Virus record (IMG/VR): IMGVR_UViG_3300045988_119030
Coordinates: 149,411 to 181,323 of that record
Length of the DNA: 31,913 nt
From: a virus
Strand: one strand, 5' to 3'
Shown here: in pieces, positions 1 to 31,913 of the stretch
Numbering within the stretch: the first letter of the stretch is position 1
Layout of the letters: every line of letters begins with the position of its first letter
Program-made: the position numbers and the translations under genes
The notes under the pieces: generated by a model
The model's database searches: none
Told to the model about the DNA's origin: nothing
The model's input: only the letters and a program-made list of their open reading frames with translations

Positions 1-591
1 AGTATACAAACGTGGACAATCAATAGGACATGTCTCATCTACCAGAATCTCAATTCTACTTCTTTTATTTTCTGGAACAGAGTTTAAAAAATCCCAATCT
101 CTATTCTTACGACGAGGAATAACTACACTTTCATAGGTGTCAAGTGCTTTTACAAAATCATAATCTTCCTTTGTAGCTGTAATACTCTTTGTAAGTTTAT
201 AATTAGGAAACTTATCTCGAAGATACTTTTCGAGGATAGGAGAATTAACAATAATTTCATTCATTCCATTATCAAAAAGTTTAAGCATTTCATTACATTG
301 TCTATCATATACATCTGTTTCTTCAAGATTAGGATTTGTAAGGGTAAAACGCAAAATAATATTATTCTTTTCATAAAATTCTCGTACAGCACAGAGATAA
401 TCAATATTATGTTCTGGCATTCCGCCCATAAAACCTCCACCATTCCAAATCATGCCAGGAAGTGCGCCATAAACATATTTTACTTTTGCTTCTGGATAAA
501 AAGCTTGAGGTTCAAGCTCTTGAAGTTCAAGTAATCTATCATAAACATCAATACCATAATAAAATTCAGGGCAATTAAAATTAATATCCAT
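1..591 (-). CDS. Partial CDS (N-terminal 197 codons visible; C-terminus lies beyond window start). Hypothetical protein, last visible gene of the rSAM/YcaO operon
   Basis: Uninterrupted minus-strand frame from ATG 591..589 to position 1 (translated by hand: MDINFNCPEFYYGIDVYDRLLELQELEPQAFYPEAKVKYVYGALPGMIWNGGGFMGGMPEH...). RBS GGAGAA 5 nt upstream. Absent from the ORF track only because no stop lies inside the window. Confidence 0.55.
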   Translation of the reverse strand, partial: MDINFNCPEFYYGIDVYDRLLELQELEPQAFYPEAKVKYVYGALPGMIWNGGGFMGGMPEHNIDYLCAVREFYEKNNIILRFTLTNPNLEETDVYDRQCNEMLKLFDNGMNEIIVNSPILEKYLRDKFPNYKLTKSITATKEDYDFVKALDTYESVVIPRRKNRDWDFLNSVPENKRSRIEILVDETCPIDCPRLYT

Positions 592-604
592 TTATATTCT
601 CCTA

Positions 605-2392
605 TCAGTAATTTGCAATCATTGTTTTAAAATCTTTAGAATTAAAAATTTCTCTCATTGGTTCAAGAATACATTTTTCAACCAAATATTTTCTATTTAA
701 GATATTATTAAAATCTTCATTAGTATATTCATAATTATATTCTTTTAAAATATTAATTATTTCATCTTTAGAGTATTTTCTACTTTTTACATAAGAATAT
801 AAATTAAGATACTTTTTAAATTTTTCATAATAAGGACTTACAGTAATATCTACTGCGAATTGATTATCTTCAAGAAGATAGTCTGCGGAATCTTCAAATA
901 AATTTTTTACGAAAATTTCATTAGGAATTGTTTGAATATCTTTATTATTATAAGAAACCAATAAATCTCCTTGAGATAAAAGACCTAAAAATCTATCTGT
1001 TAATATATCGTCCTCAATTAAATCTACAAAATTTAAACAGTCTTTGATTATATTATAAACTCCATCGCCGTTATTTAAATAATTTTGAATATGTTTACAT
1101 TTATTTTTAGTAAGAATTGCACTTTCTTTAAGGGTTTTTAAAGTTTTACATTTATCTAAAAAAGAATACCAAAAGCCGTCAAGATTATTTAAATAAATAT
1201 CAATAGCTACAACCTTATCACTTAAAGATACATCAGCATAATAAATTTCAGCTTCAATAGATTCCGCGATTTTTTTATTCCATTCAAAAATTTCTTCATT
1301 CGAATAATTTTTATCTTCATAAGATAAAAATACATTTTTATTAATAGTATTTACATATTTCTTATGAAAAAAAATATTCTCAGGAAATGTATTTAAATTA
1401 GTAATACAAGATCCACCCATGATAATAATATCGTTATTATCTAATGTTTCATAAGGAAGAATAACAGAAAACTTTCTATCATCATAAGAAAAGCAATTTT
1501 GATACATTTCAGTTAAAATACGTTCAACCGCAATTTCAAATACAGGAAAAGCACCAAAATTAACTGAGATAGTTCCATTTTTATAATTAATAAGAATTCC
1601 CATTACTACTGGAACATTAAACGTTCTTGACATATCAATAATATAATATTTATTGCCATGGGATTCAATAGCATTAATAATCTTAATTAACTTTTCATCA
1701 GTAATACTATTAATATCAACAAAATAATAATCCTTATTAGGATTAGTATAAAAATGACTAACAACATAATGTTCAAAAATTTCTGAAAGTCCTTGATTTA
1801 ATGCCTCAATTATAGTATTACCAGCAGCCATACCTGAACTTCCCTGATAACGCTGAATGAGACGAGGATCTAAATACTTTACATCTTTTTCATTATTTAA
1901 ATTAATATAAGGAATACCAAAAAATTTATTATTATACATAGAAGTAAGACAATCTTTAATTATATAATTAGTTTCTTCGTCAAAAGAATTAAAAAACTTA
2001 TACATTAAAGAATCTTTTCCACCAAGGGCTTCTTTAAAGTTTACTTCTTTTTCATTTCTAAATAATGAATAATTATAATTTTTTTGGTTTACTTTGATTT
2101 TTTCATTACACAAAAAAGGATTACATAAATAATGTAATCCATTGCAAAATCTTTCATACATTTCAGCATATCCAGAAGCCATAGCGAACTCTTTAGATAC
2201 TCCTTTTCCAAAAGATCTTAAAATAGAATGACCTTTATAGTATAAACGAAGAGCAAGACTCCATGTTGTAGATTGTTCTTGACGTAAAACTTCTTCTATA
2301 CAATAAAAGCCTCGATCCGCAAAGAATTGCTTAATATTATTTACTGTATCTAAAGGATTAGTTTCTTTATAATGCTGTGAATAATTATTCAT
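605..2392 (-). CDS. ycaO: YcaO-domain protein (ATP-dependent amide-backbone activating enzyme family), 595 aa, stand-alone E. coli YcaO-like size
   Basis: Hallmark YcaO motifs seen in translation: SFGKGVSKEFAMASGYAEMYERF (GKG-x-S/T...A.ASxxAExxER) and YQGSSGMAAGNTIIEALNQGLSEIFEHY (SxGxAAG...EAxxxGLxExxE). TGA stop. No in-frame TAG. Confidence 0.75.
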   Translation of the reverse strand: MNNYSQHYKETNPLDTVNNIKQFFADRGFYCIEEVLRQEQSTTWSLALRLYYKGHSILRSFGKGVSKEFAMASGYAEMYERFCNGLHYLCNPFLCNEKIKVNQKNYNYSLFRNEKEVNFKEALGGKDSLMYKFFNSFDEETNYIIKDCLTSMYNNKFFGIPYINLNNEKDVKYLDPRLIQRYQGSSGMAAGNTIIEALNQGLSEIFEHYVVSHFYTNPNKDYYFVDINSITDEKLIKIINAIESHGNKYYIIDMSRTFNVPVVMGILINYKNGTISVNFGAFPVFEIAVERILTEMYQNCFSYDDRKFSVILPYETLDNNDIIIMGGSCITNLNTFPENIFFHKKYVNTINKNVFLSYEDKNYSNEEIFEWNKKIAESIEAEIYYADVSLSDKVVAIDIYLNNLDGFWYSFLDKCKTLKTLKESAILTKNKCKHIQNYLNNGDGVYNIIKDCLNFVDLIEDDILTDRFLGLLSQGDLLVSYNNKDIQTIPNEIFVKNLFEDSADYLLEDNQFAVDITVSPYYEKFKKYLNLYSYVKSRKYSKDEIINILKEYNYEYTNEDFNNILNRKYLVEKCILEPMREIFNSKDFKTMIANY

Positions 2393-2440
2393 ATGATATT
2401 ATGCCTTTCTTTTTTCTATCATATAAATATATTACTATAT

Positions 2441-2492
2441 TTTTTTAATAAAGTCAAAAACCTACCATTTTATTTGGTAGTTTTTGACTTTA
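2441..2492 (-). promoter_or_regulatory. 16-bp near-perfect inverted repeat (AAAGTCAAAAACCTACC / GGTAGTTTTTGACTTT) directly after the stop of gene 2493..2996. It embeds a TTGACT -35-like hexamer 17 nt from TAATAT. Candidate terminator/promoter junction for ycaO
   Basis: Stem-loop read directly. Lacks a clean U-tract on either strand, so its terminator role is uncertain. Confidence 0.3.
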
Positions 2493-2996
2493 TTAAATTG
2501 AATAAAAGCAATTAGGACATAAATACTAATTATCATCTATTTTAAATAATGGAATATTACTTACTTGTAAATTACATTTAAAGCATTGTTTATTTTTATA
2601 AATTTTTGGTATAAAAATTTCTATATTTGGCTCAAATAAATTTAAAAGATTATTAGATATTTTTTGAAAGTAAATATCTTTTTCTTTATTAGTATCATTA
2701 TAATTATATTGTAAAATATATTTACATATTACTTTACAATGATTTAAATTAGTTAATTTTAATTCTTCTACTGGAATAATAATATCAGATATATTATCTA
2801 AATTTATTTTAGATTTAATTGTATATTGTATTTGAAGAATTATAGTTTTATCTTTTTTAATAATTCCTAAATTAAAGCAAACAAAAAGTATCCAATAGTC
2901 ATAAATACTATTACTGTCAAAATCAAAAGATAAAGCTCTTATTTTATCCCAAAAGATTTGTTCTGGAATTTTAAATCCGCCATTACTAAATTTCAT
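2493..2996 (-). CDS. Hypothetical protein (~167 aa) with C-terminal 4-Cys zinc ribbon (CFKC...CPNC). Contains an in-frame TAG at 2526-2528
   Basis: Track ORF 2526..2996 ends in TAG. The frame continues QYLCPNCFYSI to a TAA at 2493-2495. RBS GGAGAG before ATG 2996. Confidence 0.5.
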
Positions 2997-3154
2997 TTAA
3001 CTCTCCATTAAAACAATACTCATAATAATTATTTGTATCTTTTTCAATTTGAATACTCCGAGGATAATCTAACTCCCAAGATGTTCTTTTATTATAAAAC
3101 TATAAAAAATTTTTTACTATATCTTGTATAAATTCTTTATATTCATCGTAAGTA

Positions 3155-5212
3155 TCAATCATATAAATCATACTCTTCTTTCTCAAGATAATTTAAAAAT
3201 TGATCATGGGCAAATTGATAATATATATATCCATTAAAATAATTTAATATTGGATATATTTCTTTTTTTAAATTATCAAATGATTTAATATATTCTCCAT
3301 CTAAACAATGAAAATTAATAGTATTGTTTTTTATATCACCTATAATTTTTTTACTTAAAGGGCATAAACAATCATTATTTATTTGTTTTAAAGGATAAAT
3401 TAAATTTATTTTATATAAAATATAATAACTTGTTTTAATAAAATTTTCTATAAAATAATTATTATGTTTTGTATAAATTAAATTATCATATTCATAAAAA
3501 TATTTTATTTCATATAAAATTCTAATAATTATTGATTGTAATATTTTATTTTTTTTATCTAAATTTAAATTATAGATATAAAGAAACTGTAAAAAGAAAA
3601 TAACTATTTTTACTAAATAATCTATAGCCTCAGACAATCCCGTATGAGATATGTTACCTGGATTAGTATTTAAATCAATTATATAATTTCCAATAGTCTA
3701 ATCAATTAGTTGTCCTTCTCCATATAAATTACATAAATCAAAAAATAAACTATCTTCGCATAAACAAAAATTACTATATTTTATATTATATTTCTATAAA
3801 AAACTTCGTTTTAAAAGTAATCCAAGTTTATTATCAGGAATAATAAACTATATAAAATCATTTTTTTCGTTATTTTTTATAAAATTATAAAGAATTTCTA
3901 ATTCATTATTTATATTAAATAAATCATCTGAATCCCAAAATAAAACATATTCATTAAAAGAATTTTCTAATCCTACGTTTCGTGCGACTCCAGGTCCTTT
4001 ACGAGTAAGATTTTTAAAAAAGAAACAAGGAAAATCCGCGTTATCAAATATTTTAATAACTTTTCTCTCACAAGCTGAATTATCACTTATTAAATATATA
4101 CAACAATCTTTAATAATTGTTTGCGCTCTTAATGAATTATATAAATCAATTATCTAATTATCATTAAGGTTATAATAAGGAATAATTATATCTATTTTGC
4201 CATCAATAAATCTATTTATACATTTTTGTAAATAGTAATTATTATATCGAAAGTCAATTGGAGTTTTACCATTTAAAAATTCCTAATAATTATTTAAAAA
4301 ATCTTCTTTATTATTTATAAGTTTTAAATAAAAGTCGTAGTCTTCAAAATAAGCATTTTCCATTGATACAGTAAATTCTGATTTAATGTTATAACATTTA
4401 TGCCATAGCCAAGAAGCGGTTGGTAAAGTAGCATCACAATATTTACAAATTTTCTTAGGTGAAAATATAAAATTATGTAAATCATCTAAGCTATTTATAT
4501 CTTCTAACTACAAATAATCTTCTTCCTCTTCTGGAATATTCAAATTATATTTTTTACAATAAATATCTAAGAATGCGGAAAAAGGACAGATATATATCTT
4601 ATAATTTTTTAATGTAAAACAAGGTATTTCATGTGGACAATATTGATAATAAGCCTTTGCTGGATCAGTATCTCCATTTTCATTTACAAGCTACTAACGC
4701 ATAAATAATCGCTCTTGATGATTAAAAGCAATACCATATTCTTGGCATTCTTCAACATCTTCATAATTTGTATAATTACTATAAGCAGTTATGTCGAACA
4801 TTATATCCATATCAAGGTATTCTTTTTTATGTTTAATAATATTTTTCATATTTAATCCATTAGATAAAACTTTTAATTGAGTTTTTTCTTTTGGAAATAT
4901 TTCACGAGCTATTTTACATAATTCAAATAGTTGTGGGTGAAGAGTTGGCTCTCCACCCACAATCATAAATACTTTTATATTAGGAATTTTTTTATTAGCC
5001 ATAATAACCTAATTGCGGAAATCATTTATATCAATAAACCAAGGCGTGGCTAAAGGTGAAAAATGATTACATCCCGCGCAATTAAGATTACAATGATCTA
5101 CTACTTGTATTTCTAAGCTTACACCATCATAAACAGATTTCCAAAGACTATGTGTATATGGAGGAATCCCACGATAATCTTTATCTTTCTTTATCTGTAT
5201 ATCGTTCATCAA
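3155..5212 (-). CDS. Radical SAM enzyme (N-terminal) fused to or translationally coupled with a GT-A/family-2 glycosyltransferase domain plus a C-terminal domain of unknown function. 12 in-frame TAG codons, including a TAG-TAG pair at 4691-4696
   Basis: One frame from ATG 5212 to TGA 3155-3157 with zero TAA/TGA. It links track ORFs 5009..5212, 4694..5002 and 3155..3637. Motifs: CNLNCAGC (CX3CX2C) and GGEPTLHP (rSAM). IDIIIPYYN...SLRAQT, ARNVGLENSFNEYVLFWDSDD (GT2 Rossmann start, ARN...DxDD). Cys-rich stretch after the rSAM core. Confidence 0.6.
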
Positions 5213-5762
5213 ATTCTCCTAATATATGTGTATTATAATCAACTAATTCTCTTATTTGATTATTGCGTTCATGTAAAAAACATTGAGTACAAATTTCATT
5301 TAAATTGTTTAAAGGTTCATGGAAAAAATTGCAATAATGTTTTTCAAAATCAACATATTTACAATACTTATCGCATATTAAAATATTACTATCTTTATTA
5401 TAAATCACAGGATGATCTTCTCGTAAGCGGAAAGATAGCTGAATTTTAAACATTAAAGTTCCTTGATAAGAATATAAAAAAGTTTTATAAAATATATCTT
5501 GGACTTTACTTTCAAAAGTAAATTTCTATTTATCTGTAGTAATAAGCTCAATGCATTCTATTTCATTCTAATCTATAGCTTTAACTTGCTAATAAACCTA
5601 ATTTAGAAAAGAATAATCAATATCATTCTAATTTTTAATTATTTTTGCAAAAACTATTTCTTTTGGAAAATTTAATTGAAATATAATATCATCACATTGA
5701 CGCTCATTAAATTTAACAGATTTTAAAATTTCTTTATCTGAATTAATAAAATTAATAACCAT
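5181..5762 (-). CDS. Hypothetical small Cys-rich protein (CDKYCKY...HYCNFF...CTQCF). Possible N-terminal extension to ATG 5762 containing 6 in-frame TAGs. The core 5181..5453 is a clean ORF
   Basis: Frame from ATG 5762 runs into track ORF 5181..5453 with only TAG interruptions. The high TAG density makes the extension uncertain. Overlaps the rSAM start by 32 nt. Confidence 0.3.
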
Positions 5763-6090
5763 TTCGTTTATCAGGAATTCCTTTTAATCGATCTCCTAAG
5801 AAATATCTATATAATTCATAAGAATCAGCAATATTATCGCATAAACAATTATTATTATTTTCATTGTTATTATTATCGTTATTATTATTATTATTATTAG
5901 ATTTTTCTGCATGATCTGTAATAATTATTTTAATGAAATTATTGATAATAGTATTAATTTCTTCATTTTCACCATTATTTTCAATCCAATTTAAATAAAT
6001 AACATATAAAAGATCTCTATAATCTTCTACATTGCTATAATCAAAAGTTTCAATTAAATGATTAATTTGATTTTTCATTTCTTCAATCAT
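5752..6090 (-). CDS. Small Asn-rich protein (112 aa) with a poly-N tract and a C-terminal CLC motif. Candidate precursor peptide or accessory protein of the rSAM-SPASM enzyme
   Basis: ORF overlaps the stop of the upstream rSAM-SPASM gene (ATGATTGA coupling). Low-complexity KSNNNNNNNDNNNNENNNNCLCDN. Confidence 0.5.
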   Translation of the reverse strand: MIEEMKNQINHLIETFDYSNVEDYRDLLYVIYLNWIENNGENEEINTIINNFIKIIITDHAEKSNNNNNNNDNNNNENNNNCLCDNIADSYELYRYFLGDRLKGIPDKRNGY

Positions 6091-7489
6091 TGTAATACCC
6101 CAAATTATGGCAAAGATTTAACCAATTTTCTTTATATTTTTCATCTGGAAAATAATTTTTTTCTAAAGCAATTTTAGTTAATCCTAATTCACAATAACTT
6201 TTAACTAAAAAAGATATTCTTGTTTTATGTAATTCACAAACACTTTTAGGCGGTAAAAATAAATCTCCAGTAGCTTCGAGTGCCGCACCAAGGCAAAGTT
6301 TTAAACAAAACGGATCATAAGGACAAGTAACACATCCAACATTTAAATGAGTATTGTTTGTCTTAATTACTGTATAAAGACTTGGATTAATTGCTGTAAT
6401 TCCAATAATTTTATCATTTTCAACTTCAAATTTACCGCCAATAAATTGCTGATAAGAAGTTCTGTGGCAAGGAACTAATTCCATAGTAGCAACATATAAA
6501 CAAGTTTGATGAGAAATTGCACAAGTGTAATTTCCATCTTTCCAAGTGACAGTTGGTTGTAATGGATCATAATTGTGTAATCCAATTAAAGATCCTTCTT
6601 CCCCATCTCCTAAAAAGATATGTCGAGCTAACTTATCTAATGAACTATCATTCATTTGGAATCTAATTTCAAGCATGTGAGTTAAGAATTCAAGATAGTG
6701 ATTTAATTTTTCTTCAGTCCATTCATCATTACGAACTTCTAAGAACATGGGCTGAAATTCATCGCGAGGCCCTTTACATAATTTATATTTCTCAAATTGT
6801 TCAAGCCACCAATCATAATTTTTAATAGCGCTTTCAATATTATTTGGAGAAATCATTGGATGAATACCGCAACAGTTCTTAGAAAGAAATTGCATAATCT
6901 TATCATAATATTCAAAATCTTTATTTTCTTCTCTTACACTATCATAAGGACCATCTACAGAACAAGATAAATTTAATTCCATTTCAAGGTCAAGAAATTT
7001 TTGAAGATATTCTTCCACTTTAGCTGCTTTTTTATCATCAGCAACAAAACTAAAGTTATTGGGGAAAGCAATACGAGGATGATGATTCTTAAAAAGATTA
7101 GGATGTTCTTCAAAGAGAGCTCCATAATATTTTAAAAGTAAATCAAAAATACTAAAGCCTAAATTATCATAAAATAAATCTCCAGCAAAGAGTTCTATTT
7201 CAAGGAATAAGACTTTTCTTTCGTTAAAAATATAATCTAATATAATGTTCATATTTTTAAGAATTTTTTCATTATTTGCTCTTGTTTCAAGTGGGTATAA
7301 ATCTTTTCCGTAACGAGCAATATAACAATATTCACACTTTTGATTACATTCTGGACGAATAATAAACTCAAAAGAGCTTTCATTTATCCAATATCCTTCT
7401 TCTTTATCCCCTTGATTAAAGCAATGGTTATCAAGAAATTTTTCAAAATATTTATTATTATCTAAAATACAACCTTCACTAATATTCAT
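6083..7489 (-). CDS. Radical SAM / SPASM-domain enzyme (peptide/protein-modifying maturase class), 468 aa
   Basis: CNQKCEYC (CX3CX2C) near the N-terminus. C-terminal CAISHQTC...C and GCVTCPYDPFCLKLC (CX2CX5CX3C SPASM signature). Start overlaps the TAA of the upstream gene by 1 nt. Confidence 0.8.
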   Translation of the reverse strand: MNISEGCILDNNKYFEKFLDNHCFNQGDKEEGYWINESSFEFIIRPECNQKCEYCYIARYGKDLYPLETRANNEKILKNMNIILDYIFNERKVLFLEIELFAGDLFYDNLGFSIFDLLLKYYGALFEEHPNLFKNHHPRIAFPNNFSFVADDKKAAKVEEYLQKFLDLEMELNLSCSVDGPYDSVREENKDFEYYDKIMQFLSKNCCGIHPMISPNNIESAIKNYDWWLEQFEKYKLCKGPRDEFQPMFLEVRNDEWTEEKLNHYLEFLTHMLEIRFQMNDSSLDKLARHIFLGDGEEGSLIGLHNYDPLQPTVTWKDGNYTCAISHQTCLYVATMELVPCHRTSYQQFIGGKFEVENDKIIGITAINPSLYTVIKTNNTHLNVGCVTCPYDPFCLKLCLGAALEATGDLFLPPKSVCELHKTRISFLVKSYCELGLTKIALEKNYFPDEKYKENWLNLCHNLGYYND

Positions 7490-8991
7490 TAATTGTATAC
7501 TCCTTGTTCTGTATATCTATCGTCATCCCAACATTCTTTAGGTAATACCCAATTATTTTCTCTATCAACATAATTATATAAAGCAGAAGAAATTCTTAAA
7601 GTTCCAATGCTTCTTAATAATTCACTACCAGTAGAAACCAAATTATTATAAGTACAAGCAAGATTTTTTGTTGTAATAAAAGCTAAGTGAAGCAATTTAT
7701 TATAATCATATTTATACACTGAATTTAATTGTCCGCACTCATTTAGCATTTGATATTCATTTAAAATAGTTTGAAACATGAATGGAAAAGAAGTGGTTTT
7801 AAATAAATTATATTTATAAAACACCTTATCAATTTCTTCATCTGATGCTGTTAAAAGATTAACACAAGAATGTCCTCTTGTCATTAAGTCTTTACGGGAA
7901 AGAGTGTCAATAGTGCCATCATCTTTAATGTTGTTTGGGTTTATATCAAACATATAATTTTGACAAGATACCATAGTACCGTCCCATAAAAGCTTTAATT
8001 CACTCCAATTAGAGCCACAAAAATTATTCATAGATAATGATCTAATAACTTCTTCATTTTTATCTTTAATGCATTGTAAAGCTTCTTCAATTGTTAAAGG
8101 GCATCCTTTTTGAGTCACATATTCTCCCAAATCGCATAAACTATCTTCATAAACACTTCTATATCCAACGATTAAACTAACTGGCATTCGTGGATCATGA
8201 AAATCAGACACATCAATATTAATTAATCTTTGTAAAAAAGATTCATACTCAATACGCTCATCCACTGATCCGTCTCTTGGATGTTCTGGACAAATAGAAA
8301 CTGAAGGATTAAGCGTAATAGCTTGATTAATAACTTTTTCATTTAATTCATATCCAAAAGTATCTAATTCTTTATAATAATCATGAACTTTTTCAAGAGT
8401 ATCTAATTGATTAATGAGCATTCCAGACAATACACCATGTAATTGTATTGAAATATTTGTATGATTAAATTTAATTTTATTTAATCCCTCTATAACTGTT
8501 GAAATAGTTTGAAAAATACGTTCATTATTTGCATTTCTAATATTATTAGTAGAATAAGCTCCATCATATGAAAATTGAATTGATAAATTCACATCATCTT
8601 GAGTTGTTAATTCATCTACTCTTTTAGCAAAAGCAATTATACGTTCTGGAAAATCCATTCCATTAGTTGAAAAATCAATATTTCTAATATTAGGAAAAAA
8701 TTTAAACCAATCATCTAAATGCTCTGTAATAAGATGAAGTGTTAGTGTTGGTTCTTGACCCCAAAATCCAAAATTATCAATTATATATCTATCAAGGTCT
8801 AATCTTTTAAAAATTTTTTTTACATTTTCAAGATAAGAACCATCAGTTAAAGCTTTAATTGTATCTTGTTGTAATTTAGCAGAACAACCATTTAAACTAT
8901 TTTCTATCATGCAATACTAACAATGTAAATTACACCCACATGAAGATACGAGTGTTACTGCTCTAACATCTATATCTGTATTTTTTTTCAT
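7489..8991 (-). CDS. Radical SAM enzyme (~500 aa) whose CX3CX2C motif is split by an in-frame TAG at 8917-8919 (SSCGCNLHC-TAG-YCM). True start is ATG 8991 with RBS AAAAAGGAG
   Basis: Track ORF starts at 8910. Upstream same-frame reading gives MKKNTDIDVRAVTLVSSCGCNLHC*YCMIENS. GFWGQEPTL aligns with the GGEP motif. Confidence 0.7.
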
Positions 8992-9017
8992 AAATTCTCC
9001 TTTTTCTCTTAAAAAAT

Positions 9018-9770
9018 TTAAGATCTTGATCTTCCTGCTCCACTTCTATTCGCGCTGTTAGAAGTATAAGCCCCTCTATAGGAGCAAGGTCTATAACTGC
9101 CTCTATGAGTATCATTATTAGAGCCTCTATGGCTTGTATAATAAGTATAATTACTTGAATAATTAGAACTATTATAAGCATTATTAGAACTTCTATTAGA
9201 ACCGTTATAAGCATTATTAGAACCTCGATGAGTTCCATCATAAGCATAGTACCCATTTCTATGTGTACCATTATAACTAGCGTCATAAGCATTATTAGAA
9301 GCTCTATAACTACCATTATAGCCACCATCATAAGCATAATTAGAGGCTCTATAACTACCATCATAACTAGCGTCATAAGCATTATTAGAAGCTCTATAAC
9401 TACCATTATAACTACCATCATAAGCATTATTAGAAGCTCTATAACTACCATTATAACTACCATCATAAGCGCAAACCGCGTTTACTTCTTCAAGTTTTGT
9501 CCTAATTTGTGATAATGGAATATATCTAGTTAACTCATTTACTCTTGGGGCTGTAAAGGTGTCAAAAGTTGCTTTTGTACCAACGTAAGATACATTTCTT
9601 AAATTTTCAATTTCGTTCTTTATTGTGATAACATCTCGCGCCCCAACTCTTTGTTTAGTCTTATCAGGAATAGCAGTTCTACTTTGAGAAAATCTTGTTT
9701 GCGCTGTATTTAAGTTATCATATAAAGCACGAACATCAGCCCATGAAATTCGACTTCCTGTTCCTGCCAT
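9018..9770 (-). CDS. Tyr/Asn/Ser/Gly-rich tandem-repeat protein (250 aa): a ~95-aa N-terminal domain followed by ~15-aa repeats AYDGSYNGSYRASNN. Second gene of the operon, just upstream of the three rSAM genes
   Basis: Clean ORF, RBS AAAAAGGAG, TAA stop. Overlapping track ORFs 8963..9466 and 9228..9512 are repeat artefacts. Confidence 0.7.
   Translation of the reverse strand: MAGTGSRISWADVRALYDNLNTAQTRFSQSRTAIPDKTKQRVGARDVITIKNEIENLRNVSYVGTKATFDTFTAPRVNELTRYIPLSQIRTKLEEVNAVCAYDGSYNGSYRASNNAYDGSYNGSYRASNNAYDASYDGSYRASNYAYDGGYNGSYRASNNAYDASYNGTHRNGYYAYDGTHRGSNNAYNGSNRSSNNAYNSSNYSSNYTYYTSHRGSNNDTHRGSYRPCSYRGAYTSNSANRSGAGRSRS
9111..9470. repeat. Tandem direct repeats (45-bp unit, four perfect or near-perfect copies at 9291-9470, degenerate 30/45-bp copies upstream) encoding the repeat tail of the protein above
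   Basis: Exact 45-bp duplication ATTATTAGAAGCTCTATAACTACCATTATAACTACCATCATAAGC at 9381-9425 and 9426-9470. Confidence 0.8.
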
Positions 9771-9784
9771 AATTTTGCTCCTTT

Positions 9785-10195
9785 TTAATTATTAATTGAA
9801 TATTTAATTACAAAATCAACAGAAGAATTATATTCTTGTGCAAAAACTTGGTCCCCAATATCATTACTATACTCAAAAGAAAGTTCTTCAATATCATTTA
9901 ATTTCTTATCAAAAATAACACGATAATCTTCTGAAGTTGTTAAATAAGCAACTGTTATTTTATCCATAGTCTCTCTATTTAACTTTTTAATAATATTAGC
10001 TCCCTATTTAGCCAAATTTACTTTTTCCATATCATATTCTTGGCTAAATTCACGCATACGAAGAAAACAGAATTTGTTTTCAGTATTGGAACTAGAAGTA
10101 ATAGTAAAAGTAATTGGACCTGTAAGGATAGTATCCTCTACGTTTCCATCTTTATTAGTAATAGTAATTTTAAAAGTATTATCTAAATTTACCAT
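9785..10195 (-). CDS. Hypothetical beta-rich protein (136 aa) with one in-frame TAG (10004-10006) that joins track ORFs 10004..10213 and 9785..9967. First gene of the long operon
   Basis: Start ATG 10195 preceded by GAGGAGG at 9-nt spacing. The ORF ending in TAG continues in frame into the next ORF. Confidence 0.55.
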
Positions 10196-10224
10196 TTTAA
10201 TTTTCCTCCTCAAAAATTTTATAA

Positions 10225-10256
10225 AATATAGGATATATTATTTATTATCCTATATT
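10225..10256. promoter_or_regulatory. 11-bp inverted repeat AATATAGGATA-N10-TATCCTATATT in the promoter region of the operon. Candidate operator
   Basis: Palindrome read directly. Lies between terminator 10345-10374 and the first gene start at 10195. Confidence 0.4.
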
Positions 10257-10344
10257 TTATAAAAAAAAATTTTATTAATTTAATCTTTTTTGATTAAGTA
10301 TTTAAGTCTTTATTTAATTTATATTAATATAATAACAAAAAAAA

Positions 10345-10374
10345 AGAGTAATGTCAAATGACATTACTCTTTAA
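10345..10374 (-). terminator. Rho-independent-like hairpin (AAAGAGTAATGTCA-AA-TGACATTACTCTTT) after gene 10376..10681
   Basis: Perfect 14-bp stem flanked by A/T runs. Confidence 0.55.
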
Positions 10375-10375
10375 A

Positions 10376-10681
10376 TTAACTTAATCCTAATCTTGCCTTT
10401 AGATCAGCAATATTTTTCTTTTCATCTGTAGTAATTTCAATCGGGGTTTCTCCACCTGCGGTTGCCCCATCTTCAAAATTCAAAACATTTGAATCCGCGG
10501 TTGCGCCTGCTTCACCGACCGGAGTCTTTGGGCATGTCATACTAATAGCAATCTGAATTCGCTCACCATTCTCATTAGCCCAAAGATAATACTTTTTATC
10601 TCGCTCGCCGATCCAATCAGCGCCAAATACTTCCGCCATTTTCTTAGCGATCTGTTCCTTAGCTACTGCACCTTTAGCCAT
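10376..10681 (-). CDS. Hypothetical protein (101 aa)
   Basis: Clean ORF, TAA stop, ~45% GC. Confidence 0.65.
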   Translation of the reverse strand: MAKGAVAKEQIAKKMAEVFGADWIGERDKKYYLWANENGERIQIAISMTCPKTPVGEAGATADSNVLNFEDGATAGGETPIEITTDEKKNIADLKARLGLS

Positions 10682-10693
10682 ATCTAATTCTCC

Positions 10694-12127
10694 TTAACTA
10701 AAATTATGTATAAAGTCTTTTAAAGACCTAAAATTATTAACTTTTTCTTCACCAGCATCTCTAAAGCACCAAGGACATAAATACATATCAGTTCCTTTAT
10801 GATAGTGAATATCTTCTGTATAATATAAATTATTACAACATTCGCATCGTTTACAATAAGTATCCGCACAACTATCGCAAACTAATTCATTTTCATCGCC
10901 TACGGAATTTGCTTCGTCAAGGATTATACGAGAACCGCAACAAGCGCAATAACCATAGTTATCGTCTTCGTTTACTCCATAACTGAATTCACAATCTCCG
11001 CATCGCATATATTCTCCACTTTCAATTATAGTTTTACCGCATTGTAAACAAGGAACATCACCACCAATAGACCAATGAGGAAGATCAGTCTTGTCAAATG
11101 GATAATAATACAATTTTAAACTATAAATAGGCAAATAGCAAGAAGAATAAAGCAAATCATTATATTGAAGAGTATGCTCACCAATATCTTCAACGATATC
11201 ACTAATAGGATATAAACGAGACAAAATAGGAATCCATGTTTCAGATAATCCGATAGTCTCTTCTCCAAAAGGAATGCTACTCATCCTATTAGAGACAGTA
11301 GTAATACCTCCGTCTACCCATTCACGCAACTGAAAAGTCTTATCAAAAGTATTGATAATATCTTTAATTTTAATTAAAGCATTGGTTGTCATAAAAGGAT
11401 ATTGACGGCCAGCCATCAAACCGCGTCGCTTATCTTCCATATAAAGAAGCATACGCCATTTCTTAGAATTCCAAAGAACATCTTCGGGAAAGTGCGGAAG
11501 TTTCTGATTCTCTGCTCCGCGCAAATAGCAAATAAAAGTGCTTCTATCTACCATGTAAGATAAATTTCCTGCTCTATATTCACCATCAAGCGCATGGCAA
11601 GAGCGCCAATTATAAGTATTTTCACTTACGCTTAAAAAATCCAAAGGATGAACTGAGAAACATAATGTTCCCTCAATCTTGTCCTCTTGGATAATACGAC
11701 TTGCGTAATTTTGAATATCTTCCAAAGAGCGCGGATTCTCTTCAAAATACTTAAAAGCCTTAACTAATTTCATCCCTCTTGGAATCTTTTTATCCTTATA
11801 GAAATAAGTATCTATAACCGTATTGTTAAAGAATCCTTCTTTGTTTACTGAAATAAAATCCTTTAAGTCTTCATTGTTATAAGTATAATTAATTGTTTCA
11901 AGAAACTCTTCAAGACGATGTTCTTTAGTTTTATCATCTAAGGAAAAAGATACCTTTTCCGGCCATTCATAAATTAAATGACCATGAAAAAATTTAATTA
12001 AGTCTTTTTTGGCTTCGAGGAATCTTTCGAATAGTTCTTCTGTTTTTGGATTACTGATTCCTTGGGAGTAACTGATGACTTTGTTGAACTGTTCTCTAAT
12101 GCTTTCGATGTCGAAGTCATATGACAT
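10694..12127 (-). CDS. Large hypothetical protein (paralog A). Conserved core LCFSVHPLDF...W.SC...GEYRAG...WNSKKWR and a C-terminal tail with at least 5 CxxC zinc-ribbon pairs. Start is probably ATG 12127 (RBS GGAGGA), not the track start at 12148
   Basis: Paralogy with 14635..16239 seen directly in the translations. Confidence 0.7.
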   Translation of the reverse strand: MSYDFDIESIREQFNKVISYSQGISNPKTEELFERFLEAKKDLIKFFHGHLIYEWPEKVSFSLDDKTKEHRLEEFLETINYTYNNEDLKDFISVNKEGFFNNTVIDTYFYKDKKIPRGMKLVKAFKYFEENPRSLEDIQNYASRIIQEDKIEGTLCFSVHPLDFLSVSENTYNWRSCHALDGEYRAGNLSYMVDRSTFICYLRGAENQKLPHFPEDVLWNSKKWRMLLYMEDKRRGLMAGRQYPFMTTNALIKIKDIINTFDKTFQLREWVDGGITTVSNRMSSIPFGEETIGLSETWIPILSRLYPISDIVEDIGEHTLQYNDLLYSSCYLPIYSLKLYYYPFDKTDLPHWSIGGDVPCLQCGKTIIESGEYMRCGDCEFSYGVNEDDNYGYCACCGSRIILDEANSVGDENELVCDSCADTYCKRCECCNNLYYTEDIHYHKGTDMYLCPWCFRDAGEEKVNNFRSLKDFIHNFS

Positions 12128-13104
12128 TTGACTAATCCTCCAATACAATCTTTACAATACTCGCTGTGTGGGTTCGCAGGGTCAATTTCAAATGCCTCTT
12201 CACACTCCGCACACCATTCAACATTACTGGGAATACAATCAGGGCAATAAAAACATGTATGTCCATCTAATCCCTTTACTGGAAATGTTTCATACTCACT
12301 AAATAGCTGACCGCATCCTCTACAATGAACGTAGAATCCATCGCCATCAGTTGGAAAATTCTTACAAATATTATCGAACCAAATATTATGATAATTACGA
12401 TAATACTCAAAATTAGGGATATCTTTCTCTTGGAGCATGCGGATTACCTTATTAATCGTATCAAAAAGAGCACCCGCATTTAATGTTTCAATACGGTTAT
12501 GTTCATTTTTATAACCTACTGAAAGATTTACACCACAAATTTTCCATTCAGGGCATAAAACACTAATATCACTAAACGTGCCAAAATCTTCTACAAATCC
12601 AAAAGATTCAATGTAATCGATGAATTTAGGATTGTAAAGGTCATAAAACACACAATCATTTGTGCCCTGTCTATCCAACTGAATAATATATTTCAAGTTG
12701 GGAAATGGACACTCAAAATATTGTAATACTAATGCTTCGGCGCCCAATCCACCGATTTCTTCATCAGTGGTAAAAATAATAGAAGGGCGCAAAGACGTAT
12801 TTCTCAAAATATGAAGAATCGCATATACTCCTGCTCTATCATCTGCGCCAAGACCATCGGGCGACCAAAGCACATTTTTTCTTGTGTCATAATATAAATC
12901 TTTGACCGGTTTCTCAAACACGGTATCAAGATGAGCTACTAAAGCAATCGGAATATCACCAACCGCACAAACATACTCTTTAGTAATAACTACTTCAGTA
13001 TATTTAGATTTCAATACATCGGCAACATATTCTCTTAACTCATCTTGCGTCGAGCGAACCAGATATTCAAATAACCAAAGTTCATTAGTTTTAAAACCTC
13101 TCAC
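11998..13104 (-). CDS. MH-clan zinc metallopeptidase-like protein (M28/M42-like) with a C-terminal Cys-rich zinc-ribbon tail
   Basis: HLDTV, GADDRAG and DEEIGGLGAEAL motifs (metal ligands of aminopeptidase-type MH-clan enzymes). CRGCG...CFYCPDC...CAECEE...CKDC tail. The last ~40 codons are low-complexity and overlap the next gene by ~130 nt. Confidence 0.65.
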   Translation of the reverse strand: MRGFKTNELWLFEYLVRSTQDELREYVADVLKSKYTEVVITKEYVCAVGDIPIALVAHLDTVFEKPVKDLYYDTRKNVLWSPDGLGADDRAGVYAILHILRNTSLRPSIIFTTDEEIGGLGAEALVLQYFECPFPNLKYIIQLDRQGTNDCVFYDLYNPKFIDYIESFGFVEDFGTFSDISVLCPEWKICGVNLSVGYKNEHNRIETLNAGALFDTINKVIRMLQEKDIPNFEYYRNYHNIWFDNICKNFPTDGDGFYVHCRGCGQLFSEYETFPVKGLDGHTCFYCPDCIPSNVEWCAECEEAFEIDPANPHSEYCKDCIGGLVKCHMTSTSKALENSSTKSSVTPKESVIQKQKNYSKDSSKPKKT

Positions 13105-13155
13105 AGTTTATTCTCCTATCTTTTATCTTATATTTATATTATAACATTATTTTTT

Positions 13156-13956
13156 TTATTTGTCAATTGAGTCCTCTTCCGCCTCGGGGATAGGATTATT
13201 CTGCTTGCTTGCTTGAACGGCTTTATCTATAACACGAGAGAATATAAATGCGGTTTCACAATAATGACACGTCCCTTGTCGTTGACAGCGCTGACCGCAA
13301 TTGATGCGGTTGGGGCCAAAATCTTCGGGGATTCCACGATTATCCGCATTATAATTTAGATTGGTTAATAAAAGGTTTAGATTACCTTGCCAATGACCAC
13401 TTTGATAGATATCCAAAAGCACAGCTTCTTTGGAGAGCGCGGGTTCGTCAAATTCTAAGGTTGAGACATATGTTCCATAATAATCTACATCTTCCGGTCG
13501 GACATAAGAACCGCATATTCCATTTTCTCTTGGAAGGTTATCGTCATAGCATTTATTCGCAATCATACGAATTGGAACTTTTGCTTGCTGATTTAATTGT
13601 CTCAAATCAAACGTAAGCGGTGCCCCGATGAAAAGTTCGCTAACTCTAAGATCAAGGAGAACGCGGACTTCTGCCCATGTAGTAGCGGGATAAGCGAAAT
13701 AATACTTTACATCAATATTACATCCATTACGAGTAAGCATATCTTCAAATGCTACAATAAGATCGACTTTATTCTTAAAGGAATCAATTTCTTCCCAATT
13801 CACTTCTTCGTTTTTGCGGATTCTGATAATATATCGCTTATTGGGGAATTTCTAAATCATATCATACATAATGTTTATATCATTATAATTAACCATAAGC
13901 TCATCAGCCTTCTCGCGGACAACATCAGGTTGACGCACAGAAACACAATATTTCAA
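13156..13956 (-). CDS. Hypothetical protein with a C-terminal Cys cluster (CGQRCQRQGTCHYC). In-frame TAG at 13852-13854. TTG start after AAAGGAG
   Basis: Track ORF 13156..13803 extends upstream in frame through one TAG to TTG 13956. Confidence 0.5.
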
Positions 13957-13980
13957 ATTATATCACTCCTTTATAATATA

Positions 13981-14009
13981 ATTATAACAAAAAACTCCAA
14001 TTTTGTCAA
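13981..14009 (-). promoter_or_regulatory. Sigma70-like promoter TTGACA-N17-TATAAT for gene 13156..13956
   Basis: tgtcaa at 14004-14009 and attata at 13981-13986 on the plus strand, spacer 17 nt. Confidence 0.5.
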
Positions 14010-14082
14010 GAAAATTCTAAACGGCTTTTTACTTTTGGACTTTCGGTGTATGCGACCAGCACCGGTCGGAGCAGATAACAAG

Positions 14083-14114
14083 AAAAAATGGACTGAAAAT
14101 TTTTCAGTCCATTT
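14083..14114 (-). terminator. Hairpin GGACTGAAAA-TTTTTCAGTCC followed by a T-run. Terminator of gene 14128..14544
   Basis: Stem, loop and U-tract read directly. Confidence 0.65.
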
Positions 14115-14127
14115 AATCATTTAACTC

Positions 14128-14544
14128 TTAGTCCTCAGCGACAATCTTGCGATAAGCCACTTTCTTTGAAGCCTTACCGCCATCAGCGCCCGGAATAGAA
14201 ACCTCAGTTTTCTCCGCGCGGTTCTCGCTCACAAGAGTGCGGAGTCGATAACTGGCACGCTGTGCGGAAACACTCTCATCGCCGAGAGCCTTGACGATCT
14301 CAGGGATGGTCATAAACTCATCGTCATAAAGAACATTATAAATCTGCTCAGTCAGCTCATCGCCCTCAGCACGCTTGGCGGCCGCACGCTCCTTAGCCTT
14401 AGCAGTCTTCTTATCAAGCAACTCAATCTCATGCTCGCAAAATGCGATCACATCATTGGGATCATACTTAATCTCACCAGTGTGCATAGCTCCGATAATC
14501 GCGGTCAGATAATCGCGCTTAGAAACCTTAACTTCATTAGTCAT
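14128..14544 (-). CDS. Hypothetical Lys/Ala/Glu-rich protein (138 aa). Markedly GC-rich (~50%) compared with its neighbours
   Basis: Clean ORF. Compositional island. Confidence 0.7.
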   Translation of the reverse strand: MTNEVKVSKRDYLTAIIGAMHTGEIKYDPNDVIAFCEHEIELLDKKTAKAKERAAAKRAEGDELTEQIYNVLYDDEFMTIPEIVKALGDESVSAQRASYRLRTLVSENRAEKTEVSIPGADGGKASKKVAYRKIVAED

Positions 14545-14617
14545 AATTTTTACCTTAACCTTTCATAAATAACAATTTTATTTTTAGGAAGTATTTCTTC
14601 CTTTACCTTACATAAAT

Positions 14618-14646
14618 ATTATATATTATTTTTTTTAAAAAATCAA
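14618..14646 (-). promoter_or_regulatory. Conserved promoter motif TTGATT-N17-TATAAT
   Basis: aatcaa at 14641-14646 and attata at 14618-14623, 17-nt spacer. Same extended motif as the other promoters listed here. Confidence 0.45.
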
Positions 14647-14661
14647 AGAAGGTCTTTGATT
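14629..14661 (-). terminator. Hairpin ATCAAAGACCTTCTTTGAT plus T-run overlapping the stop codon of gene 14635..16239
   Basis: Inverted repeat read directly. Confidence 0.45.
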
Positions 14662-16239
14662 TGGGTTAGTGCCATTAACCCAAGAAATAAACTCCTTTTC
14701 ATTAATATCAAAGAGGTCTCTACCCTTTTTAGTGAGAGTTTCTCCATCGACATAATAATTGGAGCGCCAACCGTCTCTGTCTTCTTCAATTTCACCACTG
14801 AAAAAAGTTTTTACTTTTTTATCTCCACAACAATCCCAACAAATATCCACATAGAATCCAACTGGCTTCTTCTGGAATCGAAGGCGGATTTGCTTCATGT
14901 CATCATAATCTTTGCGGACTCTGCAACAAGGACAAATTTCTGTGCTTTCATCATAACAATAAGCACAGTAAGTTTTTCCATCAACATTATAAGTGTCATC
15001 GACATAAACAATATCGCCACACTTATCGCACTTTACCGCATCCGAACAACTCGTACAAATGGTCATTTCCGCGTTATTCTCTCTATCATCGAGGAGAGAA
15101 TCATCAAGAAGCTCTCCACAACACATACACTCAGATTCACCCGAGTAGTTAAGATCAATGTTTTCGTCCGTAGGAATCTTAGTGGAAACGTAAGCATTAT
15201 GCTCTGAATAGATATCGTTATACATGAAATTGGTATCAAGATTGAAATAAATATTTCTATCAAGCTCACCAATAATATTATTACTGTAATTCTGAATCTT
15301 ATTTAAATACTTGGTATAAGGACCAAAACCAAGATTCTGTTCAGCGAGCTTTTTGATCCAAGCAAGACAAATGCTTTCAAGATTTTCATTACAATAAGGA
15401 TAACCCTTGATGCCAAGAATAAGACTTTTATCTACAATGAAAAGCTCACGCCAGCGCTTGCTATTCCACATAACAGGCTTACCAACCTTATACCAAATTT
15501 CCATATCCTTATCAGATTTAAGGTAAGCTTCGAGGATAATGGGAGAATTCATCATCTCAACGGTTCCCTGACGATACTCGCCACCACCATTCTGCCATCT
15601 CATACAAGAGTCCCAACCGCAATTATTATCACTCATAGTGATATAGTCAAGAGGATGAATAGAAAGACAAAGTTCACCAGAAATATTTTTCTGATTAAGG
15701 AACTGAGAATGAGCAATACGGAACTTTTCATAGATATCGCGGTCAATCTCCAAGATATCACTCATCTTACCAAGCATCTTGCTAAGCTTCATACCCTTAT
15801 TAATCATAAGAGTTTTATTGTTATAAGTGAATTTAAAAGATTCACCATCATAAATATTAGACATTAAAGGATCAACATCCAAAAGACTTGCCAGATTAAA
15901 ATACTGAGTATTAGAGATGGTTGTTTTAAGATAAAGATCTCTTACCTTATTATTAAAGGTATTTCGGAATTCATATCCATCACTATTTCGACCGAAATAA
16001 TCATAAAAATCCTCACTCATCTCTTCATAAGAGCGAGAATAACTTACCTTACGAGAAATGATAAGATTATTTCCCAACATCTTGTAAAGATTCTGCTTAT
16101 TATAAGCCCAAAAACGGAGAATGTAATCGAGAGATGTCTTCATATCGGAACTATCTCCACCGAGACCCGCAAAATTGCGGATATACCCTTCAATCTTTTC
16201 GCAATCTTCTTTGGAAAGGAGTTCAAATAAATTAGCCAT
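14635..16239 (-). CDS. Large hypothetical protein (paralog B, 534 aa). Core LCLSIHPLDY...W.SC...GEYRQG...WNSKRWR and a C-terminal tail of multiple CxxC zinc ribbons
   Basis: Clean ORF. Paralogous to 10694..12127. Confidence 0.8.
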   Translation of the reverse strand: MANLFELLSKEDCEKIEGYIRNFAGLGGDSSDMKTSLDYILRFWAYNKQNLYKMLGNNLIISRKVSYSRSYEEMSEDFYDYFGRNSDGYEFRNTFNNKVRDLYLKTTISNTQYFNLASLLDVDPLMSNIYDGESFKFTYNNKTLMINKGMKLSKMLGKMSDILEIDRDIYEKFRIAHSQFLNQKNISGELCLSIHPLDYITMSDNNCGWDSCMRWQNGGGEYRQGTVEMMNSPIILEAYLKSDKDMEIWYKVGKPVMWNSKRWRELFIVDKSLILGIKGYPYCNENLESICLAWIKKLAEQNLGFGPYTKYLNKIQNYSNNIIGELDRNIYFNLDTNFMYNDIYSEHNAYVSTKIPTDENIDLNYSGESECMCCGELLDDSLLDDRENNAEMTICTSCSDAVKCDKCGDIVYVDDTYNVDGKTYCAYCYDESTEICPCCRVRKDYDDMKQIRLRFQKKPVGFYVDICWDCCGDKKVKTFFSGEIEEDRDGWRSNYYVDGETLTKKGRDLFDINEKEFISWVNGTNPNQRPSLIF

Positions 16240-16290
16240 ATCTTATCAACCTCTTTTTAATATCTTTCTTAACTTTATATATATATATAT

Positions 16291-16319
16291 ATATTATAAT
16301 ATATTTTTTTATAAAAATA
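16291..16319 (-). promoter_or_regulatory. Promoter-like element (TATAAT with a weak -35) for gene 14635..16239
   Basis: Conserved ATAATATATATATAAAGTTAAGAAAG 5'UTR motif. Confidence 0.35.
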
Positions 16320-16355
16320 AAGAAAGCCCTTTGCGGTCAATCAAAGGGCTTTCTT
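16320..16355 (-). terminator. Hairpin GAAAGCCCTTTG-N8-CAAAGGGCTTTC after gene 16377..17744
   Basis: 12-bp perfect stem. Confidence 0.65.
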
Positions 16356-16376
16356 GCGAAAGGGGTTTTATTATAT

Positions 16377-17744
16377 TTACTTACAAAGATTACCCATGAA
16401 CATGAGCGGAAGAAGATCATCCGCGTTCTTGGAGTCCTTCATAAGGAAATACATCATCATCATAGGATTCTTAGAGAAATCCATGCCACCCTGACCGCTC
16501 ATCATAGAGAGCATCAGCATGGTGTTCATGTCAAACTCGCCACTATTCTCACTCATCATGAAAATGGGGAGCATATTACCAAACGGATTCTCCGCACTCG
16601 GCGCATTCTCAGGACTCTTCATAAAAGAGTCAAACAGAGAAACAACACGAGTGTAGAAGTTAAAGTTGAAGCAATTCTTCGTAGGAAGAATCTTCTTCTC
16701 CTCACCGGCCTGCGGATCGACAACCGTAATACCGCTATCGCCGACCTCAATTACGAACATAGCCTTGCGGTTATGAACAATAACCATACCAGGGGCGATA
16801 TCCTTGATGGCAACCGGCATCTTGTAAAGGAACTTACCGCCATCAAAGTTGAAGATATCGACGTCGATAATCTCCTTACTCTCAGGGTTGTAAGAAACCC
16901 AAGTGCCGTTCGCGTTCTTTACGGCCAGGCCATACATAGACATACGAATGTTATCAGTGGTGCAGGGGCCAAAATCAAAATTAAACGCCTTCATTTTCTT
17001 ATTTCCTTTCTTATCATCAACATTATTATTAAATGTATTTTGTTCGTTCAAAACTTTATTGATTCGATCATCAATATAATCGTTATCAAGCATAGCGCAT
17101 TTATCTTTAATTGCATCAATTTGACTACCGAGTGTAATTGTGCCAGGAGTAGAGGTAGCGAAAATTGCGTTAGAATCAATTGAAGCAACTTTTCCAGTTA
17201 TACAATCGTTATCAGGAACTATCATAACAGGTGTAGTATTTAACTTTCCAAGAATCTTCTGAGCTTCTTCATCGGAAATAGTATTCGCACAAGAAAATTC
17301 TGTGCTCCATATTCCCTTGTCATACACTTTGATATAATCAAGGTTATCGCAGGTTTTGCTTATATTGTTATTCTTTTCAACAGTCTTCTTTGCCCTACGC
17401 ATCTTATATTCAAGAAACTTTTCAGAACATTCAATCGCATAATCATTCGTAAAAATATTACAAACATTATCAGCTAAAAATTCACCAAAAGAACCATCAA
17501 TACCATCGGCAAAGAAAGAATTCATAATATAAGTATCAGGAAAAACCTCAAAGAAAATTTTGCCATTAAGGTCAGATTTGACAACAATCCTAACACTATT
17601 TTTAGTAGTCTTTAACTTACGCCAAAAGACGTAATCAAGCTTATGATACTTATTATCTTGAACTGCTTGACTAAAATTGTCTAAGATTTTATCAAAAACA
17701 TTAGGTGGGAATTTATAAGTTCCCATTACATTAGTTTCAGCCAT
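16377..17744 (-). CDS. Hypothetical protein (455 aa) with an unusual Met-rich C-terminal tail
   Basis: Clean ORF. Tail reads FMMSENSGEFDMNTMLMLSMMSGQGGMDFSKNPMMMMYFLMK. Confidence 0.75.
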   Translation of the reverse strand: MAETNVMGTYKFPPNVFDKILDNFSQAVQDNKYHKLDYVFWRKLKTTKNSVRIVVKSDLNGKIFFEVFPDTYIMNSFFADGIDGSFGEFLADNVCNIFTNDYAIECSEKFLEYKMRRAKKTVEKNNNISKTCDNLDYIKVYDKGIWSTEFSCANTISDEEAQKILGKLNTTPVMIVPDNDCITGKVASIDSNAIFATSTPGTITLGSQIDAIKDKCAMLDNDYIDDRINKVLNEQNTFNNNVDDKKGNKKMKAFNFDFGPCTTDNIRMSMYGLAVKNANGTWVSYNPESKEIIDVDIFNFDGGKFLYKMPVAIKDIAPGMVIVHNRKAMFVIEVGDSGITVVDPQAGEEKKILPTKNCFNFNFYTRVVSLFDSFMKSPENAPSAENPFGNMLPIFMMSENSGEFDMNTMLMLSMMSGQGGMDFSKNPMMMMYFLMKDSKNADDLLPLMFMGNLCK

Positions 17745-17898
17745 TTAGTCTCCTCTCCACTTCTCGTCGGATATATTCCATATCGCTATCCGTCAGAGTG
17801 AGTTCAGTCTAGAAGGTTGTCGCGCCCGCACTAATTTCCTTGATAATTCTTTCAAGTTCCTCAGTGTAATTCGCATAACACATAAACAAATTATCCAT
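17736..17898 (-). CDS. Small protein (~53 aa) with an in-frame TAG (17809-17811). Start and stop overlap both neighbouring genes
   Basis: TAATG start overlap with the gene above. Its TGA stop overlaps the ATG of 16377..17744. Confidence 0.4.
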
Positions 17899-18173
17899 TA
17901 CTCCATCCACTCCAATGTATCTTTATCGTCCCAAAAGAAATCAAACTCAGTATGAGCTTTGCCGTCCTTATCTTTCTTAATAAGGATATCCATCATATGA
18001 GCATGAATACCATCTTCGGGATAATCCATTTCCCAAATTTCACGAATCTTATAACGAGACTTGTGCGGAATGGCTAAATGAGTAATGAATTCTTCGGGAG
18101 TCCAAGTCTCAGTAGCCGTGCAAAACACCAAGCCATAGTGCTCACTATGAATTGCGATTACTTTTTCAATCAT
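17898..18173 (-). CDS. Small hypothetical protein (91 aa)
   Basis: Clean ORF, TAA stop. Confidence 0.6.
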   Translation of the reverse strand: MIEKVIAIHSEHYGLVFCTATETWTPEEFITHLAIPHKSRYKIREIWEMDYPEDGIHAHMMDILIKKDKDGKAHTEFDFFWDDKDTLEWME

Positions 18174-18408
18174 TGTTATCCTCTCCTAATATATCACAAA
18201 TTGCCTGATGACTAAATGTAATCTTCGCTCCAAAATAAGGAACTGTTCTATCATCAGCGATAATAATTTCCACAAAAGCGATATCGTATTTATAGAAATA
18301 TACAATACGCTTAATTGCTTCCAAATAATCAGAAGCTACTATTACACCCTGAAAATCTTCCTTTCCTGGGTCTACTGCATTAACATAAGCTATGTAGTGA
18401 TACTCCAT
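18166..18408 (-). CDS. Small hypothetical protein (80 aa)
   Basis: Clean ORF, TGA stop, 8-nt overlap with the downstream gene. Confidence 0.6.
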   Translation of the reverse strand: MEYHYIAYVNAVDPGKEDFQGVIVASDYLEAIKRIVYFYKYDIAFVEIIIADDRTVPYFGAKITFSHQAICDILGEDNND

Positions 18409-18442
18409 AACAAATAACCTCTTTTCTTATTTTCTATATATA

Positions 18443-18471
18443 TTATATATTATTTTTTATAAAAATGTCAA
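18443..18471 (-). promoter_or_regulatory. Conserved promoter TTGACA-N17-TATAAT
   Basis: tgtcaa at 18466-18471 and attata at 18443-18448. Confidence 0.55.
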
Positions 18472-18478
18472 AAAGATC

Positions 18479-18763
18479 TTACCAACTACGACATACGAGT
18501 ATACTTACATAGTCAGTATCACAAAAGGCATTACGAAGCTCGGCATAAACACGATTCACATTAGCGAAAATTTCGCGCTCATCTTCATCAACAAGAGATA
18601 AATCTTCATCATTGTTGATGAAATAAACTTCGGTATAACTCCAATCACCAAGAATAACATCTAAAACATCATTTATATCATCCTCAGTCCAATCGGGGAA
18701 AGTGTCATGCAGCCATTCAATGAACTGATCATGACGCACAACAGGCTTAGAAATATAAGTCAT
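18479..18763 (-). CDS. Small acidic hypothetical protein (94 aa)
   Basis: Clean ORF. Confidence 0.6.
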   Translation of the reverse strand: MTYISKPVVRHDQFIEWLHDTFPDWTEDDINDVLDVILGDWSYTEVYFINNDEDLSLVDEDEREIFANVNRVYAELRNAFCDTDYVSILVCRSW

Positions 18764-18797
18764 ATAAAAAAAAATCCTTTCTTAACTTTCTATAAAT

Positions 18798-18826
18798 ATT
18801 ATATAATAATATTTATAAAAAATCAA
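18798..18826 (-). promoter_or_regulatory. Conserved promoter TTGATT-N17-TATAAT
   Basis: aatcaa at 18821-18826 and attata at 18798-18803. Confidence 0.5.
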
Positions 18827-18846
18827 AAAAAGGACTTTTAATTTAT

Positions 18847-19518
18847 TTAATTATTGAATAAATCAGTGTCAATGATGGCGAAATTCGCACGATGAATATA
18901 TACTGCCTTACCATCAATTGTCAACTGAGTAGTCTTAGGAAGATTCTTCGGAATATTCCAAGAGACATTATCACCAGTAAACATACAAATGGGGTCGCCC
19001 ATCTGAGACTGAATCACCACAATCTTATTGCCGGTATCCGCATTGTTCAAATCCTTAGACTTCCAATACCACCAAGAAAGATCCCAATACTCATCCCAAC
19101 TGCGGTCGGTAGGCGCGGAAATGCTAGCTCCATTGCCACTATTAGTCGAGGCTTCCGCAGGAATGTCTACATCATACTGAGTGAGACGGCTATCAGCAAA
19201 AATAATAGTAGAACCGCAACTCTCAATACTCTTACCATCAATATCGACGCTTATAACCGACGAAAGAGAATAATAACTAACCCAACTACCGTCAGTGTTA
19301 TAACCCCATTCCTTCACTTTGTTAGGCTTAATGTCAAAGGTCTCGCCTTCACATTGAAGCCACTGAGCGCCGTGGTTATCATAAAAGGTAGCGAGGAAAG
19401 AAAGCTTAACGTCGCCATCCTCCGGCTCGGCGGTAATTGTAGTTGTTTCTGGACTGTCGCACGCAGTCAACGAAAGGCAAAGGATAATCGCAATAATACC
19501 ACAAATAAATCTCTTCAT
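18847..19518 (-). CDS. Lipoprotein (223 aa) with a signal peptide and lipobox LTAC
   Basis: MKRFICGIIAIILCLSLTAC then a Thr/Glu-rich linker. RBS AAAGGAG. Confidence 0.7.
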   Translation of the reverse strand: MKRFICGIIAIILCLSLTACDSPETTTITAEPEDGDVKLSFLATFYDNHGAQWLQCEGETFDIKPNKVKEWGYNTDGSWVSYYSLSSVISVDIDGKSIESCGSTIIFADSRLTQYDVDIPAEASTNSGNGASISAPTDRSWDEYWDLSWWYWKSKDLNNADTGNKIVVIQSQMGDPICMFTGDNVSWNIPKNLPKTTQLTIDGKAVYIHRANFAIIDTDLFNN

Positions 19519-19521
19519 AAT

Positions 19522-19698
19522 TTAATGCTCCTTTGGATTATTTTCCATATAATTTTTGATACGTTCACCATCAAACCGAGAAGGACATTTGAGACAAATA
19601 TAAGTATTATAACTACTGCACCAATGCTTCTCAGTTCCATCAGGATTGATGGTAGGATTCAAAGTGTCATACGCACAATAAATAGGTTCCATTTCCAT
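19522..19698 (-). CDS. Small 4-Cys protein (58 aa), translationally coupled by a TAATG overlap
   Basis: MEMEPIYCAYD...HWCSS...CLKCPS. Below the track's size cut-off. Confidence 0.4.
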   Translation of the reverse strand: MEMEPIYCAYDTLNPTINPDGTEKHWCSSYNTYICLKCPSRFDGERIKNYMENNPKEH

Positions 19699-20417
19699 TA
19701 TTTTACCTCACTACATCTTGTTAACGTGTTAATCTTTACATTCTTACGAACATCTTGCGATTTCACGGTTCCGCGAATATGATAAGTATTTCCAACAGTC
19801 CAATCACTCTTGGAAGAAGTGATCCACATAAACTGATTACCATCGGCATCGCTCATAGAATAAGCAATGGTATGACCATATTTGCTTTCAAGAGCGTGCT
19901 TATCATCAATTTTCACGGTAATGTCAATGCGGTCGCCAATATTGCCGATCCACTGAGCTAAACTCTCGTCATACACAAGGGCATCAACCGCGTGCTTTAC
20001 CACTTCTTCACGATAAAGCTCACCATCCGCTCCGCCAACCTTATCCCAATCAAGACGAATCGGTTCAACATCTGCGGGAAGCGCAGGAATCTCATCACAT
20101 GAGCGGAAATACCAACCCCACAACCGCGTATAGCGTGCGGAACTCATCTTAAACCAATCATTCTCTTCATCACAATTACCTTTGAAAATCGTGATATAGC
20201 CCGCATCGCCAAACCCAAGAACTTGACGATGCGGAGCCATCTTAGTTGCTACCTCTTGGGATTTTTCAGGGTAAAGCTTAGCATACTCCGCGTCTTCATA
20301 CCACCGGACTTGTCTCACATTAAGAGTTCGGGGATGCTGAACCTGAATATACTTTTTACCACCGGAAATATAAACATCACCGATTACTTTATATGACTGA
20401 AAACTCGGAGCTACCAT
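19698..20417 (-). CDS. Hypothetical protein (239 aa)
   Basis: Clean ORF. Confidence 0.7.
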   Translation of the reverse strand: MVAPSFQSYKVIGDVYISGGKKYIQVQHPRTLNVRQVRWYEDAEYAKLYPEKSQEVATKMAPHRQVLGFGDAGYITIFKGNCDEENDWFKMSSARYTRLWGWYFRSCDEIPALPADVEPIRLDWDKVGGADGELYREEVVKHAVDALVYDESLAQWIGNIGDRIDITVKIDDKHALESKYGHTIAYSMSDADGNQFMWITSSKSDWTVGNTYHIRGTVKSQDVRKNVKINTLTRCSEVK

Positions 20418-20420
20418 GCT

Positions 20421-20708
20421 TTACACCTCCCACATACTAACTATGCTAAAATGTTTTTCATCCTCTAAAATATAAGCTTCAAGCGTTTCATATTTCTTAG
20501 AGTTATTATACTTATTATATAGCTCAAAAGAGCATTTCATACTATCAAAATAATCTTCAATGGATAAATCGTGATAAACACAAGACCAAAGAAAATCATC
20601 ATAAGTTCTTTCTTCATAAAAAGAAAGAAGCATTTCATATGCATCTGAAAGATCACTGCAAGCTAAAACGGGGCGAAATTCATCACATACTAAGTGGACT
20701 CTTTTCAT
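20421..20708 (-). CDS. Small hypothetical protein (95 aa)
   Basis: Clean ORF. Confidence 0.55.
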   Translation of the reverse strand: MKRVHLVCDEFRPVLACSDLSDAYEMLLSFYEERTYDDFLWSCVYHDLSIEDYFDSMKCSFELYNKYNNSKKYETLEAYILEDEKHFSIVSMWEV

Positions 20709-21019
20709 AGGATTGTCTGCTCCTCAATATAATATTCATGGCTCTTAAACTGAATTGCGAACCCTTCGGTTGTGATATAGGGAGACCGCATTGCTTGAAG
20801 CTTGCTATACCAATCTTTCAAACTGGCGACCTCAGTCCACCACTTTTCAGGTTTAATGGTAAGATAAGAGCTGGTGAATCGCACGGTATCACTAAGGAAT
20901 CGCTCATACATTGCTTCCTCTTGGAGAGAAAGAACTATCTCCTGAGCGTCATCAATAGTTTCTGTAAGAAGAACAATCTCCTCAGTCTCATTGTCCCTAA
21001 TAGCGTAAATCGTTTTCAT
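20705..21019 (-). CDS. Small acidic hypothetical protein (104 aa)
   Basis: Clean ORF, 4-nt overlap. Confidence 0.6.
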   Translation of the reverse strand: MKTIYAIRDNETEEIVLLTETIDDAQEIVLSLQEEAMYERFLSDTVRFTSSYLTIKPEKWWTEVASLKDWYSKLQAMRSPYITTEGFAIQFKSHEYYIEEQTIL

Positions 21020-21021
21020 AA

Positions 21022-21273
21022 TTAAAACTCCTTATACTTTTCATATTCTTCTTCTGAGACTTCCCAAACATTATACCCACATTCGGCAAGATAAGCGTCA
21101 TACTCATCATAAAAGTCTTCTTCGCTTTGCTGATCCCACCACTCCATAGCGTCATCTTCAACACAAGACTCCGCATATTGTTCCATTTCTTTTTCCGTGC
21201 CTTTAAAGAAATGGTCTATTGTTTCACCACAATAGCAGGTATATGTTTGAATATGATAAAATTTAACTTCCAT
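21022..21273 (-). CDS. Small highly acidic protein (83 aa, ~29% Asp+Glu). Candidate DNA mimic/anti-defence protein
   Basis: Composition read from the translation. Confidence 0.55.
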   Translation of the reverse strand: MEVKFYHIQTYTCYCGETIDHFFKGTEKEMEQYAESCVEDDAMEWWDQQSEEDFYDEYDAYLAECGYNVWEVSEEEYEKYKEF

Positions 21274-21274
21274 A

Positions 21275-21547
21275 TTAATTCTCCATTAAATAATCAAATT
21301 CATAACTACACAAATAGCCTTCCTCCATCCAAGAGACAAAGCAAGCACCACCTTCTTTATTGGGCCATTCAGCGCAAGAAAGAATCCATTGCTGAGATGT
21401 ACGCTTAGCCTGGAAGTATTCAATAATTTTATCAATTGCGCTCTTGTCGCAAGTCATTACATCATAACCGCCATGACCATACTCAACGCAAATATCCTCA
21501 ATGTCTTCTTTAATTTTAGAATAAGGAATATTAACAGTTCCAAGCAT
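21275..21547 (-). CDS. Small hypothetical protein (90 aa)
   Basis: Clean ORF. Confidence 0.6.
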   Translation of the reverse strand: MLGTVNIPYSKIKEDIEDICVEYGHGGYDVMTCDKSAIDKIIEYFQAKRTSQQWILSCAEWPNKEGGACFVSWMEEGYLCSYEFDYLMEN

Positions 21548-21590
21548 AAGCGTCTCTCCTTTTTTTATCTTCTCTTTAACTTTCTATATA

Positions 21591-21619
21591 TATTATATAT
21601 TATTTTTTATAAAAAATCA
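21591..21619 (-). promoter_or_regulatory. Conserved promoter TTGATT-N17-TATAAT
   Basis: aatcaa at 21614-21619 and attata at 21591-21596. Confidence 0.5.
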
Positions 21620-21803
21620 ATAAAACTCTTTTTTGGAGGTATCATACAATCAAGGATTCAGCGTATATAATATAGCCTATTCAAGTTTGTTAGCAGAACT
21701 ATCATACCTACTTATAATCTAACCTTATTGAATAGCATCCCTAAGCGGTATGGACTGAAACTTTATCCTATTGGGGAAGAGAATGCCCTTCCAGAGTTTT
21801 ATA

Positions 21804-22121
21804 TTAAGTATTGTGAATATCTACACAACAGTACTCGTTAATAAAGAGACTTCTACCGAGGTTCGCAAATTCGCAGTCAAGTTCACTAACGGAAAGTCCA
21901 GTGTTATCGCGGACGGGCCAAACTTCCCATTCAATGCCTTCCTCTACCTCTTCCAGGTCGTAATCTTCAAAGGCATGACTATAACCGTCGATTACATCAT
22001 AAGCCATTCCTTTGCCAATATCATCAGCTTCTGCGACACTATCAACCTCAAAAACACCGCCAGTATTGATGCCGTGGAGTCCGCAATAGACGCTTTCATA
22101 AGCATAAATCATTACAACCAT
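21804..22121 (-). CDS. Small acidic protein (105 aa)
   Basis: Protein-like composition. Chosen over the antisense plus-strand ORF 21771..22124. Confidence 0.55.
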   Translation of the reverse strand: MVVMIYAYESVYCGLHGINTGGVFEVDSVAEADDIGKGMAYDVIDGYSHAFEDYDLEEVEEGIEWEVWPVRDNTGLSVSELDCEFANLGRSLFINEYCCVDIHNT

Positions 22122-22378
22122 TAGATAGTCTCCTTATCAACTTCCATAATCTTTACATAGTAGTCGCCATAGCTGTGAACGAAAAACCCATCAAACGAAG
22201 GCTTTTTGCAATATGAGATAGACTTATTTTTTTCCCAACGCTCTTGCGCTTCCTTTTCTTTCTTTCGTCCTGCTTCAAAAGCCTTTTCCTCAGTAGAATA
22301 AAGGCTAAGCACCGCGGTATCATCACCGCCAAAACTATCATAATGATAACAAAGAGCATAAACAGTCATTAATGACAT
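22121..22378 (-). CDS. Small hypothetical protein (85 aa)
   Basis: Clean ORF. Confidence 0.55.
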   Translation of the reverse strand: MSLMTVYALCYHYDSFGGDDTAVLSLYSTEEKAFEAGRKKEKEAQERWEKNKSISYCKKPSFDGFFVHSYGDYYVKIMEVDKETI

Positions 22379-22653
22379 ACCTCCGTATAATAAGTTCCAA
22401 GAGAGCCATCTGCATTAATCCAAGAGACAATTAGCACATAAACCATTTCGATGCCGATTGTGTCGAAGACGCAGGGGATTTCAATGTTATACTCGCGGAT
22501 TCGACCCTCTCCCTTAGCCTTAGAGAAAAGAATCTCAACCGCATTAGCGATATGAACGCCGTCCTTAGAAACGAGCATTGCGTATTCATCATCTTCTGGA
22601 TCAGTATACTTTCTACCAATCAAATCCCAAAGCTCTACATACATAATTTTCAT
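22369..22653 (-). CDS. Small hypothetical protein (94 aa)
   Basis: Clean ORF. RBS AAAGGAAAT. Confidence 0.6.
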   Translation of the reverse strand: MKIMYVELWDLIGRKYTDPEDDEYAMLVSKDGVHIANAVEILFSKAKGEGRIREYNIEIPCVFDTIGIEMVYVLIVSWINADGSLGTYYTEVCH

Positions 22654-22706
22654 TTCCTTTCTTAACTTTATATATATATTATATTATATTTTTTTATAAA
22701 AATAAA

Positions 22707-22740
22707 ATAAGGACTTATGAATTAACATAAGTCCTTATTG
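22707..22740 (-). terminator. Hairpin AATAAGGACTTATG-AATTAA-CATAAGTCCTTATT after gene 22742..23332
   Basis: 14-bp perfect stem. Confidence 0.6.
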
Positions 22741-22741
22741 T

Positions 22742-23332
22742 TTAATGAACTGAATGAGCATCGCCCATGTAATAAATAGTTTCACCTACGTCTGTGATTT
22801 CACCACAAACGGTAATGTAAGAACCTTTCTTGGCATCCTTAATGAAATCGTAAACATCAGAGCCCTTGTCCATACTCCAATGGATATTATCTAAGAGAGT
22901 AAAATCGTCAGGATCAGATACAATGGTGAAGTATTTACCATCACTATCAACAGTGTCAAGATAACCTGATACCTGAATATACTTACCAGTATACTCTTCC
23001 TCAGCTTTGATAGGATAATCTTCTACCATATCAATCATCTTAGAAAGAGATTCGGATGAATATTCAGCGGTTTCCTGCTCATCGGTCTCTTCGCCTGAAT
23101 CAACCGAACTCTGAGACGAGGCTCCCGCACTTTCCACAATCGGAGTGCGGTATACAGTAGGTTCAGGATCGGGATTCCTAATGACATAATCAATCCCCGT
23201 AAAAATGATAAGCACAAGGAGAATATGGAACCAAGTCTTATCGTAGAAAGGAACCTTTACATTGCCTCCACAAAACGGACAAACTTTTGACTTATCAGAA
23301 ATGGGCTGACCGCAATGTTTACAAATAATCAT
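22742..23332 (-). CDS. Membrane protein with an N-terminal zinc ribbon (CKHCG...CPFCG), one TM helix, an acidic linker and a C-terminal beta-rich domain
   Basis: Motifs and hydrophobic segment seen in the translation. Confidence 0.65.
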   Translation of the reverse strand: MIICKHCGQPISDKSKVCPFCGGNVKVPFYDKTWFHILLVLIIFTGIDYVIRNPDPEPTVYRTPIVESAGASSQSSVDSGEETDEQETAEYSSESLSKMIDMVEDYPIKAEEEYTGKYIQVSGYLDTVDSDGKYFTIVSDPDDFTLLDNIHWSMDKGSDVYDFIKDAKKGSYITVCGEITDVGETIYYMGDAHSVH

Positions 23333-23343
23333 TTTTATTCTCC

Positions 23344-23748
23344 TTATTTCAGCTCAATAAATTCAAGCCGATCAACATATTCTCCGGCATAGATCTTCAA
23401 CCAAGGGTTCGCGCGATTAGATTTTGCGCTCGCAAGGGTTTCATTATACTCTTGGATGTCTTCATAAAGTTCGGTTGCGCCAAGGTTATTATCATTATCG
23501 GTATAATCCTGTTCAAGTCGCCATTCAAGAGCTTCTCGACGAGCCGTATATTTCTCGTAAAGAGAATCACTATATACATTTTCATTGATAACCACAATAG
23601 TAGAAAATACCATTACGATTCCAAAGATAACAGTGCCGATGAAGCCAACAATCGAACTAATACAACCAAGAGCAGAATATCTATTAGAACTCCAAACTAT
23701 GAGAGCGATAAAGCCTGCAAGCGCAAGAATAAAAACTACATAAAGCAT
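23344..23748 (-). CDS. Membrane protein (134 aa, two N-terminal TM segments)
   Basis: Hydrophobic N-terminus. Confidence 0.6.
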   Translation of the reverse strand: MLYVVFILALAGFIALIVWSSNRYSALGCISSIVGFIGTVIFGIVMVFSTIVVINENVYSDSLYEKYTARREALEWRLEQDYTDNDNNLGATELYEDIQEYNETLASAKSNRANPWLKIYAGEYVDRLEFIELK

Positions 23749-23761
23749 AACTATCTTCTCC

Positions 23762-23968
23762 TTAATGAATAAAATATTGAATTACTCCATACACTCCTGA
23801 TATGATTGGGAGCATAGAGATTATAAGTAGCAAACTTCCAGTAATGACACAAGTGTCAATTAAAAACGTATCTTCGGGAGCACTTGCGCCGTCAGCAAGC
23901 TTGAAGATACATAAGGCAAGCCTTGCTATAATTAATCCAAGAATAATTTCTACAATAAACTCTACCAT
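23762..23968 (-). CDS. Small two-TM membrane protein (68 aa), holin-like topology
   Basis: Strong RBS GGAGGAGG. Hydrophobic segments. Confidence 0.5.
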   Translation of the reverse strand: MVEFIVEIILGLIIARLALCIFKLADGASAPEDTFLIDTCVITGSLLLIISMLPIISGVYGVIQYFIH

Positions 23969-24044
23969 ATATCCTCCTCCTTAATCTAAGTCATCGAACA
24001 AAACGGATAAAATGCCAAGAGCGCAAAAACAAAGAATAATTACT

Positions 24045-24215
24045 TTAAGCATAAAAGACTGACTGAATGAAGCCGGCAAACAGGCAAAGCAACATACCCA
24101 TACCGCAGTAATAATACTTCTCATTGAGAGACATAGTATCATCATCCAGTAGATCCATATACATAAAGCCGAAAAATACTAATATAATAAATAGCATAAT
24201 AATCATTTCTCCCAT
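24045..24215 (-). CDS. Small membrane protein (~56 aa)
   Basis: Start ATG 24215 after RBS GAGGAGG. Overlaps the end of the phosphoesterase gene by 13 nt. Confidence 0.35.
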   Translation of the reverse strand: MGEMIIMLFIILVFFGFMYMDLLDDDTMSLNEKYYYCGMGMLLCLFAGFIQSVFYA

Positions 24216-24943
24216 ACCTTTTTACCTCCTCGCTTCTGCTTTCTCTTGGTCGCGGTGTCGATTGTTTTTCTGTGGACGCTCCCGATTTTCGCAGTCGGAC
24301 CATTTTTCATGAACTGATTCAAGTTCAAAGGGGCGGGACCAAACACATCCACACAAACATTCTTGTGATAGATGTCCGTCTCTTTATAATTGTGGTCGTG
24401 GCCATGAAGATTGAGAGCCCAGTCCTGCTTAATCGGTTCGTGAGAAAGCATAAGTTTCTCACCAATAAGGAGCGCACCATCATACACTTCGTCAAAAAGA
24501 CCGTTATCCGCGGAAACCTCCCAATATTCAAAGGGAGTGTGGAAATCAAATCCCGAATCAATAGAATATTTACAATCAGGATAAAGACGCTTCATTTCCA
24601 TGAGCGCTTCGTCCTTTTGGTAGTAATCCATAGAGAATTTCTTCTTGACGATTTTGCGCTTATAGTTTTCAGATCCCGCATCATGGTTGCCCTTGATGAG
24701 AACCTTATAACCGGCGCGCAGTTTCCGCACATAGGAGATATTGCCTACATCACCAAGATGAATTAATAGATCGCTTCGACCGCACTTAGAATTAATTATT
24801 TTAACAATTTCTTCGTCGGAAGGACGATTATGAATTCCCTGATGAAGATCTTCGTCTCCAAAATGAGTATCACTAATAACCCAACAAGTTTGTAGATTTT
24901 TCCATCTATCTAAAAAACTTTCATAGACACCAGGTAAATTCAT
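24203..24943 (-). CDS. Calcineurin-like metallophosphoesterase (phage Ser/Thr phosphatase-like, 246 aa) with a C-terminal Lys/Arg tail
   Basis: Motifs DTHFG, GDVGN, GNHD and HGHDH. Confidence 0.75.
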   Translation of the reverse strand: MNLPGVYESFLDRWKNLQTCWVISDTHFGDEDLHQGIHNRPSDEEIVKIINSKCGRSDLLIHLGDVGNISYVRKLRAGYKVLIKGNHDAGSENYKRKIVKKKFSMDYYQKDEALMEMKRLYPDCKYSIDSGFDFHTPFEYWEVSADNGLFDEVYDGALLIGEKLMLSHEPIKQDWALNLHGHDHNYKETDIYHKNVCVDVFGPAPLNLNQFMKNGPTAKIGSVHRKTIDTATKRKQKRGGKKVWEK

Positions 24944-24955
24944 AATTATTACTCC

Positions 24956-25885
24956 TTAACAAATTCTAAAAATTGTTGTATCCAATTTCAAATCATTAAT
25001 TGATAATTTATCTAAATGAAAATATGGGATTCTAATTAACGGGATGTTATTTTCTTTACACCATTGATTTTTAAAAGCATCATGTTCTTTTGTTTTTTCA
25101 AACTTTTCTAATGTATTCCAACCAGTTCCAGATTGATAATGCTATATTCCATCAAATTCAATTAAATAAGAATTATCAATATAAAAATCAAATTTAGCTT
25201 TATGGTTAGTATCCTAAAATTTACAATTTTCAAAAGTTTTTTCACAAATATACTAAATATTATGTTCTTTTAATAAAGAGATAATTTTTTCCTAACCTGC
25301 TGATTGTAAACAACCACAAGATTTACTTTGTCCTTTTCTTAAAGTAGTTCCTGATACAATTTTTTGATTGCCACAAGAGCATTGGCATAACCACATAGCA
25401 GTATTATGCTAATTAGATCCACTACGTTTTAACACTGTCCATCGACCAAAAGTTTGTCCTGTTAAATCAATTGTTGTAAGTTCACCGATCTTTTTATGAA
25501 TATAACAACCACATGAAATAACGGCGCCACTTACTAAACCATCTTTACGAATACTTTTAATAGTTCCACAATCACACTAACATTTCCAATAAGTATGCCC
25601 TTTTCCTTCTGTTCTATCATATCCTAAAACTGTTAGCATACCGAATTTTTTACCTGTTAAATCTTCTAACTGTTTTAAACGTTTCTAACATCCACACGAA
25701 GTTGTATGATTTGAAGTTAAATGAGAAGCAGAGACTACTGTCTTATTACCACATTCACATTGACATAACCAATACGATCCTTTTCTTGAATATTCAACTC
25801 GATATAAAACTGTTAATTTTCCAAAATGCTAATTAGTCAAATCTTTTGCTTGTCCTACTGGAATCTATTTATAAATTTTTTCCAT
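24956..25885 (-). CDS. DNA endonuclease-like protein: three N-terminal zinc-finger repeats (FG.LTVL...W.CQC.CG...SCGC) plus a C-terminal DUF559/Vsr-like PD-(D/E)xK domain (DFYID...IEFDGIQH). Nine in-frame TAG codons
   Basis: Region has no track ORF. Frame from ATG 25885 (RBS AAAAGGAG) to TAA 24956-24958 contains only TAG interruptions. TAG occupies positions that are CAA (Gln) in the sister repeats. Confidence 0.6.
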
Positions 25886-25979
25886 AAAATCACTCCTTTT
25901 CTATTATATGTATAAATAGAAAAGGATAAAATAATAAAATTTATCCGAAGTCGCCAACCCGATTATTCAACCGGCCTCC

Positions 25980-26255
25980 TTAAAATGCGTAAGCATTAAA
26001 TTTATACATATAGAACTCGCCATCCATAAGAAGAAGTTTATCAATCTCTTCTCGATGATCGATCTTCCACCAATCAGGAGCAGGAAAAGGAAGATCGTAA
26101 TACTCGATTCGCTGAGTTTCCATAATATCTTCTTCGATTGCACCTTCGAGGAAAGCAAGATATAACTCTTCCGCTTCTGCTTCTGAAATGTTGGCGAATG
26201 TCCAAGACTTACCAGTCATTTCATCTTCGATTTTATAACAAGTAATTTCTTTCAT
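25980..26255 (-). CDS. Small acidic protein (91 aa)
   Basis: Clean ORF. Confidence 0.55.
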   Translation of the reverse strand: MKEITCYKIEDEMTGKSWTFANISEAEAEELYLAFLEGAIEEDIMETQRIEYYDLPFPAPDWWKIDHREEIDKLLLMDGEFYMYKFNAYAF

Positions 26256-26266
26256 AGTTATTCTCC

Positions 26267-26587
26267 TTACATTTCAACCGCATCAACGAAATCAATGAAA
26301 ACATCATTGGCGACCTCGTTCATCATATCGAGGTAAGAAGAAAATCTCCTTGTCCACTCGCCGGTCATTTCGCCGTGGTAAAGATACCAATCATAATCAG
26401 AATCTTTCTGAATCATTTCGAACTGACGCTCCATAAGACTATCATCGACCATATCTCGACAATATTCCATAAACATTTCCTGCATATCGGCTTCGGACGC
26501 ATTCAGGAAATAGAAATTATGGTCTCCGGCCGTATCACAAAGAATACCAATAGAATGAGTTTTAATCTTAGAATTAGAAGTAGTCAT
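26267..26587 (-). CDS. Small acidic protein (106 aa)
   Basis: Clean ORF. Confidence 0.6.
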   Translation of the reverse strand: MTTSNSKIKTHSIGILCDTAGDHNFYFLNASEADMQEMFMEYCRDMVDDSLMERQFEMIQKDSDYDWYLYHGEMTGEWTRRFSSYLDMMNEVANDVFIDFVDAVEM

Positions 26588-26620
26588 AATTTTTATTTCC
26601 TTTCTTTACTTTATATATAT

Positions 26621-26649
26621 ATTATATATTATTTTTTTAAAAATGTCAA
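26621..26649 (-). promoter_or_regulatory. Conserved promoter TTGACA-N17-TATAAT
   Basis: tgtcaa at 26644-26649 and attata at 26621-26626. Confidence 0.55.
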
Positions 26650-26680
26650 AAAAGGATTTGCGGTTTGCGCAAATCCTTTT
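26648..26680 (-). terminator. Hairpin AAAGGATTTGCG-N5-CGCAAATCCTTTT after gene 26686..26901
   Basis: Stem plus U-tract. Confidence 0.65.
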
Positions 26681-26685
26681 AGAGA

Positions 26686-26901
26686 TCAGAGAACGGGAGC
26701 ATAATTATAATAAATAATCATGTCTTCCAGTGCATCTTTGTAAAGTTTTGTATCAAATTTACGACAATGGAATCGTTTCTCGACATTCTCTTCGATCGCG
26801 GACATAGCGATTTCGAGAGCGTCAGATTCACTTACGTTTGTAGCGCAGTAAATCTCATCACAAGGCGCGTCATAAACGAATACGACAGGCATATGATTCA
26901 T
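26686..26901 (-). CDS. Small hypothetical protein (71 aa)
   Basis: Clean ORF. Confidence 0.5.
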   Translation of the reverse strand: MNHMPVVFVYDAPCDEIYCATNVSESDALEIAMSAIEENVEKRFHCRKFDTKLYKDALEDMIIYYNYAPVL

Positions 26902-26959
26902 ATATTATTCCTCCATTAATTGATTTTACCCAAAATTTTTGTTATAATATATTTAGAAA

Positions 26960-27199
26960 TTAAAAGAGTTCAGTCGCATCAAAGAGATTTAAGAACTCTT
27001 CGGCAATCTCAGATGATACAAGTAAACTTGTTGATCCATTGAACCAATCAATGTAAATACGAGTAAGTGGACTACCACCGGCTTCCGCGATTTCATCAGC
27101 ATACTGTTTAGAATCAACGGGAGAGAAGCTAACTGCATTAATGTTATTTGTGTTAATAAGATATTTATAACCGCGGAAATTGCGAATAATTACATTCAT
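26960..27199 (-). CDS. Small hypothetical protein (79 aa)
   Basis: Clean ORF. Confidence 0.55.
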   Translation of the reverse strand: MNVIIRNFRGYKYLINTNNINAVSFSPVDSKQYADEIAEAGGSPLTRIYIDWFNGSTSLLVSSEIAEEFLNLFDATELF

Positions 27200-27480
27200 C
27201 TAAATGCCTCCTCAGAAACAAAATTTTTGAGTTGTCTTATAACTCTCATACCATCAGGATCTCTATCGGTAAAGGTGTATTCATAGCGAGATTTATCTTT
27301 TAGACAAAATTCAAGCTTTGTTCCAGAAGTCTCGGTGGAGATATCATCGTCATCTGAGTTATCCATAGTAATGCGGTTAGCCAAAACCACGACAATCTCA
27401 TTTATATTAAGGAAAACACGGTCGCCGTTAGACATTTTTAAATAAATCAATTCACCTTTATTCATTTTACTTCTCCACAA
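27196..27480 (-). CDS. Small hypothetical protein (94 aa)
   Basis: Clean ORF, 4-nt overlap. Confidence 0.55.
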   Translation of the reverse strand: MWRSKMNKGELIYLKMSNGDRVFLNINEIVVVLANRITMDNSDDDDISTETSGTKLEFCLKDKSRYEYTFTDRDPDGMRVIRQLKNFVSEEAFR

Positions 27481-28066
27481 TATAATCTTTCGCTACATCT
27501 GTTCCTTCTGGAATATAGAGATAAGTGCGCGTTGACTTAGAACAAATGAAGAACCACTCTCTCCAATCGCCGTAGCGCGGGAGTCGCTTCTCAACGTGCG
27601 GAACCTGATTAGAGTAAACAACTACCGTGTCATTTGCCGGATAATTCTTAGTGCTTGTAATGCCATCAGCGCTAAGGGTAAGATAAGTGTAATAAATACT
27701 TTCACCCTCGAAAGCGCGGTAAGTATAGATATTGCCATCATCATCCATACTTGTTAACTCTTGGGCTTCCGCAATCGTATAATCATATTCGGAATAATCT
27801 TCCTTAACAGAAGACATTATAACTCCGCCAAACATACTTACGGCAAGATAAAGACAAACGCCGATCCAAAAGGCAGGAATAATTTGACGGGGAATGTCAA
27901 CGCGGTCGCGGTGAGACCAATTGCGGAAGCGCTTGGCCTTAGGATCGGAAAGAGTGCTGTAATAGCCATAGCTACAATATGCAGAATGAATGGCGAAAAT
28001 CAGAAAAATAATTAAGGTCGGTAGAACAAATCCGCCCACGAGCGTTTTCAAGAAGAAGATAAGCAT
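27467..28066 (-). CDS. Membrane protein (199 aa, two TM segments)
   Basis: Hydrophobic segments. Confidence 0.65.
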   Translation of the reverse strand: MLIFFLKTLVGGFVLPTLIIFLIFAIHSAYCSYGYYSTLSDPKAKRFRNWSHRDRVDIPRQIIPAFWIGVCLYLAVSMFGGVIMSSVKEDYSEYDYTIAEAQELTSMDDDGNIYTYRAFEGESIYYTYLTLSADGITSTKNYPANDTVVVYSNQVPHVEKRLPRYGDWREWFFICSKSTRTYLYIPEGTDVAKDYIVEK

Positions 28067-28080
28067 ATTTAAAAACTCCT

Positions 28081-28530
28081 TTAAAGAATAGGTTTAAGTT
28101 TATTGCAACAATTGAAATCTCTCATACAGCCATTTTCTTCGCTGAAACAAGAACAACCATTTTGGCAAGTATTACGAATAATGTCGGGATTACGGACATT
28201 CGTGATGGCTTGCATATTTCCAACGATTTCTCGCTTTTGGATCATTTTCGGCGTGTCGGGAGAATCATTAAACGCGCAGTTCACATTTTGTTCACAATTT
28301 GCGCATGTACTAAGTTTTGCCCAACATTTATCGCAATAAGTGTTGCCTTGATCGTCGATGATCATTTGCTTATGGAAAATTGGAGTATGACATGCTTTAC
28401 AAGTGTAATATTCACCGCAAAGAAAATTATCGCAGATCGCATGATTTGGGTCAATTGTATTGCCTGTGATTTGACATAATCCGGTCGTTGGCCGGTAATA
28501 ACCGCAGTTATTACAATAAAAAGTCATCAT
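28081..28530 (-). CDS. Cys-rich protein (149 aa) with multiple CxxC pairs
   Basis: YCNNCG...CDNFLCGEYYTCKAC...CDKC...CANC read from the translation. Confidence 0.65.
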   Translation of the reverse strand: MMTFYCNNCGYYRPTTGLCQITGNTIDPNHAICDNFLCGEYYTCKACHTPIFHKQMIIDDQGNTYCDKCWAKLSTCANCEQNVNCAFNDSPDTPKMIQKREIVGNMQAITNVRNPDIIRNTCQNGCSCFSEENGCMRDFNCCNKLKPIL

Positions 28531-28781
28531 AGCACTTTGGCAGAATATGGAGCATCTTCGCCATCAAATTTTAGAATCTTGTTAGCAAGATCGTGATTGA
28601 CGCGCAAAGGGCCATCATCAAGAGGAGTAAATGCAACAGTAATAAGATCGTCGAAATACTCTTCGGCCCAACGGCCAGCTTCTGCGAGAGTTTCCGCGAA
28701 GATAAAACCGCACGTAAGTCTATCCATTTTATCAGAGTCGTCCCAATAACGTGCTTCATAATAAACGGGGCATTGTTTCAT
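28527..28781 (-). CDS. Small hypothetical protein (84 aa)
   Basis: Clean ORF. Confidence 0.55.
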   Translation of the reverse strand: MKQCPVYYEARYWDDSDKMDRLTCGFIFAETLAEAGRWAEEYFDDLITVAFTPLDDGPLRVNHDLANKILKFDGEDAPYSAKVL

Positions 28782-28797
28782 ATTTATTTTCCTTTCT

Positions 28798-29136
28798 TTA
28801 AGAGATTGTAGAGATTAGAAAAATCTCGGGATCATCAAGGCTTTCGATGGGGATTTTGAGAAACTTTGCGTAAGCTTCCTTCATTGTGTTATTAAGGCGA
28901 TAATACTCCTGCGGAGCGATGAAGATATTGTCGATGCGGACGGCCTCGCCTGCGGAAGACTCACCGAGAAGATAGCCGAAGATAGGATTTTCGTCGTTAT
29001 CATAGTCGCTTGCGCGATGCCAATAACCTTCCTCGGTAAGCTGTTCGATAGCCTCAGCCATATTATCATAGTTTTCAAGAAGGTTCTTGGGGACTTTATA
29101 ACCACACACGAGCTTAGAACCAAAATCAACAGACAT
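28798..29136 (-). CDS. Hypothetical protein (112 aa). First gene transcribed leftward from the divergent control region
   Basis: Clean ORF. Confidence 0.6.
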   Translation of the reverse strand: MSVDFGSKLVCGYKVPKNLLENYDNMAEAIEQLTEEGYWHRASDYDNDENPIFGYLLGESSAGEAVRIDNIFIAPQEYYRLNNTMKEAYAKFLKIPIESLDDPEIFLISTIS

Positions 29137-29178
29137 TATTTATCACCTTTCAATAGTTTTTCTTTATTTTATATTTAT

Positions 29179-29207
29179 ATTATATATTAAAATTTAATAA
29201 AAATCAA
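29179..29207 (-). promoter_or_regulatory. Conserved promoter TTGATT-N17-TATAAT driving the leftward gene block
   Basis: aatcaa at 29202-29207 and attata at 29179-29184. Confidence 0.5.
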
Positions 29208-29261
29208 TAAAGCGGTTTTGTCGCCTCAGGGTAGCATAAAGACTGGATTTAATGATCGGCT

Positions 29262-29640
29262 TATCAAAAATGGTCATTTTAAATGAAAATGGTCAAAATT
29301 TTCTGATAAATGGTTAAAATTTTCTATATTTTTGTCCGTTTTTTTCTATATTTCTGGTCAAAAATTTCTGATGAAGAGATCGGATAGCAAGTATAGAGGC
29401 GGATTAGGGCAAGGGAAACCGCATAGGTAATTTTTCATAGTTCCCTATTTTTATATAGATGTCTAAATTTTAAACAAAATAGGTAAAAATTTTAGGTAAT
29501 TTTTCATAGTTCCCTATTTTTATTTAGAATTTGTAGGTAATTTTTAATAGTTAGCGATCGGTTTGGTTAGAATTTTTAAGAAATTTTTCATAGTTGCCTT
29601 TAAAAATATACTTTGGGTAAAAATTGTTAAAATTACTATT
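29262..29640. repeat. Iteron-like direct repeats of two families: TGGTYAAAAWTTTCTGAT (3 copies) and TAGGTAATTTTTCATAGTTCCC (3-4 copies). Putative replication origin / divergent regulatory region
   Basis: Repeats read directly at about 29289, 29309, 29355 and 29424, 29493, 29534, 29581. Confidence 0.55.
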
Positions 29641-29846
29641 TTAGATTTGAAGTATATATGAAGGAGGTGAAAGTATTGTCAATAGAATAGAAAAGATTTC
29701 CTGCTAATGTAGATATGAATATATTAACTTTTTTAAATAATAAGAAGATAAATGGTGAATTATATGCTTATTTGTAGAGTTTATCTGATTATAATGTGAT
29801 TAATAAATAGCATAATATTTATAAAACTTATGTATTAAAAAAATGG

Positions 29847-30308
29847 TTGCCGATTCAAAGTAAGATGTGTCAAATGCTTGGTATTAAAAGTCCTAAAACA
29901 TTAAAAACGCATTTGAATTATTTAATTGAGCAAGGGTATATTATCGAAGAAGAAGATAGATATATATTACCTGAAATGGAGAGTATATATTTTCTTATTC
30001 CGCTACCTACATTAAGATATATAAATGATAACTGTAAAGAACATATTATAAAGATATATATTTATTTAGGATAGCGTTATAAATATGCGTTAAATAATGG
30101 AAGTTAGTATGAATTTACATTAGAGGAAATTGGAGAGCATAGTGGTATAAAAGTAAAGAATAACAGCAGGGGCTATGAGATTATTAATAATGCTTTAACA
30201 TTTTTATAGAATTCAGAATTAATTGATTATGTTAGCTTTTTTGATGGATAGACGCAGAAAAAGAAATTAACAAAATTTAGTTTTGAATATAAAAATTAGA
30301 ATAGGTAA
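29847..30308 (+). CDS. Putative DNA-binding / replication-initiator-like protein with two HTH-type segments. Five in-frame TAGs (30072, 30105, 30207, 30249, 30297). Start is TTG 29847 or ATG 29865
   Basis: Track ORF 29847..30074 ends in TAG. The frame continues to TAA 30306-30308. Flanked by iterons on both sides. HTH-like segments LGIKSPKTLKTHLNYLIEQGYI and FTLEEIGEHSGIKVKNNSRGYEIINNAL. Confidence 0.45.
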
Positions 30309-30360
30309 TTTTTACTAGTTCCCGATGAGCATTTTAGGTAATTTTTCATAGATGCTTCGA
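30303..30360. repeat. Two more copies of the TAGGTAATTTTT(A/C)ATAG iteron at the 3' end of the Rep-like gene
   Basis: Direct sequence match to the 29424 family. Confidence 0.5.
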
Positions 30361-30423
30361 CTTAAATTAGGTAAAAAATCATAGATTATCTAAGTAATAA
30401 GTAGAGGGTGTTTTCTAAGTAGT

Positions 30424-30473
30424 TTGTATGATACAAACGATCGGCATCCGCCTCACTTTGTATCATACAAACG
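30424..30473. promoter_or_regulatory. Two near-identical palindromes GTTTGTATGATACAAAC and TTTGTATCATACAAACG about 30 bp apart. Candidate operator pair upstream of gene 30506..30709
   Basis: Palindromes read directly. Confidence 0.45.
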
Positions 30474-30505
30474 TTTGATTTTTAAATGAAAAGAAGGGTA
30501 ATAAA

Positions 30506-30709
30506 ATGAAAAGAAATTTATATCAATTTGATTTTAGTATGTATAGTTTAGCAGGAATGCCAGGTAATGATAAAAATTTACAATCAGATTTTGCCAGAGG
30601 GTTGATAGAAATGTATTATAAAGGTAGATATACAGGCAATAATAAATTAGTTAAATAGTATTTTGAAGAATTAACTGATAAATATATGATTGATCATAAT
30701 ATTAAATAA
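30506..30709 (+). CDS. Small protein (67 aa) with an in-frame TAG at 30656-30658
   Basis: ATG after AGAAGGG. TAA stop at 30707-30709. Confidence 0.4.
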
Positions 30710-30722
30710 GGAGTAAAAAGTA

Positions 30723-31046
30723 ATGGCATATAGTTATGAAGATGTAGTAAGAGGTGGAAAGGGTAATATGTCAATAATAAGATTTGTAAGAGGAACGCAA
30801 GAATAGTTTGATAAAATGGATAAAACAGGTATTATACAACCTAATATATATATGAAAGATGATATTCTTTATTTTGTTGTTCCAGATGATACAAAACCAG
30901 TAAAGGTAAAGTATGATGATAGAAAAGTAGAATGGAATGAATCAGGAGTAGGAAGTTTAGTTAAAAATAATGATAGACCTGAATCAATAGAAGAGAATCC
31001 ATTCTTACAAGAGTCAATTAACTCGGATACTACGTATCCTCGTTGA
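30723..31046 (+). CDS. Hypothetical protein (107 aa) with an in-frame TAG at 30804-30806 that joins it to track ORF 30816..31046
   Basis: RBS AAGGAG before ATG 30723. TGA stop. Confidence 0.5.
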
Positions 31047-31214
31047 TAAGGGTATAAATGCCCTCGTTTATAGGGGTATTATTTGATTTATAATAAATAA
31101 TATATTATAATATATATAATAAAAGAAAAAATGAAATGAAAATTTGAATTGAAAGGAGAAAAGACGGGGTAGGGTAAAATGAAATGAAATTCCCGGCCCG
31201 TCCGGCCTGAGGAC

Positions 31215-31601
31215 GTGAAATTTGATACTAAAACCTTAAAAGAGAATAATGGAGAAAAGGTAGGCGTCTTCCGCAATTGGAATGTTATTGCAACTACTAA
31301 GAAAGAGTTCTTTAATAGAGAGGATACGCGAGGCGCATACCTTATTTGGGACGACTGTAATAAGTTGGTTTTTCATGGTAAGGTTCTTGGTCGAATTACT
31401 GAGCAAGGTAGAGTGGAATATATCGAGAATGAATATAGTTATGTGAGGCCCGTGCTTGAAGAGAGACCAACTTCGGGCACAAGTGCCCTCGTTAATGGGG
31501 TTGCTTCTGGATCGGAAGATGTGGATCTTAGCAAGCGCACACTTGCCGATGACATTCTTGATAGTGCATTTAAGACAAAGTTAGAAGAGCTTTTAGCATA
31601 A
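31215..31601 (+). CDS. Hypothetical protein (128 aa), GC-rich (~45%). GTG start with poor RBS spacing, so the start is uncertain
   Basis: Clean ORF with no internal Met. Preceded by an ATG-AAA-TGA mini-ORF in the same frame. Confidence 0.5.
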   Translation: MKFDTKTLKENNGEKVGVFRNWNVIATTKKEFFNREDTRGAYLIWDDCNKLVFHGKVLGRITEQGRVEYIENEYSYVRPVLEERPTSGTSALVNGVASGSEDVDLSKRTLADDILDSAFKTKLEELLA

Positions 31602-31610
31602 GGAGGATAT

Positions 31611-31685
31611 TATGAGTGGTATTATTTGGTTTTTAATTGGTGTAGCTGTTGGATATTGCCTATGGAACGCTGGAAGAGACCGATA
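31611..31685 (+). CDS. Tiny hydrophobic peptide (24 aa, one TM segment)
   Basis: RBS AAGGAGG 7 nt upstream of ATG 31611. Confidence 0.35.
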
Positions 31686-31789
31686 ATAGACCTATATTGG
31701 TTGATTCGCTTCTGGATAACAATTAAATTAATGGGTTCGGAGTCGGAAGACGTGAAGTAATTATATGCTTTGAGAATTGTTGAAAGTGT

Positions 31790-31913
31790 GAAAATGTTAG
31801 TAATTGTTAAAAACTAATATTGTTAAAAATAAAAAATTGCTTTGAAATTGTTAAAATTACTAAAATTGCTGGAAATTACTGAAAATTGTAGAAATTACTG
31901 AAAATTGTAGAAA
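31790..31913. repeat. Tandem direct repeats (ATTGTTAAAA x4 and GAAATTACTGAAAATTGTAGA x2) running off the window end
   Basis: Repeats read directly. May mark a genome terminus, a packaging site or a second origin. Confidence 0.5.

Follow-up and report, generated by a model that had tools for sequence, protein, structure and literature searches.

Several described systems share features with the locus reported here. Triceptides are RiPPs with three-residue cyclophanes, formed by SPASM radical SAM enzymes such as XncB, OscB, MscB, YxdB, HaaB and YhhB, whose genes lie beside precursors with repeated aromatic-x-x core motifs. The known triceptide links include Phe-Ser, Tyr-Asp, His-Ala, Tyr-Ala and Tyr/His-Arg (PMC11002830). 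Proteusins and other long-leader RiPPs (NHLP or Nif11 leaders) pair a structured leader of unusual length with a variable core, which radical SAM and other enzymes tailor (PMC10858898). Mycofactocin combines a Tyr-bearing ribosomal precursor (MftA) with a radical SAM-SPASM enzyme (MftC) and a GT2 enzyme (MftF). In E. coli, YcaO is an accessory factor for the RimO-dependent methylthiolation of S12, a protein substrate handled alongside a radical SAM enzyme. Among the U32 proteins, UbiU/V use prephenate as the oxygen donor, and RlhA and TrhP are also tied to O2-independent hydroxylation (PMC10990095).

The operon was found in a 31,913-nt stretch of IMG/VR record IMGVR_UViG_3300045988_119030 (positions 149,411 to 181,323; hereafter the window), which comes from a large, stop-codon-recoded gut phage. 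Positions 1-10195 of the window hold, on the minus strand, ten tightly packed and co-directional genes (g1 to g10) once TAG is read as a sense codon, with intergenic spacing of -32 to +158 nt. With TAG translated in this way, the gene content given in the original prediction was borne out, and its remark that several of these genes are among the most TAG-rich of the window was correct: in-frame TAG codons occur in g1 (1), g3, g6 (5), g7 (9) and g8 (1). Recoded stops are enriched in late genes. The in-frame TAG codons thus point to late expression of the operon, and in relatives the operon adjoins terminase, portal, tail-fibre or lysin genes. In the relative L001, a 16-tRNA array follows it.

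A terminator-like hairpin (10343-10372, minus strand; 13-14 bp stem followed by a T-run), identical in L001 and L012, terminates the 101-aa gene that precedes the operon and sets the operon's upstream limit. The promoter had been placed at 10214-10300, but the best sigma-70-like match within 1-10700 (TTGACA-17-TATTAT with an extended TG, 11/12 positions) lies just outside it, at 10357-10329 on the minus strand, directly after the terminator-like hairpin and overlapping it. This is a consensus match, and since the number of promoter-like sites found (78) does not exceed that expected from shuffled sequence (87.8), the promoter stays putative. What the region 10214-10300 does hold is an inverted repeat (10217-10264) whose 19-nt arms match perfectly across a 10-nt spacer; it is flanked by the promoter-like site on one side and by the ribosome-binding site of g1 (GAGGAGG, 10205-10211) on the other. 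L001 has an identical copy of the repeat and L012 a partly preserved one, and the half-site had no other occurrence above chance across the window. An operator or a 5'-UTR hairpin would be a possible role for the repeat.

The enzymes of the operon most likely modify g2 (9018-9770, minus strand), a Tyr/Ser/Asn-rich repeat protein of 250 aa. Residues 1 to ~100 form a conserved three-helix N-domain with a conserved Cys at its end (AF2 model: three-helix bundle, pLDDT 74), and residues ~101-250 form a Tyr/Ser/Asn/Gly repeat core of 15-aa units (AYDGSYNGSYRASNN); in the gene, a 45-bp unit is repeated in tandem 4.6 times. The core is made up of 19% S, 18% Y and 17% N, its aromatic residues are spaced by 4, and S, A or G stands at +2 of an aromatic in 25/31 cases. 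The N-domain family comprises 65 representative clusters, and the precursors that carry it join ~100 conserved residues to a hypervariable core rich in aromatics, Ser, Asn and Gly (pooled: S 19%, N 13%, F 13%, G 10%), which ranges from ~45 to ~560 aa and varies in composition too. Compared with L001, the window shows 96% identity in the enzymes, 93% in the N-domain and 80% in the core; compared with L012, the values are 64-70%, 67% and 43%. A conserved N-terminal domain followed by a hypervariable core is a hallmark of RiPPs, and we count it as support for a RiPP-like reading. The long leader and variable core are shared with the proteusins, but the core composition of g2 differs from theirs, its N-domain had no Pfam, NCBIfam or fold match, and neither a protease (or leader peptidase) nor an exporter was seen among the conserved cassette families.

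RiPP antimicrobials typically have the same architecture, the repeats might represent multi-core cassettes, and the combination of a SPASM radical SAM enzyme, a GT2 enzyme and a Tyr-containing precursor resembles mycofactocin, with g7 giving weak matches to MftF (0.0015) and MftC (0.0097). g2 could then yield a small product, either a redox cofactor of the mycofactocin/PQQ kind or many short antimicrobial peptides, excised from the repeats and freed at lysis. We consider this quite unlikely. The matches to MftC and MftF score far under the respective cut-offs, and unlike mycofactocin the cassette has no C-terminal Val-Tyr and no equivalents of MftB/D/E. g2 ends in GAGRSRS with no conserved C-terminal dipeptide, cores so long and so variable are ill-suited to a fixed cofactor, and no peptidase, flavoenzyme or exporter was seen in the conserved cassette families.

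The cassette was compared across 37 viral-contig loci together with loci from other routes, read in standard, TAG- or TGA-recoded codes. The g3-g4 pair was constant. A g2-type precursor lay immediately upstream of it in most lineages, in distantly related phages using three genetic codes, and did so in every locus with a recognisable N-domain. As a rule, between one and three U32-like Fe-S proteins come next, whereas YcaO and the radical SAM-GT2 fusion occur in some lineages only. The original prediction had stressed the combination of YcaO, SPASM and GT2 enzymes; its conserved heart is rather the precursor, two radical SAM enzymes and U32-like proteins. In the SPbeta-like element L007, the U32-like, radical SAM-GT2, g6-like, precursor, g3, g4 and g5-like genes are present in a different order, which favours functional linkage over the shared descent of one gene block. 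The neighbourhood is conserved in related phages, and this synteny, together with the precursor architecture, supports the original prediction of an undescribed RiPP-like or protein-modification system in a phage. A search of 50,697 GenBank phage records found no homologue, and 185,579 species genomes yielded only six loci; the taxa of the genome loci suggest an anaerobic gut setting.

g3 (7489-8991, minus strand; 500 aa) is a twitch-type radical SAM enzyme with a Pfam Radical_SAM match above cut-off (2.6e-8), and its CxxxCxxC motif is complete only when TAG is translated (CNLHC-TAG-YC). Its NCBIfam matches to twitch radical SAM (9e-7) and PapB (1.8e-6) are both far below cut-offs. In 36 sequences, C20/C24/C27 and three auxiliary cysteines (C325/C343/C446) were invariant. 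g4 (6083-7489, minus strand; 468 aa), the most conserved gene of the cassette with at least 286 homologues and 37 viral loci, carries CNQKCEYC (invariant C48/C52/C55) and seven invariant auxiliary cysteines (C323, C341, C386-x2-C389-x5-C395-x3-C399 and C418), which include CX2CX5CX3C and thus make up a full SPASM motif, at Pfam and TIGR04085 scores below cut-off. The weak family matches of the two enzymes are mostly to peptide or protein maturases (PapB, HxsB, QhpD, CbpB, SCIFF), with some to MoaA and NrdG, and no remote-homology result moved them to a cofactor or nucleoside pathway. Neither matched a characterised maturase family above its cut-off or had a close solved relative, and Pfam/NCBIfam profile scans detected no PqqD-like RiPP recognition element in g3, g4 or the small proteins.

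g3 and g4 are most likely the core maturases, which would abstract hydrogen atoms in the g2 core and set cross-links at or beside its regularly spaced aromatics, while the N-domain would be the part recognised, or 'leader'. The closest analogy would be the aromatic-to-C-beta cyclophanes of triceptides, since g2 and its relatives also show repeated Y/F/W/H-x-(S/A/G/N) motifs; Gly, which has no C-beta, occupies +2 in about a third of the g2 motifs. Given the family scores above, the proposed chemistry is drawn by analogy only. Unlike triceptides, g3 and g4 gave no match to 3-CyFE family models, the leader is a folded domain of ~100 aa, and the cores are much longer. The cassette is also phage-borne, always pairs two radical SAM enzymes and comes with U32-like, YcaO and GT2 accessories.

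Composition of the [G/S]-Y-[G/S] type resembles that of self-associating low-complexity domains. It is conceivable that g2 is an unmodified low-complexity structural or condensate protein, with the enzymes directed at other targets, e.g. cell-wall or capsular polysaccharide or a host protein; GT2 and GT8 enzymes, present in some loci, could act on glycans, and no recognition domain ties the enzymes to g2. We regard this as unlikely, for it would leave unexplained why two radical SAM enzymes always stand directly after a g2-type gene, why U32 copy number tracks core aromatic content (see below) and why, in L005, L039 and L043, the gene immediately before the precursor is YcaO.

g10 (1-591, minus strand) is the 'partial gene' of the original prediction, cut indeed by the window edge (N-terminal 197 of 292 aa), to which we add an identity as a U32-like TIM-barrel Fe-S protein. 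Its fold is closest to the sole solved U32 protein, and its U32 membership rests on this fold and weak profile matches, the Pfam score being below cut-off; similarity to UbiU/UbiV, RlhA and TrhP is marginal in sequence (E. coli UbiU by hhalign: E 0.005, probability 7%). U32-like proteins of the cassette have at least four conserved Cys per subtype, and adjacent paralogue pairs of ~290 and 310 aa recall UbiV (292 aa) and UbiU (331 aa). Within +/-10 kb of the loci, the number of U32-like paralogues rises with core F+Y+W content (Spearman 0.67, p=0.003, n=17, uncorrected, also for phylogeny). Three lineages have chorismate mutase and a DASS transporter next to the cassette, a fourth has just the transporter there, and one further lineage has a bona fide DAHP synthase; the window itself has neither chorismate mutase nor DAHP synthase. 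These recurrent neighbours suggest prephenate-dependent hydroxylation, and we propose that g10 would hydroxylate the g2 core without O2, with prephenate as the oxygen donor and aromatic rings as the most plausible sites. A protein substrate would be without precedent for U32 enzymes, and, unlike for UbiU/UbiV, no UbiT-like partner was seen.

g9 (605-2392, minus strand) is a YcaO-superfamily ATP-dependent enzyme (Pfam YcaO 7.3e-26); of the solved structures, E. coli YcaO (4q84, 5.8e-22) matches it best. The two proteins align end to end (595 vs 586 aa), with the acidic ATP/Mg motifs (E79/R80 and S202/E203/E206) invariant; identity is only 22%, and g9 scores 97.5 where the equivalog cut-off is 700. 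By sequence, g9 is a YcaO of the E. coli, non-azoline type, for which azolines are not the product to expect by default, and it is an accessory that not every cassette carries. It would activate an amide in g2 at the cost of ATP. In contrast to the E. coli system, no RimO-type methylthiotransferase is present, g9 belongs to a phage operon, and YcaO of relatives lies beside the repeat precursor. g7 (3155-5209, minus strand) joins a radical SAM domain (residues ~30-300; Radical_SAM 1.1e-7, Fer4_12 1.3e-5) to a GT2 domain (residues ~340-460, DSDD motif; Glycos_transf_2 7e-14; all Pfam) and may add sugar. Orthologous fusions occur in L002 and L007, and the radical SAM domain alone in L003, L009 and L015.

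Characterised U32 proteins and E. coli-type YcaO act on the ribosome, tRNA or a quinone and not on RiPPs, which speaks against our preferred reading. Phage DNA is also known to be decorated by glycosyltransferases. The enzymes might accordingly modify nucleic acid or the translation apparatus (tRNA, rRNA, a ribosomal protein or phage DNA), with g2 an unrelated neighbour: the closest characterised YcaO assists S12 methylthiolation, RlhA and TrhP hydroxylate rRNA and tRNA, tRNA genes follow the L001 operon, and phage DNA hypermodification employs a radical SAM enzyme (PMC8989533). However, that thymidine-pathway enzyme is of the spore-photoproduct-lyase type (PMC8989533), unlike the twitch and SPASM enzymes g3 and g4 with their mostly maturase-like matches. 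The scanned proteins gave no match to RNA- or DNA-binding families, thymidylate-synthase-like enzymes or kinases, and a g2-type protein stays fixed upstream of g3-g4 through three genetic codes and several gene orders. We hold this explanation to be very improbable.

The other genes would be accessory or chaperone-like. g1 (9785-10195, minus strand) encodes an acidic protein of 136 aa with no Pfam, PHROG or PADLOC match. Its homologues are restricted to the window's own clade, and read-through of its TAG is supported by those in L012-L014, which carry none; small ORFs occupy the g1 position in L007, L009 and L002. g5 (5752-6090, minus strand; 112 aa) is an Asn-rich, helical acidic protein, the positional orthologue of the small ORF after g4 in most loci, with weak similarity to a 147-aa protein of L007 (2.7e-4). 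Two substrates had been suggested, the g2 repeat protein and g5. The former stands; g5 was rejected as a second substrate because it is a conserved helical accessory protein whose poly-Asn run is a lineage-specific insert, and we limit predicted substrate behaviour to g2. g6 (5181-5762, minus strand; 193 aa), with a Cys-rich C-terminus, belongs to a conserved family (F10) present in the window clade, L007 and L018-20. g8 (2493-2996, minus strand; 167 aa) is a zinc-ribbon-like protein with a C-terminal CxxC...CxxC and is specific to the window's clade.

Taken together, we think it fairly probable that this is a late phage operon whose enzymes act on the phage-encoded g2 and mature it, with an intact protein as the end product. 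Cores of up to ~560 aa in relatives, conserved families in which no protease or exporter was seen, and the structural or lysis neighbours favour such a protein over a small secreted toxin. Many uncultured large phages carry this cassette, for which the literature search gave no description, and its synteny and family membership lead us to interpret it as a phage-specific, RiPP-like system for protein maturation. Its product, as we infer it, would be an intact, cross-linked and glycosylated protein made for the end of infection, as virion-associated or released material.

When TAG was read as a sense codon, region 1-10195 of the window resolved into ten close-packed genes on the minus strand (g1-g10), in agreement with the co-directional operon of the original prediction; under the standard code the same region falls apart into fragments. 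Judged from the sequence, read-through of TAG is genuine and an artefact is excluded, since the CxxxCxxC motif of the radical SAM protein g3 (CNLHC-TAG-YC) is whole only with TAG translated, the radical SAM-GT2 fusion g7 then reaches 684 aa and has equally long orthologues in other phages, and sister-clade homologues of g1 have no TAG at that site. The TAG codons were unevenly spread: g7 had 9, the small Cys-rich protein g6 had 5 and most other genes of the window had zero. A gene at 24956-25885 contained 9 in-frame TAG codons, repeated Cys motifs (e.g. LCQCECG, CQCDCG, LCQCSCG) and a weakly DUF2726-like C-terminus, and an HTH-like gene at 29658-30308 (plus strand) contained 8. At about 28000-31900, gene orientation switched from minus to plus (at about 29.1-29.7 kb), the GC skew changed sign near 28 kb and G+C fell to about 27%; an origin of replication, or an early promoter region that is divergent, may lie here.

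The intergenic region upstream of the operon carried a terminator-like hairpin (10372-10343) and a sigma-70-like site (10357-10329), the best in the region. The frequency of promoter-like sites was not above that in shuffled sequence, so the single promoter that had been claimed is plausible only. Directly before the ribosome-binding site of g1 lay a perfect 19-nt inverted repeat with a 10-nt spacer (10217-10264; TTTTATAAAATATAGGATA / TATCCTATATTTTATAAAA). It was the same in L001, a locus of the window's own clade, and was in part retained in L012, another locus of this clade; no second copy of the half-site was present in the window. The repeat may serve as an operator controlling the operon or as a 5'-UTR hairpin. 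Rfam gave no match anywhere in the window.

Comparison with related loci revealed which part of the operon is conserved. Homologues of the YcaO protein g9 (30-39% identity) adjoined radical SAM genes on contigs of 115-214 kb. The family of the SPASM radical SAM protein g4 was larger, with at least 286 matches, and was found in 37 IMG/VR loci, mostly on viral contigs of about 80-200 kb. HMMs were made from the first loci and then run on all remaining ones. The g3-g4 adjacency was observed in every cassette with both genes inside the locus, and a gene of the g2 type (g2 being the repeat protein proposed as precursor) stood immediately upstream in the window and in the majority of the lineages that were fetched, wherever its conserved N-terminal domain of about 100 aa was detectable; in lineages missed by the HMM, the upstream ORF showed identical architecture on inspection. 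The check for conserved metagenomic synteny thus gave a positive answer: the order precursor-g3-g4 is kept across IMG/VR loci. A small helical ORF followed g4, most loci had one to three U32-like paralogues (the family of g10) downstream, and radical SAM(-GT2) and g6-like genes occurred in several lineages. YcaO was limited to some lineages, and in three loci (L005, L039 and L043) it was directly upstream of the precursor. Accordingly, of the YcaO, SPASM and GT2 set first described, the g3-g4 pair was constant, but YcaO and radical SAM(-GT2) were present in some lineages only.

The best-supported interpretation is a phage-specific RiPP-like protein-maturation pathway, in which g2 would be the substrate of the core maturases g3 and g4, and the U32-like hydroxylase(s), radical SAM-GT2 fusion and YcaO would carry out tailoring that varies between lineages. 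The fixed precursor-g3-g4 adjacency bears on three other explanations: that the enzymes modify nucleic acid or the ribosome, that the product is a small cofactor or small peptides, and that g2 is an unmodified structural neighbour. All three are less likely, because none of them accounts for this adjacency.

The carriers of the cassette used the standard code, TAG recoding or TGA recoding. The SPbeta-like element L007, from the genome of Clostridiales Family XIII bacterium PM5-7, had nearly the complete gene set of the window in a different order, inserted a short way upstream of genes of the terminase and portal region. TGA-recoded L003 had an analogous cluster, in which the radical SAM genes were non-orthologous and the repeat protein had N-terminal repeats; it was flanked by tail-fibre genes and an endolysin gene. 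Three separate g3-g4 cassettes per phage genome were seen in L021/L024 (IMGVR_UViG_3300045988_177309) and L022/L023 (IMGVR_UViG_3300045988_175607): two cassettes were about 7 kb apart, the third was at least about 27 kb off (close to the opposite contig end in IMGVR_UViG_3300045988_175607), and the upstream proteins differed. Upstream of the cassette, a backbone block (window 10376-16239) was conserved in one lineage (the window, L008-L010, L012, L013, L015 and L039). It encodes a 101-aa 'MAKG...' protein, two paralogues of 477 and 534 aa that end in Cys-rich zinc-ribbon tails, and members of families F9, F11 and F12; distant homologues of the 477-aa protein occur in Enterococcus phages of about 140 kb. 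In TAG-recoded L008 and L009, a release-factor gene with PCRF and RF-1 domains lay inside this block, a few kb upstream of the cassette (L008 1554-2636; L009 2348-3427); the window had no equivalent between the F12 and F11 genes. In L001, an array of 16 tRNA genes came directly after the operon (12758-21440), including two tRNA-Asn as well as tRNA-Ser, -Phe and -Asp, and no suppressor tRNA with a CUA anticodon was found in it. The window itself contained zero tRNA genes.

The g2 gene contains a 45-bp tandem repeat (4.6 copies). Long ORFs in other frames over this repeat (8963-9466, minus strand; 9228-9512, plus strand), with translations rich in Ile/Val/Met/Leu or Ile/Ser/Thr, were by-products of the tandem repeat and non-genes. 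The 150-aa core of g2 consists of 19% S, 18% Y, 17% N and 12% G, with the aromatic residues mostly spaced by four. A full HMMER search for the N-terminal domain in 1.84 billion representative proteins returned 65 clusters; in nearly all of them the domain was N-terminal and a low-complexity tail came after it. The pooled tails of the family contained 19% S, 13% N, 13% F and 10% G (F+Y+H+W 22%), with motifs including SYN(S/A)SY, NFSFSGN and DNGFRSSDF, and some lineages had His- and Cys-rich core variants. In an alignment of 36 sequences the N-terminal domain showed three helix-like segments and ended at a usually conserved Cys; its AlphaFold model was a three-helix bundle (pLDDT 74), and a fold search of the PDB gave no informative neighbour. 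The cores diverged faster than the N-terminal domain and the enzymes. The combination of conserved leader and variable core is a signature of RiPPs; core lengths, from about 45 to about 560 aa, were protein-sized rather than peptide-sized. A peptidoglycan-binding function of the N-terminal domain, considered from a multi-repeat match to the PG_binding-type amidase P0177, found no support: there was no Pfam match, and the fold matches were generic helical bundles only. In P0223, a member of the precursor family (373 aa), the low-complexity core was fused to a C-terminal segment judged by eye to be Hint/intein-like, which starts with C-L-I-P-G and has I-V-H-N six residues before the C-terminus. 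This hints that a modified core might be self-cleaved or ligated in some lineages. The Asn-rich small protein g5 did not hold up as a second substrate, its poly-Asn run not being conserved and its conserved part being the helical N-part.

The two putative core maturases have the residues of radical SAM enzymes. In g4, three radical SAM Cys and seven SPASM Cys were invariant, all ten of them, in 37 sequences; the SPASM assignment was based on the seven-Cys arrangement C-x9-17-G-x4-C ... CX2CX5CX3C ... C, and the HMM scores of g4 were under the curated cut-offs (Pfam 13.3 vs 29.5; TIGR04085 18.1 vs 27). g3 was above the Pfam Radical_SAM cut-off (34.7 vs 29.5) and had CxxxCxxC and three invariant auxiliary Cys, for which reason we call it twitch-like. 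Sequence or profile searches of the PDB with g3 and g4 gave no informative relative; the one PDB match to ChlB spanned the CxxxCxxC motif alone (E 0.045). Both families are far from every characterised maturase, so that new radical chemistry is likely if the system is real. No PqqD or RRE leader-binding element was matched in g1-g10 by Pfam or NCBIfam; g1 and g5, which are conserved small proteins, are candidate leader-binding partners.

Among the tailoring genes, Pfam matches above cut-off were obtained for Radical_SAM in g7 as in g3, Glycos_transf_2 in g7 and YcaO in g9. The YcaO domain of g9 scored 91.7 bits (cut-off 25.7), and its best solved relative was E. coli YcaO (4q84), to which g9 aligned end to end with 22% identity. 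E79/R80 and S202/E203/E206, which we take to be the ATP/Mg ligands, were invariant and had counterparts in the aligned E. coli YcaO, and g9 is probably an active ATP-using enzyme. The azoline-type model failed (TOMM_cyclo_SagD, 32.9 vs 219), as did the YcaO_for_S12 equivalog (97.5 vs a cut-off of 700). The C-terminus of g9 (...KTMIANY) has no Pro-rich tail, no E1-like partner gene was present in the window, and a ThiF-family gene was found in L002 only. YcaO presence did not correlate with the Cys content of the core. The GT2 domain of g7 scored 52.5 bits (cut-off 23.3) and contained a DxD-type motif, DSDD in 'FWDSDDLF'. In L002, three extra genes (5787-7979) separated the radical SAM-GT2 gene from the U32-like ones. 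They encode the ThiF-family adenylyltransferase, a Methyltransf_21 protein and a 271-aa protein that has 4Fe-4S ferredoxin motifs and weakly resembles reductive dehalogenase and QueG; which tailoring genes are present clearly differs by lineage.

The last gene, g10, is partial in the window, and its full 292-aa sequence was taken from L001, a 196-kb viral contig with the same gene order and a YcaO protein 89% identical to g9. Its match to Peptidase_U32 (Pfam PF01136) was marginal (12.3 vs a gathering score of 22.4, E 0.1); a U32 match was found in 2 of 12 g10 relatives (best 4.6e-5), and the family member in L003 had a precomputed PF01136 match. g10 and its paralogues showed the U32 TIM-barrel fold, and the assignment rests on this fold together with the weak Pfam matches. 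The family comprised three subtypes, each with at least four conserved Cys, the fourth Cys of the g10 subtype being present in 5 of 8 sequences. A PDB profile search with the U32-like proteins found nothing, and when profiles were compared directly, E. coli UbiU and UbiV were matched weakly or not at all, so we name g10 U32-like and not a proven member.

A chorismate mutase gene and a DASS-family transporter gene together adjoined the cassette in L002 (2340-3943), L018-20 (L018 12797-14472) and L039/40/44 (L039 5-1527). L008 had a DASS-family transporter beside the cassette, cut by the locus end (20384-21479), and L007 had a DAHP synthase scoring above the curated cut-off (14178-14996). The carriers of such genes belonged to several unrelated phage lineages. 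In the U32 proteins UbiU/V the oxygen donor is prephenate, two further U32 proteins, RlhA and TrhP, likewise have a link to hydroxylation independent of O2, and prephenate-dependent hydroxylation was proposed by the authors as a general U32 property (PMC10990095). The sole pointer to a possible dependence of the g10 family on prephenate is an indirect one, namely these genes next to the cassette in relatives. Loci with more U32 paralogues tended to have cores with a higher F+Y+W content (Spearman 0.67, p=0.003; 17 non-redundant loci, +/-10 kb), a correlation that ignores phylogeny and is suggestive only.

As for the chemistry, triceptide-type cross-links from aromatic residues to C-beta would, by analogy, fit the aromatic-x-(S/A) motifs, and in the g2 core S, A or G stood at +2 of 25 of the 31 aromatics, the Gly cases being incapable of a C-beta link. 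However, g3 and g4 are outside the 3-CyFE families of triceptides (Xye, Grr and Fxs type), none of which was matched at E<=0.1 in NCBIfam. Mycofactocin differs as well: the equivalog cut-offs of MftC and MftF were missed (15.1 vs 265 and 17.5 vs 280, respectively), and its precursor ends in Val-Tyr, whereas g2 ends in ...GAGRSRS. Neither a leader peptidase nor a dedicated exporter was found in the window operon or in families common to the loci; an exporter may be dispensable for a lytic phage. To a small toxin we prefer an intact modified protein that serves at the end of infection, given the in-frame TAG codons, the structural or lysis genes that adjoin the operon in relatives, and the absence of both protease and exporter; this is the weakest step of our interpretation. 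A more specific version, which we regard as rather unlikely, is a phage-made material. Here, in large anaerobe-infecting phages, the two radical SAM enzymes would cross-link an aromatic-rich, low-complexity protein, U32 Fe-S enzymes would hydroxylate its Tyr/Phe rings without O2 to DOPA-like residues with prephenate as oxygen donor, and glycosylation would be the last step. If true, it would provide the first protein substrate of a U32 hydroxylase and account for the chorismate mutase, DAHP synthase and carboxylate transporter of gut phages.

The cassette appears to be rare outside uncultured phages. Megablast of the 10.3-kb region and tblastn with g4 found no match among GenBank phages, and tblastn with the YcaO protein matched nothing but a host-type ycaO, in a prophage record of E. 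coli; PHROGs and PADLOC gave no meaningful match for any operon protein. Only six loci were found among 185,579 species-representative genomes, mostly on short MAG contigs, assigned to Clostridia, Gemmiger, Erysipelotrichia, Family XIII, Lachnospiraceae and a Muribaculaceae bin. The expectation of an undescribed RiPP-like phage system is supported by the conserved leader, the variable core and the position of the proposed precursor next to the putative maturases, and the cassette was not described in the literature searched. Maturation of a ribosomal precursor by SPASM radical SAM enzymes is already known; what is new are the families of the precursor and of the enzymes, the restriction to phages and the association with U32 and prephenate.

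If real, the cassette would represent a large, so far overlooked family of maturation systems nearly restricted to big uncultured phages of gut anaerobes, acting on a new family of substrates, in which a leader folded into three helices is combined with a hypervariable core that abounds in aromatic residues, Ser and Asn. It would offer a protein substrate for testing U32 proteins as general prephenate-dependent anaerobic hydroxylases and give a concrete job to the shikimate-pathway auxiliary genes of phages. Because the catalytic motif of g3 needs a translated TAG, the pathway is coupled to stop-codon recoding and, probably, to a late stage of infection. A virion or matrix material is one option for the product and a released effector another, and either would be a new type of phage-host interaction.

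Follow-up and report, generated by a model that had tools for sequence, protein, structure and literature searches.

The human-gut phage analysed here very probably decodes UAG as an amino acid, most probably Gln, with UAA and UGA as terminators, a phage tRNA(CUA) as the decoder and only part of the genome recoded. The window, the whole stretch of 31,913 nucleotides that was analysed, comprises the last 32 kb of a 190.6-kb human-gut phage contig (genome about 190 kb). Within it TAG is read as sense and never serves as a terminator, and its use is bimodal across genes. In total, 40 in-frame TAG codons were found in 14 of the 50 genes; two of these codons, in two core genes, are doubtful, which gives a range of 38 to 40 codons in 12 to 14 genes, and internal TAA or TGA codons do not occur. 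About a quarter of the genes of the window (~28%) are recoded. The interpretation given in the first-pass annotation stands with minor corrections, and the checks that it had suggested turned out in its favour.

Reading frames interrupted by TAG

The 49 complete genes terminate with TAA (38 genes) or TGA (11 genes) and none with TAG, as the first-pass annotation had stated for the genes outside its TAG-linked reading frames. The flanking genes in relatives L002, L005 and L006 likewise showed no TAG terminators. All the chains listed in that annotation, in which a TAG-ending ORF continues in frame into another one, were recovered from the sequence at the positions given. Its generalisation that every TAG-ending ORF runs on into a protein-like ORF is too broad, as 2526..2996 gains only 10 codons and 2983-3171 has a TAG right before its TAA. 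For the 2058-nt frame from 5212 to 3155, the reported lack of internal stops was confirmed, with no TAA and a sole TGA that is the terminator; the frame contains 9 TAG, however, not 12, and its GC content is 22% rather than about 25%. Eleven TAG are counted in the full stop-to-stop frame (5251 to 3155). Under a mononucleotide model, about 56 TAA/TGA would be expected in the 2058-nt frame and the probability of finding none is ~7e-26, while the two off-frames of the same stretch contain 49 and 104. The longest TAA/TGA-free frame reached 698 codons, compared to a maximum of 265 in 100 shuffles of the window. Both calculations bear out the earlier assertion that this pattern cannot be due to chance.

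Re-calling the genes with TAG as sense, as had been suggested, increased the coverage by ORFs of at least 100 aa from 75% to 89%. The gene-based coding density was 0.894, as opposed to 0.687 for the same genes cut at the first TAG, and gains of 0.14-0.25 were obtained for the neighbouring loci of relatives. The public gene calls for the window's contig already read through TAG.

Pfam domains span TAG sites in two proteins encoded on the minus strand. The radical SAM and GT2 glycosyltransferase fusion (3155..5209, 684 aa, 22% GC, stop TGA) has nine TAG, at codons 67, 172, 173, 234, 309, 352, 454, 472 and 504, in addition to 13 CAA and 2 CAG, and its Radical_SAM (residues 35-145) and Glycos_transf_2 (341-462) matches both extend over such sites. 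Homologues of the fusion elsewhere are 580-690 aa long and align over residues 11-657 with 35-44% identity. The second protein, a radical SAM protein of 500 aa (7489..8991), has a single TAG (8917-8919) inside its CX3CX2C motif (CNLHC-TAG-YC). Its Radical_SAM match, from residue 16, requires read-through of the TAG; under the standard code, the ORF begins at 8910, past the motif. The interrupted motif had been noticed before and both the motif and its TAG are real, but they belong to this separate gene and not to the fusion, whose own motif (CNLNCAGC) is without TAG.

Under a standard code, the interrupted frames would be decaying pseudogenes, truly split short genes, or the result of sequencing or assembly errors. 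The region does parse mechanically into short ORFs and some of the TAG-bearing genes have no known function. The interruptions, however, consist of TAG only and never of TAA or TGA, although TAA is the commonest of the three triplets in this DNA. Domains and motifs run across the TAGs, full-length homologues are known and no gene ends in TAG. Assembly errors, which the first-pass annotation had named as a way in which its claim might fail, are contradicted by the assemblies L003 (Logan) and L006 (ENA, another sample), since these are independent and 100% identical to the window over the shared regions. In addition, each window TAG site tested recurs as TAG in one or more related loci (39 site matches), diverged relatives included. 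A standard code is already refuted by these observations and retains practically no probability.

Distribution of TAG between core and AT-rich genes

The genome is only partly recoded, a point that the first-pass annotation had missed: the standard code suffices for 35 of the 50 genes. These 35 genes form a higher-GC core block (10376..29136, minus strand, 33-49% GC) that is interrupted only by a nuclease insertion and is essentially TAG-free, its only two TAGs (13852-13854 and 17809-17811) being the doubtful ones. Counts of TAG, CAA and CAG were 2, 54 and 63 in the 5642 codons of the core genes, compared to 38, 89 and 10 in the AT-class genes (Fisher 1e-9). In-frame TAG occurs in the core genes at 0.35 per 1000 codons versus 13.5 per 1000 off-frame, a 38-fold avoidance; TAG is avoided there as though it were still a stop. 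The AT-rich genes contain 38 of the 40 TAGs, most of them within strain-variable cassettes, and in those that carry TAG it takes up 6-67% of the Gln positions. TAG share declines with increasing gene GC (Spearman rho -0.72). The per-gene pattern is kept in relatives of 92% and 76% identity. Changes between CAR and TAG among relatives, four in AT-class genes and none in core genes (P=0.10), are suggestive only.

This distribution bears on the question of whether the host itself reads TAG as sense, in which case the phage would simply mirror the host code and its tRNA would be incidental. In favour of such a host, many nuclease homologues on MAG contigs also have in-frame TAG (36 of 79 loci). 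These contigs resemble binned phage contigs, as they measure 100-175 kb and carry several nuclease copies each. To our knowledge, no bacterial lineage has TAG reassigned to Gln. The avoidance of in-frame TAG by the 35 core genes is as expected if TAG still terminates there, and phages of recoded hosts use the recoded codon in ~90% of their genes, whereas the proportion is 26-71% when the host has the standard code (bioRxiv 10.1101/2021.08.26.457843). We consider a recoded host highly improbable.

Nearly half of the TAGs (19 of 40) lie in an AT-rich accessory cassette (1..10338, minus strand, 18-31% GC), which runs ~320 nt past window position 1. In relatives L016 and L017, with flanks 94-96% identical, the cassette is absent and window position 10339 is joined straight to L002 position 12714; terminator-like hairpins were found at both junctions. 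Apart from the two proteins described above, the minus strand of the cassette encodes a 193-aa protein of no known function (5181..5762) with five in-frame TAG, as in its orthologues in L039 and L040, and a 136-aa protein (9785..10195) whose single TAG (10004-10006) is conserved in the same two loci. In the 167-aa protein (2493..2996), read-through of one TAG (2526-2528) completes a zinc-ribbon-like pair by adding its second CxxC (CPNC), and the orthologue in L023 has TAG at 9 of 10 Gln-type codons. The 62-aa ORF at 2983..3171, a gene call in the public record, has two TAG, including the one directly before its TAA. The YcaO gene of the same strand (605..2392, 595 aa, Pfam YcaO 7e-26, 24% GC) has no TAG among 13 Gln-type codons (binomial P=0.015 against the AT-class mean) and likewise lacks TAG in the relatives of 92% and 76% identity. 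Low TAG shares were also seen for the radical SAM genes at 6083-7489 (0 of 11) and 7489-8991 (1 of 18), compared to 38-67% for their neighbours.

The insertion in the core block encodes a homing-endonuclease-like protein of 309 aa (24956..25885, minus strand) with three zinc-binding repeats and a C-terminal nuclease domain, in which TAG accounts for 9 of 19 Gln-type codons. It matched phrog_374 (HNH endonuclease, 2.6e-60) and phrog_9084 (homing endonuclease, 1.2e-25) and has 4483 homologues. The insertion is strain-variable, L004, L005 and L009 having 187 nt in place of window 24757-25975. On the plus strand, a 216-aa protein with a weak HTH signal (29658..30308) exceeds all other window genes in TAG share, with TAG at 8 of its 12 Gln-type codons; the relatives' version has 207 aa and 6 TAG. 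Two small plus-strand genes (30506-30709 and 30723-31046) carry one in-frame TAG each.

Identity of the inserted residue and the suppressor tRNA

Judged from alignments, Gln is the best-fitting residue at TAG, with a moderate separation from Glu and Lys. Gln ranked first in both families in which the residues aligned to TAG were scored, in line with the earlier proposal. Summed BLOSUM62 scores were 9.7 for Q, 7.2 for E and 6.0 for K in the nuclease family, and -0.4 for Q, -3.7 for S and -3.9 for E in the rSAM-GT2 family. The nuclease TAG at aa 248 (EFDGI-TAG-H) falls on a near-invariant Gln; of 79 loci from genome assemblies, 71 have a genuine CAA or CAG codon there. Opposite the TAGs at aa 19 and aa 103, Q and K predominate. 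Several TAGs fall at variable alignment positions. Among relatives at least 85% identical, 19 TAG differences were found, with CAA in seven cases, CAG in three, TAC in two and other codons once each. Ten of the 19 are Gln codons, seven of them requiring a two-step change to CAA.

Another amino acid at TAG, such as Glu, Lys, Tyr, Ser or pyrrolysine, is unlikely. Glu would be inserted if a non-discriminating GluRS charged the tRNA and amidation failed. The nuclease TAG at aa 198 lies on a conserved Glu (57 of 76 loci), and E and K follow Q in the scores of this family. Tyr might be suggested by three differences between TAG and TAC or TAT among relatives, and Ser or another residue by a long variable region in one tRNA allele (see below). 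Against these stand the first rank of Q in both families, the far lower nuclease-family scores of Y, L, W and S, the Gln site at aa 248 and the codon differences, in which GAA occurs once and AAG, GAG, TCG and TTG do not occur.

All seven close IMG/VR relatives that were examined, which match the window's contig with 89-97% nt identity in the aligned stretches, have a tRNA(CUA), located at a syntenic site just upstream of tRNA-Tyr in the tRNA array. The window itself contains no tRNA. In the relatives, the array starts 4.4 kb beyond the window and the tRNA(CUA) lies ~13 kb beyond the window start. The window's own contig probably carries it too, given its presence in the relatives, at an expected site near record position 145.5 kb, 3.8 kb past the DNA read. 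The first-pass annotation had proposed a search for a suppressor tRNA and for release-factor genes: the tRNA was found in the relatives, whereas the ~70 of 190 kb read yielded no gene for a release factor, for an aaRS (GlnRS included) or for any other code-change function. Neither the genes called in the window, L001, L002 and L004-L006 nor the proteins adjoining tRNA(CUA) contained an RF1, RF2 or aaRS Pfam domain. Genes flanking the array use TAG as well, three of them with 4, 5 and 4 TAG, and the NAGPA+SPOR, Flg_new-repeat and Mtd_N proteins with 2, 7 and 2.

The tRNA(CUA) scores 57.7 bits against the Rfam tRNA model (threshold 29) and folds into an ordinary cloverleaf. Both alleles show a U1 that is mispaired with position 72, and G73. 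In the commoner allele (90 nt), 17 nt are inserted into the variable region, whereas the other (73 nt), in L020 and L023, has an ordinary short variable loop. Such an enlarged variable region is typical of Ser, Leu and Tyr tRNAs. The carriers of the short allele nevertheless also use in-frame TAG, which argues against Ser. Unpaired U1 and G73 also characterise tRNA-Gln and the classical supE suppressor, and a weak or unpaired 1:72 together with G73 constitutes the acceptor features used by GlnRS. We infer that the tRNA(CUA) is charged with Gln, presumably by a host enzyme, either GlnRS or GluRS followed by GatCAB. It shares the CUA anticodon, the weak or unpaired 1:72 and G73 with E. coli supE (glnV) and Gln-mischarging amber suppressors. 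It differs from supE in that its overall sequence has little in common with that of E. coli tRNA-Gln or of the phage tRNA-Gln(UUG) in L024, and in that one allele carries the variable-region insertion; GlnRS may also be missing from the host.

Pyrrolysine decoding also involves a tRNA(CUA) that reads UAG as sense, and ARAGORN labelled the phage tRNA 'Pyl', a label given to any CUA anticodon. This system was rejected on the basis of the Gln-like aligned residues, the ordinary cloverleaf and a TAG frequency that reaches 3.7% of codons in one gene, greatly in excess of pyrrolysine usage; the DNA read yielded no pyl genes.

Expression of TAG-bearing genes and relation to other recoded phages

In the proposed mechanism, the phage-encoded tRNA(CUA), located in the phage's own tRNA array ~13 kb past window position 1, would decode UAG. 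Since the core genes lack reliable TAG, they would be translatable by host ribosomes unaided. Calling them 'early' is an assumption, as most of the TAG-free core genes have no known function. Synthesis of complete proteins from the AT-rich TAG-bearing genes would have to await the suppressor tRNA and its success in competing with release factor 1. Dependent on this tRNA would be the YcaO/radical-SAM/GT2 cassette, the homing-endonuclease-like gene and the divergent plus-strand module, as well as tail-fibre-like and cell-wall-binding genes just outside the window. Suppressor dependence may in this way delay or gate the expression of these genes.

It is also conceivable, and we take this possibility seriously without favouring it, that TAG encodes Gln but that its uneven spread has no regulatory role and is a by-product of AT-biased mutation from CAG to TAG. 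The affected genes would be AT-rich, weakly constrained, fast-evolving or newly acquired, while highly used core genes would purge a slowly decoded codon. The TAG:CAA:CAG proportions of the AT class (38:89:10) are within about two-fold of the base-composition prediction, and the decrease of TAG share with gene GC, the location of most of the TAG-rich window genes in strain-variable cassettes and the higher number of SNPs in recoded genes (PMC13037316) are all consistent with such an origin. It accounts less well for the differences between AT-rich genes, with YcaO and two radical SAM genes nearly devoid of TAG beside TAG-heavy neighbours, for the persistence of this per-gene contrast in the 92% and 76% identical relatives, and for the TAG-heavy conserved genes beside the tRNA array, which are not part of a cassette. 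A gating role and a mutational by-product are compatible with each other.

Code 15, in which TAG stands for Gln, is established in the crAss-like, Lak, Sapphire, Garnet and Amethyst clades of gut phages (Borges et al., bioRxiv 10.1101/2021.08.26.457843), so the first-pass annotation was right to call it known. It is likewise documented in PMC9523058, which reports proteomic proof of Gln at TAG in recoded gut phages. The picture obtained here agrees with the published model of recoded gut phages (bioRxiv 10.1101/2021.08.26.457843; PMC9523058). In common with them, this phage has a low-GC human-gut genome, TAG in frame in a subset of genes with TAA and TGA as stops, probably a phage-encoded tRNA(CUA), here seen in close relatives, and a standard-compatible gene set beside a recoded one that includes tail-fibre-like genes and a cell-wall-binding protein. 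It is close to the Sapphire clade in genome size (~190 kb) and recoded fraction (~28% of genes; Sapphire 26%), the likeness being limited to these two properties; the DNA read contains no terminase gene. Unlike in these phages, the TAG-bearing genes of the window belong mostly to strain-variable accessory cassettes (the YcaO/rSAM/GT2 island, the homing endonuclease and the variable plus-strand module) and not to the canonical structural and lysis genes. The code-change module of Jade and Lak phages combines a suppressor tRNA with a release factor and an aaRS, whereas neither of the latter two genes was seen in the part read here. Preferential recoding of a mobile endonuclease, here at 9 of 19 Gln-type codons, is shared with the TGA-recoded Agate phages (bioRxiv 10.1101/2021.08.26.457843). 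In Agate, however, the recoded codon is TGA (Trp) instead of TAG (Gln), and the endonuclease gene of the present phage is free-standing.

TAG as a sense codon and its read-through products

The final 32 kb of ENA contig ERZ27260930 k119_3975 (190,642 bp) make up the window (31,913 nt, 32% GC), and a window position w is found at w+158,691 in the record. Almost all genes of the window lie on the minus strand. Near-identical or related contigs of 190–197 kb were present in several human-gut cohorts and in IMG/VR. Among GenBank phages, megablast with 15 kb gave no match and no close annotated relative, and tblastn with one protein of the higher-GC core gene set returned distant Bacillus jumbo-phage matches only.

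Genes were taken from the public calls, which already include TAG read-through, for this contig and for a twin that is 100% identical to it. In-frame TAG codons, 40 in total, were found in 14 of the 50 genes, and internal TAA or TGA in none. The 49 complete genes terminated with TAA (38) or TGA (11) and never with TAG. Coding density was 0.894 with TAG read as sense, compared to 0.687 if the same genes were stopped at their first TAG, and the part of the window covered by ORFs of at least 100 aa rose from 75% under the standard code to 89%. The longest frame, from 5251 to 3155, comprised 698 codons, 11 of them TAG, and ran to its closing TGA free of any other TAA or TGA; the ATG-started gene within it (5209 to 3155) contained nine of these TAGs. 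Base composition predicts about 56 TAA/TGA in this frame (probability of zero, ~7e-26), and the two off-frames of the region held 49 and 104. The interpretation of the first-pass annotation, that TAG is a sense codon and most likely stands for glutamine, is supported. Its description of the long frame as TAG-rich and devoid of internal TAA/TGA holds, with the TAG count corrected from 12 to 9 (gene) or 11 (frame) and the GC content slightly lowered, from ~25% to 22%. Two independent assemblies (L003 and L006) were 100% identical to the window over the shared regions and every TAG site tested was also TAG in at least one related locus. Assembly error was therefore rejected as the source of the TAGs. 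Pseudogenes, pyrrolysine and a recoded host were likewise considered and rejected as readings of TAG.

The products of TAG read-through are real proteins. The 684-aa fusion of a radical SAM and a glycosyltransferase domain (3155–5209, minus strand; hereafter rSAM-GT2) gave Pfam matches to Radical_SAM and Glycos_transf_2, both spanning TAG sites, and full-length fusions of 580–690 aa with 35–44% identity, aligned over residues 11–657, were retrieved in a search that covered 1.8 billion representative proteins. In the 500-aa radical SAM protein encoded at 7489–8991 the CX3CX2C motif reads CNLHC-TAG-YC, and the standard-code ORF starts just past this motif. The 309-aa homing-endonuclease-like protein (24956–25885, minus strand; hereafter the nuclease) combines three zinc-binding repeats with a nuclease domain at its C terminus. 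It gave matches to HNH and homing-endonuclease families of PHROG (2.6e-60), and its homologues number more than 4,000. In gene 2493–2996, the ten codons that follow the TAG encode the second CxxC of a zinc-ribbon-like pair. For annotation, this means that under the standard code roughly one in four genes of this phage is broken up, which hides the radical-SAM iron-sulfur motif, the 684-aa fusion enzyme and the homing endonuclease.

Separately, a 368-aa ORF at 11998–13104 (minus strand), absent from the public gene calls, showed a strong peptidase match (phrog_34186, 5e-43), weak matches to Pfam M28 and M20, and zinc-ribbon motifs at the C terminus. It starts with GTG and overlaps the next gene, 10694–12127, by 130 nt in a different frame.

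Amino acid assignment and the candidate decoder

At the TAG sites of the nuclease, codons were read directly from genome assemblies in 79 homologous loci (L043–L121), which avoids the circularity that would come from gene callers translating TAG as Q. The clearest site was residue 248 (EFDGI-TAG-H), aligned to CAA/CAG in 71 loci, TAG in four and Thr codons in four. Residue 19 aligned with Gln (37), Lys (18) and TAG (9), residue 103 with Lys (49) and Gln (36), and the TAG at residue 198 sits on a conserved Glu. When mean BLOSUM62 scores were added up across its nine TAG sites, Q reached 9.7, E 7.2, K 6.0 and R 0.5, and the sums for S, Y, L and W were negative. For the nine sites of rSAM-GT2, compared with 63 representatives, Q again ranked first (−0.4), followed by S (−3.7) and E (−3.9). 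Locus searches with single rSAM-GT2 or nuclease sequences yielded relatives at 92–94% identity only. Among relatives at least 85% identical in nucleotide sequence, TAG was replaced, counted as distinct differences, by CAA (7), CAG (3), TAC (2) and other codons once each. Gln codons thus made up 10 of the 19 differences, and seven of these ten require two nucleotide changes, as predicted for a synonymous path TAG-CAG-CAA. Judged from these alignments, glutamine is the best-supported reading of TAG, with a moderate separation from Glu and Lys.

No tRNA was found in the window. A tRNA array, read in part and holding at least 13 tRNAs, starts outside the window, 4.4 kb before position 1. Using a 379-aa AAA protein embedded in this array, for which the homologue search covered cluster representatives at up to 95% identity, we retrieved seven IMG/VR relatives that were 89–97% identical to the window's contig over aligned stretches. 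In all seven, a tRNA with the anticodon CUA followed after about another 4 kb, directly before tRNA-Tyr. It occurred as two alleles at one site with the same flanks, an ordinary 73-nt tRNA and a 90-nt form with a 17-nt insertion in the variable region (57.7 bits against the Rfam tRNA model). In both alleles U1 is mispaired with position 72 and the discriminator is G73; an unpaired U1 and G73 are the acceptor features of tRNA-Gln (E. coli GlnRS identity, supE). The predicted tRNA(CUA) site in the window's contig lies at about 145.5 kb of the record, ~13.2 kb ahead of the window's start. No release factor or aminoacyl-tRNA synthetase gene was found among the ~70 kb examined.

The tRNA region showed several further peculiarities. 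The very different tRNA(CUA) alleles occur in close relatives (L014, 15168–15257, 90 nt; L023, 15138–15210, 73 nt), and the 90-nt allele was found in only six IMG/VR contigs. Some 3.8 kb before window position 1 (16158–16228 of L002, a stretch of the window's contig that runs on outside position 1) there is a conserved tRNA-like gene of 71 nt, whose anticodon loop has only 6 nt (ATTTAA). It is kept at the same site in L014, L016, L017, L021 and L023, with the loop CTTCAA in L017, and ARAGORN left it without assignment ("Lys|Stop"). Only L021 (16911–16990) and L023 (16489–16568) carried an 80-nt tRNA-like sequence that has the anticodon UCA and an acceptor stem with poor pairing; a TGA suppressor would be unexpected, since TGA is a genuine stop in 11 genes of the window. 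Finally, a more distant relative (L024, IMGVR_UViG_3300018878_000121; 52% amino acid identity in the AAA protein) has tRNA-Gln(UUG) in place of tRNA(CUA) just before tRNA-Tyr (14117–14191), and its coding density rises from 0.34 to 0.55 with TAG as sense.

Uneven use of TAG and the AT-rich cassette

The 15 AT-rich genes of the window (17–31% GC) contained 38 of its 40 TAG codons, next to 89 CAA and 10 CAG, whereas the 35 core genes (33–49% GC) contained 2 TAG, 54 CAA and 63 CAG (Fisher P=1e-9). GC content and the share of TAG among TAG, CAA and CAG codons were correlated with a Spearman rho of −0.72. Both core TAGs are doubtful, one being 15 codons into a gene with an alternative downstream start and the other inside a 53-aa ORF. 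The core genes had 0.35 TAG per 1000 codons in-frame versus 13.5 off-frame, so that TAG is avoided there as strictly as a stop.

Most AT-rich genes are located in strain-variable modules. One of these, besides the nuclease insertion and the plus-strand module described below, is an AT-rich 10.7-kb cassette (window 1–10338 plus ~320 nt before position 1; L002 2055–12713), bordered on both sides by terminator-like hairpins and missing from the relatives L016 and L017. It encodes YcaO (605–2392), rSAM-GT2, two radical SAM proteins (6083–7489 and 7489–8991), a repeat protein and small ORFs, and looks like a phage-carried peptide-modification (RiPP-like) gene set, the functional reading of which hinges on the right code. 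The repeat protein (9018–9770, minus strand; 250 aa) is encoded directly upstream of the radical SAM genes. A 45-nt tandem repeat (4.6 copies, 90% matches) makes up its C-terminal half and yields AYDGSYNGSYRASNN-like peptide repeats. The protein had no family match; it may be a structural repeat protein or else a precursor with multiple cores.

TAG use extends beyond cassettes, as conserved genes flanking the tRNA array are also TAG-bearing: one group of three genes has 4, 5 and 4 TAG, two of them with a glycine-rich domain, and others encode a NAGPA+SPOR protein (2 TAG), a Flg_new-repeat protein (7 TAG) and an Mtd_N tail-fibre-like protein (2 TAG). Conversely, some cassette genes avoid it, with TAG accounting for 0 of 13 TAG, CAA or CAG codons in YcaO, 0 of 11 in one radical SAM gene and 1 of 18 in another, compared to 38–67% in their neighbours. 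This per-gene pattern was the same in relatives at 92% and 76% identity. AT-biased mutation likely made a neutral contribution: the TAG:CAA:CAG ratio of the AT-rich genes is within about two-fold of the composition expectation. In a comparison of CAR/TAG changes among relatives, the excess in AT-rich over core genes reached P=0.10 only. Base composition alone does not explain the pattern, because AT-rich cassette genes avoid TAG beside TAG-heavy neighbours. The phage offers a clean example of partial recoding: TAG is avoided in the core, and the predicted phage tRNA is needed for accessory and tail-fibre-like genes.

Proposed mechanism and relation to known recoded phages

TAG-free genes would be translated at once by host ribosomes. 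For full-length protein from the TAG-bearing genes, tRNA(CUA) would have to be there, to carry an amino acid (presumably glutamine, loaded by an enzyme of the host) and to hold its own against release factor 1. All termination would use UAA and UGA, both readable by release factor 2 alone. At the sequence level the dependence of the TAG-bearing genes on the predicted phage tRNA(CUA) is evident; we infer a temporal gating of these genes, in agreement with the model published for gut phages with recoded genomes (bioRxiv 10.1101/2021.08.26.457843).

A further reading, which we consider rather improbable, is that TAG, instead of being a genome-wide code, locks mobile cargo genes one by one, while certain genes of the cassette stay free of TAG. 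Cassettes circulating among recoded phages (the YcaO/radical-SAM/GT2 island, homing endonucleases and the variable plus-strand module) would then be written in a "TAG dialect" and be silent without a phage-supplied tRNA(CUA), while YcaO, its 292-aa neighbour and one radical SAM enzyme, being TAG-free, would be made first or independently. If true, stop-codon recoding would form a barrier to horizontally transferred phage cargo and control its timing, and this cargo would include a possible peptide-modification pathway.

Recoding of TAG to Gln with the help of phage suppressor tRNAs is established in crAss-like and Lak phages and in several "gemstone" clades. Metaproteomics has confirmed it (PMC9523058), and large jumbo-phage surveys routinely screen for TAG recoding (PMC13037316). 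The present lineage, of ~190 kb and found in several human-gut cohorts, is an addition to these phages. It is similar to the Sapphire clade in genome size and share of recoded genes, a likeness that rests on these two features. As the phenomenon, the likely mechanism and the proposed timing role are already published, this phage refines the known picture and opens no new question.

Preferential recoding of a homing endonuclease has been described (bioRxiv 10.1101/2021.08.26.457843). The nuclease gene of the window is part of an insertion (24757–25975) absent from the relatives L004, L005 and L009. Its 79 homologous loci contained in-frame TAG in 36 cases and in-frame TGA, aligned mostly to Trp, in four, which indicates that the family moves among phages with different recodings. 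The family is also multi-copy on many 100–175 kb MAG contigs.

The plus-strand module at 29.6–31.0 kb varies among relatives. A 43-nt tandem repeat (29488–29599, 2.7 copies) occupies a divergent intergenic region just upstream of a TAG-rich gene with a weak HTH match and is a possible operator or iteron array. The contig ends in a stretch (31819–31913) that contains 19-nt and 29-nt repeats.

Follow-up and report, generated by a model that had tools for sequence, protein, structure and literature searches.

The window, that is, the whole stretch of DNA that was analysed (31,913 nt, positions 149,411 to 181,323 of IMG/VR record IMGVR_UViG_3300045988_119030), carries an AT-rich rSAM/YcaO cluster, two core blocks, a nuclease gene and a Rep-like module. 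With TAG read as glutamine, its genes and features are as follows.

605-2392, minus strand: YcaO protein, 595 aa (Pfam YcaO, 7e-26; GC3 0.12); 13 Gln codons, none of them TAG; TAG-avoiding class
2493-2996, minus strand: zinc-ribbon protein, 167 aa; one TAG (2526-2528), ahead of the second CxxC half-site
2986-3186, minus strand: 66-aa ORF; two TAGs, the second immediately 5' of the TAA stop
3155-5209, minus strand: rSAM-GT2 fusion, 684 aa; 9 TAG, 13 CAA, 2 CAG; TAG-rich class
5181-5762, minus strand: Cys-rich protein, 193 aa; 5 TAG; TAG-rich class
6083-7489, minus strand: 468-aa enzyme, called SPASM in a first-pass annotation; AT-rich; no TAG among 11 Gln codons (p = 7.5e-5)
7489-8991, minus strand: radical-SAM enzyme, 500 aa; one TAG (8917-8919) within the CNLHC-x-YC cluster motif and CAA at all 17 remaining Gln codons
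9785-10195, minus strand: 136-aa protein, first gene of the AT-rich cluster; one TAG
10329-10357, minus strand: near-consensus sigma-70 promoter (TTGACA-17-TATTAT, TG-extended) preceding the AT-rich cluster
10376-24943, minus strand: conserved core block of about 22 genes (GC3 0.24-0.51), including the 484- and 534-aa paralogues, a peptidase, a 455-aa protein, a DUF5052 protein and a phosphoesterase
13156-13956, minus strand: core gene, 266 aa; conserved TAG at codon 35 (13852-13854)
24956-25885, minus strand: predicted zinc-finger/HNH-like homing endonuclease, 309 aa; 9 TAG, 9 CAA, 1 CAG; TAG-rich
25895-25925, minus strand: RNA hairpin with a TATAAT-like loop; its 3' arm masks the nuclease Shine-Dalgarno
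25980-29136, minus strand: second core block of about nine small genes; TAG-free
29424-29612, plus strand: four iteron-like 36-nt repeats ahead of the Rep-like gene, with another two at 30302-30370
29658-30308, plus strand: Rep-like HTH protein, 216 aa; 8 TAG, 3 CAA, 1 CAG; weak HTH_36 and LexA_DNA_bind matches
30723-31046, plus strand: 107-aa ORF; one TAG (30804-30806), conserved in the related locus L094

Perfect TTGACA-N17/18-TATAAT promoters were found at 13138-13166, 13981-14009 and 18442-18471, and a fourth at 26621-26649 in the second core block; 0.07 such promoters are expected in the window. A stereotyped leader is also present. Together with AGGAGG ribosome-binding sites, the TTGACA/TATAAT promoters suggest a Bacillota-like host. 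The strand switch and a GC-skew minimum coincide with the iteron-like repeats at 29424-29612, and GC content jumps at the block borders. The promoter at 10329-10357 overlaps a terminator hairpin at 10343-10372. A Pfam search of the 468-aa SPASM enzyme returned no family at E<=0.01.

The product of 24956-25885 matched PHROGs 374 ('HNH endonuclease', 2.6e-60), 9084 ('homing endonuclease'), 559 and 7140. The gene occupies the window site in two of nine genomes, more copies are found elsewhere in the genomes, and its relatives in IMG/VR (more than 557) always have a lower GC3 than their neighbours. Because nuclease-family homology coincides with patchy presence at a conserved site, diverged multiple copies and low GC, we regard it as a free-standing phage homing endonuclease, a mobile gene, with predicted activity. 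The hairpin upstream of it folds with -13.4 kcal/mol (z = -3.1), and hairpins of the same architecture and different sequence precede four paralogous copies (five in all; z = -2.5 to -7.3). In T4-type homing endonuclease genes (I-TevI and mobE-type), translation is controlled via hairpins that sequester the ribosome-binding site. The window nuclease resembles them in that its Shine-Dalgarno is occluded by a stable hairpin with a -10-like TATAAT loop, an architecture kept despite unrelated stems in the paralogues. It differs in consisting of zinc-finger repeats and a C-terminal nuclease of the HNH PHROGs, not GIY-YIG, and in that its TAG codons would form a second layer of control; the promoter inside the hairpin is putative.

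Amber codons across the genes of the window

Our gene models contain 36 in-frame TAGs in nine genes and two more in the 66-aa ORF, the first at 2526-2528 and the last at 30804-30806. The first-pass annotation had reported about 37, concentrated in a few genes between exactly these positions, and this observation holds. As it had stated, the nuclease has nine, and we counted none in YcaO, SPASM, the two paralogues (484 and 534 aa), the 455-aa protein, the peptidase or the phosphoesterase. The twelve TAGs that it gave to rSAM-GT2 are reached only when the ORF at 2986-3186 is merged into this gene, which on its own has nine (ten from an upstream TTG start); the five given to the Rep-like gene are in fact eight. 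Including the small ORF, 10 of 45 genes (22%) carry an in-frame TAG, and five of them (2493-2996, 7489-8991, 9785-10195, 13156-13956 and 30723-31046) have a single one. The core block at 10376-24943 is TAG-free except for codon 35 of 13156-13956, the sole core gene tolerating TAG. The 44 complete genes of the window end with TAA (34) or TGA (10), and none with TAG.

TAG usage across genes is bimodal. TAG accounts for 38-67% of the Gln codons in rSAM-GT2, the Cys-rich protein, the homing endonuclease and the Rep-like HTH protein, and for 0-8% elsewhere. The non-uniformity noticed in the first pass goes far beyond chance (per-codon dispersion, p = 4e-17; chi-square of TAG against other Gln codons across genes, 82.6, df 39, Monte-Carlo p = 1e-4). 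The four TAG-rich genes (31 TAG to 37 CAA+CAG) differ from the other AT-rich genes (4 to 62; Fisher p = 1e-7) and from the core genes (1 to 114; p = 5e-15). The TAG-bearing ORFs are real and without decay, since they lack in-frame TAA or TGA over 167-684 codons, although about 0.08 of these stops per codon would be expected from base composition (P = 1e-7 to 2e-25), and since both Pfam domains of rSAM-GT2 (Radical_SAM, residues 46-156; Glycos_transf_2, 352-473) span TAGs. TAG positions show no N-terminal bias (KS p = 0.29). The +4 base after TAG is more often A or C and less often G or T than after CAA (p = 0.018), suggesting that UAG read-through competes with termination.

UAG as glutamine and the suppressor tRNA

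The window phage, tailed and of about 195 kb, decodes UAG as glutamine. TAG pairs with CAA or CAG at aligned positions in orthologues and paralogues, and TAG/CAA swaps occur between the window and L010 at 92% identity. In the rSAM-GT2 orthologues of L010 and L092, TAGs are gained or lost against CAA/CAG, and CAA/CAG codons of the Rep-like gene in L096 align to window TAGs. Among 83 nuclease homologues, Gln is enriched 5.6-fold at TAG columns, one of which holds 63 Gln and 11 TAG. At codon 35 of 13156-13956, eight genomes have TAG and L007 has CAA; further CAG>TAG changes in this gene were found in L005 and L009. CAG or CAA is replaceable by TAG in any gene class. One TAG lies inside the CxxxCxxC motif of the radical-SAM gene 7489-8991, where L006 and L092 have AAA, and the TAG of 9785-10195 is fixed in L001 and L005. 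Gene models of this phage need TAG = Gln; the standard code would fragment rSAM-GT2, the nuclease and the Rep-like gene, and drop the radical-SAM Fe-S motif.

A tRNA(CUA) was not found within the window. The tRNA array lies outside it, some 10 kb further left, and each of the seven family loci extending over this array contains one; from these 84-100% identical relatives we infer its presence in the window's own genome. The family tRNA(CUA) has U1 and G73. Units of a suppressor tRNA and a theta (minimal HDV-like) ribozyme have been described in recoded gut phages (Kienbeck et al., Nat Commun 2024; PMC10879173). Similarly, an HDV-like ribozyme match follows directly 3' of the tRNA(CUA) in the relatives, within a large phage tRNA array. 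Unlike the published units, this one lies outside the window, its ribozyme match is weak (26 bits against an Rfam gathering score of 44), and most tRNA alleles have an additional arm, about 17 nt long.

Selection against TAG outside a TAG-neutral minority

TAG content was compared with a neutral model in which codons move along the chain CAA<->CAG<->TAG and both steps to TAA are lethal. Such a chain leads to about 40-70% TAG among Gln codons in AT-rich sequence. In the TAG-rich genes, the observed share was 0.38-0.67, against 0.40-0.80 expected neutrally. YcaO, SPASM and the radical-SAM gene 7489-8991 fall below the expectation (p = 1.5e-4 to 2.4e-6; binomial p = 1.5e-4 for YcaO). The pooled core genes have one TAG among 115 Gln codons, and the larger ones deviate individually (p = 0.001-0.04). 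In core orthologues, 13 derived CAG>CAA changes stand against two CAG>TAG changes (binomial 0.004), both of them in 13156-13956. Hence TAG stands at its mutational share in a minority of genes, to which belong the homing endonuclease, the Rep-like module, rSAM-GT2 with the small Cys proteins and, in relatives, glycine-rich proteins of fibre-like type, and is held near zero in all others through ongoing purifying selection. The TAG share of Gln codons, set against the neutral CAA/CAG/TAG equilibrium, provides a simple quantitative yardstick that, with no data beyond the sequence, sorts TAG-neutral from TAG-avoiding genes.

The cluster is syntenic in L092 at 44-70% protein identity, and YcaO and SPASM are TAG-free and rSAM-GT2 TAG-rich there as well. 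YcaO also has no TAG in L010; in both genomes it remains TAG-free despite CAA/CAG swaps. Only 4 of about 15 TAG columns of rSAM-GT2 are common to the window and L092, and the L092 orthologue of the Cys-rich protein (52% identical) has four TAGs, none at the window's positions. Two TAGs occur in the 67-aa L010 orthologue of the 66-aa ORF, and two and nine in the zinc-ribbon orthologues of L010 and L092, respectively. The Rep-like orthologues have 10 TAG and 2 CAA in L094, 8 TAG and no other Gln codon in L095, and 3 TAG and 9 others in L096. In more distant recoded relatives, core homologues are TAG-free and the nucleases beside them carry 5-10 TAGs.

Suppressor-dependent gating and alternative explanations

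Borges et al. (bioRxiv 10.1101/2021.08.26.457843) described code 15 gut phages (Lak, crAss-like, Jade, Sapphire, Garnet and others) that read TAG as Gln and are recoded partially, with a gene bias. The preferentially recoded genes of these phages include a homing endonuclease, and TAG genes amount to 26% in the ~200-kb Sapphire clade. In their model, recoding times late and lytic translation: TAG is absent from early genes and from the code-change machinery and enriched in structural and lysis genes, and proteins encoded with TAG appear only once the suppressor has been expressed. The window phage shares with them a low-GC genome, the loss of TAG as terminator, TAG decoding as Gln by a predicted phage suppressor tRNA, TAG in only part of the genes (22%, close to Sapphire), a preferentially recoded homing endonuclease and the scattering of recoded genes in a large genome. 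Gene-biased amber recoding of this sort is familiar from recoded gut phages and does not make a new kind of system. In contrast to those phages, its TAG-rich genes are the homing endonuclease, the rSAM-GT2 sub-cluster and the Rep-like module, not capsid or lysis genes, and they alternate with TAG-free genes in one operon-like cluster.

As the best reading of the gene bias we lean towards suppressor-dependent translational gating, as in Borges et al. The avoiding genes, many of which lie behind consensus host-type sigma-70 promoters beside the putative replication origin, would be translated while host RF1 still reads UAG as stop, before or without enough suppressor tRNA. The products of TAG-tolerant genes would be required, or tolerable, only once the code has switched; in these genes, TAG would be neutral and would incidentally block premature expression, in the case of the homing endonuclease on top of the hairpin that sequesters its ribosome-binding site. 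Suppressor-dependent control had been one of two explanations offered in the first pass. Decoding as Gln, the family tRNA(CUA), bimodal usage and selected avoidance agree with it, but its timing component is hypothetical. Genes with sigma-70 promoters and on the replication side, 'early' being assumed from promoter type only, are TAG-free except for 13156-13956 and the Rep-like gene. Among late-type genes the analysis covered the glycine-rich/fibre-like proteins of relatives, which carry 4-7 TAGs, a putative late-gene enrichment. Within one co-directional cluster that has a single strong sigma-70-like promoter (10329-10357), TAG-rich genes alternate and overlap with TAG-free ones; the two classes do not correspond to early and late blocks of transcription. 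Further observations count against timing: TAGs show no preference for N-termini, 13156-13956 has a perfect sigma-70 promoter (13981-14009) yet a conserved TAG, the otherwise TAG-avoiding gene 7489-8991 has one in its catalytic motif, and the iteron-flanked Rep-like protein, expected early, is the most TAG-rich of all.

More speculatively, and in our estimate doubtful, the code switch could split one host-promoter-driven RiPP-like operon into suppressor-independent (YcaO, SPASM, a 292-aa protein) and suppressor-dependent products (rSAM-GT2, two Cys-rich small proteins, the zinc-ribbon protein), a division kept over more than 35% protein divergence. If so, stop-codon recoding would act as an intra-operon two-stage control of a phage peptide-modification pathway, and not just on lysis or structural modules, and the TAG share relative to the neutral equilibrium would reveal, from sequence only, on which side of the switch a phage gene is translated.

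A possible though less likely cause is selection on expression level or efficiency without timing. Since read-through always has RF1 as a competitor and carries a cost, TAG would be purged according to the amount and fidelity needed, and multiple TAGs would attenuate genes required in trace amounts. Selection against TAG and the +4 context bias fit this explanation, which also makes the interleaving within one operon natural. The TAG-rich genes plausibly encode low-abundance products (a homing endonuclease, a DNA-binding protein, accessory enzymes), and CAG-biased, probably highly expressed genes of L075 lack TAG (an 832-aa MVP-like protein with 28 CAG, a flotillin-like protein with 18 CAG). 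However, usage is bimodal and not graded, with about 25 small core ORFs at zero and the TAG-rich genes at the full neutral expectation, and the fibre-like structural proteins of relatives are TAG-bearing without being trace proteins.

The other explanation from the first pass, recent acquisition of the TAG-rich genes from a more fully recoded donor, would, together with an arrival of the AT-rich TAG-free genes from standard-code donors, make the pattern historical instead of selected; we consider it improbable. All TAG-rich genes do lie in AT-rich accessory slots (GC3 0.08-0.22) that vary between relatives, the nuclease is mobile, and its homologues in standard-code phages have no TAG; this much of the idea survives. 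The comparison of codon usage and GC proposed at that time shows the AT-rich location, but once TAG is set aside, the TAG-rich genes do not differ in codon usage from the AT-rich genes that lack TAG (RSCU r = 0.92). Outside the family, even the closest YcaO homologues reach no more than 30-39% identity. Nuclease copies rich in TAG are polyphyletic, with TAG-free nearest relatives: the syntenic L086 copy, from a phage with TAG stops, has none and shares 67% identity with the L075 copy, which has four. TAG, CAA and CAG are swapped in situ between 92%-identical genomes. For the rSAM/YcaO cluster, acquisition is largely refuted. The per-gene pattern conserved in L092, the turnover of TAG positions and the core CAG>CAA excess argue for ongoing gene-specific selection as the cause, and not recent acquisition. 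Partial amber recoding is confirmed here, in an undescribed phage family of about 195 kb, as a selected, gene-by-gene property rather than a leftover of gene transfer.

Even less probable is a mere time lag, in which a young recoding has equilibrated in fast AT-rich genes and not yet in slow core genes, with no selection on TAG. TAG-rich genes do evolve somewhat faster, being 44-60% identical to L092 where TAG-free ones reach 62-70%, but rSAM-GT2 (60%) and YcaO (62%) are equally diverged and in each of three lineages have 9-10 TAGs and none, respectively. Moreover, CAG>CAA changes were common in the core during the same period in which equally easy CAG>TAG changes were rare, and distant recoded relatives still have TAG-free core genes. 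That the TAG-rich ORFs are pseudogenes, or the window a chimera of recoded and standard-code genomes, as the GC jumps between blocks might indicate, can be dismissed, given the uninterrupted AT-rich frames (P down to 2e-25), intact Pfam domains, and junctions and gene order that recur in several independent contigs.

In-frame TAG codons and their decoding

When TAG was read through, 36 in-frame TAGs were counted in nine genes of the window and two more in a 66-aa ORF:

3155-5209, minus strand: rSAM-GT2 gene, 9 TAGs
24956-25885, minus strand: zinc-finger nuclease gene, 9 TAGs
29658-30308, plus strand: Rep-like HTH gene, 8 TAGs
5181-5762, minus strand: gene of a Cys-rich 193-aa protein, 5 TAGs
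Five further genes: 1 TAG each

The heterogeneity among genes was highly significant (Monte-Carlo p = 1e-4 over Gln codons; per-codon dispersion p = 4e-17). The first-pass annotation had reported about 37 unevenly distributed TAGs. This total and pattern held, its outermost TAG coordinates were those found here, and the large genes it had listed as TAG-free were confirmed to lack TAG; its per-gene counts were slightly off (8, not 5, in the Rep-like gene and 9, not 12, in rSAM-GT2). The TAG-rich ORFs are real genes: TAA and TGA are absent from them over as many as 684 AT-rich codons (P as low as 2e-25), and the rSAM and GT2 Pfam domains extend across TAGs. The second radical-SAM enzyme has a TAG within its CxxxCxxC motif, and in the zinc ribbon a TAG lies ahead of the second CxxC. 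At the end of the 66-aa ORF (2986-2991, minus strand), TAG is directly followed by TAA, a tandem that would stop under both codes.

TAG positions were compared with those of related phages, whose loci and contigs carry L numbers here. Codon 35 of the core gene 13156-13956 is TAG in eight genomes and CAA in L007, and L005 and L009 each show one extra CAG>TAG in this gene. The window and the 92%-identical L010 differ by TAG/CAA and CAG/TAG swaps in rSAM-GT2, and L096 has CAA or CAG opposite the Rep-like TAGs. When 83 nuclease homologues were aligned, Gln was the top enriched residue at TAG columns (5.6-fold), and one conserved column held 63 Gln and 11 TAG. TAG terminates none of the genes in the window, the stops being 34 TAA and 10 TGA.

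No tRNAs were found in the window. In relatives, an array of about 20 tRNAs begins just past its left end, and all seven relative genomes covering the array encode a tRNA(CUA) that, like tRNA-Gln, has U1 and G73:

L097 15549-15693: tRNA(CUA), some 10 kb beyond the window's left end
L106 15138-15210: tRNA(CUA), some 10 kb beyond the window's left end

Its slot holds two unrelated alleles with identical flanks; the longer, of 90 nt, has an additional arm in its variable region, and the shorter measures 73 nt. Immediately 3' of tRNA(CUA) comes a weak match to an HDV-like (theta-type) ribozyme, the same arrangement of suppressor tRNA and theta ribozyme as described in PMC10879173. Taken together, the Gln swaps and alignments, the lack of TAG stops and the tRNA(CUA) of relatives indicate that the whole genome, and not merely some of its genes, is code-15-like. 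Coding density rises from 0.73 to 0.85 with TAG as sense, and is 0.76 with TGA as sense.

Decoding as Tyr had been considered, prompted by the adjoining tRNA-Tyr and some long alleles of the suppressor. It was ruled out, as close relatives swap TAG with CAA/CAG, not TAT/TAC, and the acceptor end is Gln-like. The first tRNA of the array (L010 15576-15646, L004 20839-20909 and the remaining family loci) is conserved (Rfam 37.9 bits), with an anticodon loop, AUUUAA, of 6 nt, one base short. This tRNA, which adjoins the window, was dropped as suppressor after a normal tRNA(CUA) turned up. In two genomes of the family (L097 16911-16990 and L106 16489-16568), ARAGORN also called a tRNA-like gene of 80 nt whose anticodon, TCA, would read opal; this may be a false call. 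TGA serves as stop in 10 of the 44 window genes.

Neutral expectation and proposed timing of translation

The AT-rich accessory genes (GC3 0.08-0.22) occupy 1-10213, 24956-25885 and 29658-31046; core genes have a GC3 of 0.24-0.51. All TAG-rich genes are AT-rich, and the TAG-poor YcaO, SPASM, rSAM 7489 and 292-aa genes are so too. We derived a neutral model with the mutational chain CAA<->CAG<->TAG, in which CAA>TAA and TAG>TAA are nonsense; at equilibrium TAG:CAA = (T/C)(G/A) at neutral sites, with frequencies taken from 4-fold sites. The expected TAG share was 0.4-0.8 in most genes with enough sites (0.21-0.80 overall). The four TAG-rich genes matched it (0.38-0.67 observed; pooled 31 TAG, 32 CAA and 5 CAG), the remaining AT-rich genes had 4 TAGs among 66 Gln codons, and the core genes 1 among 115. 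Since the TAG-rich genes sit at the neutral share and the others far lower, usage is bimodal, either neutral or purged. This yardstick is one of only two mildly new angles here. A TAG share above 50% in the Rep-like module had prompted the idea that TAG is positively selected there; this proved unneeded, since the coding strand has a strong G>C skew that lifts the neutral expectation to 0.8. In the relative L075, a major-vault-protein-like gene (4210-6708, 832 aa; 28 CAG, 0 CAA) and a flotillin/SPFH-like gene (19098-20483, 461 aa; 18 CAG, 3 CAA) have no TAG, and their near-exclusive CAG indicates strong codon selection in some core genes.

Four perfect promoters were found against 0.07 expected, each followed by a stereotyped leader, TATAGAAAGTTAAGAAAGGA:

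13138-13166, minus strand: TTGACA-N17/18-TATAAT promoter
13981-14009, minus strand: TTGACA-N17/18-TATAAT promoter
18442-18471, minus strand: TTGACA-N17/18-TATAAT promoter
26621-26649, minus strand: TTGACA-N17/18-TATAAT promoter

They suggest a Bacillota-type host and transcription of the core blocks by host RNAP. These blocks adjoin an origin-like region that has replication genes on its far side.

We prefer suppressor-dependent gating (Borges et al., bioRxiv 10.1101/2021.08.26.457843), in which UAG genes would be translated only once suppressor tRNA is present, because usage is bimodal and many small core ORFs lack TAG. The core blocks resemble early or middle genes transcribed by host RNAP, and would be translated while host RF1 reads UAG as stop. 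For TAG-neutral genes, early expression would be unnecessary or harmful; this set would comprise the homing endonuclease, the fibre-like proteins of relatives, the rSAM-GT2 sub-cluster and the Rep-like HTH module. Glycine-rich and fibre-like proteins of relatives belong to the TAG-neutral class. The TAG map sampled about 60 kb of the 194 kb of one relative. The base after TAG is shifted toward A/C (p = 0.018), which hints at competition with termination; TAG clustering at the N-terminus as a gate was not significant. According to Borges et al., only 26-71% of genes carry recoding when the host of the phage uses the standard code, and a homing endonuclease is recoded preferentially. Gene-biased recoding was already known from alternatively coded phages; the family in which it is seen here is undescribed.

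Timing control, the first of two explanations in the first-pass annotation, is plausible and partly supported. Bimodality and purifying selection (next section) speak for it. Against it, TAG-rich genes alternate and overlap with TAG-free ones in a single cluster that follows one strong promoter (10329-10357), gene 13156-13956 has a perfect sigma-70 promoter yet a conserved TAG, and early action would be expected of the Rep-like gene, yet it is TAG-rich. Selection on efficiency or attenuation without timing is a serious rival, against which the bimodality and the many TAG-free small core ORFs argue. The TAG at 13852-13854 (codon 35 of 13156-13956, minus strand) is a candidate single-codon translational gate; 8 of 9 genomes retain it, and it lies just downstream of the sigma-70 promoter.

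History of the TAG-rich genes

The AT-rich, co-directional, overlapping cluster at 1-10213 (minus strand) encodes a 136-aa protein, a 250-aa protein with AYDGSYNGSYRASNN-type repeats, rSAM, SPASM, a 112-aa Asn-rich protein, Cys-rich, rSAM-GT2, zinc-ribbon and YcaO proteins and a 292-aa protein. It is a phage-borne RiPP-like modification pathway. Only some family members carry it; in others the same slot holds glycine-rich fibre-like genes. P0004, a YcaO homologue at 62% identity, lies on the 20-kb Logan contigs L092/L093, which share the gene order of the window, namely rSAM, SPASM, 102-aa, Cys-rich, rSAM-GT2, 59-aa, zinc-ribbon, YcaO and 292-aa, and have the following TAGs:

rSAM-GT2 and zinc-ribbon genes: 9 each
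Cys-rich gene: 4
rSAM gene: 1
SPASM, 102-aa, 59-aa, YcaO and 292-aa genes: 0 each

This conserved TAG split within the operon of a RiPP-like pathway is the other mildly new angle. Protein identity to the window was similar for TAG-free (62-70%) and TAG-rich genes (44-60%). In rSAM-GT2 only four TAG columns are common to both, the others having been gained or lost in one lineage, and YcaO and SPASM show CAA/CAG swaps between the window and relatives but never TAG.

The first-pass annotation had also proposed recent acquisition of the TAG-rich genes from a more fully recoded donor, and a comparison of codon usage and GC. Non-Gln codon usage was almost the same in TAG-rich and TAG-free AT-rich genes (RSCU r = 0.92); in comparison with the core, r was 0.57-0.70. 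The TAG-rich nuclease copies are polyphyletic. The L075 nuclease, with 4 TAGs, shares 67% identity with its syntenic counterpart in L086, which has 0 TAGs and comes from a phage that still stops at TAG. In the distant recoded relatives L018, L026, L045 and L074, core-gene homologues are TAG-free and adjoining nuclease genes have 5-10 TAGs. Core orthologues from 9-10 genomes showed derived CAG>CAA in 13 columns and CAG>TAG in 2, both within the single gene already holding a conserved TAG. Each of the two changes is a GC>AT transition; on a C-poor coding strand, any bias ought to run in favour of TAG.

Comparison of these codons across genomes thus shows current, gene-specific purifying selection against TAG. 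Recent acquisition is rejected as the cause by the syntenic cluster that keeps its per-gene TAG pattern, TAG turnover, shared codon usage and nuclease polyphyly, and too little time since recoding by the 13 versus 2 core substitutions.

The phage family and its nuclease

Nine IMG/VR contigs encode relatives of the 455-aa protein at 67-95% identity; the largest five span 161-197 kb and the others are shorter fragments, which places the window in a phage family of roughly 195 kb. A megablast of 20 kb of the window against INPHARED phages gave no match, several core genes match PHROG families of unknown function, and the family is undescribed. Genes lie on the minus strand in 1-29136 and on the plus strand from 29658 on. 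The strand switch coincides with a GC-skew minimum and iteron-like repeats, and is a probable replication origin:

29424-29612 and 30302-30370: six copies of a 36-nt repeat (TAGGTAATTTTTCATAGTTCCCTATTTTTAT...), flanking the Rep-like gene

The nuclease matches a PHROG HNH/homing endonuclease, and is patchy among genomes and multi-copy. A hairpin lies upstream:

25895-25925, minus strand: hairpin locking the ribosome-binding site

Paralogues in L075, L008, L026 and L018 likewise have a hairpin over the Shine-Dalgarno or start codon, with a TATAAT-like loop. This architecture is kept across the window copy and the four paralogues despite unrelated stem sequences (z = -2.5 to -7.3).

Follow-up and report, generated by a model that had tools for sequence, protein, structure and literature searches.

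A TAG-recoded phage gene joining a radical SAM domain to a GT2 glycosyltransferase within a conserved gene cassette

The 31,913-nt stretch of viral DNA analysed here (positions 149,411 to 181,323 of IMG/VR record IMGVR_UViG_3300045988_119030; hereafter the window) carries a gene in which a radical SAM domain and a glycosyltransferase (GT2) domain share one reading frame, together with many in-frame amber codons, two of them adjacent. This raised the question of how the amber codons are read, whether the two domains are made as one protein, and what such a protein might do.

The coding sequence of the fusion was placed at 3155-5209 on the minus strand (as are all features described below), with an ATG at 5207-5209 and a TGA at 3155-3157, yielding 684 aa when TAG is read as glutamine; a Shine-Dalgarno-like AGGAGA, as read from the sequence, lies at 5215-5220, 5 nt 5' of the ATG. 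From 5251 to the TGA at 3155-3157, the frame contained neither TAA nor TGA over 699 codons, in agreement with the original prediction of a run from radical SAM to glycosyltransferase free of these two stops. Because TAA and TGA together account for ~6% of the trinucleotides on this strand, a run of this length would be expected by chance with a probability of about 1e-19. Fewer amber codons were found than the 12 initially reported. Nine in-frame TAGs were counted between start and stop (5009-5011, 4694-4696, 4691-4693, 4508-4510, 4283-4285, 4154-4156, 3848-3850, 3794-3796, and 3698-3700); two more in the same frame, at 5219-5221 and 5243-5245, lie 5' of the ATG within the 3' end of the preceding gene, so that the maximal open frame holds 11. 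Plausible genes of the whole window contained ~40 in-frame TAGs, and the share of the fusion gene is thus about one quarter (9 of ~40, rather than 12 of ~37). The TAG-TAG doublet was indeed located at 4691-4696, precisely where a standard-code open reading frame (4694-5002) ends. With nine TAGs in 684 codons, the chance of one such neighbouring pair is ~10%, and the doublet is in itself unremarkable.

Comparison with related phages indicated that TAG is an ordinary glutamine codon at all nine sites of the fusion gene, the doublet included. When the gene was compared with its counterpart in the 92%-identical relative L006, three TAG-site differences were found, every one of which was an exchange of TAG with CAA or CAG; in the TGA-recoded relative L004, four of the nine positions were CAA. 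When six cassette genes were pooled, glutamine was the residue most often found opposite TAG, apart from TAG itself (18 and 24 cases), and at alignment columns aa 67, 172, and 352 it was the majority residue, compared with a background of 3.5%. The first in-frame TAG, codon 67 (5009-5011), is CAG in L008-L010 and CAA in L004, with glutamine in 30 of 46 homologs. In the doublet, L004 and L006-L010 have CAA at codon 172, where 34 of 46 homologs have glutamine; at codon 173, L006-L010 have TAG, with threonine elsewhere. Given the CAA and CAG codons of the relatives and the glutamine-dominated columns, the doublet (codons 172-173) is read as Gln-Gln, within the peptide LFMRQQLVNENGDTDPAK, and does not mark a domain boundary; that it might be simply two glutamine codons had been offered earlier as a fallback, and it is this version that held. 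We conclude that the phage, of ~190-196 kb and gut type, reads TAG as glutamine. Because the TAGs begin at codon 67, the full-length fusion would require an active UAG suppressor, presumably phage-encoded. A search for a suppressor tRNA(CUA) through the window and 22-kb pieces of the relatives, with the 11-13 tRNAs of their arrays, found none, and no release-factor gene was found in the available sequence, which amounts to ~16% of the genome.

By fold and motifs, the first ~270 residues were shown to form a radical SAM domain extended by a 'twitch'-type region for one cluster (core and twitch-like auxiliary domain, aa 30-270; 4400-5122). Pfam Radical_SAM (PF04055) matched aa 35-145 at 32.7 bits, above the gathering threshold of 29.5. 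The CX3CX2C cluster motif characteristic of the superfamily (CNLNCAGC; C40, C44, and C47; 5069-5092) had cysteine in all 77 homologs covering it, and the SAM-binding GGE motif (G85, G86, and E87; 4949-4957) was invariant in 82 of 82 sequences. The core expected from CNLNCAGC and GGEPTLHP, followed by a Cys-rich segment, was thus present in full; C197, C208, C255, and C258 (4436-4621), conserved in 75, 82, 82, and 77 of 82 sequences, respectively, are candidate ligands of an auxiliary Fe-S cluster. The nearest solved structure was that of SpeY, a twitch radical SAM dehydrogenase, and the fusion has the layout of this group, in which a partial TIM barrel is followed by a short C-terminal one-cluster auxiliary domain. 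When aligned with SpeY, C208, C255, and C258 matched SpeY cysteines, and the first auxiliary cysteine of SpeY aligned with C191 (conserved in 22 of 82) rather than with C197 (75 of 82). The seven-cysteine SPASM arrangement, with CX2CX5CX3C and two auxiliary clusters, was not found in the fusion, in which only four auxiliary cysteines are conserved.

The structure of the whole chain was predicted for P0001, a 684-aa homolog that is 98% identical to the window's fusion and served as its stand-in (AlphaFold pLDDT 92.2, pTM 0.90). A helical linker (aa 277-336; 4202-4381; helices 283-336 in the model, with high pLDDT) contains the methionine of MENAYF, has two invariant tyrosines (Y291 and Y294), and showed a dN/dS of 0.04. 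Residues ~337-520 (3650-4201) were likewise shown, by fold and motifs, to be an inverting-type GT-A/GT2 domain with DXD and 'ED' motifs intact. Pfam Glycos_transf_2 (PF00535) matched aa 341-462 at 52.5 bits (threshold 23.3), and the GT-A domain proposed earlier was thereby confirmed, with IDIIIPYYN and FWDSDD both present. In the DXD motif D426-S-D428-D429 (3923-3934), D426 and D428 were invariant (82 of 82); E485 and D486 (3752-3757), conserved in 82 and 81 of 82 sequences, form what we take, from general knowledge of GT2 enzymes, to be the candidate catalytic base region. D340 and R410 were also invariant, and the catalytic roles of the DXD and acidic region are putative. The C-terminal region (aa 521-684; 3158-3649) is poorly conserved in sequence, with a dN/dS of 0.10, and is modelled as helices (527-677). 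Matches to TarS, TarP, and RmlT cover part of it, so that some of the ~230 aa originally described as being of unknown function correspond to the post-GT-A helical extension of those enzymes.

Homolog searches recovered 110 related protein clusters, most of them of 580-710 aa with both PF04055 and PF00535, and ~50 full-length fused representatives remained after clustering at 50%. The prediction of a single radical SAM-GT2 chain was therefore upheld, the homologs being fused almost without exception. Database forms of 593 aa were start-calling artefacts; they lack the Fe-S motif only because of the start call, with the Cys motif intact upstream, and are a practical case of how standard-code gene calling breaks such genes. 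Between the fusion and its L006 counterpart, dN/dS was 0.11 overall and 0.04-0.16 in each segment. These combined data show that the product is one 684-residue protein, every part of which is kept by selection. The fusion family was almost confined to 100-214 kb phage contigs with alternative genetic codes. The same radical SAM clade (200-380 bits, profile positions 20-267) recurred in GT2-rSAM, GT2-GT2-rSAM, rSAM-rSAM, and stand-alone forms, an association that indicates that the radical SAM half of the fusion works with glycosyltransferases. The architecture, previously called unusual, is uncharacterised, but this clade is repeatedly found fused to GT2, in either domain order. No match to the window was found among 50,697 GenBank phage records (megablast of 25 kb; tblastn of the fusion), PHROGs held no family for the fusion and only families of unknown function for its neighbours, and no viral model in BFVD spanned both halves. 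The searched literature contained nothing on radical SAM-GT2 fusions or on phage cassettes in which radical SAM proteins and YcaO occur together.

It had also been suggested that the doublet might be a leaky terminator, from which a short radical SAM protein and a read-through fusion would arise in proportions set by the suppressor level. The standard-code reading frame 4694-5002 does stop there, and TAG-bearing genes in recoded phages are thought to depend on suppressor tRNAs (PMC10879173, PMC11210395). However, the TAG at codon 67 precedes the doublet, and any termination at UAG would therefore cut the protein short partway through the radical SAM core, ahead of GGE. Moreover, the doublet is internal to the radical SAM fold, 5' of the four conserved auxiliary-cluster cysteines; it is not conserved, because its first codon is CAA in L006/L007, L008-L010, and L004; seven more TAGs are scattered along the gene; and TGA-recoded homologs carry the same fused chain. 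A conserved stop at a domain boundary with a functional upstream product, as programmed read-through would entail, was thus not observed, and we regard a leaky doublet as very improbable. Two separate genes, the second starting at the MENAYF methionine, would have argued against a single chain, but no homolog supported such a start and no pattern of split homologs was found; an internal start was rejected given that this segment is the conserved linker described above, and split genes were rejected given the nearly uniform fusion of the homologs. A decaying pseudogene, finally, would account for nine stops in the standard code. Yet only TAG breaks the frame, there being no TAA or TGA in 684 codons of DNA with 22% G+C; with dN/dS at 0.11, all catalytic motifs intact, and glutamine in homologs at the TAG sites, we give decay almost no credence.

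The surroundings of the single fused gene were strongly conserved. In 10 of 10 divergent lineages (the window with L006, L008, L001, L004, L011, L015, L021 in both copies, L025, L026, and L027), the fusion was found within a few genes of a trio consisting of a repeat-tail protein, a ~470-500-aa radical SAM protein, and a ~450-470-aa SPASM-like protein. In the window, the repeat-tail protein (250 aa; 9018-9770), the candidate substrate, has a conserved N-terminal domain of ~103 aa, and its tail is a Ser/Asn/Tyr/Gly/Arg repeat with the 15-aa unit AYDGSYNGSYRASNN, encoded in part by a 45-nt tandem repeat (4.6 copies, 9266-9470). Homolog searches with its N-terminal domain returned close relatives only. 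A counterpart lay directly upstream of the ~500-aa radical SAM homolog in all ten lineages. That second radical SAM protein (500 aa; 7489-8991; CGCNLHCQYC; Pfam Radical_SAM 34.7 bits) is syntenic in all lineages, has its cluster motif 5' of an in-frame TAG, and showed weak NCBIfam matches to peptide maturases. The third radical SAM-like protein (468 aa; 6083-7489; CNQKCEYC) is also syntenic in all lineages; its C-terminal CVTCPYDPFCLKLC fits the SPASM-type CX2CX5CX3C, with an NCBIfam SPASM score of 18.1 bits, below the 27-bit cutoff. PDB searches with single sequences of these two proteins returned noise only. At the cassette end, a 595-aa YcaO-domain protein (605-2392; Pfam YcaO 91.7 bits) was encoded, and a YcaO gene adjoins the radical SAM-GT2 gene in L006, L008-L010, L025, and L026. 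Immediately upstream of the fusion, and overlapping its start by 29 nt, is a 193-aa gene (5181-5762) with five in-frame TAGs and a Cys-rich C-terminus, homologs of which occur in L015 and L021; downstream are two small genes of 62 and 167 aa (2493-3171), the first overlapping the fusion's stop codon, both conserved in L006 and L008-L010. YcaO, ThiF, GT8, and further GT2 or methyltransferase genes were often found near the fusion. When the window was compared with L008, the ten-gene cassette block was 49-81% identical and the adjacent block 94-99%; by these identities, the block diverges as a unit.

Taken together, these data suggest that the conserved cassette probably decorates a phage protein bearing a repetitive Ser/Asn/aromatic tail. 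Our main reading, to which we assign a probability of roughly 0.55, is that the gene encodes one fusion enzyme, with TAG as glutamine, whose GT2 and radical SAM halves act on the same sugar and whose acceptor is the repeat tail. The GT2 half would transfer the sugar from a nucleotide sugar to the acceptor. Either prior to this step or once it is complete, the radical SAM half would abstract hydrogen at one of the sugar's carbinol carbons, leaving it as a keto sugar or an epimer. Synteny points to the Ser/Asn/aromatic repeat tail of the 9018-9770 protein as the most likely acceptor. This tail may be modified further by the second and third radical SAM proteins, and by YcaO where present, in which case the cassette would constitute a phage-encoded, RiPP-like protein-maturation pathway. 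More tentatively, this may be a hypervariable cassette of large alternative-code phages that yields a novel class of modified viral protein, based on a 160-250-aa protein whose tail consists almost entirely of Ser, Asn, Gly, and aromatic residues. The two radical SAM maturases (and YcaO/ThiF) would cross-link or otherwise alter the tail, and the fusion would glycosylate it with a sugar that is oxidised or epimerised by radical chemistry. What results would be a glycoprotein, either displayed on the virion surface or acting as an effector, that varies among phages that are nearly identical in other respects.

Two other targets were considered. The fusion might modify a host envelope polymer (teichoic-acid-like, capsule, or O-antigen) during infection, with the radical SAM half tailoring the sugar, in the manner of prophage-encoded TarP or the Gtr seroconversion enzymes and, for example, blocking superinfection. 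Structurally, the glycosyltransferase half is closest to RmlT, TarP, and TarS, which glycosylate wall teichoic acid; among BFVD models it matched phage GT2 proteins, including one named GtrB, and multi-GT2 proteins of 1000-2257 aa contain relatives of it. We consider an envelope target unlikely. Less likely again is a role in DNA hypermodification, in which a modified base would be glycosylated and then radically tailored, although phages do use glycosyltransferases and radical SAM enzymes (in some thymidine pathways) on DNA (PMC8989533) and such systems are frequent in large phages. Against this, the cassette contains no gene for nucleotide metabolism or base hydroxymethylation, and its conserved partner is a repeat protein rather than a DNA enzyme. 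Furthermore, the recognised DNA glucosyltransferase families are not known to include TarP-type GT2/GT-A enzymes.

The amber codons themselves require no new mechanism, as a known phenomenon suffices. TAG-to-glutamine reassignment (genetic code 15) has been described in gut phages (PMC10879173, PMC11210395, PMC10607447), which resemble the present phage in having in-frame TAGs in conserved genes with glutamine in homologs, an uneven spread of TAGs among genes, and large low-G+C genomes; tRNA arrays were found here in the relatives. The present phage differs in that the sequence at hand holds no suppressor tRNA or release-factor gene. The recoding is thus already known, and it is the enzyme family and its cassette that are uncharacterised. 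This family is conserved and phage-restricted, and combines a sugar-directed radical SAM domain with a glycosyltransferase in one chain; the point of interest is such an enzyme in a cassette that counts three radical SAM domains together with a YcaO and an unusual repeat-tail protein. Should this protein prove to be modified by the cassette, the latter would represent a phage-encoded RiPP-like glycoprotein pathway, and an orphan radical SAM clade, found with GT2 time and again in many architectures, would gain a defined substrate.

Several known systems resemble parts of this arrangement. Bacterial GT2-radical SAM fusions, such as P0110 (793-aa 'glycosyltransferase [Vibrio vulnificus]'), also carry PF00535 and PF04055 in one chain, and metagenomic GT2-rSAM proteins belong to the same radical SAM clade as the fusion; the bacterial proteins have the reverse domain order and additional CoA_binding and C-methyltransferase domains, are likewise uncharacterised, and in the case of P0110 aligned with the fusion over 18% of its length (E 2e-4). 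RmlT (8bz4), prophage-encoded TarP (6h1j), and TarS (5tze) share with the fusion the DXD motif, the post-GT-A helical extension, the overall fold, and an apparently soluble rather than membrane-embedded form, but are only 17-23% identical to it and have no radical SAM domain; the fusion, moreover, stands in a peptide-maturase-like cassette rather than at a teichoic acid locus. The cassette resembles RiPP pathways in which a radical SAM maturase is paired with a GT2, represented by mycofactocin (MftC, MftF) and the glycocin S-glycosyltransferase SunS, in that a putative substrate gene lies beside radical SAM/SPASM-like maturases, a GT2, and YcaO/ThiF. A substrate-type gene beside maturase genes was present in all ten lineages, its substrate role being putative; in contrast to those pathways, the NCBIfam peptide-maturase matches of the cassette's radical SAM neighbours all fell far below the cutoffs, and no RRE, leader protease, or leader cleavage was identified in the cassette. 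The putative substrate is not a short leader-core peptide: at 160-250 aa, it combines a folded-looking domain with a long repeat tail. Nor does the fusion's radical SAM half look peptide-directed; its resemblance is to sugar-directed enzymes. Among these, SpeY (PDB 7wzv/7wzx/7x0b) and BtrN (4m7s) share its CX3CX2C context (C.H.SPL). The likeness is one of sequence and fold at only ~20% identity, with C197 offset from the SpeY position, and both are stand-alone enzymes of bacterial aminoglycoside pathways, whereas the domain studied here is phage-encoded and fused to GT2. In spectinomycin biosynthesis, a glycosyltransferase first attaches the sugar, and SpeY then oxidises a hydroxyl of the sugar ring in the resulting precursor. 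By analogy, glycosyltransfer followed by radical dehydrogenation would be the same logic as that proposed here for the two halves of the fusion.

On the minus strand, the frame running from position 5251 to the TGA at 3155-3157 contains neither TAA nor TGA throughout. Given that TAA and TGA together account for ~6% of the trinucleotides on that strand, a run of 699 codons free of both did not arise by chance. The likely start is the ATG at 5207-5209, which has an AGGAGA (5215-5220) five bases ahead of it and agrees with the N-terminus of the database protein P0001 (98% identical). From this ATG, the gene (3155-5209; 22% G+C) comprises 684 sense codons and encodes a radical SAM (rSAM) domain joined to a GT2 glycosyltransferase; nine of the codons are in-frame TAGs (67, 172, 173, 234, 309, 352, 454, 472, and 504). 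Two more TAGs precede the start in the same frame, and thus the 12 ambers counted in the original prediction were too many. The TAG-TAG doublet placed at 4691-4696 is present, and the standard-code ORF 4694-5002 stops there. The fusion gene shares 29 nt with its upstream neighbor, and the start of the following gene overlaps the fusion's stop, an operon-like arrangement.

In-frame TAGs were found in at least 10 plausible genes of the window, most of them in low-G+C stretches (2.5-5.8, 24.9-25.9, and 29.6-30.3 kb). At each of the fusion's nine TAG sites, the codon was compared with its counterpart in those relatives whose DNA was available. L006 and L007 (92-93% identical) have CAA at codons 172 and 234, and L008-L010 have CAG at codon 67 and CAA at codons 172 and 352. 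The copy in L004 carries four in-frame TGAs in place of TAG, and has CAA at codons 67, 172, 352, and 504. In a 47-sequence alignment, Gln was the majority residue at positions 67 (30/46), 172 (34/46), and 352 (23/46), compared with a background of 3.5%. When six genes from the block around the fusion (hereafter the cassette) were pooled over eight loci, Gln codons stood opposite TAG more often than any other non-TAG codons, whichever direction the comparison took (18 and 24 cases). Moreover, the rSAM gene at 7489-8991 keeps its cluster motif only when TAG is read through. TAG in the fusion is Gln, the same recoding as is already known from gut phages (PMC10879173, PMC11210395, PMC10607447).

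No suppressor tRNA was found in the window, which covers about one-sixth of the genome, or in the tRNA arrays that relatives have just past its left end. These arrays (5-13 genes) directly follow the YcaO gene in L006 (15576-21244) and likewise in L008, L009, and L010, just beyond window position 1, and in none of the four is there a CUA anticodon. Each array opens with a tRNA-like element of 71 nt to which ARAGORN assigns a two-base anticodon and which falls below the Rfam tRNA threshold. Within the fusion family, in-frame TGA occurs in L004 (IMG 3300028048, a 175 kb contig) and in-frame TAG in L001, L006-L013, and L025-L027; the cassette therefore crosses phages with different alternative genetic codes.

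It had been left undecided whether the two halves form a fusion or a coupled pair. A search with the full translation listed 110 related protein clusters, mostly of 580-710 aa, and the majority were fused, with PF04055 and PF00535 in one chain. When 1.84 billion representatives were searched exhaustively with a profile, ~50 matches at 50% clustering were full-length and in a single stretch. Forms of 593 aa seemingly without the Fe-S motif were start-calling artefacts, as the motif was intact upstream in L011-L013. The dN/dS ratio against L006 was 0.10 both in the rSAM and twitch part and in the C-terminal region, 0.04 in the linker, and 0.16 in the GT-A core. AlphaFold2 (82-sequence alignment) modeled the whole chain with a pLDDT of 92.2 and a pTM of 0.90, values implying that the domains are arranged in a defined way. 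The doublet had also been proposed as a leaky boundary yielding a short rSAM product and a long fusion. This is contradicted by the data: a TAG at codon 67 comes earlier, and the doublet lies within the rSAM fold, before the conserved auxiliary cysteines. The nearest relatives have CAA as the first doublet codon, and an adjacent pair among nine TAGs has a chance of ~1 in 10. The data likewise contradict a pseudogene. Taken together, these analyses show that the fusion is a single two-domain enzyme under selection, with TAG translated as Gln; we place the probability of recoding and single-chain fusion jointly at about 95%.

In the N-terminal half, the CX3CX2C motif (C40, C44, and C47) and GGE are invariant in the family alignment, and C197, C208, C255, and C258 are also conserved. 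This domain is not SPASM. Pairwise alignment with SpeY, a twitch rSAM dehydrogenase, matched its cysteines to C208, C255, and C258, the fourth position being ambiguous. The C-terminal half holds a GT-A/GT2 core in which D340, R410, D426-x-D428, and E485-D486 are invariant. Matches to TarS, TarP, and RmlT run past this core into the following helical region, and they explain part of what had been described as ~230 aa without a known function.

Only a few genes at most separate the fusion from a constant trio in all lineages examined (minus strand in the window): a repeat-tail protein of 160-250 aa (9018-9770), an rSAM protein of 460-500 aa (7489-8991), and a protein of 445-475 aa with CX3CX2C and a C-terminal CX2CX5CX3C (6083-7489). 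The repeat-tail gene is always directly upstream of the rSAM gene pair; its counterparts lie at 13103-13810 (L001), 13818-14567 (L004), 11964-12479 (L011), 12907-13413 (L015), 4422-4916 and 12349-13047 (L021), 15568-16068 (L025), 15484-15969 (L026), and 13848-14591 (L027). A conserved N-terminal domain of ~100-135 residues, usually with a Cys at its end, is followed by a tail of 47-150 residues; in L001 the order is reversed, with the repeat region N-terminal and the conserved domain C-terminal. Nearly all of the tail is Ser (10-32%), Asn (6-33%), Gly (4-19%), and Phe/Tyr/Trp/His (15-33%); Arg, Ala, Asp, and Thr occur to some extent, whereas Lys, Glu, Leu, Ile, Val, Met, and Pro are almost absent. 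N-x-S/T and Asn-aromatic motifs are numerous in the tail, which consists of short repeats that are unlike between lineages (e.g., AYDGSYNGSYRASNN, SGFRATNFTSNY, and GHFSSNFSSNF); in the window gene, a 45-nt tandem repeat occurs 4.6 times at 9266-9470.

The 468-aa product of 6083-7489 contains CNQKCEYC and a C-terminal CVTCPYDPFCLKLC with the SPASM-type CX2CX5CX3C pattern. No Pfam family matched it at E<0.01, and its NCBIfam matches (SPASM and peptide maturase) all stayed below threshold; it is a very divergent rSAM/SPASM protein. In close relatives of the window, and also in L025 and L026, a YcaO gene adjoins the fusion. The window's YcaO protein (605-2392, minus strand), at the cassette end, scored 91.7 bits in Pfam and has no in-frame TAG; its best NCBIfam likeness, far below cutoff, is to the S12-methylthiotransferase-accessory type. 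A 112-aa cassette protein (5752-6090, minus strand; 19% G+C, no in-frame TAG) has an Asn and Asp run (NNNNNNNDNNNNENNNN). Near the fusion in L025-L027 are ThiF, GT8, a second GT2, and a methyltransferase. Chorismate mutase (CM_2), DAHP/KDO8P-synthase-family, and Na+/sulfate-citrate-type transporter genes also lie near the cassette in these distant relatives (L025 4361-5964, L026 2167-2871, L027 18721-20312) and may be connected with aromatic amino acid or sugar supply.

Compared with L008, a ten-gene block from 605 to ~10,300 (a 136-aa protein, the repeat-tail protein, two rSAM proteins, small proteins, rSAM-GT2, and YcaO) is 49-81% identical, whereas the neighboring 10,500-14,100 is 94-99% identical; the cassette therefore diverges as one unit, or is exchanged as one. 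The sharp step near 10,300 suggests cassette exchange or fast evolution. Beside the cassette, and kept there in L001 and L027, are paralogous proteins of 477 and 534 aa (10694-12127 and 14635-16239, minus strand) with C-terminal CxxC-pair clusters, ~24% identical to each other through homologs and matching no Pfam or PHROG family. Farther along, an HNH/homing-endonuclease gene (24956-25885, minus strand; phrog_374, E 2.6e-60) has nine in-frame TAGs and 28% G+C, whereas the genes on either side have no TAG and 37-41% G+C; it hence resembles a mobile insertion, itself employing the TAG-as-Gln code. A 216-aa gene at 29658-30308 (plus strand; 24% G+C) has eight in-frame TAGs. The strand switches near 29,200, and around 28-29 kb the genes change direction and the GC skew reverses its sign; transcription may diverge from here, or the site may be a boundary related to replication.

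Contigs carrying the fusion family measure 100-214 kb, and most are classed as viral by IMG/VR; the closest relative, L006, is on a 196 kb contig. The window's phage-family matches in PHROGs were phrog_2316, phrog_2319, a phosphoesterase, and an HNH/homing endonuclease. The fusion had no relative among GenBank phages, and BFVD held no model spanning both halves. Among 185,579 prokaryotic species (one genome each), the only real match was L021, a 50 kb TAG-recoded contig in a Muribaculaceae MAG, probably of phage origin and binned along with the bacterial genome; this binning faintly hints at a Bacteroidales host. L021 (CAYLJU010000010.1) holds two complete modules (rSAM-GT2, repeat-tail protein, and both rSAM proteins) with different repeat units and in-frame TAGs.

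A profile search found the fusion's rSAM clade (200-380 bits to profile positions 20-267) as stand-alone proteins of ~255 aa and as tandem rSAM-rSAM, GT2-rSAM, GT2-methyltransferase-rSAM, and GT2-GT2-rSAM; Vibrio vulnificus has a more distant GT2-rSAM protein. Because fusion to GT2 is repeated, independent, and in both domain orders, this distribution argues that the rSAM domain acts on the sugar handled by its GT2. We consider such sugar-directed bifunctionality probable. The GT2 half would move a sugar from a nucleotide sugar to an acceptor, and in that sugar the rSAM half would turn a CH-OH into a ketone, or invert it. The best candidate acceptor is the repeat tail, at slightly less than even odds, and the other two rSAM proteins and YcaO may modify this tail as well. 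That the fusion acts instead on a host envelope polymer seems unlikely, and on DNA very improbable. Owing to the TAG at codon 67, expression of the fusion would depend on suppressor supply.

Protein-cluster searches returned no named relatives of the fusion family. Recoding is already known; the literature searched contained no account of the family, of the partnership between this rSAM clade and GT2, or of the cassette and its repeat-tail protein. There is a moderate chance that the cassette marks a new class of phage-encoded modified protein. The twitch rSAM dehydrogenases SpeY and BtrN oxidise a hydroxyl of a sugar or cyclitol, in keeping with a sugar-directed role for the rSAM half.

Follow-up and report, generated by a model that had tools for sequence, protein, structure and literature searches.

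Does an in-frame TAG within the cluster-binding motif of a phage radical SAM gene end the reading frame, regulate this one enzyme, or stand for an ordinary amino acid? The window, that is the whole stretch of 31,913 nt analysed here (positions 149,411-181,323 of IMGVR_UViG_3300045988_119030), carries on its minus strand the radical SAM gene rSAM-A (7489..8991 including the stop, 500 codons), whose product has a twitch/SPASM-like C-terminal half. The frame runs from ATG 8991-8989 to TAA 7491-7489 and contains one in-frame TAG only. This TAG, codon 25 (8919-8917, minus strand; here read as Gln), lies between Cys24 and Cys27 in the CX3CX2C motif C-N-L-H-C-(TAG)-Y-C (8934-8911, minus strand; codons 20-27). 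The codon-25 TAG is a routine instance of an alternative code that has already been described; what stands out more at this locus is the set of genes clustered around it.

Reading frame of rSAM-A

The ORF list made under table 11 placed the start of rSAM-A at ATG 8910 (Met28), giving a protein of 473 aa. An earlier note on this DNA had moved the start to ATG 8991, and this was borne out. A Shine-Dalgarno-like AAAAAGGAG (8997..9005, minus strand), conserved in the relatives L001 and L002, precedes ATG 8991 with a 5-nt spacer, and 35 of the 37 homologs, those covering the N-terminus, all have an upstream start and an identical arrangement of the three cysteines, the remaining two being N-terminally truncated fragments. 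Homologs starting at the downstream Met with another triad, one of two findings that the note had named as speaking against its reading, were thus not found among them. The other, a non-coding upstream region, was contradicted by the substitution pattern. The codon-25 TAG is common to three relatives (L001, L002 and L003), and synonymous to non-synonymous differences were 4:1 and 2:1 in codons 1-24 and 69:20 and 61:25 in codons 26-500. The ratio thus does not differ between the two sides of the TAG. Because of this conservation and of the coding-type substitutions on its 5′ side, the stretch between ATG 8991 and the TAG is, as judged from the alignments, coding and under coding selection.

The note had also stated that the triad is whole only if the TAG is translated and that the standard code yields a 24-aa peptide, and both statements agree with the frame; re-initiation at Met28 would lose Cys20 and Cys24. 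Since the products otherwise available are this peptide or a Met28 form without the two cysteines, an active rSAM-A would require TAG decoding, as would every other TAG-containing gene. With TAG read as Gln, the product matched Pfam Radical_SAM (PF04055) over residues 16-170 with 34.7 bits against a cut-off of 29.5, and it combines the CX3CX2C motif with the core fold of the radical SAM superfamily. The tryptic peptide that spans codon 25 is AVTLVSSCGCNLHC-X-YCMIENSLNGCSAK, where X is the TAG-encoded residue.

TAG as a sense codon and the residue it encodes

None of the 42 genes in the window ends in TAG. In-frame TAGs were found in seven minus-strand genes (n = 27) and in a plus-strand ORF (n = 8 more), and the homing endonuclease of the window contains nine. 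The frame 5209..3155 comprises 684 codons with nine TAGs and no TAA or TGA, and only when TAG is read through does it give a full match to the radical SAM and GT2 Pfam families. Several conserved genes, among them rSAM-A, rSAM-GT2, the homing endonuclease and p193, are full-length only by read-through of TAG. In L003, L006 and L008 no gene was terminated by TAG and no in-frame TGA or TAA was present. The window is therefore read as part of a large phage (about 195 kb) that uses genetic code 15 with TAG as Gln, to which we assign a probability of about 0.85. This reading draws on the conserved TAG of codon 25, on the use of TAG as a sense codon across the genome, on codon-aware alignment for Gln, and on a tRNA(CUA) in relatives. 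Within the window, TAG clusters in islands of very high AT content (GC3 0.08-0.15) comprising the biosynthetic cassette and the homing endonuclease, and no recognisable structural or lysis genes were seen among these islands.

The residue "Q" in database homologs was discarded as evidence for Gln. It is circular and partly an artefact of code-15 gene calling, since the homologs P0001, P0140, P0010, P0110 and P0065 are unreadable under table 11 and their Q may itself be a code-15 call. This circularity was avoided by tests at the level of codons. In close relatives TAG was replaced by CAA or CAG in five of six cases. Among 394 standard-codon residues aligned to TAG in five lineages, Gln was observed 60 times against 10.1 expected; the enrichment was 5.96x for Q and 1.8x for K, with L, S and Y at 0.77x, 0.67x and 0.44x, and the BLOSUM62 sums were 218 for Q, 126 for K, 125 for E and −55 for S. 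CAG was depleted in TAG-containing genes, the TAG in repeat 2 of the homing endonuclease aligned to the Gln of repeats 1 and 3, and the CNL-TAG-CKYC of L021 aligned to CNLQCKYC of L022, with TAG opposite Gln. TAG positions thus correspond to Gln in orthologs, and TAG in this phage most likely encodes Gln.

A relative that shares 89-96% identity with the window in its cassette proteins has a tRNA(CUA) in its tRNA array, about 18 kb downstream; in L001 the array begins about 0.9 kb past p292. The tRNA(CUA) matched the Rfam tRNA model with 56.2 bits (E 5e-11) and is near-invariant among the contigs 110853, 126226 and 131075 (163-196 kb), where a single substitution in the T loop was the only difference. 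No tRNA was found in the 31,913 nt of the window, and tRNA(CUA) is known from relatives alone; the window's own genome would be expected to carry it as well. Its variable region is unusual in carrying about 18 inserted nt, so that its charging identity is unreadable from sequence; the tRNA would be charged with Gln. With respect to the identity elements of GlnRS, the U1.U72 and G73 of this tRNA resemble those of tRNA-Gln. An origin of tRNA(CUA) from the neighbouring tRNA-Tyr was ruled out by sequence and by the depletion of Tyr at TAG-aligned sites. A tRNA-SeC(tca) reported by ARAGORN in L009 was a false positive, without Rfam match and located inside an ORF.

Features of the same tRNA give reason to consider that TAG might be decoded as something other than Gln. 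It is 90 nt long, its T arm is separated from the anticodon arm by about 20 nt, and it shares G73 with tRNA-Ser, so that Ser, Leu or Tyr may be envisaged from the long variable region, and Lys or pyrrolysine from the "Pyl" label given by ARAGORN. Lys is the second most common TAG-aligned residue (58/394), and tRNA-Gln was not seen in the examined parts of the array. The alignments nevertheless strongly favour Q both by enrichment, with S, L and Y below 1x, and by BLOSUM62 sums, and TAG is exchanged with CAA or CAG between near-identical genomes. In the drawn structure most of the variable region is unpaired, not like the arm of tRNA-Ser, and the acceptor and D arms differ from those of the adjacent tRNA-Tyr. 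For pyrrolysine, neither a very short variable loop nor pylSBCD was found, as the variable region is about 20 nt, the ORFs that were scanned included no pyl genes, and Gln, not Lys, fits best. A residue other than Gln is consequently very unlikely.

Codon 25 and the regulation of rSAM-A

The earlier note had further proposed that the TAG is a built-in switch for this enzyme; on such a reading the TAG would have been selected at codon 25 to withhold rSAM-A until suppression is available. Several features would suit such a role: the TAG lies early, so that the abortive product is cheap, it is conserved across the four genomes of the clade, and TAG content is uneven within the cassette, with the neighbours rSAM-B and YcaO free of TAG. 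Regulation through recoding is moreover a published hypothesis (10.1101/2021.08.26.457843). The genomes of the clade are, however, 95-99% identical, and descent alone predicts the conservation of the codon. The codon-25 TAG is confined to this immediate clade: the sister clade of 64-79% identity has Lys (AAA in L014-L016), nine further IMG/VR loci have AAA (8/9) or TCT (1/9), and all other lineages thus carry AAA or TCT there. In the N-terminus-covering homologs, which share CNLxCxYC, the residue between the second and third Cys is K, E, S, A, Q or H. Orthologs contain between 0 and 12 TAGs, at positions that are not fixed, and other cassette genes hold up to nine TAGs, so that no one codon is the gate. 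As the TAG is one of 18 Gln codons in rSAM-A, and in L021 a TAG occupies another of the variable sites of the motif (CNL-TAG-CKYC), the placement of the codon-25 TAG within the cluster motif is not clearly more than chance. A dedicated switch is thus unlikely, since TAG is a sense codon genome-wide and not specific to this gene. Less probable still is that the TAG is a true stop, either in a dead or misassembled gene or upstream of a genuine start at Met28 (8910) with other cysteines, in line with the 473-aa ORF of table 11. Four independent assemblies share this TAG and show coding-type substitutions on both sides of it, sense use of TAG extends through the whole window, a strong RBS precedes 8991, and the N-terminus-covering homologs carry the N-terminal triad; the remaining invariant cysteines C325, C343 and C446 fall in the region of the auxiliary clusters. 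The stop-codon reading is hardly credible and is already contradicted by these observations.

With TAG as a sense codon, codon 25 would be an ordinary Gln codon at a variable motif position in a 500-aa enzyme reading CNLHCQYC. Its decoding would need the phage tRNA with anticodon CUA, supplied from the large array that in close relatives follows shortly after the cassette on its downstream side, and a cell reading TAG as stop would make only the 24-aa peptide from rSAM-A. This dependence would be common to all TAG-containing phage genes and not a device of rSAM-A. It would agree with a published proposal in which recoding holds back some genes until the phage translation machinery is ready, timing control being a general model for such phages and not a gene-specific one (10.1101/2021.08.26.457843), and a timing effect may apply here. 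Of the earlier reading, the start, the motif and the dependence on TAG stood, and the dedicated switch was not supported. All rSAM-A homologs checked were in TAG-recoded genomes; an ortholog in a standard-code genome was sought among them and none was found. Annotation with the standard code truncates rSAM-A at Met28, removing two of the three cluster ligands, and splits rSAM-GT2 into pieces, so that the biosynthetic content of such phages is missed unless code 15 is used. The single TAG at a permissive codon would make rSAM-A a clean reporter of TAG decoding.

The surrounding cassette and its relation to known systems

The AT-rich cassette, encoded on the minus strand, begins with p136 (9785..10195, one in-frame TAG). 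Upstream of it a terminator-like hairpin (10372-10343) overlaps a promoter-like site (10357-10329), a near-consensus TTGACA-17-TATTAT with TG at a drop in GC; these are consensus matches only, and the region 10329..10372 is probably the start of the cassette transcription unit. Promoter-like sites overall were not above expectation (102 against 99 in shuffled sequence), and only few perfect intergenic sites were noted. After p136 follow p250 (9018..9770) and rSAM-A, whose stop overlaps the start of the second radical SAM gene, rSAM-B (6083..7489, CNQKCEYC, no TAG). The product of rSAM-B has a full SPASM CX2CX5CX3C motif, GCVTCPYDPFCLKLC, with weak matches to SPASM and HxsB. Next are the small p112 (5752..6090), which is conserved downstream of rSAM-B in other lineages (homologs of 92 aa in L006 and 146 aa in L008, both with the motif LLYIIYN), and the Cys-rich p193 of unassigned function (5181..5762, five in-frame TAGs), called as a 193-aa gene in L003. 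The rSAM-GT2 fusion (3155..5209, 684 codons, nine TAGs) joins CNLNCAGC to a family-2 glycosyltransferase (PF00535 7e-14, PF04055 1e-7). It is followed by p167, a CxxC...CxxC protein (2493..2996, one in-frame TAG), by a YcaO-domain protein of 595 aa without TAG (605..2392; PF02624 7e-26), and by the N-terminal part of p292 (1..591), the conserved last gene of the module, which runs off the window. Among the cassette lineages, YcaO was found in that of the window alone and is absent from the modules of L006, L008 and L010.

A p250 homolog was located directly upstream of rSAM-A at all loci examined, comprising the window clade and 12 further lineages or module copies. The protein has a conserved N-domain of about 95 aa and degenerate 15-aa Tyr/Ser/Asn/Gly/Arg repeats, and is the putative substrate of rSAM-A and rSAM-B. 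The family contains 93 clusters whose lengths differ in 15-aa steps, and repeat copy number varies between strains. The repeats are hypervariable, aromatic/Asn/Ser and rich in F/W/Y-N-S, Y-x-S and Y-R-A; in the AF2 model (pLDDT 37) they are predicted to be disordered, with low confidence. It may be, with lower confidence, that rSAM-A and the SPASM enzyme rSAM-B modify these repeats. The term maturase in the earlier note was a guess, made plausible by fold and synteny and still unproven. The whole may be an undescribed phage cassette for post-translational modification, with p250, paired twitch/SPASM radical SAM enzymes, the rSAM-GT fusion, conserved accessories and here YcaO, which during infection would yield a repeat protein or peptide that is cross-linked, glycosylated or both; we regard this as tentative, at slightly below even odds. 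The cassette has so far been seen only in TAG-recoded phages of 100-200 kb, sometimes in two tandem copies. If confirmed, such a multi-rSAM cassette, confined to recoded large phages and linked to a hypervariable repeat protein, would represent a new kind of phage-encoded system for modifying proteins or peptides. No match was found for p250, p112, p136, p167, p193 or p292 in Pfam, PHROGs or NCBIfam, for rSAM-A (tblastn) or 25 kb of the window (megablast) in GenBank/INPHARED phages, or for rSAM-A and rSAM-B above cut-off in curated families. A phage rSAM/YcaO/GT cassette was not found described in the literature, and radical SAM is not mentioned in two recoding surveys.

The genome resembles the Lak, crAss-like and "gemstone" code 15 phages of the gut, known from Borges et al. 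(10.1101/2021.08.26.457843), Peters et al. (PMC9523058) and a jumbo-phage survey (PMC13037316). As in these, TAG occurs in frame in conserved genes and never as a terminator, TAG-free and probably early genes form a mosaic with TAG-containing modules, and the genome is about 190-200 kb; the large array of phage tRNA genes that includes tRNA(CUA) was seen in relatives of the window. It differs in that the TAGs lie in AT-rich islands and that the suppressor tRNA has an unusual variable-region insertion. Code 15 in phages was predicted and confirmed by metaproteomics (10.1101/2021.08.26.457843; PMC9523058; PMC13037316), and Gln incorporation at UAG was shown in protein for crAss-like phages only (PMC9523058).

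By its predicted fold, rSAM-A is a twitch/SPASM-like enzyme with peptide and protein maturases as best matches (ChlB 9gm3, TigE 8vpo, CteB 5wgg, anSME 4k36 and SuiB 5v1q; identity 13-15%). The SPASM subfamily, which has two auxiliary clusters, is defined by CX9-15GX4C and CX2CX5CX3C with 7-8 conserved Cys. As rSAM-A has C325-x12-G338-x4-C343, no CX2CX5CX3C and C446 as the only other conserved cysteine, it is rather twitch-like, with only three conserved auxiliary cysteines. Unlike the maturases it shows no evident N-terminal RRE domain, since the radical SAM motif begins at residue 20. The putative substrates, of the p250 family (160-280 aa, with a folded-looking N-domain), far exceed short leader-core peptides in size, and the genes are phage-encoded. 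E. coli-type YcaO is an accessory to the radical SAM methylthiotransferase RimO, and the window's YcaO, likewise beside radical SAM enzymes, had YcaO_for_S12 as best NCBIfam match, although at 97.5 bits against a cut-off of 700 it is not an equivalog. The Xye, Grr and Fxs models of NCBIfam did not match rSAM-A or rSAM-B at E<=0.01, and the HxsB match reached 20 bits against a cut-off of 370. In the triceptides (3-CyFE), a SPASM enzyme cross-links Trp/Phe/Tyr/His (i) to the C-beta of Asn/Asp/Arg/Ser/Ala (i+2) (PMC11002830). Repeats in these systems (XncB, OscB, MscB, YxdB and HaaB) begin with an aromatic residue, and those of the p250 family are likewise aromatic-rich, so that F/W/Y-N-S and similar repeats make p250 a candidate precursor of the aromatic-X-X type, but a long one. 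The HxsA/B/C His-Xaa-Ser system resembles the present cassette in its paired radical SAM genes, HxsB and HxsC, as in rSAM-A and rSAM-B. Compared with both systems, the cassette adds the rSAM-GT2 fusion and, in one lineage, YcaO.

Reading frame and cysteine motif of rSAM-A

The radical SAM gene rSAM-A occupies 500 codons on the minus strand, from ATG 8991 to TAA 7489, with a single in-frame TAG at 8919-8917 and a Shine-Dalgarno-like AAAAAGGAG (9005-8997, minus strand) separated from the ATG by a 5-nt spacer. Codons 20-27 read C-N-L-H-C-TAG-Y-C, and the ORF listing under table 11, the standard bacterial code, begins at ATG 8910 (Met28), giving 473 aa. Translated with TAG as Gln, rSAM-A scored 34.7 bits against Pfam Radical_SAM over residues 16-170, above the gathering score of 29.5. 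A homolog search of a large protein collection returned 37 relatives, and CNLxCxYC together with the upstream start was present in the alignment in 35 of them, that is, in all those covering the N-terminus; the remaining two are fragments truncated there. Cys20, Cys24 and Cys27 were nearly invariant. The position between the second and third Cys, for which the earlier note had proposed an alignment, was variable, being K in relatives of 64-79% identity and one of E, S, A, Q and H in the others. The codon-25 TAG was kept in three near-identical genomes (L001, L002 and L003). Synonymous to non-synonymous differences were 4:1 and 2:1 in codons 1-24, and 69:20 and 61:25 in codons 26-500.

The earlier note had placed the TAG inside the Cys motif, behind ATG 8991 and its ribosome-binding site and upstream of the table-11 start at 8910, and every detail was correct. 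Its account would have fallen with homologs that start at the downstream Met and use another Cys triad, or with a non-coding upstream region. Neither was found, since no full-length homolog starts at that Met, the 35 start upstream with the same triad, and the substitution pattern of codons 1-24 is coding-like.

TAG as a glutamine codon

None of the 42 genes delineated in the window ends in TAG; TAA or TGA ends all. In-frame TAGs, 27 in total, are spread over seven minus-strand genes (nine each in the rSAM-GT2 fusion and the homing endonuclease, five in p193, one each in rSAM-A, p167, p136 and p246), and 8 further ones lie in one plus-strand ORF. The frame 5209..3155 (684 codons) gave complete Radical_SAM and Glycos_transf_2 matches only with nine TAGs read through. 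At L003, L006 and L008, which include both related and distant loci, TAG likewise terminated no gene and in-frame TGA and TAA were absent.

The TAGs of the window track composition: all but one are in very AT-rich genes (GC3 0.08-0.15), namely the cassette (605-10195) and the homing-endonuclease island, and the backbone genes (GC3 0.24-0.51) are TAG-free except for a single TAG in p246, at 13854. The sharp split in GC between backbone genes (10376-29136; 0.33-0.49) and cassette genes (0.17-0.34) points to a different mutational regime for the cassette and the endonuclease, from which they were acquired or under which they evolved. The endonuclease (24956-25885, minus strand; PHROG 374, E 2.6e-60) contains three Cys-rich repeats and is itself an AT-rich island (GC3 0.14) inserted between TAG-free backbone genes.

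The 'Q' in database homologs was rejected as proof of Gln. It stems from gene calling under code 15 on recoded contigs, as the homologs P0001, P0140, P0010, P0110 and P0065 do not translate under table 11, and codon-level tests were therefore used. Among close relatives TAG was replaced by CAA/CAG in five of six cases and by CGG in one. At TAG-aligned positions (394 standard-codon residues from five lineages and three enzyme families), Gln was observed 60 times against 10.1 expected (5.96x), with ratios of 1.8x for K, 0.67x for S, 0.77x for L and 0.44x for Y; BLOSUM62 sums were 218 for Q, 126 for K, 125 for E, 86 for N and -55 for S. CAG was nearly missing from TAG-containing genes and was used in TAG-free genes. 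The TAG in repeat 2 of the endonuclease (YWKC-TAG-CDCG) pairs with the Gln of repeats 1 and 3. Code 15, with TAG as Gln, is thus well supported by sequence comparison for the phage lineage of the window.

No tRNA genes were found within the 31,913-nt window. In a 196 kb relative, IMGVR_UViG_3300045988_110853, whose cassette proteins are 89-96% identical to those of the window, an array of at least 19 tRNAs begins approximately 0.9 kb past the last cassette gene. The array includes a tRNA(CUA) of 90 nt at L009 9078-9167, on the same strand as rSAM-A (Rfam tRNA 56.2 bits, E 5e-11), with other copies at L023 10829-10918 and L024 1688-1777. In the relative, some 18 kb separate rSAM-A from the tRNA(CUA) downstream of it if the sequence chunks are adjacent, as the tRNA order supports. 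The unpaired U1.U72 mismatch, G2-C71 and G73 of this tRNA resemble the GlnRS identity elements of tRNA-Gln, and its variable region holds an unusual conserved insertion of ~18 nt, mostly unpaired. Across three contigs of 163-196 kb it is essentially invariant (one T-loop substitution), and the sequence immediately upstream diverges. The array parts covered contained no tRNA-Gln(UUG/CUG), and an ARAGORN 'SeC(tca)' call near tRNA(CUA) was a false positive by Rfam. The genome of the window probably carries this tRNA(CUA) as well.

Active rSAM-A does need UAG decoding, as had been proposed: the standard-code product has 24 aa, and a start at Met28 loses Cys20 and Cys24. The further proposal of a built-in switch for this enzyme was not borne out. 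The codon-25 TAG is confined to the clade of the window, nine further IMG/VR loci having AAA (eight) or TCT (one), and orthologs contain 0 to 12 TAGs at positions that are not fixed. In L021 a TAG occupies another variable position of the Cys motif, where L022 has Gln. Recoding as timing control is a published general model for such phages (10.1101/2021.08.26.457843). For crAss-like phages, metaproteomics has confirmed code 15 (PMC9523058), and recoded jumbo phages commonly carry CTA suppressor tRNAs (PMC13037316). The mechanism at the rSAM-A TAG is ordinary code-15 decoding, an instance of a known phenomenon, and its novelty as first stated is therefore low.

Other elements were observed in these sequences. 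Promoter-like TTGACA-17-TATAAT sites, perfect or near-perfect and with an extended -10 TG, are intergenic at 13981-14009, 13138-13166 and 10329-10357 (minus), and in L001 at 19790-19830 and 21250-21290; a 'TTGACATTTTATAAAAAAT...TATAAT' element recurs between tRNA-array genes of the relative. An origin-like region (29280-30308), at a strand switch and the cumulative GC-skew minimum, has shorter repeats and four iteron-like direct repeats of ~36 nt (29424-29612); downstream of them is a winged-helix-like ORF on the plus strand (29658-30308), with 8 in-frame TAGs.

The cassette and its putative substrate

The conserved AT-rich cassette (605-10195, minus strand) comprises p136, p250, rSAM-A, rSAM-B, p112, p193, the rSAM-GT2 fusion, p167, YcaO and p292, and it is as a whole the part deserving follow-up. 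A terminator-like hairpin overlapping a near-consensus promoter-like site (10372-10329, minus strand) marks its upstream boundary, at the GC drop. The cassette was also found in L006, L008, L010 (twice, in tandem) and L014-L022, all carriers being TAG-recoded contigs of ~100-200 kb. In all lineages examined, the repeat protein, rSAM-A and rSAM-B form a syntenic core trio; the module further includes several small conserved proteins. The rSAM-GT2 fusion is represented by 111 homologs, many of which lie on contigs of 150-210 kb, and YcaO (PF02624, 7e-26) occurs only in the window's lineage of the cassette. Glycine-rich, tail-fibre-like proteins (PF12810 ALK_LTK_GRD) adjoin the cassette in L003 (16709-18815) and L006 (7424-9319).

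Directly upstream of rSAM-A, p250 (9770..9018, minus strand) has a conserved N-domain of ~95 aa and, after it, degenerate repeats (AYDGSYNGSYRASNN...), predicted to be disordered (structure model, low confidence). At all loci examined, including those where the enzyme is 30-38% identical, the rSAM-A ortholog is directly preceded by a homolog with the same N-domain, whose repeats are lineage-specific and rich in aromatic residues, Asn, Ser and Gly (GSYDGSY..., FSFSGNFGFHSS..., NYSYNSGNYSYN..., NSSFNSSNYGFNSSF...). In the family, which comprises 93 clusters, proteins of 77-97% identity are 205, 220, 235 or 250 aa long, in steps of the 15-aa repeat unit. Near-identical strains likewise differ by whole 15-aa units (205, 220, 235, 250, 277 aa), the SSNYSSNYTYYT block and YRGAYTSNSTNRSGAGRSRS tail being retained. 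The p250 protein is the putative substrate of rSAM-A and rSAM-B.

The AF2 model of rSAM-A was confident (pLDDT 89.7, pTM 0.89). By its motifs the enzyme is twitch-like, since C325-x12-G338-x4-C343 and C446 are conserved and the CX2CX5CX3C motif is absent. The start of the next gene, rSAM-B (7489..6083, minus strand), overlaps the rSAM-A stop, and its product has CNQKCEYC and the full CX2CX5CX3C. Neither protein reached a cut-off in the NCBIfam scan. The sole significant PDB sequence match of rSAM-A was TigE (E 2e-7, core only), which acts on a repeat-motif precursor (PMC10878394), and the 'maturase' role named in the earlier note is plausible. Tests of membership did not place the cassette in the triceptide, Hxs or TvgB/TigE families; its layout resembles that of these repeat-precursor radical SAM systems (PMC11002830).

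Follow-up and report, generated by a model that had tools for sequence, protein, structure and literature searches.

Organization of the locus

The window analyzed here (31,913 nt) comes from an uncultivated gut phage of ~190 kb and contains a gene for a 250-aa repeat protein, referred to below as the target protein, followed by a run of enzyme genes on the same strand (Table 1). The target gene is preceded by a strong SD sequence (AAAGGAGCAAAATTATG). Upstream of it a hairpin overlaps a near-consensus promoter (TTGACA-17-TATTAT with a TG extension), and from these consensus matches the 5' end of the operon probably lies at this element. The original prediction had placed the target gene at the head of this operon, which is slightly off as g142 lies between the promoter/terminator element and the target. 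Most related loci also have an unrelated-looking protein of similar size (118–145 aa) before the target. Other functions encoded in the window are non-structural (peptidase-like, metallophosphoesterase, DUF5052), and p484 matches only hypothetical proteins of Enterococcus phages. Neither a tRNA scan nor a search for Rfam families returned anything in the window.

Table 1. Features of the target locus, in order of transcription.
Feature	Position	Strand	Description
Promoter/terminator-like element	10329..10372	-	Hairpin with 13-bp stem and T-run; consensus matches only
g142	9785..10195	-	136 aa, first gene in operon; one in-frame TAG
Target gene	9018..9770	-	From ORF search; ATG start, TAA stop, 250 aa, no in-frame TAG
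N-domain of target	9471..9770	-	aa 1–100; small, helical; ends in conserved N-x-x-C-A-[YFH]-[DN] motif (Cys100)
Low-complexity tail of target	9021..9470	-	aa 101–250 (150 aa); predicted disordered; from repeats, composition and alignment
rSAM1	7489..8991	-	500 aa; CNLHC-TAG-YC motif; twitch/SPASM half-motif CX12GX4C
rSAM2	6083..7489	-	468 aa; radical SAM with full SPASM motif CX2CX5CX3C (GCVTCPYDPFCLKLC)
p112	5752..6090	-	112 aa, poly-Asn run; small gene at same place after rSAM2 in relatives
p193	5181..5762	-	193 aa, Cys-rich; 5 in-frame TAG; homologues in L018–L020
rSAM-GT2	3155..5209	-	684 aa; 10 in-frame TAG; CNLNCAGC radical-SAM domain fused to family-2 glycosyltransferase
ORF	2983..3171	-	About 62 aa; matches 59-aa gene called in relatives
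p167	2493..2996	-	167 aa; C-terminal zinc-ribbon-like CxxC...CxxC; 1 TAG
YcaO-domain protein	605..2392	-	595 aa; Pfam YcaO 7e-26
p292	1..591	-	5' part of 292-aa protein, running off window edge; Cys-containing family

TAG is a sense codon in the window and probably reads as Gln, judging from alignment of the window TAG codons to relatives, which have TAG in 49 cases and mostly Gln among the 31 others (13/31). When TAG is read through, the fragments downstream of the target gene become intact genes for rSAM1, rSAM2 (SPASM), the rSAM-GT2 fusion and others, followed by the YcaO gene. Pseudogenization of the downstream genes was rejected, as read-through explains the fragments and the gene lengths match those of relatives. 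One TAG (8917–8919) sits inside the CX3CX2C cluster motif of rSAM1 (CNLHC-TAG-YC), and with read-through rSAM1 begins at 8991 behind its own SD. A 26-nt gap to the next gene, as originally noted, is correct only if this TAG is read as sense, and the count of three radical-SAM genes downstream likewise holds only under the recoded reading. Annotation with the standard code thus hides the pathway, since rSAM1 has a TAG within its Fe-S-binding motif and the rSAM-GT2 gene has 10.

The target protein has a conserved N-domain and a repetitive aromatic tail

Our analysis confirmed the predicted Tyr/Asn/Ser-rich repeat protein of 250 aa, with an N-domain of ~100 aa followed by 45-bp/15-aa units. The N-domain is predicted to be folded and the tail to be disordered, with a tail pLDDT of ~25. 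Tandem Repeats Finder detected an array at 9266–9470 (period 45, 4.6 copies, 90% matches, score 347) and a second, 33-bp array at 9165–9247. Five strict 15-aa units, all in register, occupy aa 101–175 (nt 9246–9470) with the sequences AYDGSYNGSYRASNN (twice), AYDASYDGSYRASNY, AYDGGYNGSYRASNN and AYDASYNGTHRNGYY, and are followed by decayed variants up to about aa 235. The 45-bp repeats at 9291–9470 had been described as perfect; repeats are indeed present, but their perfection was overstated because only two DNA copies are identical (9381–9425 and 9426–9470) and the remaining ones are 82–91% identical to the reference copy. The tail consists largely of S (19.3%), Y (18.0%), N (16.7%), G (12.0%), A (11.3%), R (9.3%) and D (5.3%), and lacks I, L, V, M, K, E, Q, F and W altogether. 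It contains 27 Tyr and 4 His, with Y-[D/N/R]-[G/A]-S as a recurrent motif, and alignment shows a conserved C-terminus (...NRSGAGRSRS).

No match to the target protein was obtained in Pfam, PHROGs, NCBIfam or PADLOC, nor by tblastn of the target and rSAM2 against 50,697 GenBank phages or by Megablast with 12 kb. A profile word-index search with a broad N-domain alignment gave 7 matches and a metagenome scan 5 loci. The target protein has 93 close homologues and its N-domain defines an unannotated family of at least 191 clusters at 50% identity which, as far as sampled, is confined to uncultivated ~100–200-kb gut phages and prophages. The N-domain had been regarded as leader-like; we find instead a ~100-aa domain, predicted to be folded and helical, without similarity to known leader families (NHLP, Nif11 and similar), the target protein having no NCBIfam or Pfam match to them.

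Throughout the family the tails are repeats rich in aromatic residues, Ser, Asn and Gly, differing in period, length (30–565 aa) and position. Among representatives the tail is C-terminal in 114 and N-terminal in 6, and 115 representative tails average S 20, F 14, N 13 and G 11%, with I+L+V+M together at about 3%. The commonest aromatic-initiated tetrapeptides family-wide are aromatic-NSS, -DSS, -GNS and -RSS, and the commonest aromatic tripeptide is aromatic-N-S; some relatives have H-R-S runs (P0208) or FG-nucleoporin-like arrays (SFGNSSFGNSS). The unit period is 15 aa in the window clade, 11 aa in a sister clade and 4–20 aa elsewhere. From these comparisons the family-wide constraint appears to act on tail composition rather than sequence. 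Free variation of the repeats, as in contingency loci, had been raised as an argument against a substrate role. Among 73 close homologues the number of strict units does vary freely, from 0 to 6 and even between near-identical phages, but composition and unit sequence are kept, so the variation does not refute the substrate reading. A free repeat number is also compatible with a generic low-complexity or contingency-type protein. Non-repeat motifs are conserved in the tail as well (SNYSSNYTYYT and NRSGAGRSRS; CSGGSFRFTGSFR in other subfamilies), which suggests that the tail functions as a whole.

The target gene and two radical-SAM genes form a co-diverging cassette

An rSAM1 homologue lies directly downstream of the target gene in 31/31 loci extending downstream, and rSAM2 follows rSAM1 in every locus reaching that far (L001–L006, L009–L020 and L022–L028; L007, L008 and L021 end at rSAM1). 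This order holds across lineages whose proteins are about 25–45% identical to those of the window, with identities of 27–45% for the enzymes. It was also recovered in the reverse direction, as each of four loci seeded with rSAM2 (120–206-kb contigs, included in the 31) has a protein with the N-domain (hmmsearch E 4e-22 to 3e-32) and an aromatic tail directly upstream of rSAM1. By comparison, rSAM-GT2, p292 and YcaO are shuffled between loci, or YcaO is absent.

Between phages that are otherwise ~98% identical, the cassette is replaced whole by a divergent allele. Relative to L011 the genes flanking the window cassette are 95–99% identical, as against 41% for g142, 45% for the target, 64% for rSAM1, 69% for rSAM2, 58% for p112, 54% for p193, 59% for rSAM-GT2, 42% for p167 and 64% for YcaO. 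The target gene, the enzymes and the accessory genes therefore diverge together as one cassette. Conserved gene order in phages need not reflect a functional link, and the loci may all come from a single broad phage lineage. Taken together, constant adjacency and cassette co-divergence bear out the proposed functional tie between the repeat protein and the radical-SAM genes.

Features of the enzymes and accessory proteins

We looked for CX3CX2C together with either CX2CX5CX3C (SPASM) or CX9–15GX4C (twitch half) as marks of SPASM/twitch enzymes. These are present at the motif level only, the SPASM model TIGR04085 scoring 18.1 bits against a cut-off of 27. The SPASM partner rSAM2 has more than 300 clusters at 90% identity, and among the matches listed both its cluster and SPASM motifs are kept in 120/120 homologues; CNLxCxYC and CX12–14GX4C are kept in 11/11 distant rSAM1 orthologues. 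Judged by this motif retention, rSAM1 and rSAM2 are under constraint. In HMM searches both enzymes matched best, though weakly, to maturases of peptides or proteins (PapB, HxsB, QhpD, SCIFF, CbpB), with rSAM1 matching N_Twi_rSAM at 9e-7 and PapB at 2e-6, both far below cut-offs. Neither enzyme reaches the cut-off of any curated RiPP-maturase family, and phmmer found no relative of either among PDB sequences. The CX3CX2C motif is so near the N-terminus (residues 20–27 in rSAM1, 48–55 in rSAM2) that there is no space for an N-terminal RRE, and no cassette protein matched an RRE/PqqD-like domain.

The L019 orthologue of rSAM-GT2 matches Pfam GT2 at 1.7e-17 and Radical_SAM at 8e-11; in other loci GT8 replaces GT2 as the recurrent glycosyltransferase. 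The YcaO protein scores 83 bits against the NCBIfam YcaO-type kinase domain (cut-off 75.65) and is closest to the E. coli-type YcaO, whereas a SagD-type model, as expected of TOMM-type enzymes, gives 33 bits against a cut-off of 219. No YcaO partner (E1-like/ocin-ThiF or TfuA) was detected, and YcaO itself is absent from several related cassettes, being present in the window clade and L014/L022 and not seen within the flanks of L015–L019. The p292 family, with one to three paralogues per locus, shows marginal similarity to Peptidase_U32 (3/10 members; best E 1.9e-4, 21.2 bits, cut-off 22.4) and its profile had no match among PDB sequences.

Comparison with known modification systems

In all informative loci a ribosomally made candidate precursor is encoded beside modifying enzymes, as is general for RiPPs, and the target system matches none of the curated RiPP families. 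Triceptides are formed by rSAM-SPASM enzymes (3-CyFEs) at aromatic-X2-X3 motifs such as YDR, HAA and HTK (PMC11499958). The likeness lies in several short aromatic-initiated motifs in a precursor encoded beside an rSAM/SPASM gene, with all aromatic residues usable, and the commonest motifs of our family (aromatic-N-S, -D-S and -R-S, Y-R-A) are aromatic-X-X3 with a C-beta at X3. Here, however, two different radical-SAM enzymes are always paired, a 100-aa handle predicted to be folded takes the place of a short leader, the tails are 30–565 aa long, and the system is phage-borne and TAG-recoded. The window clade moreover has many Y-x-Gly contexts (10/27 tail Tyr; YDG and YNG five times each) beside YRA (four times), YDA (twice) and a few other tripeptides with a C-beta-bearing X3. 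Because Gly lacks a C-beta, Y-x-Gly is unfit for the known aromatic-to-C-beta three-residue cyclophanes, and the originally noted resemblance to cyclophane motifs does not hold for these tyrosines. None of rSAM1, rSAM2 and rSAM-GT2 matched curated 3-CyFE-type NCBIfam families at E<=0.01.

The His-Xaa-Ser system (HxsA, HxsB/HxsC) is similar in combining tandem (hetero)aromatic-x-Ser repeats of three or four residues with two different radical-SAM/SPASM enzymes. The match of rSAM2 to HxsB (TIGR03978) is weak (E 1.9e-4), and at 20.3 bits against a cut-off of 370 rSAM2 is not an HxsB equivalog. The window tail is Tyr-based rather than a His-Xaa-Ser repeat substrate, no HxsD counterpart is present and the N-domain is unrelated. 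In mycofactocin biosynthesis the C-terminal Val-Tyr of MftA is processed by MftC, and the system resembles ours in pairing a Tyr-directed rSAM-SPASM enzyme with a subsequent family-2 glycosyltransferase (MftF). rSAM-GT2 weakly matches the MftF and MftC models (E 1.5e-3 and 9.7e-3), with 15.1 bits against 265 for MftC and 17.5 against 280 for MftF. Unlike mycofactocin, our system has no RRE (MftB), no MftD/E and no single C-terminal core but a long repeat tail; the target protein ends in ...GRSRS in place of VY. Membership in the triceptide, Hxs or mycofactocin families was rejected, as all scores are far below cut-offs.

Multi-core Tyr RiPPs are known from eukaryotes, with tandem YAIG-type cores in fungal ustiloxin/dikaritin precursors and repeated cores in plant BURP-domain proteins. 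These secretory systems employ UstY/DUF3328 oxidases or copper BURP cyclases and have Kex2-type sites between cores. They share with the target a folded or signal domain joined to a variable number of short Tyr cores, but their enzymes, Kex2-type sites and secretory nature were not found here.

A proposed substrate of the radical-SAM pair

Since the target gene directly precedes two radical-SAM genes in every locus examined, we believe, with moderate confidence, that the 250-aa protein is a dedicated ribosomally made substrate of the downstream twitch-type rSAM1 and SPASM-type rSAM2. The N-domain would serve as a position-independent docking handle, leader-like in most of the family and follower-like in a few relatives, and the disordered tail would present a short aromatic-x-small-Ser/Thr motif many times over. 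One copy after another may be modified, the most plausible reactions being radical cross-linking or other chemistry at or beside the aromatic side chains, with further tailoring probably by GT2 (fused to the third radical-SAM domain) or GT8, by the U32-like proteins and, in the window clade, by YcaO. With in-frame TAG codons in rSAM1, rSAM-GT2 and others, the complete pathway would be made only after the phage switches the cell to TAG = Gln, late in infection. We infer the role of the tail as substrate, and equally the type of chemistry, its timing and its biological role. As a guess based on the allelic diversification, the product may be a large peptide or a protein that carries many modifications and acts in phage-host or phage-phage conflict. 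We found no support for its being cut into many small peptides, although it may be.

The original prediction favored a multi-core RiPP precursor in the strict sense, in which the leader is cut off and a small modified peptide is released from each 15-aa unit or each Y-x-x-S motif. We consider this unlikely. Near-identical tandem units do stand behind a conserved N-domain adjoining SPASM/twitch enzymes, YcaO and a glycosyltransferase, and Arg occurs once per unit as a possible cleavage site, its position being fixed by the counting regular expression itself. However, no distinct linker or recognition sequences separate the units, the period is not conserved across the family, and conserved non-repeat motifs lie inside the tail and, as unique motifs, at its C-terminal end. 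As to the machinery, the recurrent p292 family with its marginal Peptidase_U32 similarity and a conserved M28/M20-like peptidase 2 kb upstream could be invoked, but the latter lies outside the co-diverging cassette, behind a terminator; within the cassette no protease was found, and neither an RRE nor an exporter was detected.

The tail could alternatively make the target a self-associating low-complexity protein, prion-like or FG-like with stickers and spacers or a functional amyloid, that forms a condensate, gel or fibre while the radical-SAM enzymes act elsewhere, for example in DNA/nucleotide hypermodification or on a small molecule. FUS-type [G/S]Y[G/S] and FG-nucleoporin domains likewise have regularly spaced aromatics in a disordered Ser/Asn/Gly matrix, with drifting repeats and kept composition, and the target tail is predicted to be disordered, aromatic and Ser/Asn/Gly-rich, and nearly without aliphatic or charged residues; the FG-like arrays of some relatives and the unconstrained copy number fit as well. 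The analogy is compositional only, as those domains have no genetic coupling to radical-SAM enzymes, and the aromatic density of typical prion-like or FG domains is far below the 18–30% seen here, which is two- to three-fold higher. We regard such a role as quite improbable, since it leaves unexplained both the constant place of the target before rSAM1-rSAM2 while other cluster genes move and its co-divergence with them as a cassette. SPASM/twitch enzymes, moreover, typically modify peptides or proteins, as the best HMM matches suggest here. In favor of the enzymes acting elsewhere, pathways of phage DNA hypermodification are known to include radical-SAM enzymes and glycosyltransferases (PMC8989533).

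A structural role in the virion, as a fibre, an adhesin or a decoration protein whose repeat region is hypervariable, is the alternative named in the original prediction and can be dismissed as having a very slim chance: repeat number and sequence vary between close phages as in host-interaction proteins, but there is no PHROG or Pfam structural match for the target or its non-structural neighbors, no beta-rich or coiled-coil fibre domain (the N-domain being a small helical bundle) and no homologue in GenBank phages. The main objection foreseen to a substrate role also fails, because none of the homologues found is a tail-fibre or other structural protein or is encoded apart from the enzymes.

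Returning to the target as a substrate of rSAM1 and rSAM2, our searches of the literature on phage together with radical SAM and YcaO, RiPP or recoding found no description of the target-rSAM1-rSAM2 module, and a paper on Zeta crAss-like phage does not mention it. Most likely the target and its radical-SAM enzymes are an undescribed phage protein-modification system. More tentatively, they might represent an undescribed class of virus-encoded post-translational modification in which a folded ~100-aa handle presents an aromatic-rich, low-complexity tail as long as ~565 residues to an invariant SPASM/twitch pair, to U32-like proteins (possibly O2-independent hydroxylases) and to glycosyltransferases. 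Instead of a small peptide, the product would then be a polypeptide material that is glycosylated and densely cross-linked or hydroxylated. TAG-recoded gut phages would make it late in infection, and it would diversify as an allelic cassette because of a role at the interface of phage and host or of phage and phage.

If the tail is the substrate, the N-domain family would be a large unannotated precursor family. Radical-SAM peptide chemistry would extend to a folded-domain recognition module usable at either end of a substrate and to very long multi-motif substrates, and its owners would include viruses, with a modification pathway that is conserved and apparently core, in contrast to an accessory bacteriocin. 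With two natural cassette alleles in near-identical phage backbones, the material for a specificity swap exists ready-made.

Recoding of TAG and extent of the operon

Read in the standard code, the region 3' of the 250-aa repeat protein (the target) appears fragmented, and the radical-SAM motif CX3CX2C of rSAM1, the gene that follows it, is interrupted by a TAG at 8917-8919 (C-N-L-H-C-TAG-Y-C). When TAG is read as sense, intact genes result with the lengths called in relatives. TAGs of the window aligned to TAG in orthologues 49 times, with Gln the commonest replacement (13/31), and in the N-domains of relatives TAG is also found at Gln-typical positions. TAG is used as a sense codon, probably for Gln, throughout 2493-10213 and at 24956-25885. 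Passages in the literature document TAG-to-Gln recoding in gut phages (PMC9523058; bioRxiv 10.1101/2021.08.26.457843). With this reading the original prediction was correct both on the 26-nt gap between target and rSAM1 and on the presence of three radical SAM genes. In two related loci, PCRF/RF-1-domain release-factor genes precede the cassette by a few kb (L031, 1-427; L032, 1-216), in keeping with stop-codon recoding under phage control.

Just past the preceding gene, a hairpin resembling a terminator (10372-10343) and a near-consensus promoter (10357-10329) overlap. Because both precede the 136-aa gene, the predicted operon begins there; the target, which had been placed at the operon's head, is its second gene, although it does stand directly before rSAM1. 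An AT-rich inverted repeat, ATAAAATATAGGATA...TATCCTATATTTTAT (10218-10255, minus strand), located after the promoter-like site and ahead of the first gene, could serve as an operator or form a hairpin in the RNA. The p112 gene, 3' of rSAM2, encodes a poly-Asn tract, NNNNNNNDNNNNENNNN, from an (ATT)n run at 5848-5899.

Genes of the cassette in operon order, with TAG read as a sense codon
Gene	Position	Strand	Features
136-aa gene	9785..10195	-	directly upstream of target; 1 TAG
Target	9018..9770	-	250 codons; zero in-frame TAG
rSAM1	7489..8991	-	500 aa; 1 TAG
rSAM2	6083..7489	-	full SPASM motif CX2CX5CX3C
p112			
p193	5181..5762	-	5 TAG
rSAM-GT2	3155..5209	-	third radical SAM fused to GT2; 684 aa; 10 TAG
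~62-aa ORF			
p167	2493..2996	-	1 TAG
YcaO	605..2392	-	Pfam 7e-26
p292	runs off window		292-aa protein

The target and its family

The target ORF is real, with an ATG, a strong Shine-Dalgarno sequence and a TAA stop. Tandem Repeats Finder reported 4.6 copies of a 45-bp period at 9266-9470 (90% matches) and an additional 33-bp array at 9165-9247. The perfect 45-bp repeats previously assigned to 9291-9470 hold for two copies only (9381-9425 = 9426-9470), the remainder being 82-91% identical. The protein has five in-register 15-aa units (aa 101-175); decayed units and a C-terminus free of repeats come after them. The 150-aa tail consists largely of S (19%), Y (18%), N (17%), G (12%), A (11%), R (9%) and D (5%), and aliphatic residues, Lys, Glu, Gln, Phe and Trp are absent from it.

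The target has 93 close homologues, on contigs of up to 199 kb, whose lengths move in 15-aa steps (205/220/235/250) and whose strict unit count is 0-6 with a mode of 4 (73 close homologues). The N-domain and the C-terminus ...NRSGAGRxRS recur in a sister clade (~47% identity), whose tail units, however, are 11 aa long (SSNYSSNNAQR-type). A profile search with the N-domain gave 191 clusters at 50% identity; of 120 representatives whose tails reach 30 aa or more, 114 have the domain at the N-terminus and 6 at the C-terminus, behind the repeats. Family tails are wholly unlike in period and sequence (SFNSSFNSS, SYRTSYQTSY, DNGFRSSDF, SFGNSSFGNSS, NYTPTYSSNNN and others), but common to them are a composition (S 20, F 14, N 13, G 11%; I+L+V+M ~3%) and a loose motif, aromatic-[N/D/R/G]-[S/G/A]-[S/T]. 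One member, P0112 (L026, 507-1628), has a Hint/intein-like domain C-terminal of its tail, which suggests self-cleavage at the tail end in that lineage.

Synteny and cassette exchange

In every locus that extends that way, a family member has an rSAM1 homologue directly downstream, and rSAM2 comes next wherever sequence reaches far enough. The set comprised close and sister-clade contigs (L001-L006, L009-L013), distant viral contigs (L014-L018), further loci (L022-L028), a 428-kb contig of a Clostridiales Family XIII bacterium (L019) and a contig binned as Muribaculaceae with two cassettes (L020); short contigs with highly divergent members, an inverted-order protein among them, reach rSAM1 only (L007, L008, L021). 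L019 looks like a prophage, since its tblastn matches and their coordinates are those of the 113-kb IMG/VR contig L018. In the reverse search from rSAM2 homologues, all four loci (contigs of 120-206 kb) have an N-domain protein of 238-671 aa, with an aromatic tail of up to ~565 aa, immediately 5' of rSAM1.

The remaining cassette genes are shifted or substituted between loci: in L015-L019 the rSAM-GT2 gene is found upstream, L031 and L033 have GT8 in place of GT2, p292 has one to three paralogues per locus, and YcaO is present in some lineages only. When the window is compared with L011, identity is 95-99% for the flanking genes but only 41-69% for the block that runs from the 136-aa gene to YcaO, and 45% for the target. 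This block is an allelic cassette in which candidate substrate and enzymes diverge together. The cassette region (1-9000) is low in GC (0.18-0.29 versus 0.33-0.41 in the rest of the window, compared over 10000-28000), and this island coincides with the block that near-identical phages exchange as a divergent allele.

The putative maturation enzymes

The rSAM1 protein has a twitch/SPASM half-motif, CX12GX4C. This motif is conserved in 11/11 rSAM1 homologues and the SPASM motif of rSAM2 in 120/120 rSAM2 homologues among the matches listed, and the two enzymes show no relatedness to each other beyond the cluster motif. In HMM searches both came closest to maturases of peptides or proteins (PapB, HxsB, QhpD, SCIFF, CbpB), every hit being far under family cut-offs, and a sequence search for solved structures found no relative of either.

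Marginal, collinear similarity to Peptidase_U32 was seen in 3/10 members of the p292 family (best 21.2 bits, cut-off 22.4), a lead to a putative U32 relative. U32 proteins include putative collagenases as well as O2-independent, prephenate-dependent hydroxylases. A DAHP synthase gene (Pfam 1.7e-72) adjoins the L019 cassette at 16174-16992 (also in L018), beside three U32-like paralogues, and may link it to aromatic amino-acid or prephenate supply.

Proposed function

The target is most likely the substrate of rSAM1/rSAM2, because invariant adjacency, the reverse search and cassette co-divergence agree, and because the N-domain is position-independent while selection acts on tail composition and not sequence. 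The N-domain would serve as a docking handle and the tail as an array of aromatic motifs offered to the two enzymes. The rival reading, that the target is a low-complexity protein that associates with itself and that its neighbours have a different substrate, for example in DNA hypermodification (PMC8989533), agrees with the tail composition but is at odds with the synteny and the co-divergence. A strict multi-core peptide precursor, as first proposed, is possible but not favoured, since no RRE, protease or exporter was found; moreover, the units have no separate linkers and no conserved period, and there are conserved unique motifs inside the tail and at its end. The structural fibre also suggested has no support. 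The target has no match in Pfam, PHROG, NCBIfam, PADLOC or GenBank phages.

For the target as substrate, the type of chemistry is suggested by analogy, from SPASM/twitch enzymes adjoining aromatic-rich repeats. This arrangement recalls cyclophane-forming maturases, which modify aromatic-X2-X3 motifs (PMC11499958), and the His-Xaa-Ser system with its paired radical SAM enzymes. When checked, rSAM1/rSAM2 fell outside both families, and most Tyr in the target clade precede x-Gly, Gly having no C-beta. The recurrent glycosyltransferase suggests glycosylation as a further modification.

The principle of a precursor with rSAM-SPASM maturases is known, and no account of this target-rSAM1/rSAM2 module turned up in literature searches. 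Its novelty lies in a folded domain as handle, in aromatic tails of great length, in a fixed pair of enzymes partnered by U32-like and GT proteins, and in a phage setting that is both conserved and recoded. That the module is a distinct class making a modified polypeptide material we consider a fair possibility, though less likely than not.

Other features of the window

Most genes at 10-29 kb lack in-frame TAG; the 309-aa ORF at 24956-25885 (minus strand) has nine. Located in a local GC dip, it encodes three tandem zinc-ribbon-like repeats (G(K/R)LTVL...W.C.C.CG...SCGC) and a nuclease-like C-terminal end, and may be a mobile gene of homing-endonuclease type. Near 28-29 kb the GC skew changes sign where minus-strand genes give way to plus-strand genes; 28500-29900, with a ~700-nt gap holding 2.7 copies of a 43-bp tandem repeat (29488-29599), may contain divergent promoters or an origin. 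Another repeat array occupies the window end (31819-31913). Two paralogous ~480-530-aa proteins of phrog_18912 with C-terminal Cys-rich zinc-ribbon clusters (10694-12148 and 14635-16239, minus strand) and an M28/M20-like peptidase (11998..13104) are conserved in distant relatives too, again upstream of the cassette.

Follow-up and report, generated by a model that had tools for sequence, protein, structure and literature searches.

The window analyzed here is a 31,913-nt stretch of an IMG/VR virus record (IMGVR_UViG_3300045988_119030; positions 149,411 to 181,323) in which a 52-nt element, referred to here as the cassette, is repeated upstream of genes. An earlier note had listed nine such sites. 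The element was found at eight of them (41 to 50 of 52 positions identical to TTGATTTTTTATAAAAAATAATATATAATATATATAGAAAGTTAAGAAAGGA), while the site before the gene at 13156 to 13956 turned out to be a generic sigma-70-like promoter (TTGACAaaattggagttttttgtTATAAT; 13981 to 14009, minus strand) that has merely the hexamers in common with the others (29/52) and is not a member. The repeat is present well above the chance level: TATAATATATATAGAAAG, with up to three mismatches, was found 9 times (0.42 expected), the spacer and −10 string TTTTTATAAAAAATAATATATAAT 5 times (0.01 expected), and the leader string AGAAAGTTAAGAAAGGA 4 times (0.34 expected). The conserved unit measures about 52 nt, not the approximately 70 nt given previously.

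All eight copies lie on the minus strand. The outermost leftward promoter (29156 to 29207; 41/52) adjoins an origin-like region and is upstream of the gene at 28798 to 29136. The copy at 26598 to 26649 (48/52), upstream of the gene at 26267 to 26587, has TTGACA and TATAAT separated by 17 bp, and a terminator-like hairpin on the same strand (AAAGGATTTGCG/CGCAAATCCTTTT; 26650 to 26682; minimum free energy [MFE], −17) abuts its −35 hexamer. At 22655 to 22706 (47/52), the −35 hexamer is degenerate (TTTATT), the leader continues directly into the ATG of the gene at 22369 to 22653, and the T-tract of an intrinsic-terminator-like hairpin (14 pairs; 22706 to 22739, minus strand) overlaps the −35 position. 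Copies at 21569 to 21620 (50/52; a recombinant hybrid described below), 18775 to 18826 (48/52), and 18419 to 18471 (48/52; TTGACA with an 18-bp spacer) precede the genes at 21275 to 21547, 18479 to 18763, and 18166 to 18408, respectively; the second of these genes is a chimera of two tandem paralogs found in relatives. The copy at 16262 to 16321 (44/52), upstream of the gene at 14635 to 16239, combines a degenerate −35 hexamer with an (AT)n expansion past the −10 hexamer and is abutted by an intrinsic-terminator-like hairpin (16320 to 16355, minus strand; 14 pairs; MFE, −21). At 14595 to 14646 (44/52), conservation is confined to the promoter half, which continues into an 85-nt leader unlike the others and then the gene at 14128 to 14544; a hairpin at 14638 to 14665 overlaps the −35 hexamer.

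The minus-strand list in the earlier note held for these eight sites but overlooked three looser copies. One (13115 to 13166, minus strand; 39/52) has TTGACA and TATAAT 17 bp apart, with TG at −15/−14, and is upstream of the gene at 11998 to 13104. Another (31083 to 31134, plus strand; 41/52) is preceded by a hairpin (31057 to 31080) and is predicted to drive rightward genes. The third, a variant reading TTGACT...TAATAT (2406 to 2457, minus strand), lies upstream of the YcaO gene at 605 to 2392.

The element reads as a near-consensus promoter of the sigma-A/sigma-70 type with a short purine-rich leader. It consists of a −35 hexamer, TTGA(T/C)(T/A); a 17-bp spacer composed of a T-tract and then an A-tract; a −10 hexamer, TATAAT; an AT-only discriminator; and a predicted start at T(−1)/A(+1). 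The initial transcribed region, A(G/T)AAAgtwAAGAAAGGA, is unstructured and purine rich and supplies the Shine-Dalgarno sequence in many copies; in the window, the 3′ end of the cassette comprises the Shine-Dalgarno sequence and start codon of the next gene. Strong Shine-Dalgarno sites (AAGGAG/GGAGG) occur across the whole region. The resemblance to promoters was noticed previously and is borne out by near or full sigma-70 hexamers at 17 to 18 bp in every strong copy. The −35 sequence reported then, TTGA(C/T)(A/T), describes most copies but not those at 22706 and 16321, where TTG is gone and the T-tract of the upstream terminator extends into the −35 position. With neither a recognizable −35 hexamer nor a TG extension, these two copies may have low activity or depend on an additional factor.

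A search for the motif in related phages, as the earlier note had proposed, detected at least 119 stretches that carry the element, spread over about 60 IMG/VR contigs (26 to 200 kb) and many samples. The element is conserved throughout a clade of uncultured, amber-recoded phages of the rumen and gut with genomes of about 160 to 200 kb. A megablast search of the 13- to 30-kb region against GenBank phages returned zero matches, and tblastn searches with the 534-aa and 455-aa proteins yielded either none or only distant matches to Bacillus jumbo phages. Nearly all of 20 early-region proteins of the window were without known function in PHROGs and Pfam, so that gene function gives no help; among these 20 proteins, there was no PHROG or Pfam match to a T4-like family; hallmark genes lie outside the window. 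Regarding the host, a scan of 185,579 species genomes gave 39 matches, all to contigs of metagenome-assembled genomes (from ruminant, gut, and other metagenomes) with labels scattered from Clostridia to Treponema to Methanobrevibacter. These 39 contigs are most likely misbinned phage.

The clade-wide consensus was derived from 373 promoters that were anchored on the hexamers alone and did not match the search pattern. The frequencies of the consensus bases were 0.75 to 0.80 in the T-tract and 0.77 to 0.86 in the A-tract of the spacer, 0.83 for T(−1), 0.78 for A(+1), and 0.85 to 0.88 for A(+3) and A(+4), with a weak enrichment of A (0.45 to 0.53) at −12 to −8 relative to the −35 hexamer. Conservation beyond the two hexamers, as the earlier note had claimed, was thus evident both in the window and clade-wide, reaching the spacer, the discriminator, and the first 15 or so transcribed bases; past about +15, the leader keeps only its purine-richness across the clade. 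Upstream of the −10 hexamer, the frequencies were 0.91 for T(−17), 0.66 for A(−16), 0.86 for T(−15), and only 0.40 for G(−14). The T bases at −17 and −15 resemble the Gram-positive “−16 region” pattern TRTG, whose G at −14 is present in about 40% of the copies across the clade; in the strong copies of the window, this G is missing and the sequence is TAATA or TATAA.

Paralogous copies had identities of 0.60 to 0.72 between genomes, compared with 0.65 to 0.74 within genomes, and were equally alike in genomes without any other nucleotide similarity. Orthologous cassettes were 95.9% identical, compared with 90.4 to 91.4% for their 200-nt flanks. Given that copies from different genomes resemble each other no less than copies from one genome and that orthologs change more slowly than their surroundings, selection is a better explanation of the conservation than recent copying. 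Concerted evolution was rejected because the identity of cassettes within genomes was barely above that between genomes. These comparisons also make it very unlikely that the repeats are a historical trace, i.e., a promoter-leader segment that recently spread by duplication or gene conversion and has no function outside the −35 hexamer, the −10 hexamer, and the Shine-Dalgarno sequence. Hybrid cassettes and leader-mediated rearrangements (see below) do represent sequence exchange between copies, and the leader AGAAAGTTAAGAAAGGA is more uniform in the window than in the clade-wide consensus. Nevertheless, the consensus has been retained over about 60 contigs, including genomes that are otherwise dissimilar, and the flanks evolve faster than the orthologous cassettes.

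That conservation runs about 15 to 20 nt beyond the predicted start could suggest a cis-regulatory RNA common to the units (a riboswitch, an attenuator, or a leader bound by a protein), and a shared regulatory RNA leader had indeed been proposed in the earlier note. However, the leaders proved to be unstructured (MFE, 0 to −4 kcal/mol in 7 of 9; 6 of 9 were less stable than the shuffle mean), the Rfam search of the window gave no match, and purine-richness alone persists past about +15. The conserved 5′ untranslated region structure that characterizes Rfam-type leaders was not found. The sequence is also the same before tRNA genes, which follow 35 of 266 copies in relatives (a tRNA scan of the window itself found none). 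Positions +1 to +17 were conserved equally before tRNA genes (n = 35) and open reading frames (n = 174), indicating that this segment is not a ribosome-binding site only and arguing against a translation-specific leader. On these grounds, a regulatory RNA seems extremely improbable. The initial transcribed sequence can shift promoter strength by more than 10-fold, with purine content and GA/GG steps favoring escape (PMC5961368), and effects of this sequence have also been documented elsewhere (PMC12464699).

In its degree of conservation, the spacer equals parts of the hexamers (97.9% identity among orthologs), and it includes a perfect 12-bp palindrome, TTTTTATAAAAA. No known sigma-70 rule demands a T-tract/A-tract spacer with this palindrome, and a protein might bind there. 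The promoter class might then need, or be controlled by, a phage factor, with the spacer dyad (centered at about −24) and a rough dyad of the whole element acting as an operator for a phage repressor or activator or as a determinant for phage-modified host RNA polymerase (RNAP), as exemplified by T4 early promoters and the Alt-modified polymerase. The moderate score of the reverse complement of the cassette on the cassette's own matrix would fit such a factor, as would the two copies that retain the spacer without a −35 hexamer and the TAG-rich winged-helix-like gene (29658 to 30308) that adjoins the outermost cassette. Against this, chance alone makes an AT-only sequence 50% self-complementary, strong phage promoters that are transcribed by unmodified RNAP can likewise have T- and A-tracts in their spacers, and no candidate regulator was tied to the motif; iterons of its own flank the winged-helix-like gene and suggest a role in replication. 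We regard dependence on, or control by, a phage factor as unlikely.

Several copies had been described previously as preceded by hairpin terminators. This was the case for those at 26649, 22706, 16321, 14646, and 31083 (plus strand), which have hairpins directly upstream (MFE, −13 to −21), but the hairpins were weak or absent at 29207, 21620, 18826, and 18471, leaving a stem-loop at 5 of about 11 window copies. In the larger set of 269 cassettes, 30% had an upstream hairpin of −15 kcal/mol or lower, compared with 3% of control windows; most copies are accordingly without one. A generic terminator scan yielded 16 hits, compared with 10.7 ± 3 in shuffles (no significant enrichment), and the enrichment of hairpins was restricted to those directly abutting cassettes.

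The region contains many indels among relatives that are about 92% identical. In relatives, two cassettes (A and B) flank a six-gene unit of approximately 2 kb, in place of which the window has the single hybrid cassette at 21569 to 21620, with a 5′ part from cassette A and a 3′ part from cassette B. One relative (L008) lost the same unit via a different crossover point, leaving an independent hybrid cassette. The polymorphism of a 94-aa gene arose by recombination between tandem paralogs; two relatives (L007 and L004) have an internal deletion, and in L008, it probably reflects recombination between leader modules. The cassette shuffling suggested in the earlier note is therefore real at the A/B locus, in both the window and L008, but is not the main cause of the similarity among copies. 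In an all-against-all survey of relatives, only the A/B locus, among roughly 13 distinct indel loci, had its junction in a cassette; the remaining indels had 0- to 35-nt overlaps located outside cassettes, which rules out cassettes as the cause of most gene gain and loss.

A dedicated recombination site for gene cassettes (integron attC-like or MITE-like), to which the promoter likeness would be secondary, could account for units that are flanked by cassettes and present or absent among relatives, and the mini-circles of promoter-early stem-loops (PeSLs) offer a precedent (PMC2839356). Integron-type cassettes are defined by a fixed crossover and an integrase. Here, the two crossovers fell at different positions of the repeat, as is typical of homologous exchange, no integrase was found in the window, and there were neither terminal inverted repeats nor target duplications. 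Considering also the small share of indel loci involving cassettes, we judge such a site highly improbable. The “moron-like” label in the earlier note was apt insofar as the units, like the morons of Juhala and Hendrix, have their own promoter and terminator. Morons, however, are additions between core genes that are expressed from prophages and are without conserved flanking repeats, whereas the units here are contiguous small TAG-free ORFans in the predicted early region of a lytic-looking phage, with one promoter family in common; they are not prophage morons.

The phage recodes TAG. None of the 32 genes in the window ends in TAG, and 30 have no in-frame TAG. Clade-wide, the first gene behind a cassette had 0.48 TAG per 1,000 codons (7 to 8% of genes carried one), compared with 4.4 to 4.7 per 1,000 codons in genes far from a cassette (40 to 44% of genes; Fisher P = 2e−11) and 2.5 to 3 per 1,000 codons in genes further down a cassette unit. 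The depletion directly behind cassettes was about 10-fold, as obtained with a crude open reading frame caller from sequences that are not phylogenetically independent. Most genes behind cassettes had no Pfam or PHROG function. In relatives, tRNA arrays including the amber suppressor lie behind cassettes, and a same-strand cassette was located 60 to 1,766 nt upstream of the tRNA(CUA) gene in all 13 evaluable cases.

Taken together, the element is probably a class of early promoter that is read by host RNAP with its primary sigma factor and has an extended consensus kept by selection and a fusion to terminators. The assignment to the host primary sigma factor follows from the perfect match in hexamers and spacing; the early timing and the use of host RNAP are inferred. 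Host sigma-A/sigma-70 RNAP would initiate at the cassettes, and selection for strong initiation and promoter escape, rather than copying within genomes, would maintain the extended consensus. In about one-third of copies, the intrinsic terminator of the upstream unit would be fused to the −35 hexamer, giving insulated units of one to six genes. The cassettes would drive small ORFans that contain no TAG, either in frame or as the stop codon, and, in relatives, tRNA arrays including the amber suppressor. Such targets would fit expression before, or independent of, the switch of TAG to an amino acid code. Being 50-nt direct repeats, the copies may occasionally undergo homologous recombination that deletes or duplicates units, as observed at one locus.

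A more far-reaching and distinctly doubtful extension is that the cassette tags a “standard-code regulon,” in which TAG-free takeover genes and amber-suppressor tRNA arrays share one host-RNAP promoter class, so that the code switch would be wired directly to that promoter. The spacer dyad might then be an operator for shut-off by a regulator translatable only after suppression (e.g., a TAG-rich DNA-binding protein), forming a code-gated early-to-late switch. 

Of practical use is the 40-nt consensus, a simple sequence marker that singles out this large uncultured clade of TAG-recoded ruminant-gut phages and, inside their genomes, those genes and tRNA arrays that host polymerase is predicted to express. 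With TAG depletion and suppressor tRNAs behind such a marker, metatranscriptomes could be used to test a model of an early standard code and a late recoded one, with no need to culture the host. The word “promoter” is absent from the preprint by Borges et al. on phage stop codon recoding.

Taken alone, the element is an ordinary phage feature, as repeated early promoters, terminators, and their recombination are already known from PeSLs. It is real and closest to these “mobile regulatory cassettes” of T4-type phages (Arbiol et al. 2010, PMC2839356; Comeau et al. 2014, PMC4122927). PeSLs likewise contain a strong sigma-70-like early promoter, which they join to a stem-loop terminator, end in the Shine-Dalgarno sequence and ATG of the next gene, and are concentrated among small ORFans in variable (hyperplastic) regions; recombination of neighboring copies, at crossovers that vary between events, removes the intervening genes and leaves one chimeric copy in their place. 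The present findings would extend such promoter-mediated gene loss beyond T4-type phages. The carriers here differ, being an uncultured TAG-recoded clade with Gram-positive-type promoter features. In addition, the stem-loop occurs in about one-third of copies and invariably lies upstream of the −35 hexamer or overlaps it, the GGGG...CCCC stem motif is missing from the cassettes, the spacer and initial transcribed region are far more tightly conserved, tRNA arrays are also driven, and cassette-mediated events are a minority of indels.

The early promoters of T5 (P_N25), T4, and SPO1 are similar in being host-RNAP promoters with homology beyond the hexamers and an AT-rich spacer with A/T-tracts, and the SPO1 host-takeover module similarly has many short units with terminators. 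The T5 N25 promoter carries ATAAATTTGAGAGAGGAG; the window element has ATAAAGTTAAGAAAGGA at the purine-rich region that merges into the Shine-Dalgarno sequence. In contrast to these promoters, the consensus described here is distinct and is conserved over a large uncultured clade. The cro promoter of Streptococcus thermophilus phage P0092 consists of TTGACA, a 17-nt A-rich spacer, TAAAAT, ATAAAGTTAAGAAAGGAG, and ATG; it occurs as one copy per genome and is without the T-tract half of the spacer. Its 17-nt leader matches the window copy at 22655 to 22671 (a marginal BLAST match; E value, about 0.03), a likeness that indicates a putative general solution of low-GC Gram-positive systems.

Three probes for the cassette gave more matches in the window than expected (-10 plus discriminator, 9 matches versus 0.42 expected; spacer plus -10, 5 versus 0.01; leader, 4 versus 0.34). 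Scored by identity to a 52-nt consensus (TTGATTTTTTATAAAAAATAATATATAATATATATAGAAAGTTAAGAAAGGA), the copies before the genes starting at 21547 (50/52), 26587, 18763, and 18408 (48/52 each), 22653 (47/52), 16239 and 14544 (44/52 each), and 29136 (41/52) shared the element. The earlier note had listed nine such sites; the ninth, before 13956, matched at 29/52 positions, had only TTGACA and TATAAT in common, and is a different promoter. Looser family members were located at 13166 (-), 31083 (+), and 2457 (-). As the note had also stated, hairpin terminators precede several copies: strong hairpins (MFE, -13 to -21 kcal/mol) adjoin five of them, and the TTG of the -35 is lost in copies 22706 and 16321 (named by their 5' coordinates), where the T-tract of the upstream terminator enters this position. 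Copy 14646 has a different, longer leader (14545-14629 [-]) that holds a small hairpin (GGAAGAAATACTTCC) and a mini-ORF of three codons (ATG AAA GGT TAA), the latter shortly before gene 14128-14544 begins.

Judging from its sequence, the cassette is a predicted primary-sigma promoter, with a -35 of TTGA(T/C)(T/A), a spacing of 17 bp (18 bp in one copy), a -10 of TATAAT followed by an AT-only discriminator, and a predicted -1/+1 of T/A. The transcribed part includes a purine-rich stretch that often contains the Shine-Dalgarno sequence. Strong AAGGAG/GGAGG ribosome-binding sites throughout the early block, together with weak BLAST matches of the 52-mer in cultured phages that were all from low-GC Gram-positive phages (e.g., the cro promoter of Streptococcus thermophilus phage P0092, TTGACA...TAAAAT...ATAAAGTTAAGAAAGGAG-ATG), point to a Firmicutes-like host.

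The exact 36-mer was present in five IMG/VR contigs, and a degenerate 40-mer was found in at least 119 stretches on approximately 60 contigs (26 to 200 kb) from many samples. One of these, L001 (172 kb), had eight copies within 14 kb and essentially no nucleotide similarity to the window outside the cassettes, except for one 101-nt match. As a control for circularity, we analyzed a set of 373 promoters in the fetched loci, anchored solely on TTGAyh-N17-TATAAT, none of which matched the search pattern. Their spacers were rich in T at positions 6 to 8 (0.75 to 0.80) and in A at positions 12 to 15 (0.77 to 0.86), and T-17 (0.91), T-15 (0.86), and G-14 (0.40) formed the Gram-positive "-16 region" pattern. 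The discriminator was ATATAT, the start region was T-1 (0.83), A+1 (0.78), and A+3/+4 (0.85 to 0.88), and purine-richness extended to approximately +20. Conservation beyond the promoter hexamers, as proposed in the earlier note, was thus borne out for the spacer, the discriminator, and the first transcribed bases. Mean identity of paralogous copies at nonhexamer positions was similar within (0.65 to 0.74) and between (0.60 to 0.72) genomes, indicating little concerted evolution and a consensus that reflects shared constraint. Orthologous cassettes were 95.9% identical (spacer, 97.9%), compared with 90.4 to 91.4% for the 200-nt flanks, in relatives that are ~92% identical. We regard the cassette as a real, functionally constrained, and clade-wide predicted early-promoter element. 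In the species-genome collection, all 39 cassette matches (L131 to L169) were MAG contigs from ruminant, gut, and other metagenomes, labeled Clostridia, Mollicutes, Treponema, Methanobrevibacter, Nanosyncoccus, and others; one "Mollicutes" contig (163,874 bp) had many copies. Mis-binning of phage contigs into MAGs is the probable origin of these matches.

Positions +1 to +17 were equally conserved before tRNA genes (0.66; n = 35) and before ORFs (0.65; n = 174); a role in ribosome binding alone thus does not account for the transcribed part. The tRNA-Tyr of L001 begins 4 nt past ...AAGAAAGGA. A shared regulatory RNA leader, one of two explanations suggested previously, was rejected, since most leaders had an MFE of 0 to -4 kcal/mol, no more stable than shuffles, and an Rfam search of the window gave no match. 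Initial transcribed sequences can alter promoter strength >10-fold, with purine content and GA/GG steps favoring escape (PMC5961368); this effect, which we infer to apply to the cassette, would be a sufficient rationale for its conservation. The predicted mechanism is ordinary (i.e., a host primary-sigma promoter, a leader that favors escape and translation, and an optional terminator).

Clade-wide, a hairpin of -15 kcal/mol or lower was detected in the 53-nt stretch that reaches just into the -35 for 30% of 269 unique cassettes, versus 3% of control windows and 0% of shuffles; thus, about one-third of the copies are composite terminator-promoter units. The excess held despite the lower GC of the upstream segments.

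The second explanation, recombination-driven shuffling, stood in part. Two cassettes (A and B) flank a ~2-kb unit, in which a terminator follows approximately six small genes, in every close relative but L008. The window has a single hybrid copy (21569-21620 [-]), with A-type upstream flank, -35, spacer, and discriminator and a leader that is B-type from AGAGAAG on; its crossover falls within ATAGAAAGTTAA. L008 likewise retains a single cassette, with the A-to-B switch within TTTTTATAAAAAA. The two hybrids thus record separate homologous crossovers, each independent of the other, in which the 50-nt cassettes served as direct repeats. Nearby, gene 18479-18763 (94 aa) is chimeric, composed of two tandem paralogs, which in relatives L006 and L012 are separated only by a promoterless leader module (TAGAAAGTTAAGAGAGGAC); L008 retains the second paralog alone, and in L007 the gene is almost entirely missing. 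In an all-against-all survey, junctions inside cassettes, which take up 1.7% of the sequence, occurred at the A/B locus only (1 of ~13 distinct indel loci). Exchange through cassettes does take place and is enriched, but it is not the main cause of the variation; the part that the cassette plays in recombination is documented yet minor.

The closest described system is the promoter-early stem-loop (PeSL) of T4-type phages, a repeated strong sigma-70-like early promoter with a stem-loop terminator that ends in a Shine-Dalgarno sequence and ATG. PeSLs occur mainly between the ORFans of hyperplastic regions, and their recombination, at crossover points that vary, deletes or inserts gene units and leaves a chimeric copy (PMC2839356; PMC4122927). 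The cassette resembles PeSLs in its sigma-70-type consensus, its 3' end with Shine-Dalgarno and ATG, its setting among ORFans in a variable region, and deletions leaving a chimeric copy; the stem-loop (~1/3 of copies) and the upstream AT-rich block are partial likenesses. In contrast, the cassette phage shows no sign of T4 kinship in the 20 window proteins searched, and the promoter flavor is Gram-positive. We therefore place the cassette with PeSL-type elements but outside the T4 PeSL sequence family, and by analogy it would work like a PeSL. Early-promoter homology beyond the hexamers in T5, T4, and SPO1 is a further precedent.

The window seems to belong to a large phage genome. From ~13.1 to 29.2 kb, the minus strand carries 32 genes in head-to-tail order (GC, 0.31 to 0.49); most are small, and almost none has a recognizable function. 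The flanks are much more AT-rich (GC, 0.17 to 0.29). Several genes are intelligible only with TAG read as an amino acid, i.e., a radical-SAM/glycosyltransferase (GT2) fusion (3155-5242 [-]; 10 in-frame TAGs), 5181-5762 (-) (5), a 309-aa gene (24956-25885 [-]; 9), and a 216-aa gene (29658-30308 [+]; 8); 13156-13956 (-), also otherwise intact, has one in-frame TAG. A Gln codon (CAA) is aligned to one TAG in an internal repeat of 24956-25885 (LCQCECG versus KC*CDCG). In-frame TAGs in otherwise intact genes indicate that the phage is amber-recoded (code-15-like). The 32 early-block genes use 26 TAA, 6 TGA, and no TAG stops, and 30 of them lack in-frame TAG; the block is therefore compatible with the standard code (i.e., code-neutral). 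Composition is sharply split between the cassette-driven, TAG-free genes (13-29 kb; GC, ~0.31 to 0.49) and the TAG-using and neighboring genes (0.6-9 kb; 0.17 to 0.29). Possibly, early genes are adapted to the tRNA pool of the host, and later ones to the large tRNA set that belongs to the phage.

Counted over all loci, genes that come first behind a cassette had 0.48 in-frame TAGs per 1,000 codons (7 to 8% of genes with any), versus 4.4 to 4.7 (40 to 44%) for genes without a cassette within 4 kb upstream (TAG-carrying genes, Fisher P = 2e-11 to 6e-9, with a crude ORF caller and related sequences). In relatives, tRNA genes occurred within 120 nt after 35 of 266 cassettes, and all 13 evaluable amber-suppressor tRNA(CUA) genes had a same-strand cassette 60 to 1,766 nt upstream (≤115 nt for four). 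According to a published model, the early genes of recoded phages are expressed in the genetic code of the host (Borges et al. preprint, which is silent on promoters). TAG depletion behind cassettes and cassette-led suppressor tRNAs fit this model, and the cassette is chiefly of value as a marker of the standard-code regulon within an uncultured clade of amber-recoded phages. The tRNA(CUA) genes, labeled "tRNA-Pyl(cta)" by ARAGORN, lie in cassette-headed tRNA arrays (contigs L052, L064, L080, L110, L028, L128, and others). A 60- to 110-nt segment often separates the cassette from the first tRNA (L006, 19322-19430; L075, L073, L080, and L052); it is closed by a 5- to 6-bp stem (e.g., GACCTT...AAGGTC), with a conserved wACAGCAAa just past the 5' arm, and could be a stem for processing or an atypical tRNA-like RNA. 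Within the L006 segment lies a tRNA-like gene (Rfam tRNA, 42.7 bits) whose anticodon loop is odd.

On the opposite strand, a sigma-70-like promoter with an extended -10 (26920-26948 [+]; TTGATT-17-TATAAT, preceded by TG) is aimed antisense into gene 26960-27199 and may produce an antisense RNA; its predicted transcript opens with a hairpin (AAGAGTTC...GAACTCTT). Surrounded by the early block with its higher GC, gene 24956-25885 (-) has a low GC (0.28) and is TAG-rich; it resembles a mobile insertion of the homing-endonuclease type. Its protein has three W-x-C-x-C-x-CG repeats and a nuclease-like C terminus, and a Pfam search gave no match; relatives L002 and L008 have 123 to 204 nt in place of the gene, and part of the gene matches the otherwise unrelated phage L001. 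The region 29207-30400, between divergent transcription units, is origin-like in sequence. A ~20-nt iteron (TAGGTAATTTTTCATAGTT) occurs seven times in the flanks of the TAG-rich 216-aa gene 29658-30308, whose product has weak winged-helix matches (HTH_36 and LexA_DNA_bind); a second repeat set (TGGTCAAAATTTTCTGAT) is also present, the GC skew changes sign at ~28 to 29 kb, and further tandem-like repeats lie at the window end (31830-31913). The very AT-rich 605-8910 (-) is a putative RiPP-like or modification gene cluster, with YcaO (605-2392 [-]), two radical-SAM-like genes (6083-7489 [-] and 7489-8910 [-]), and the radical-SAM/GT2 fusion.
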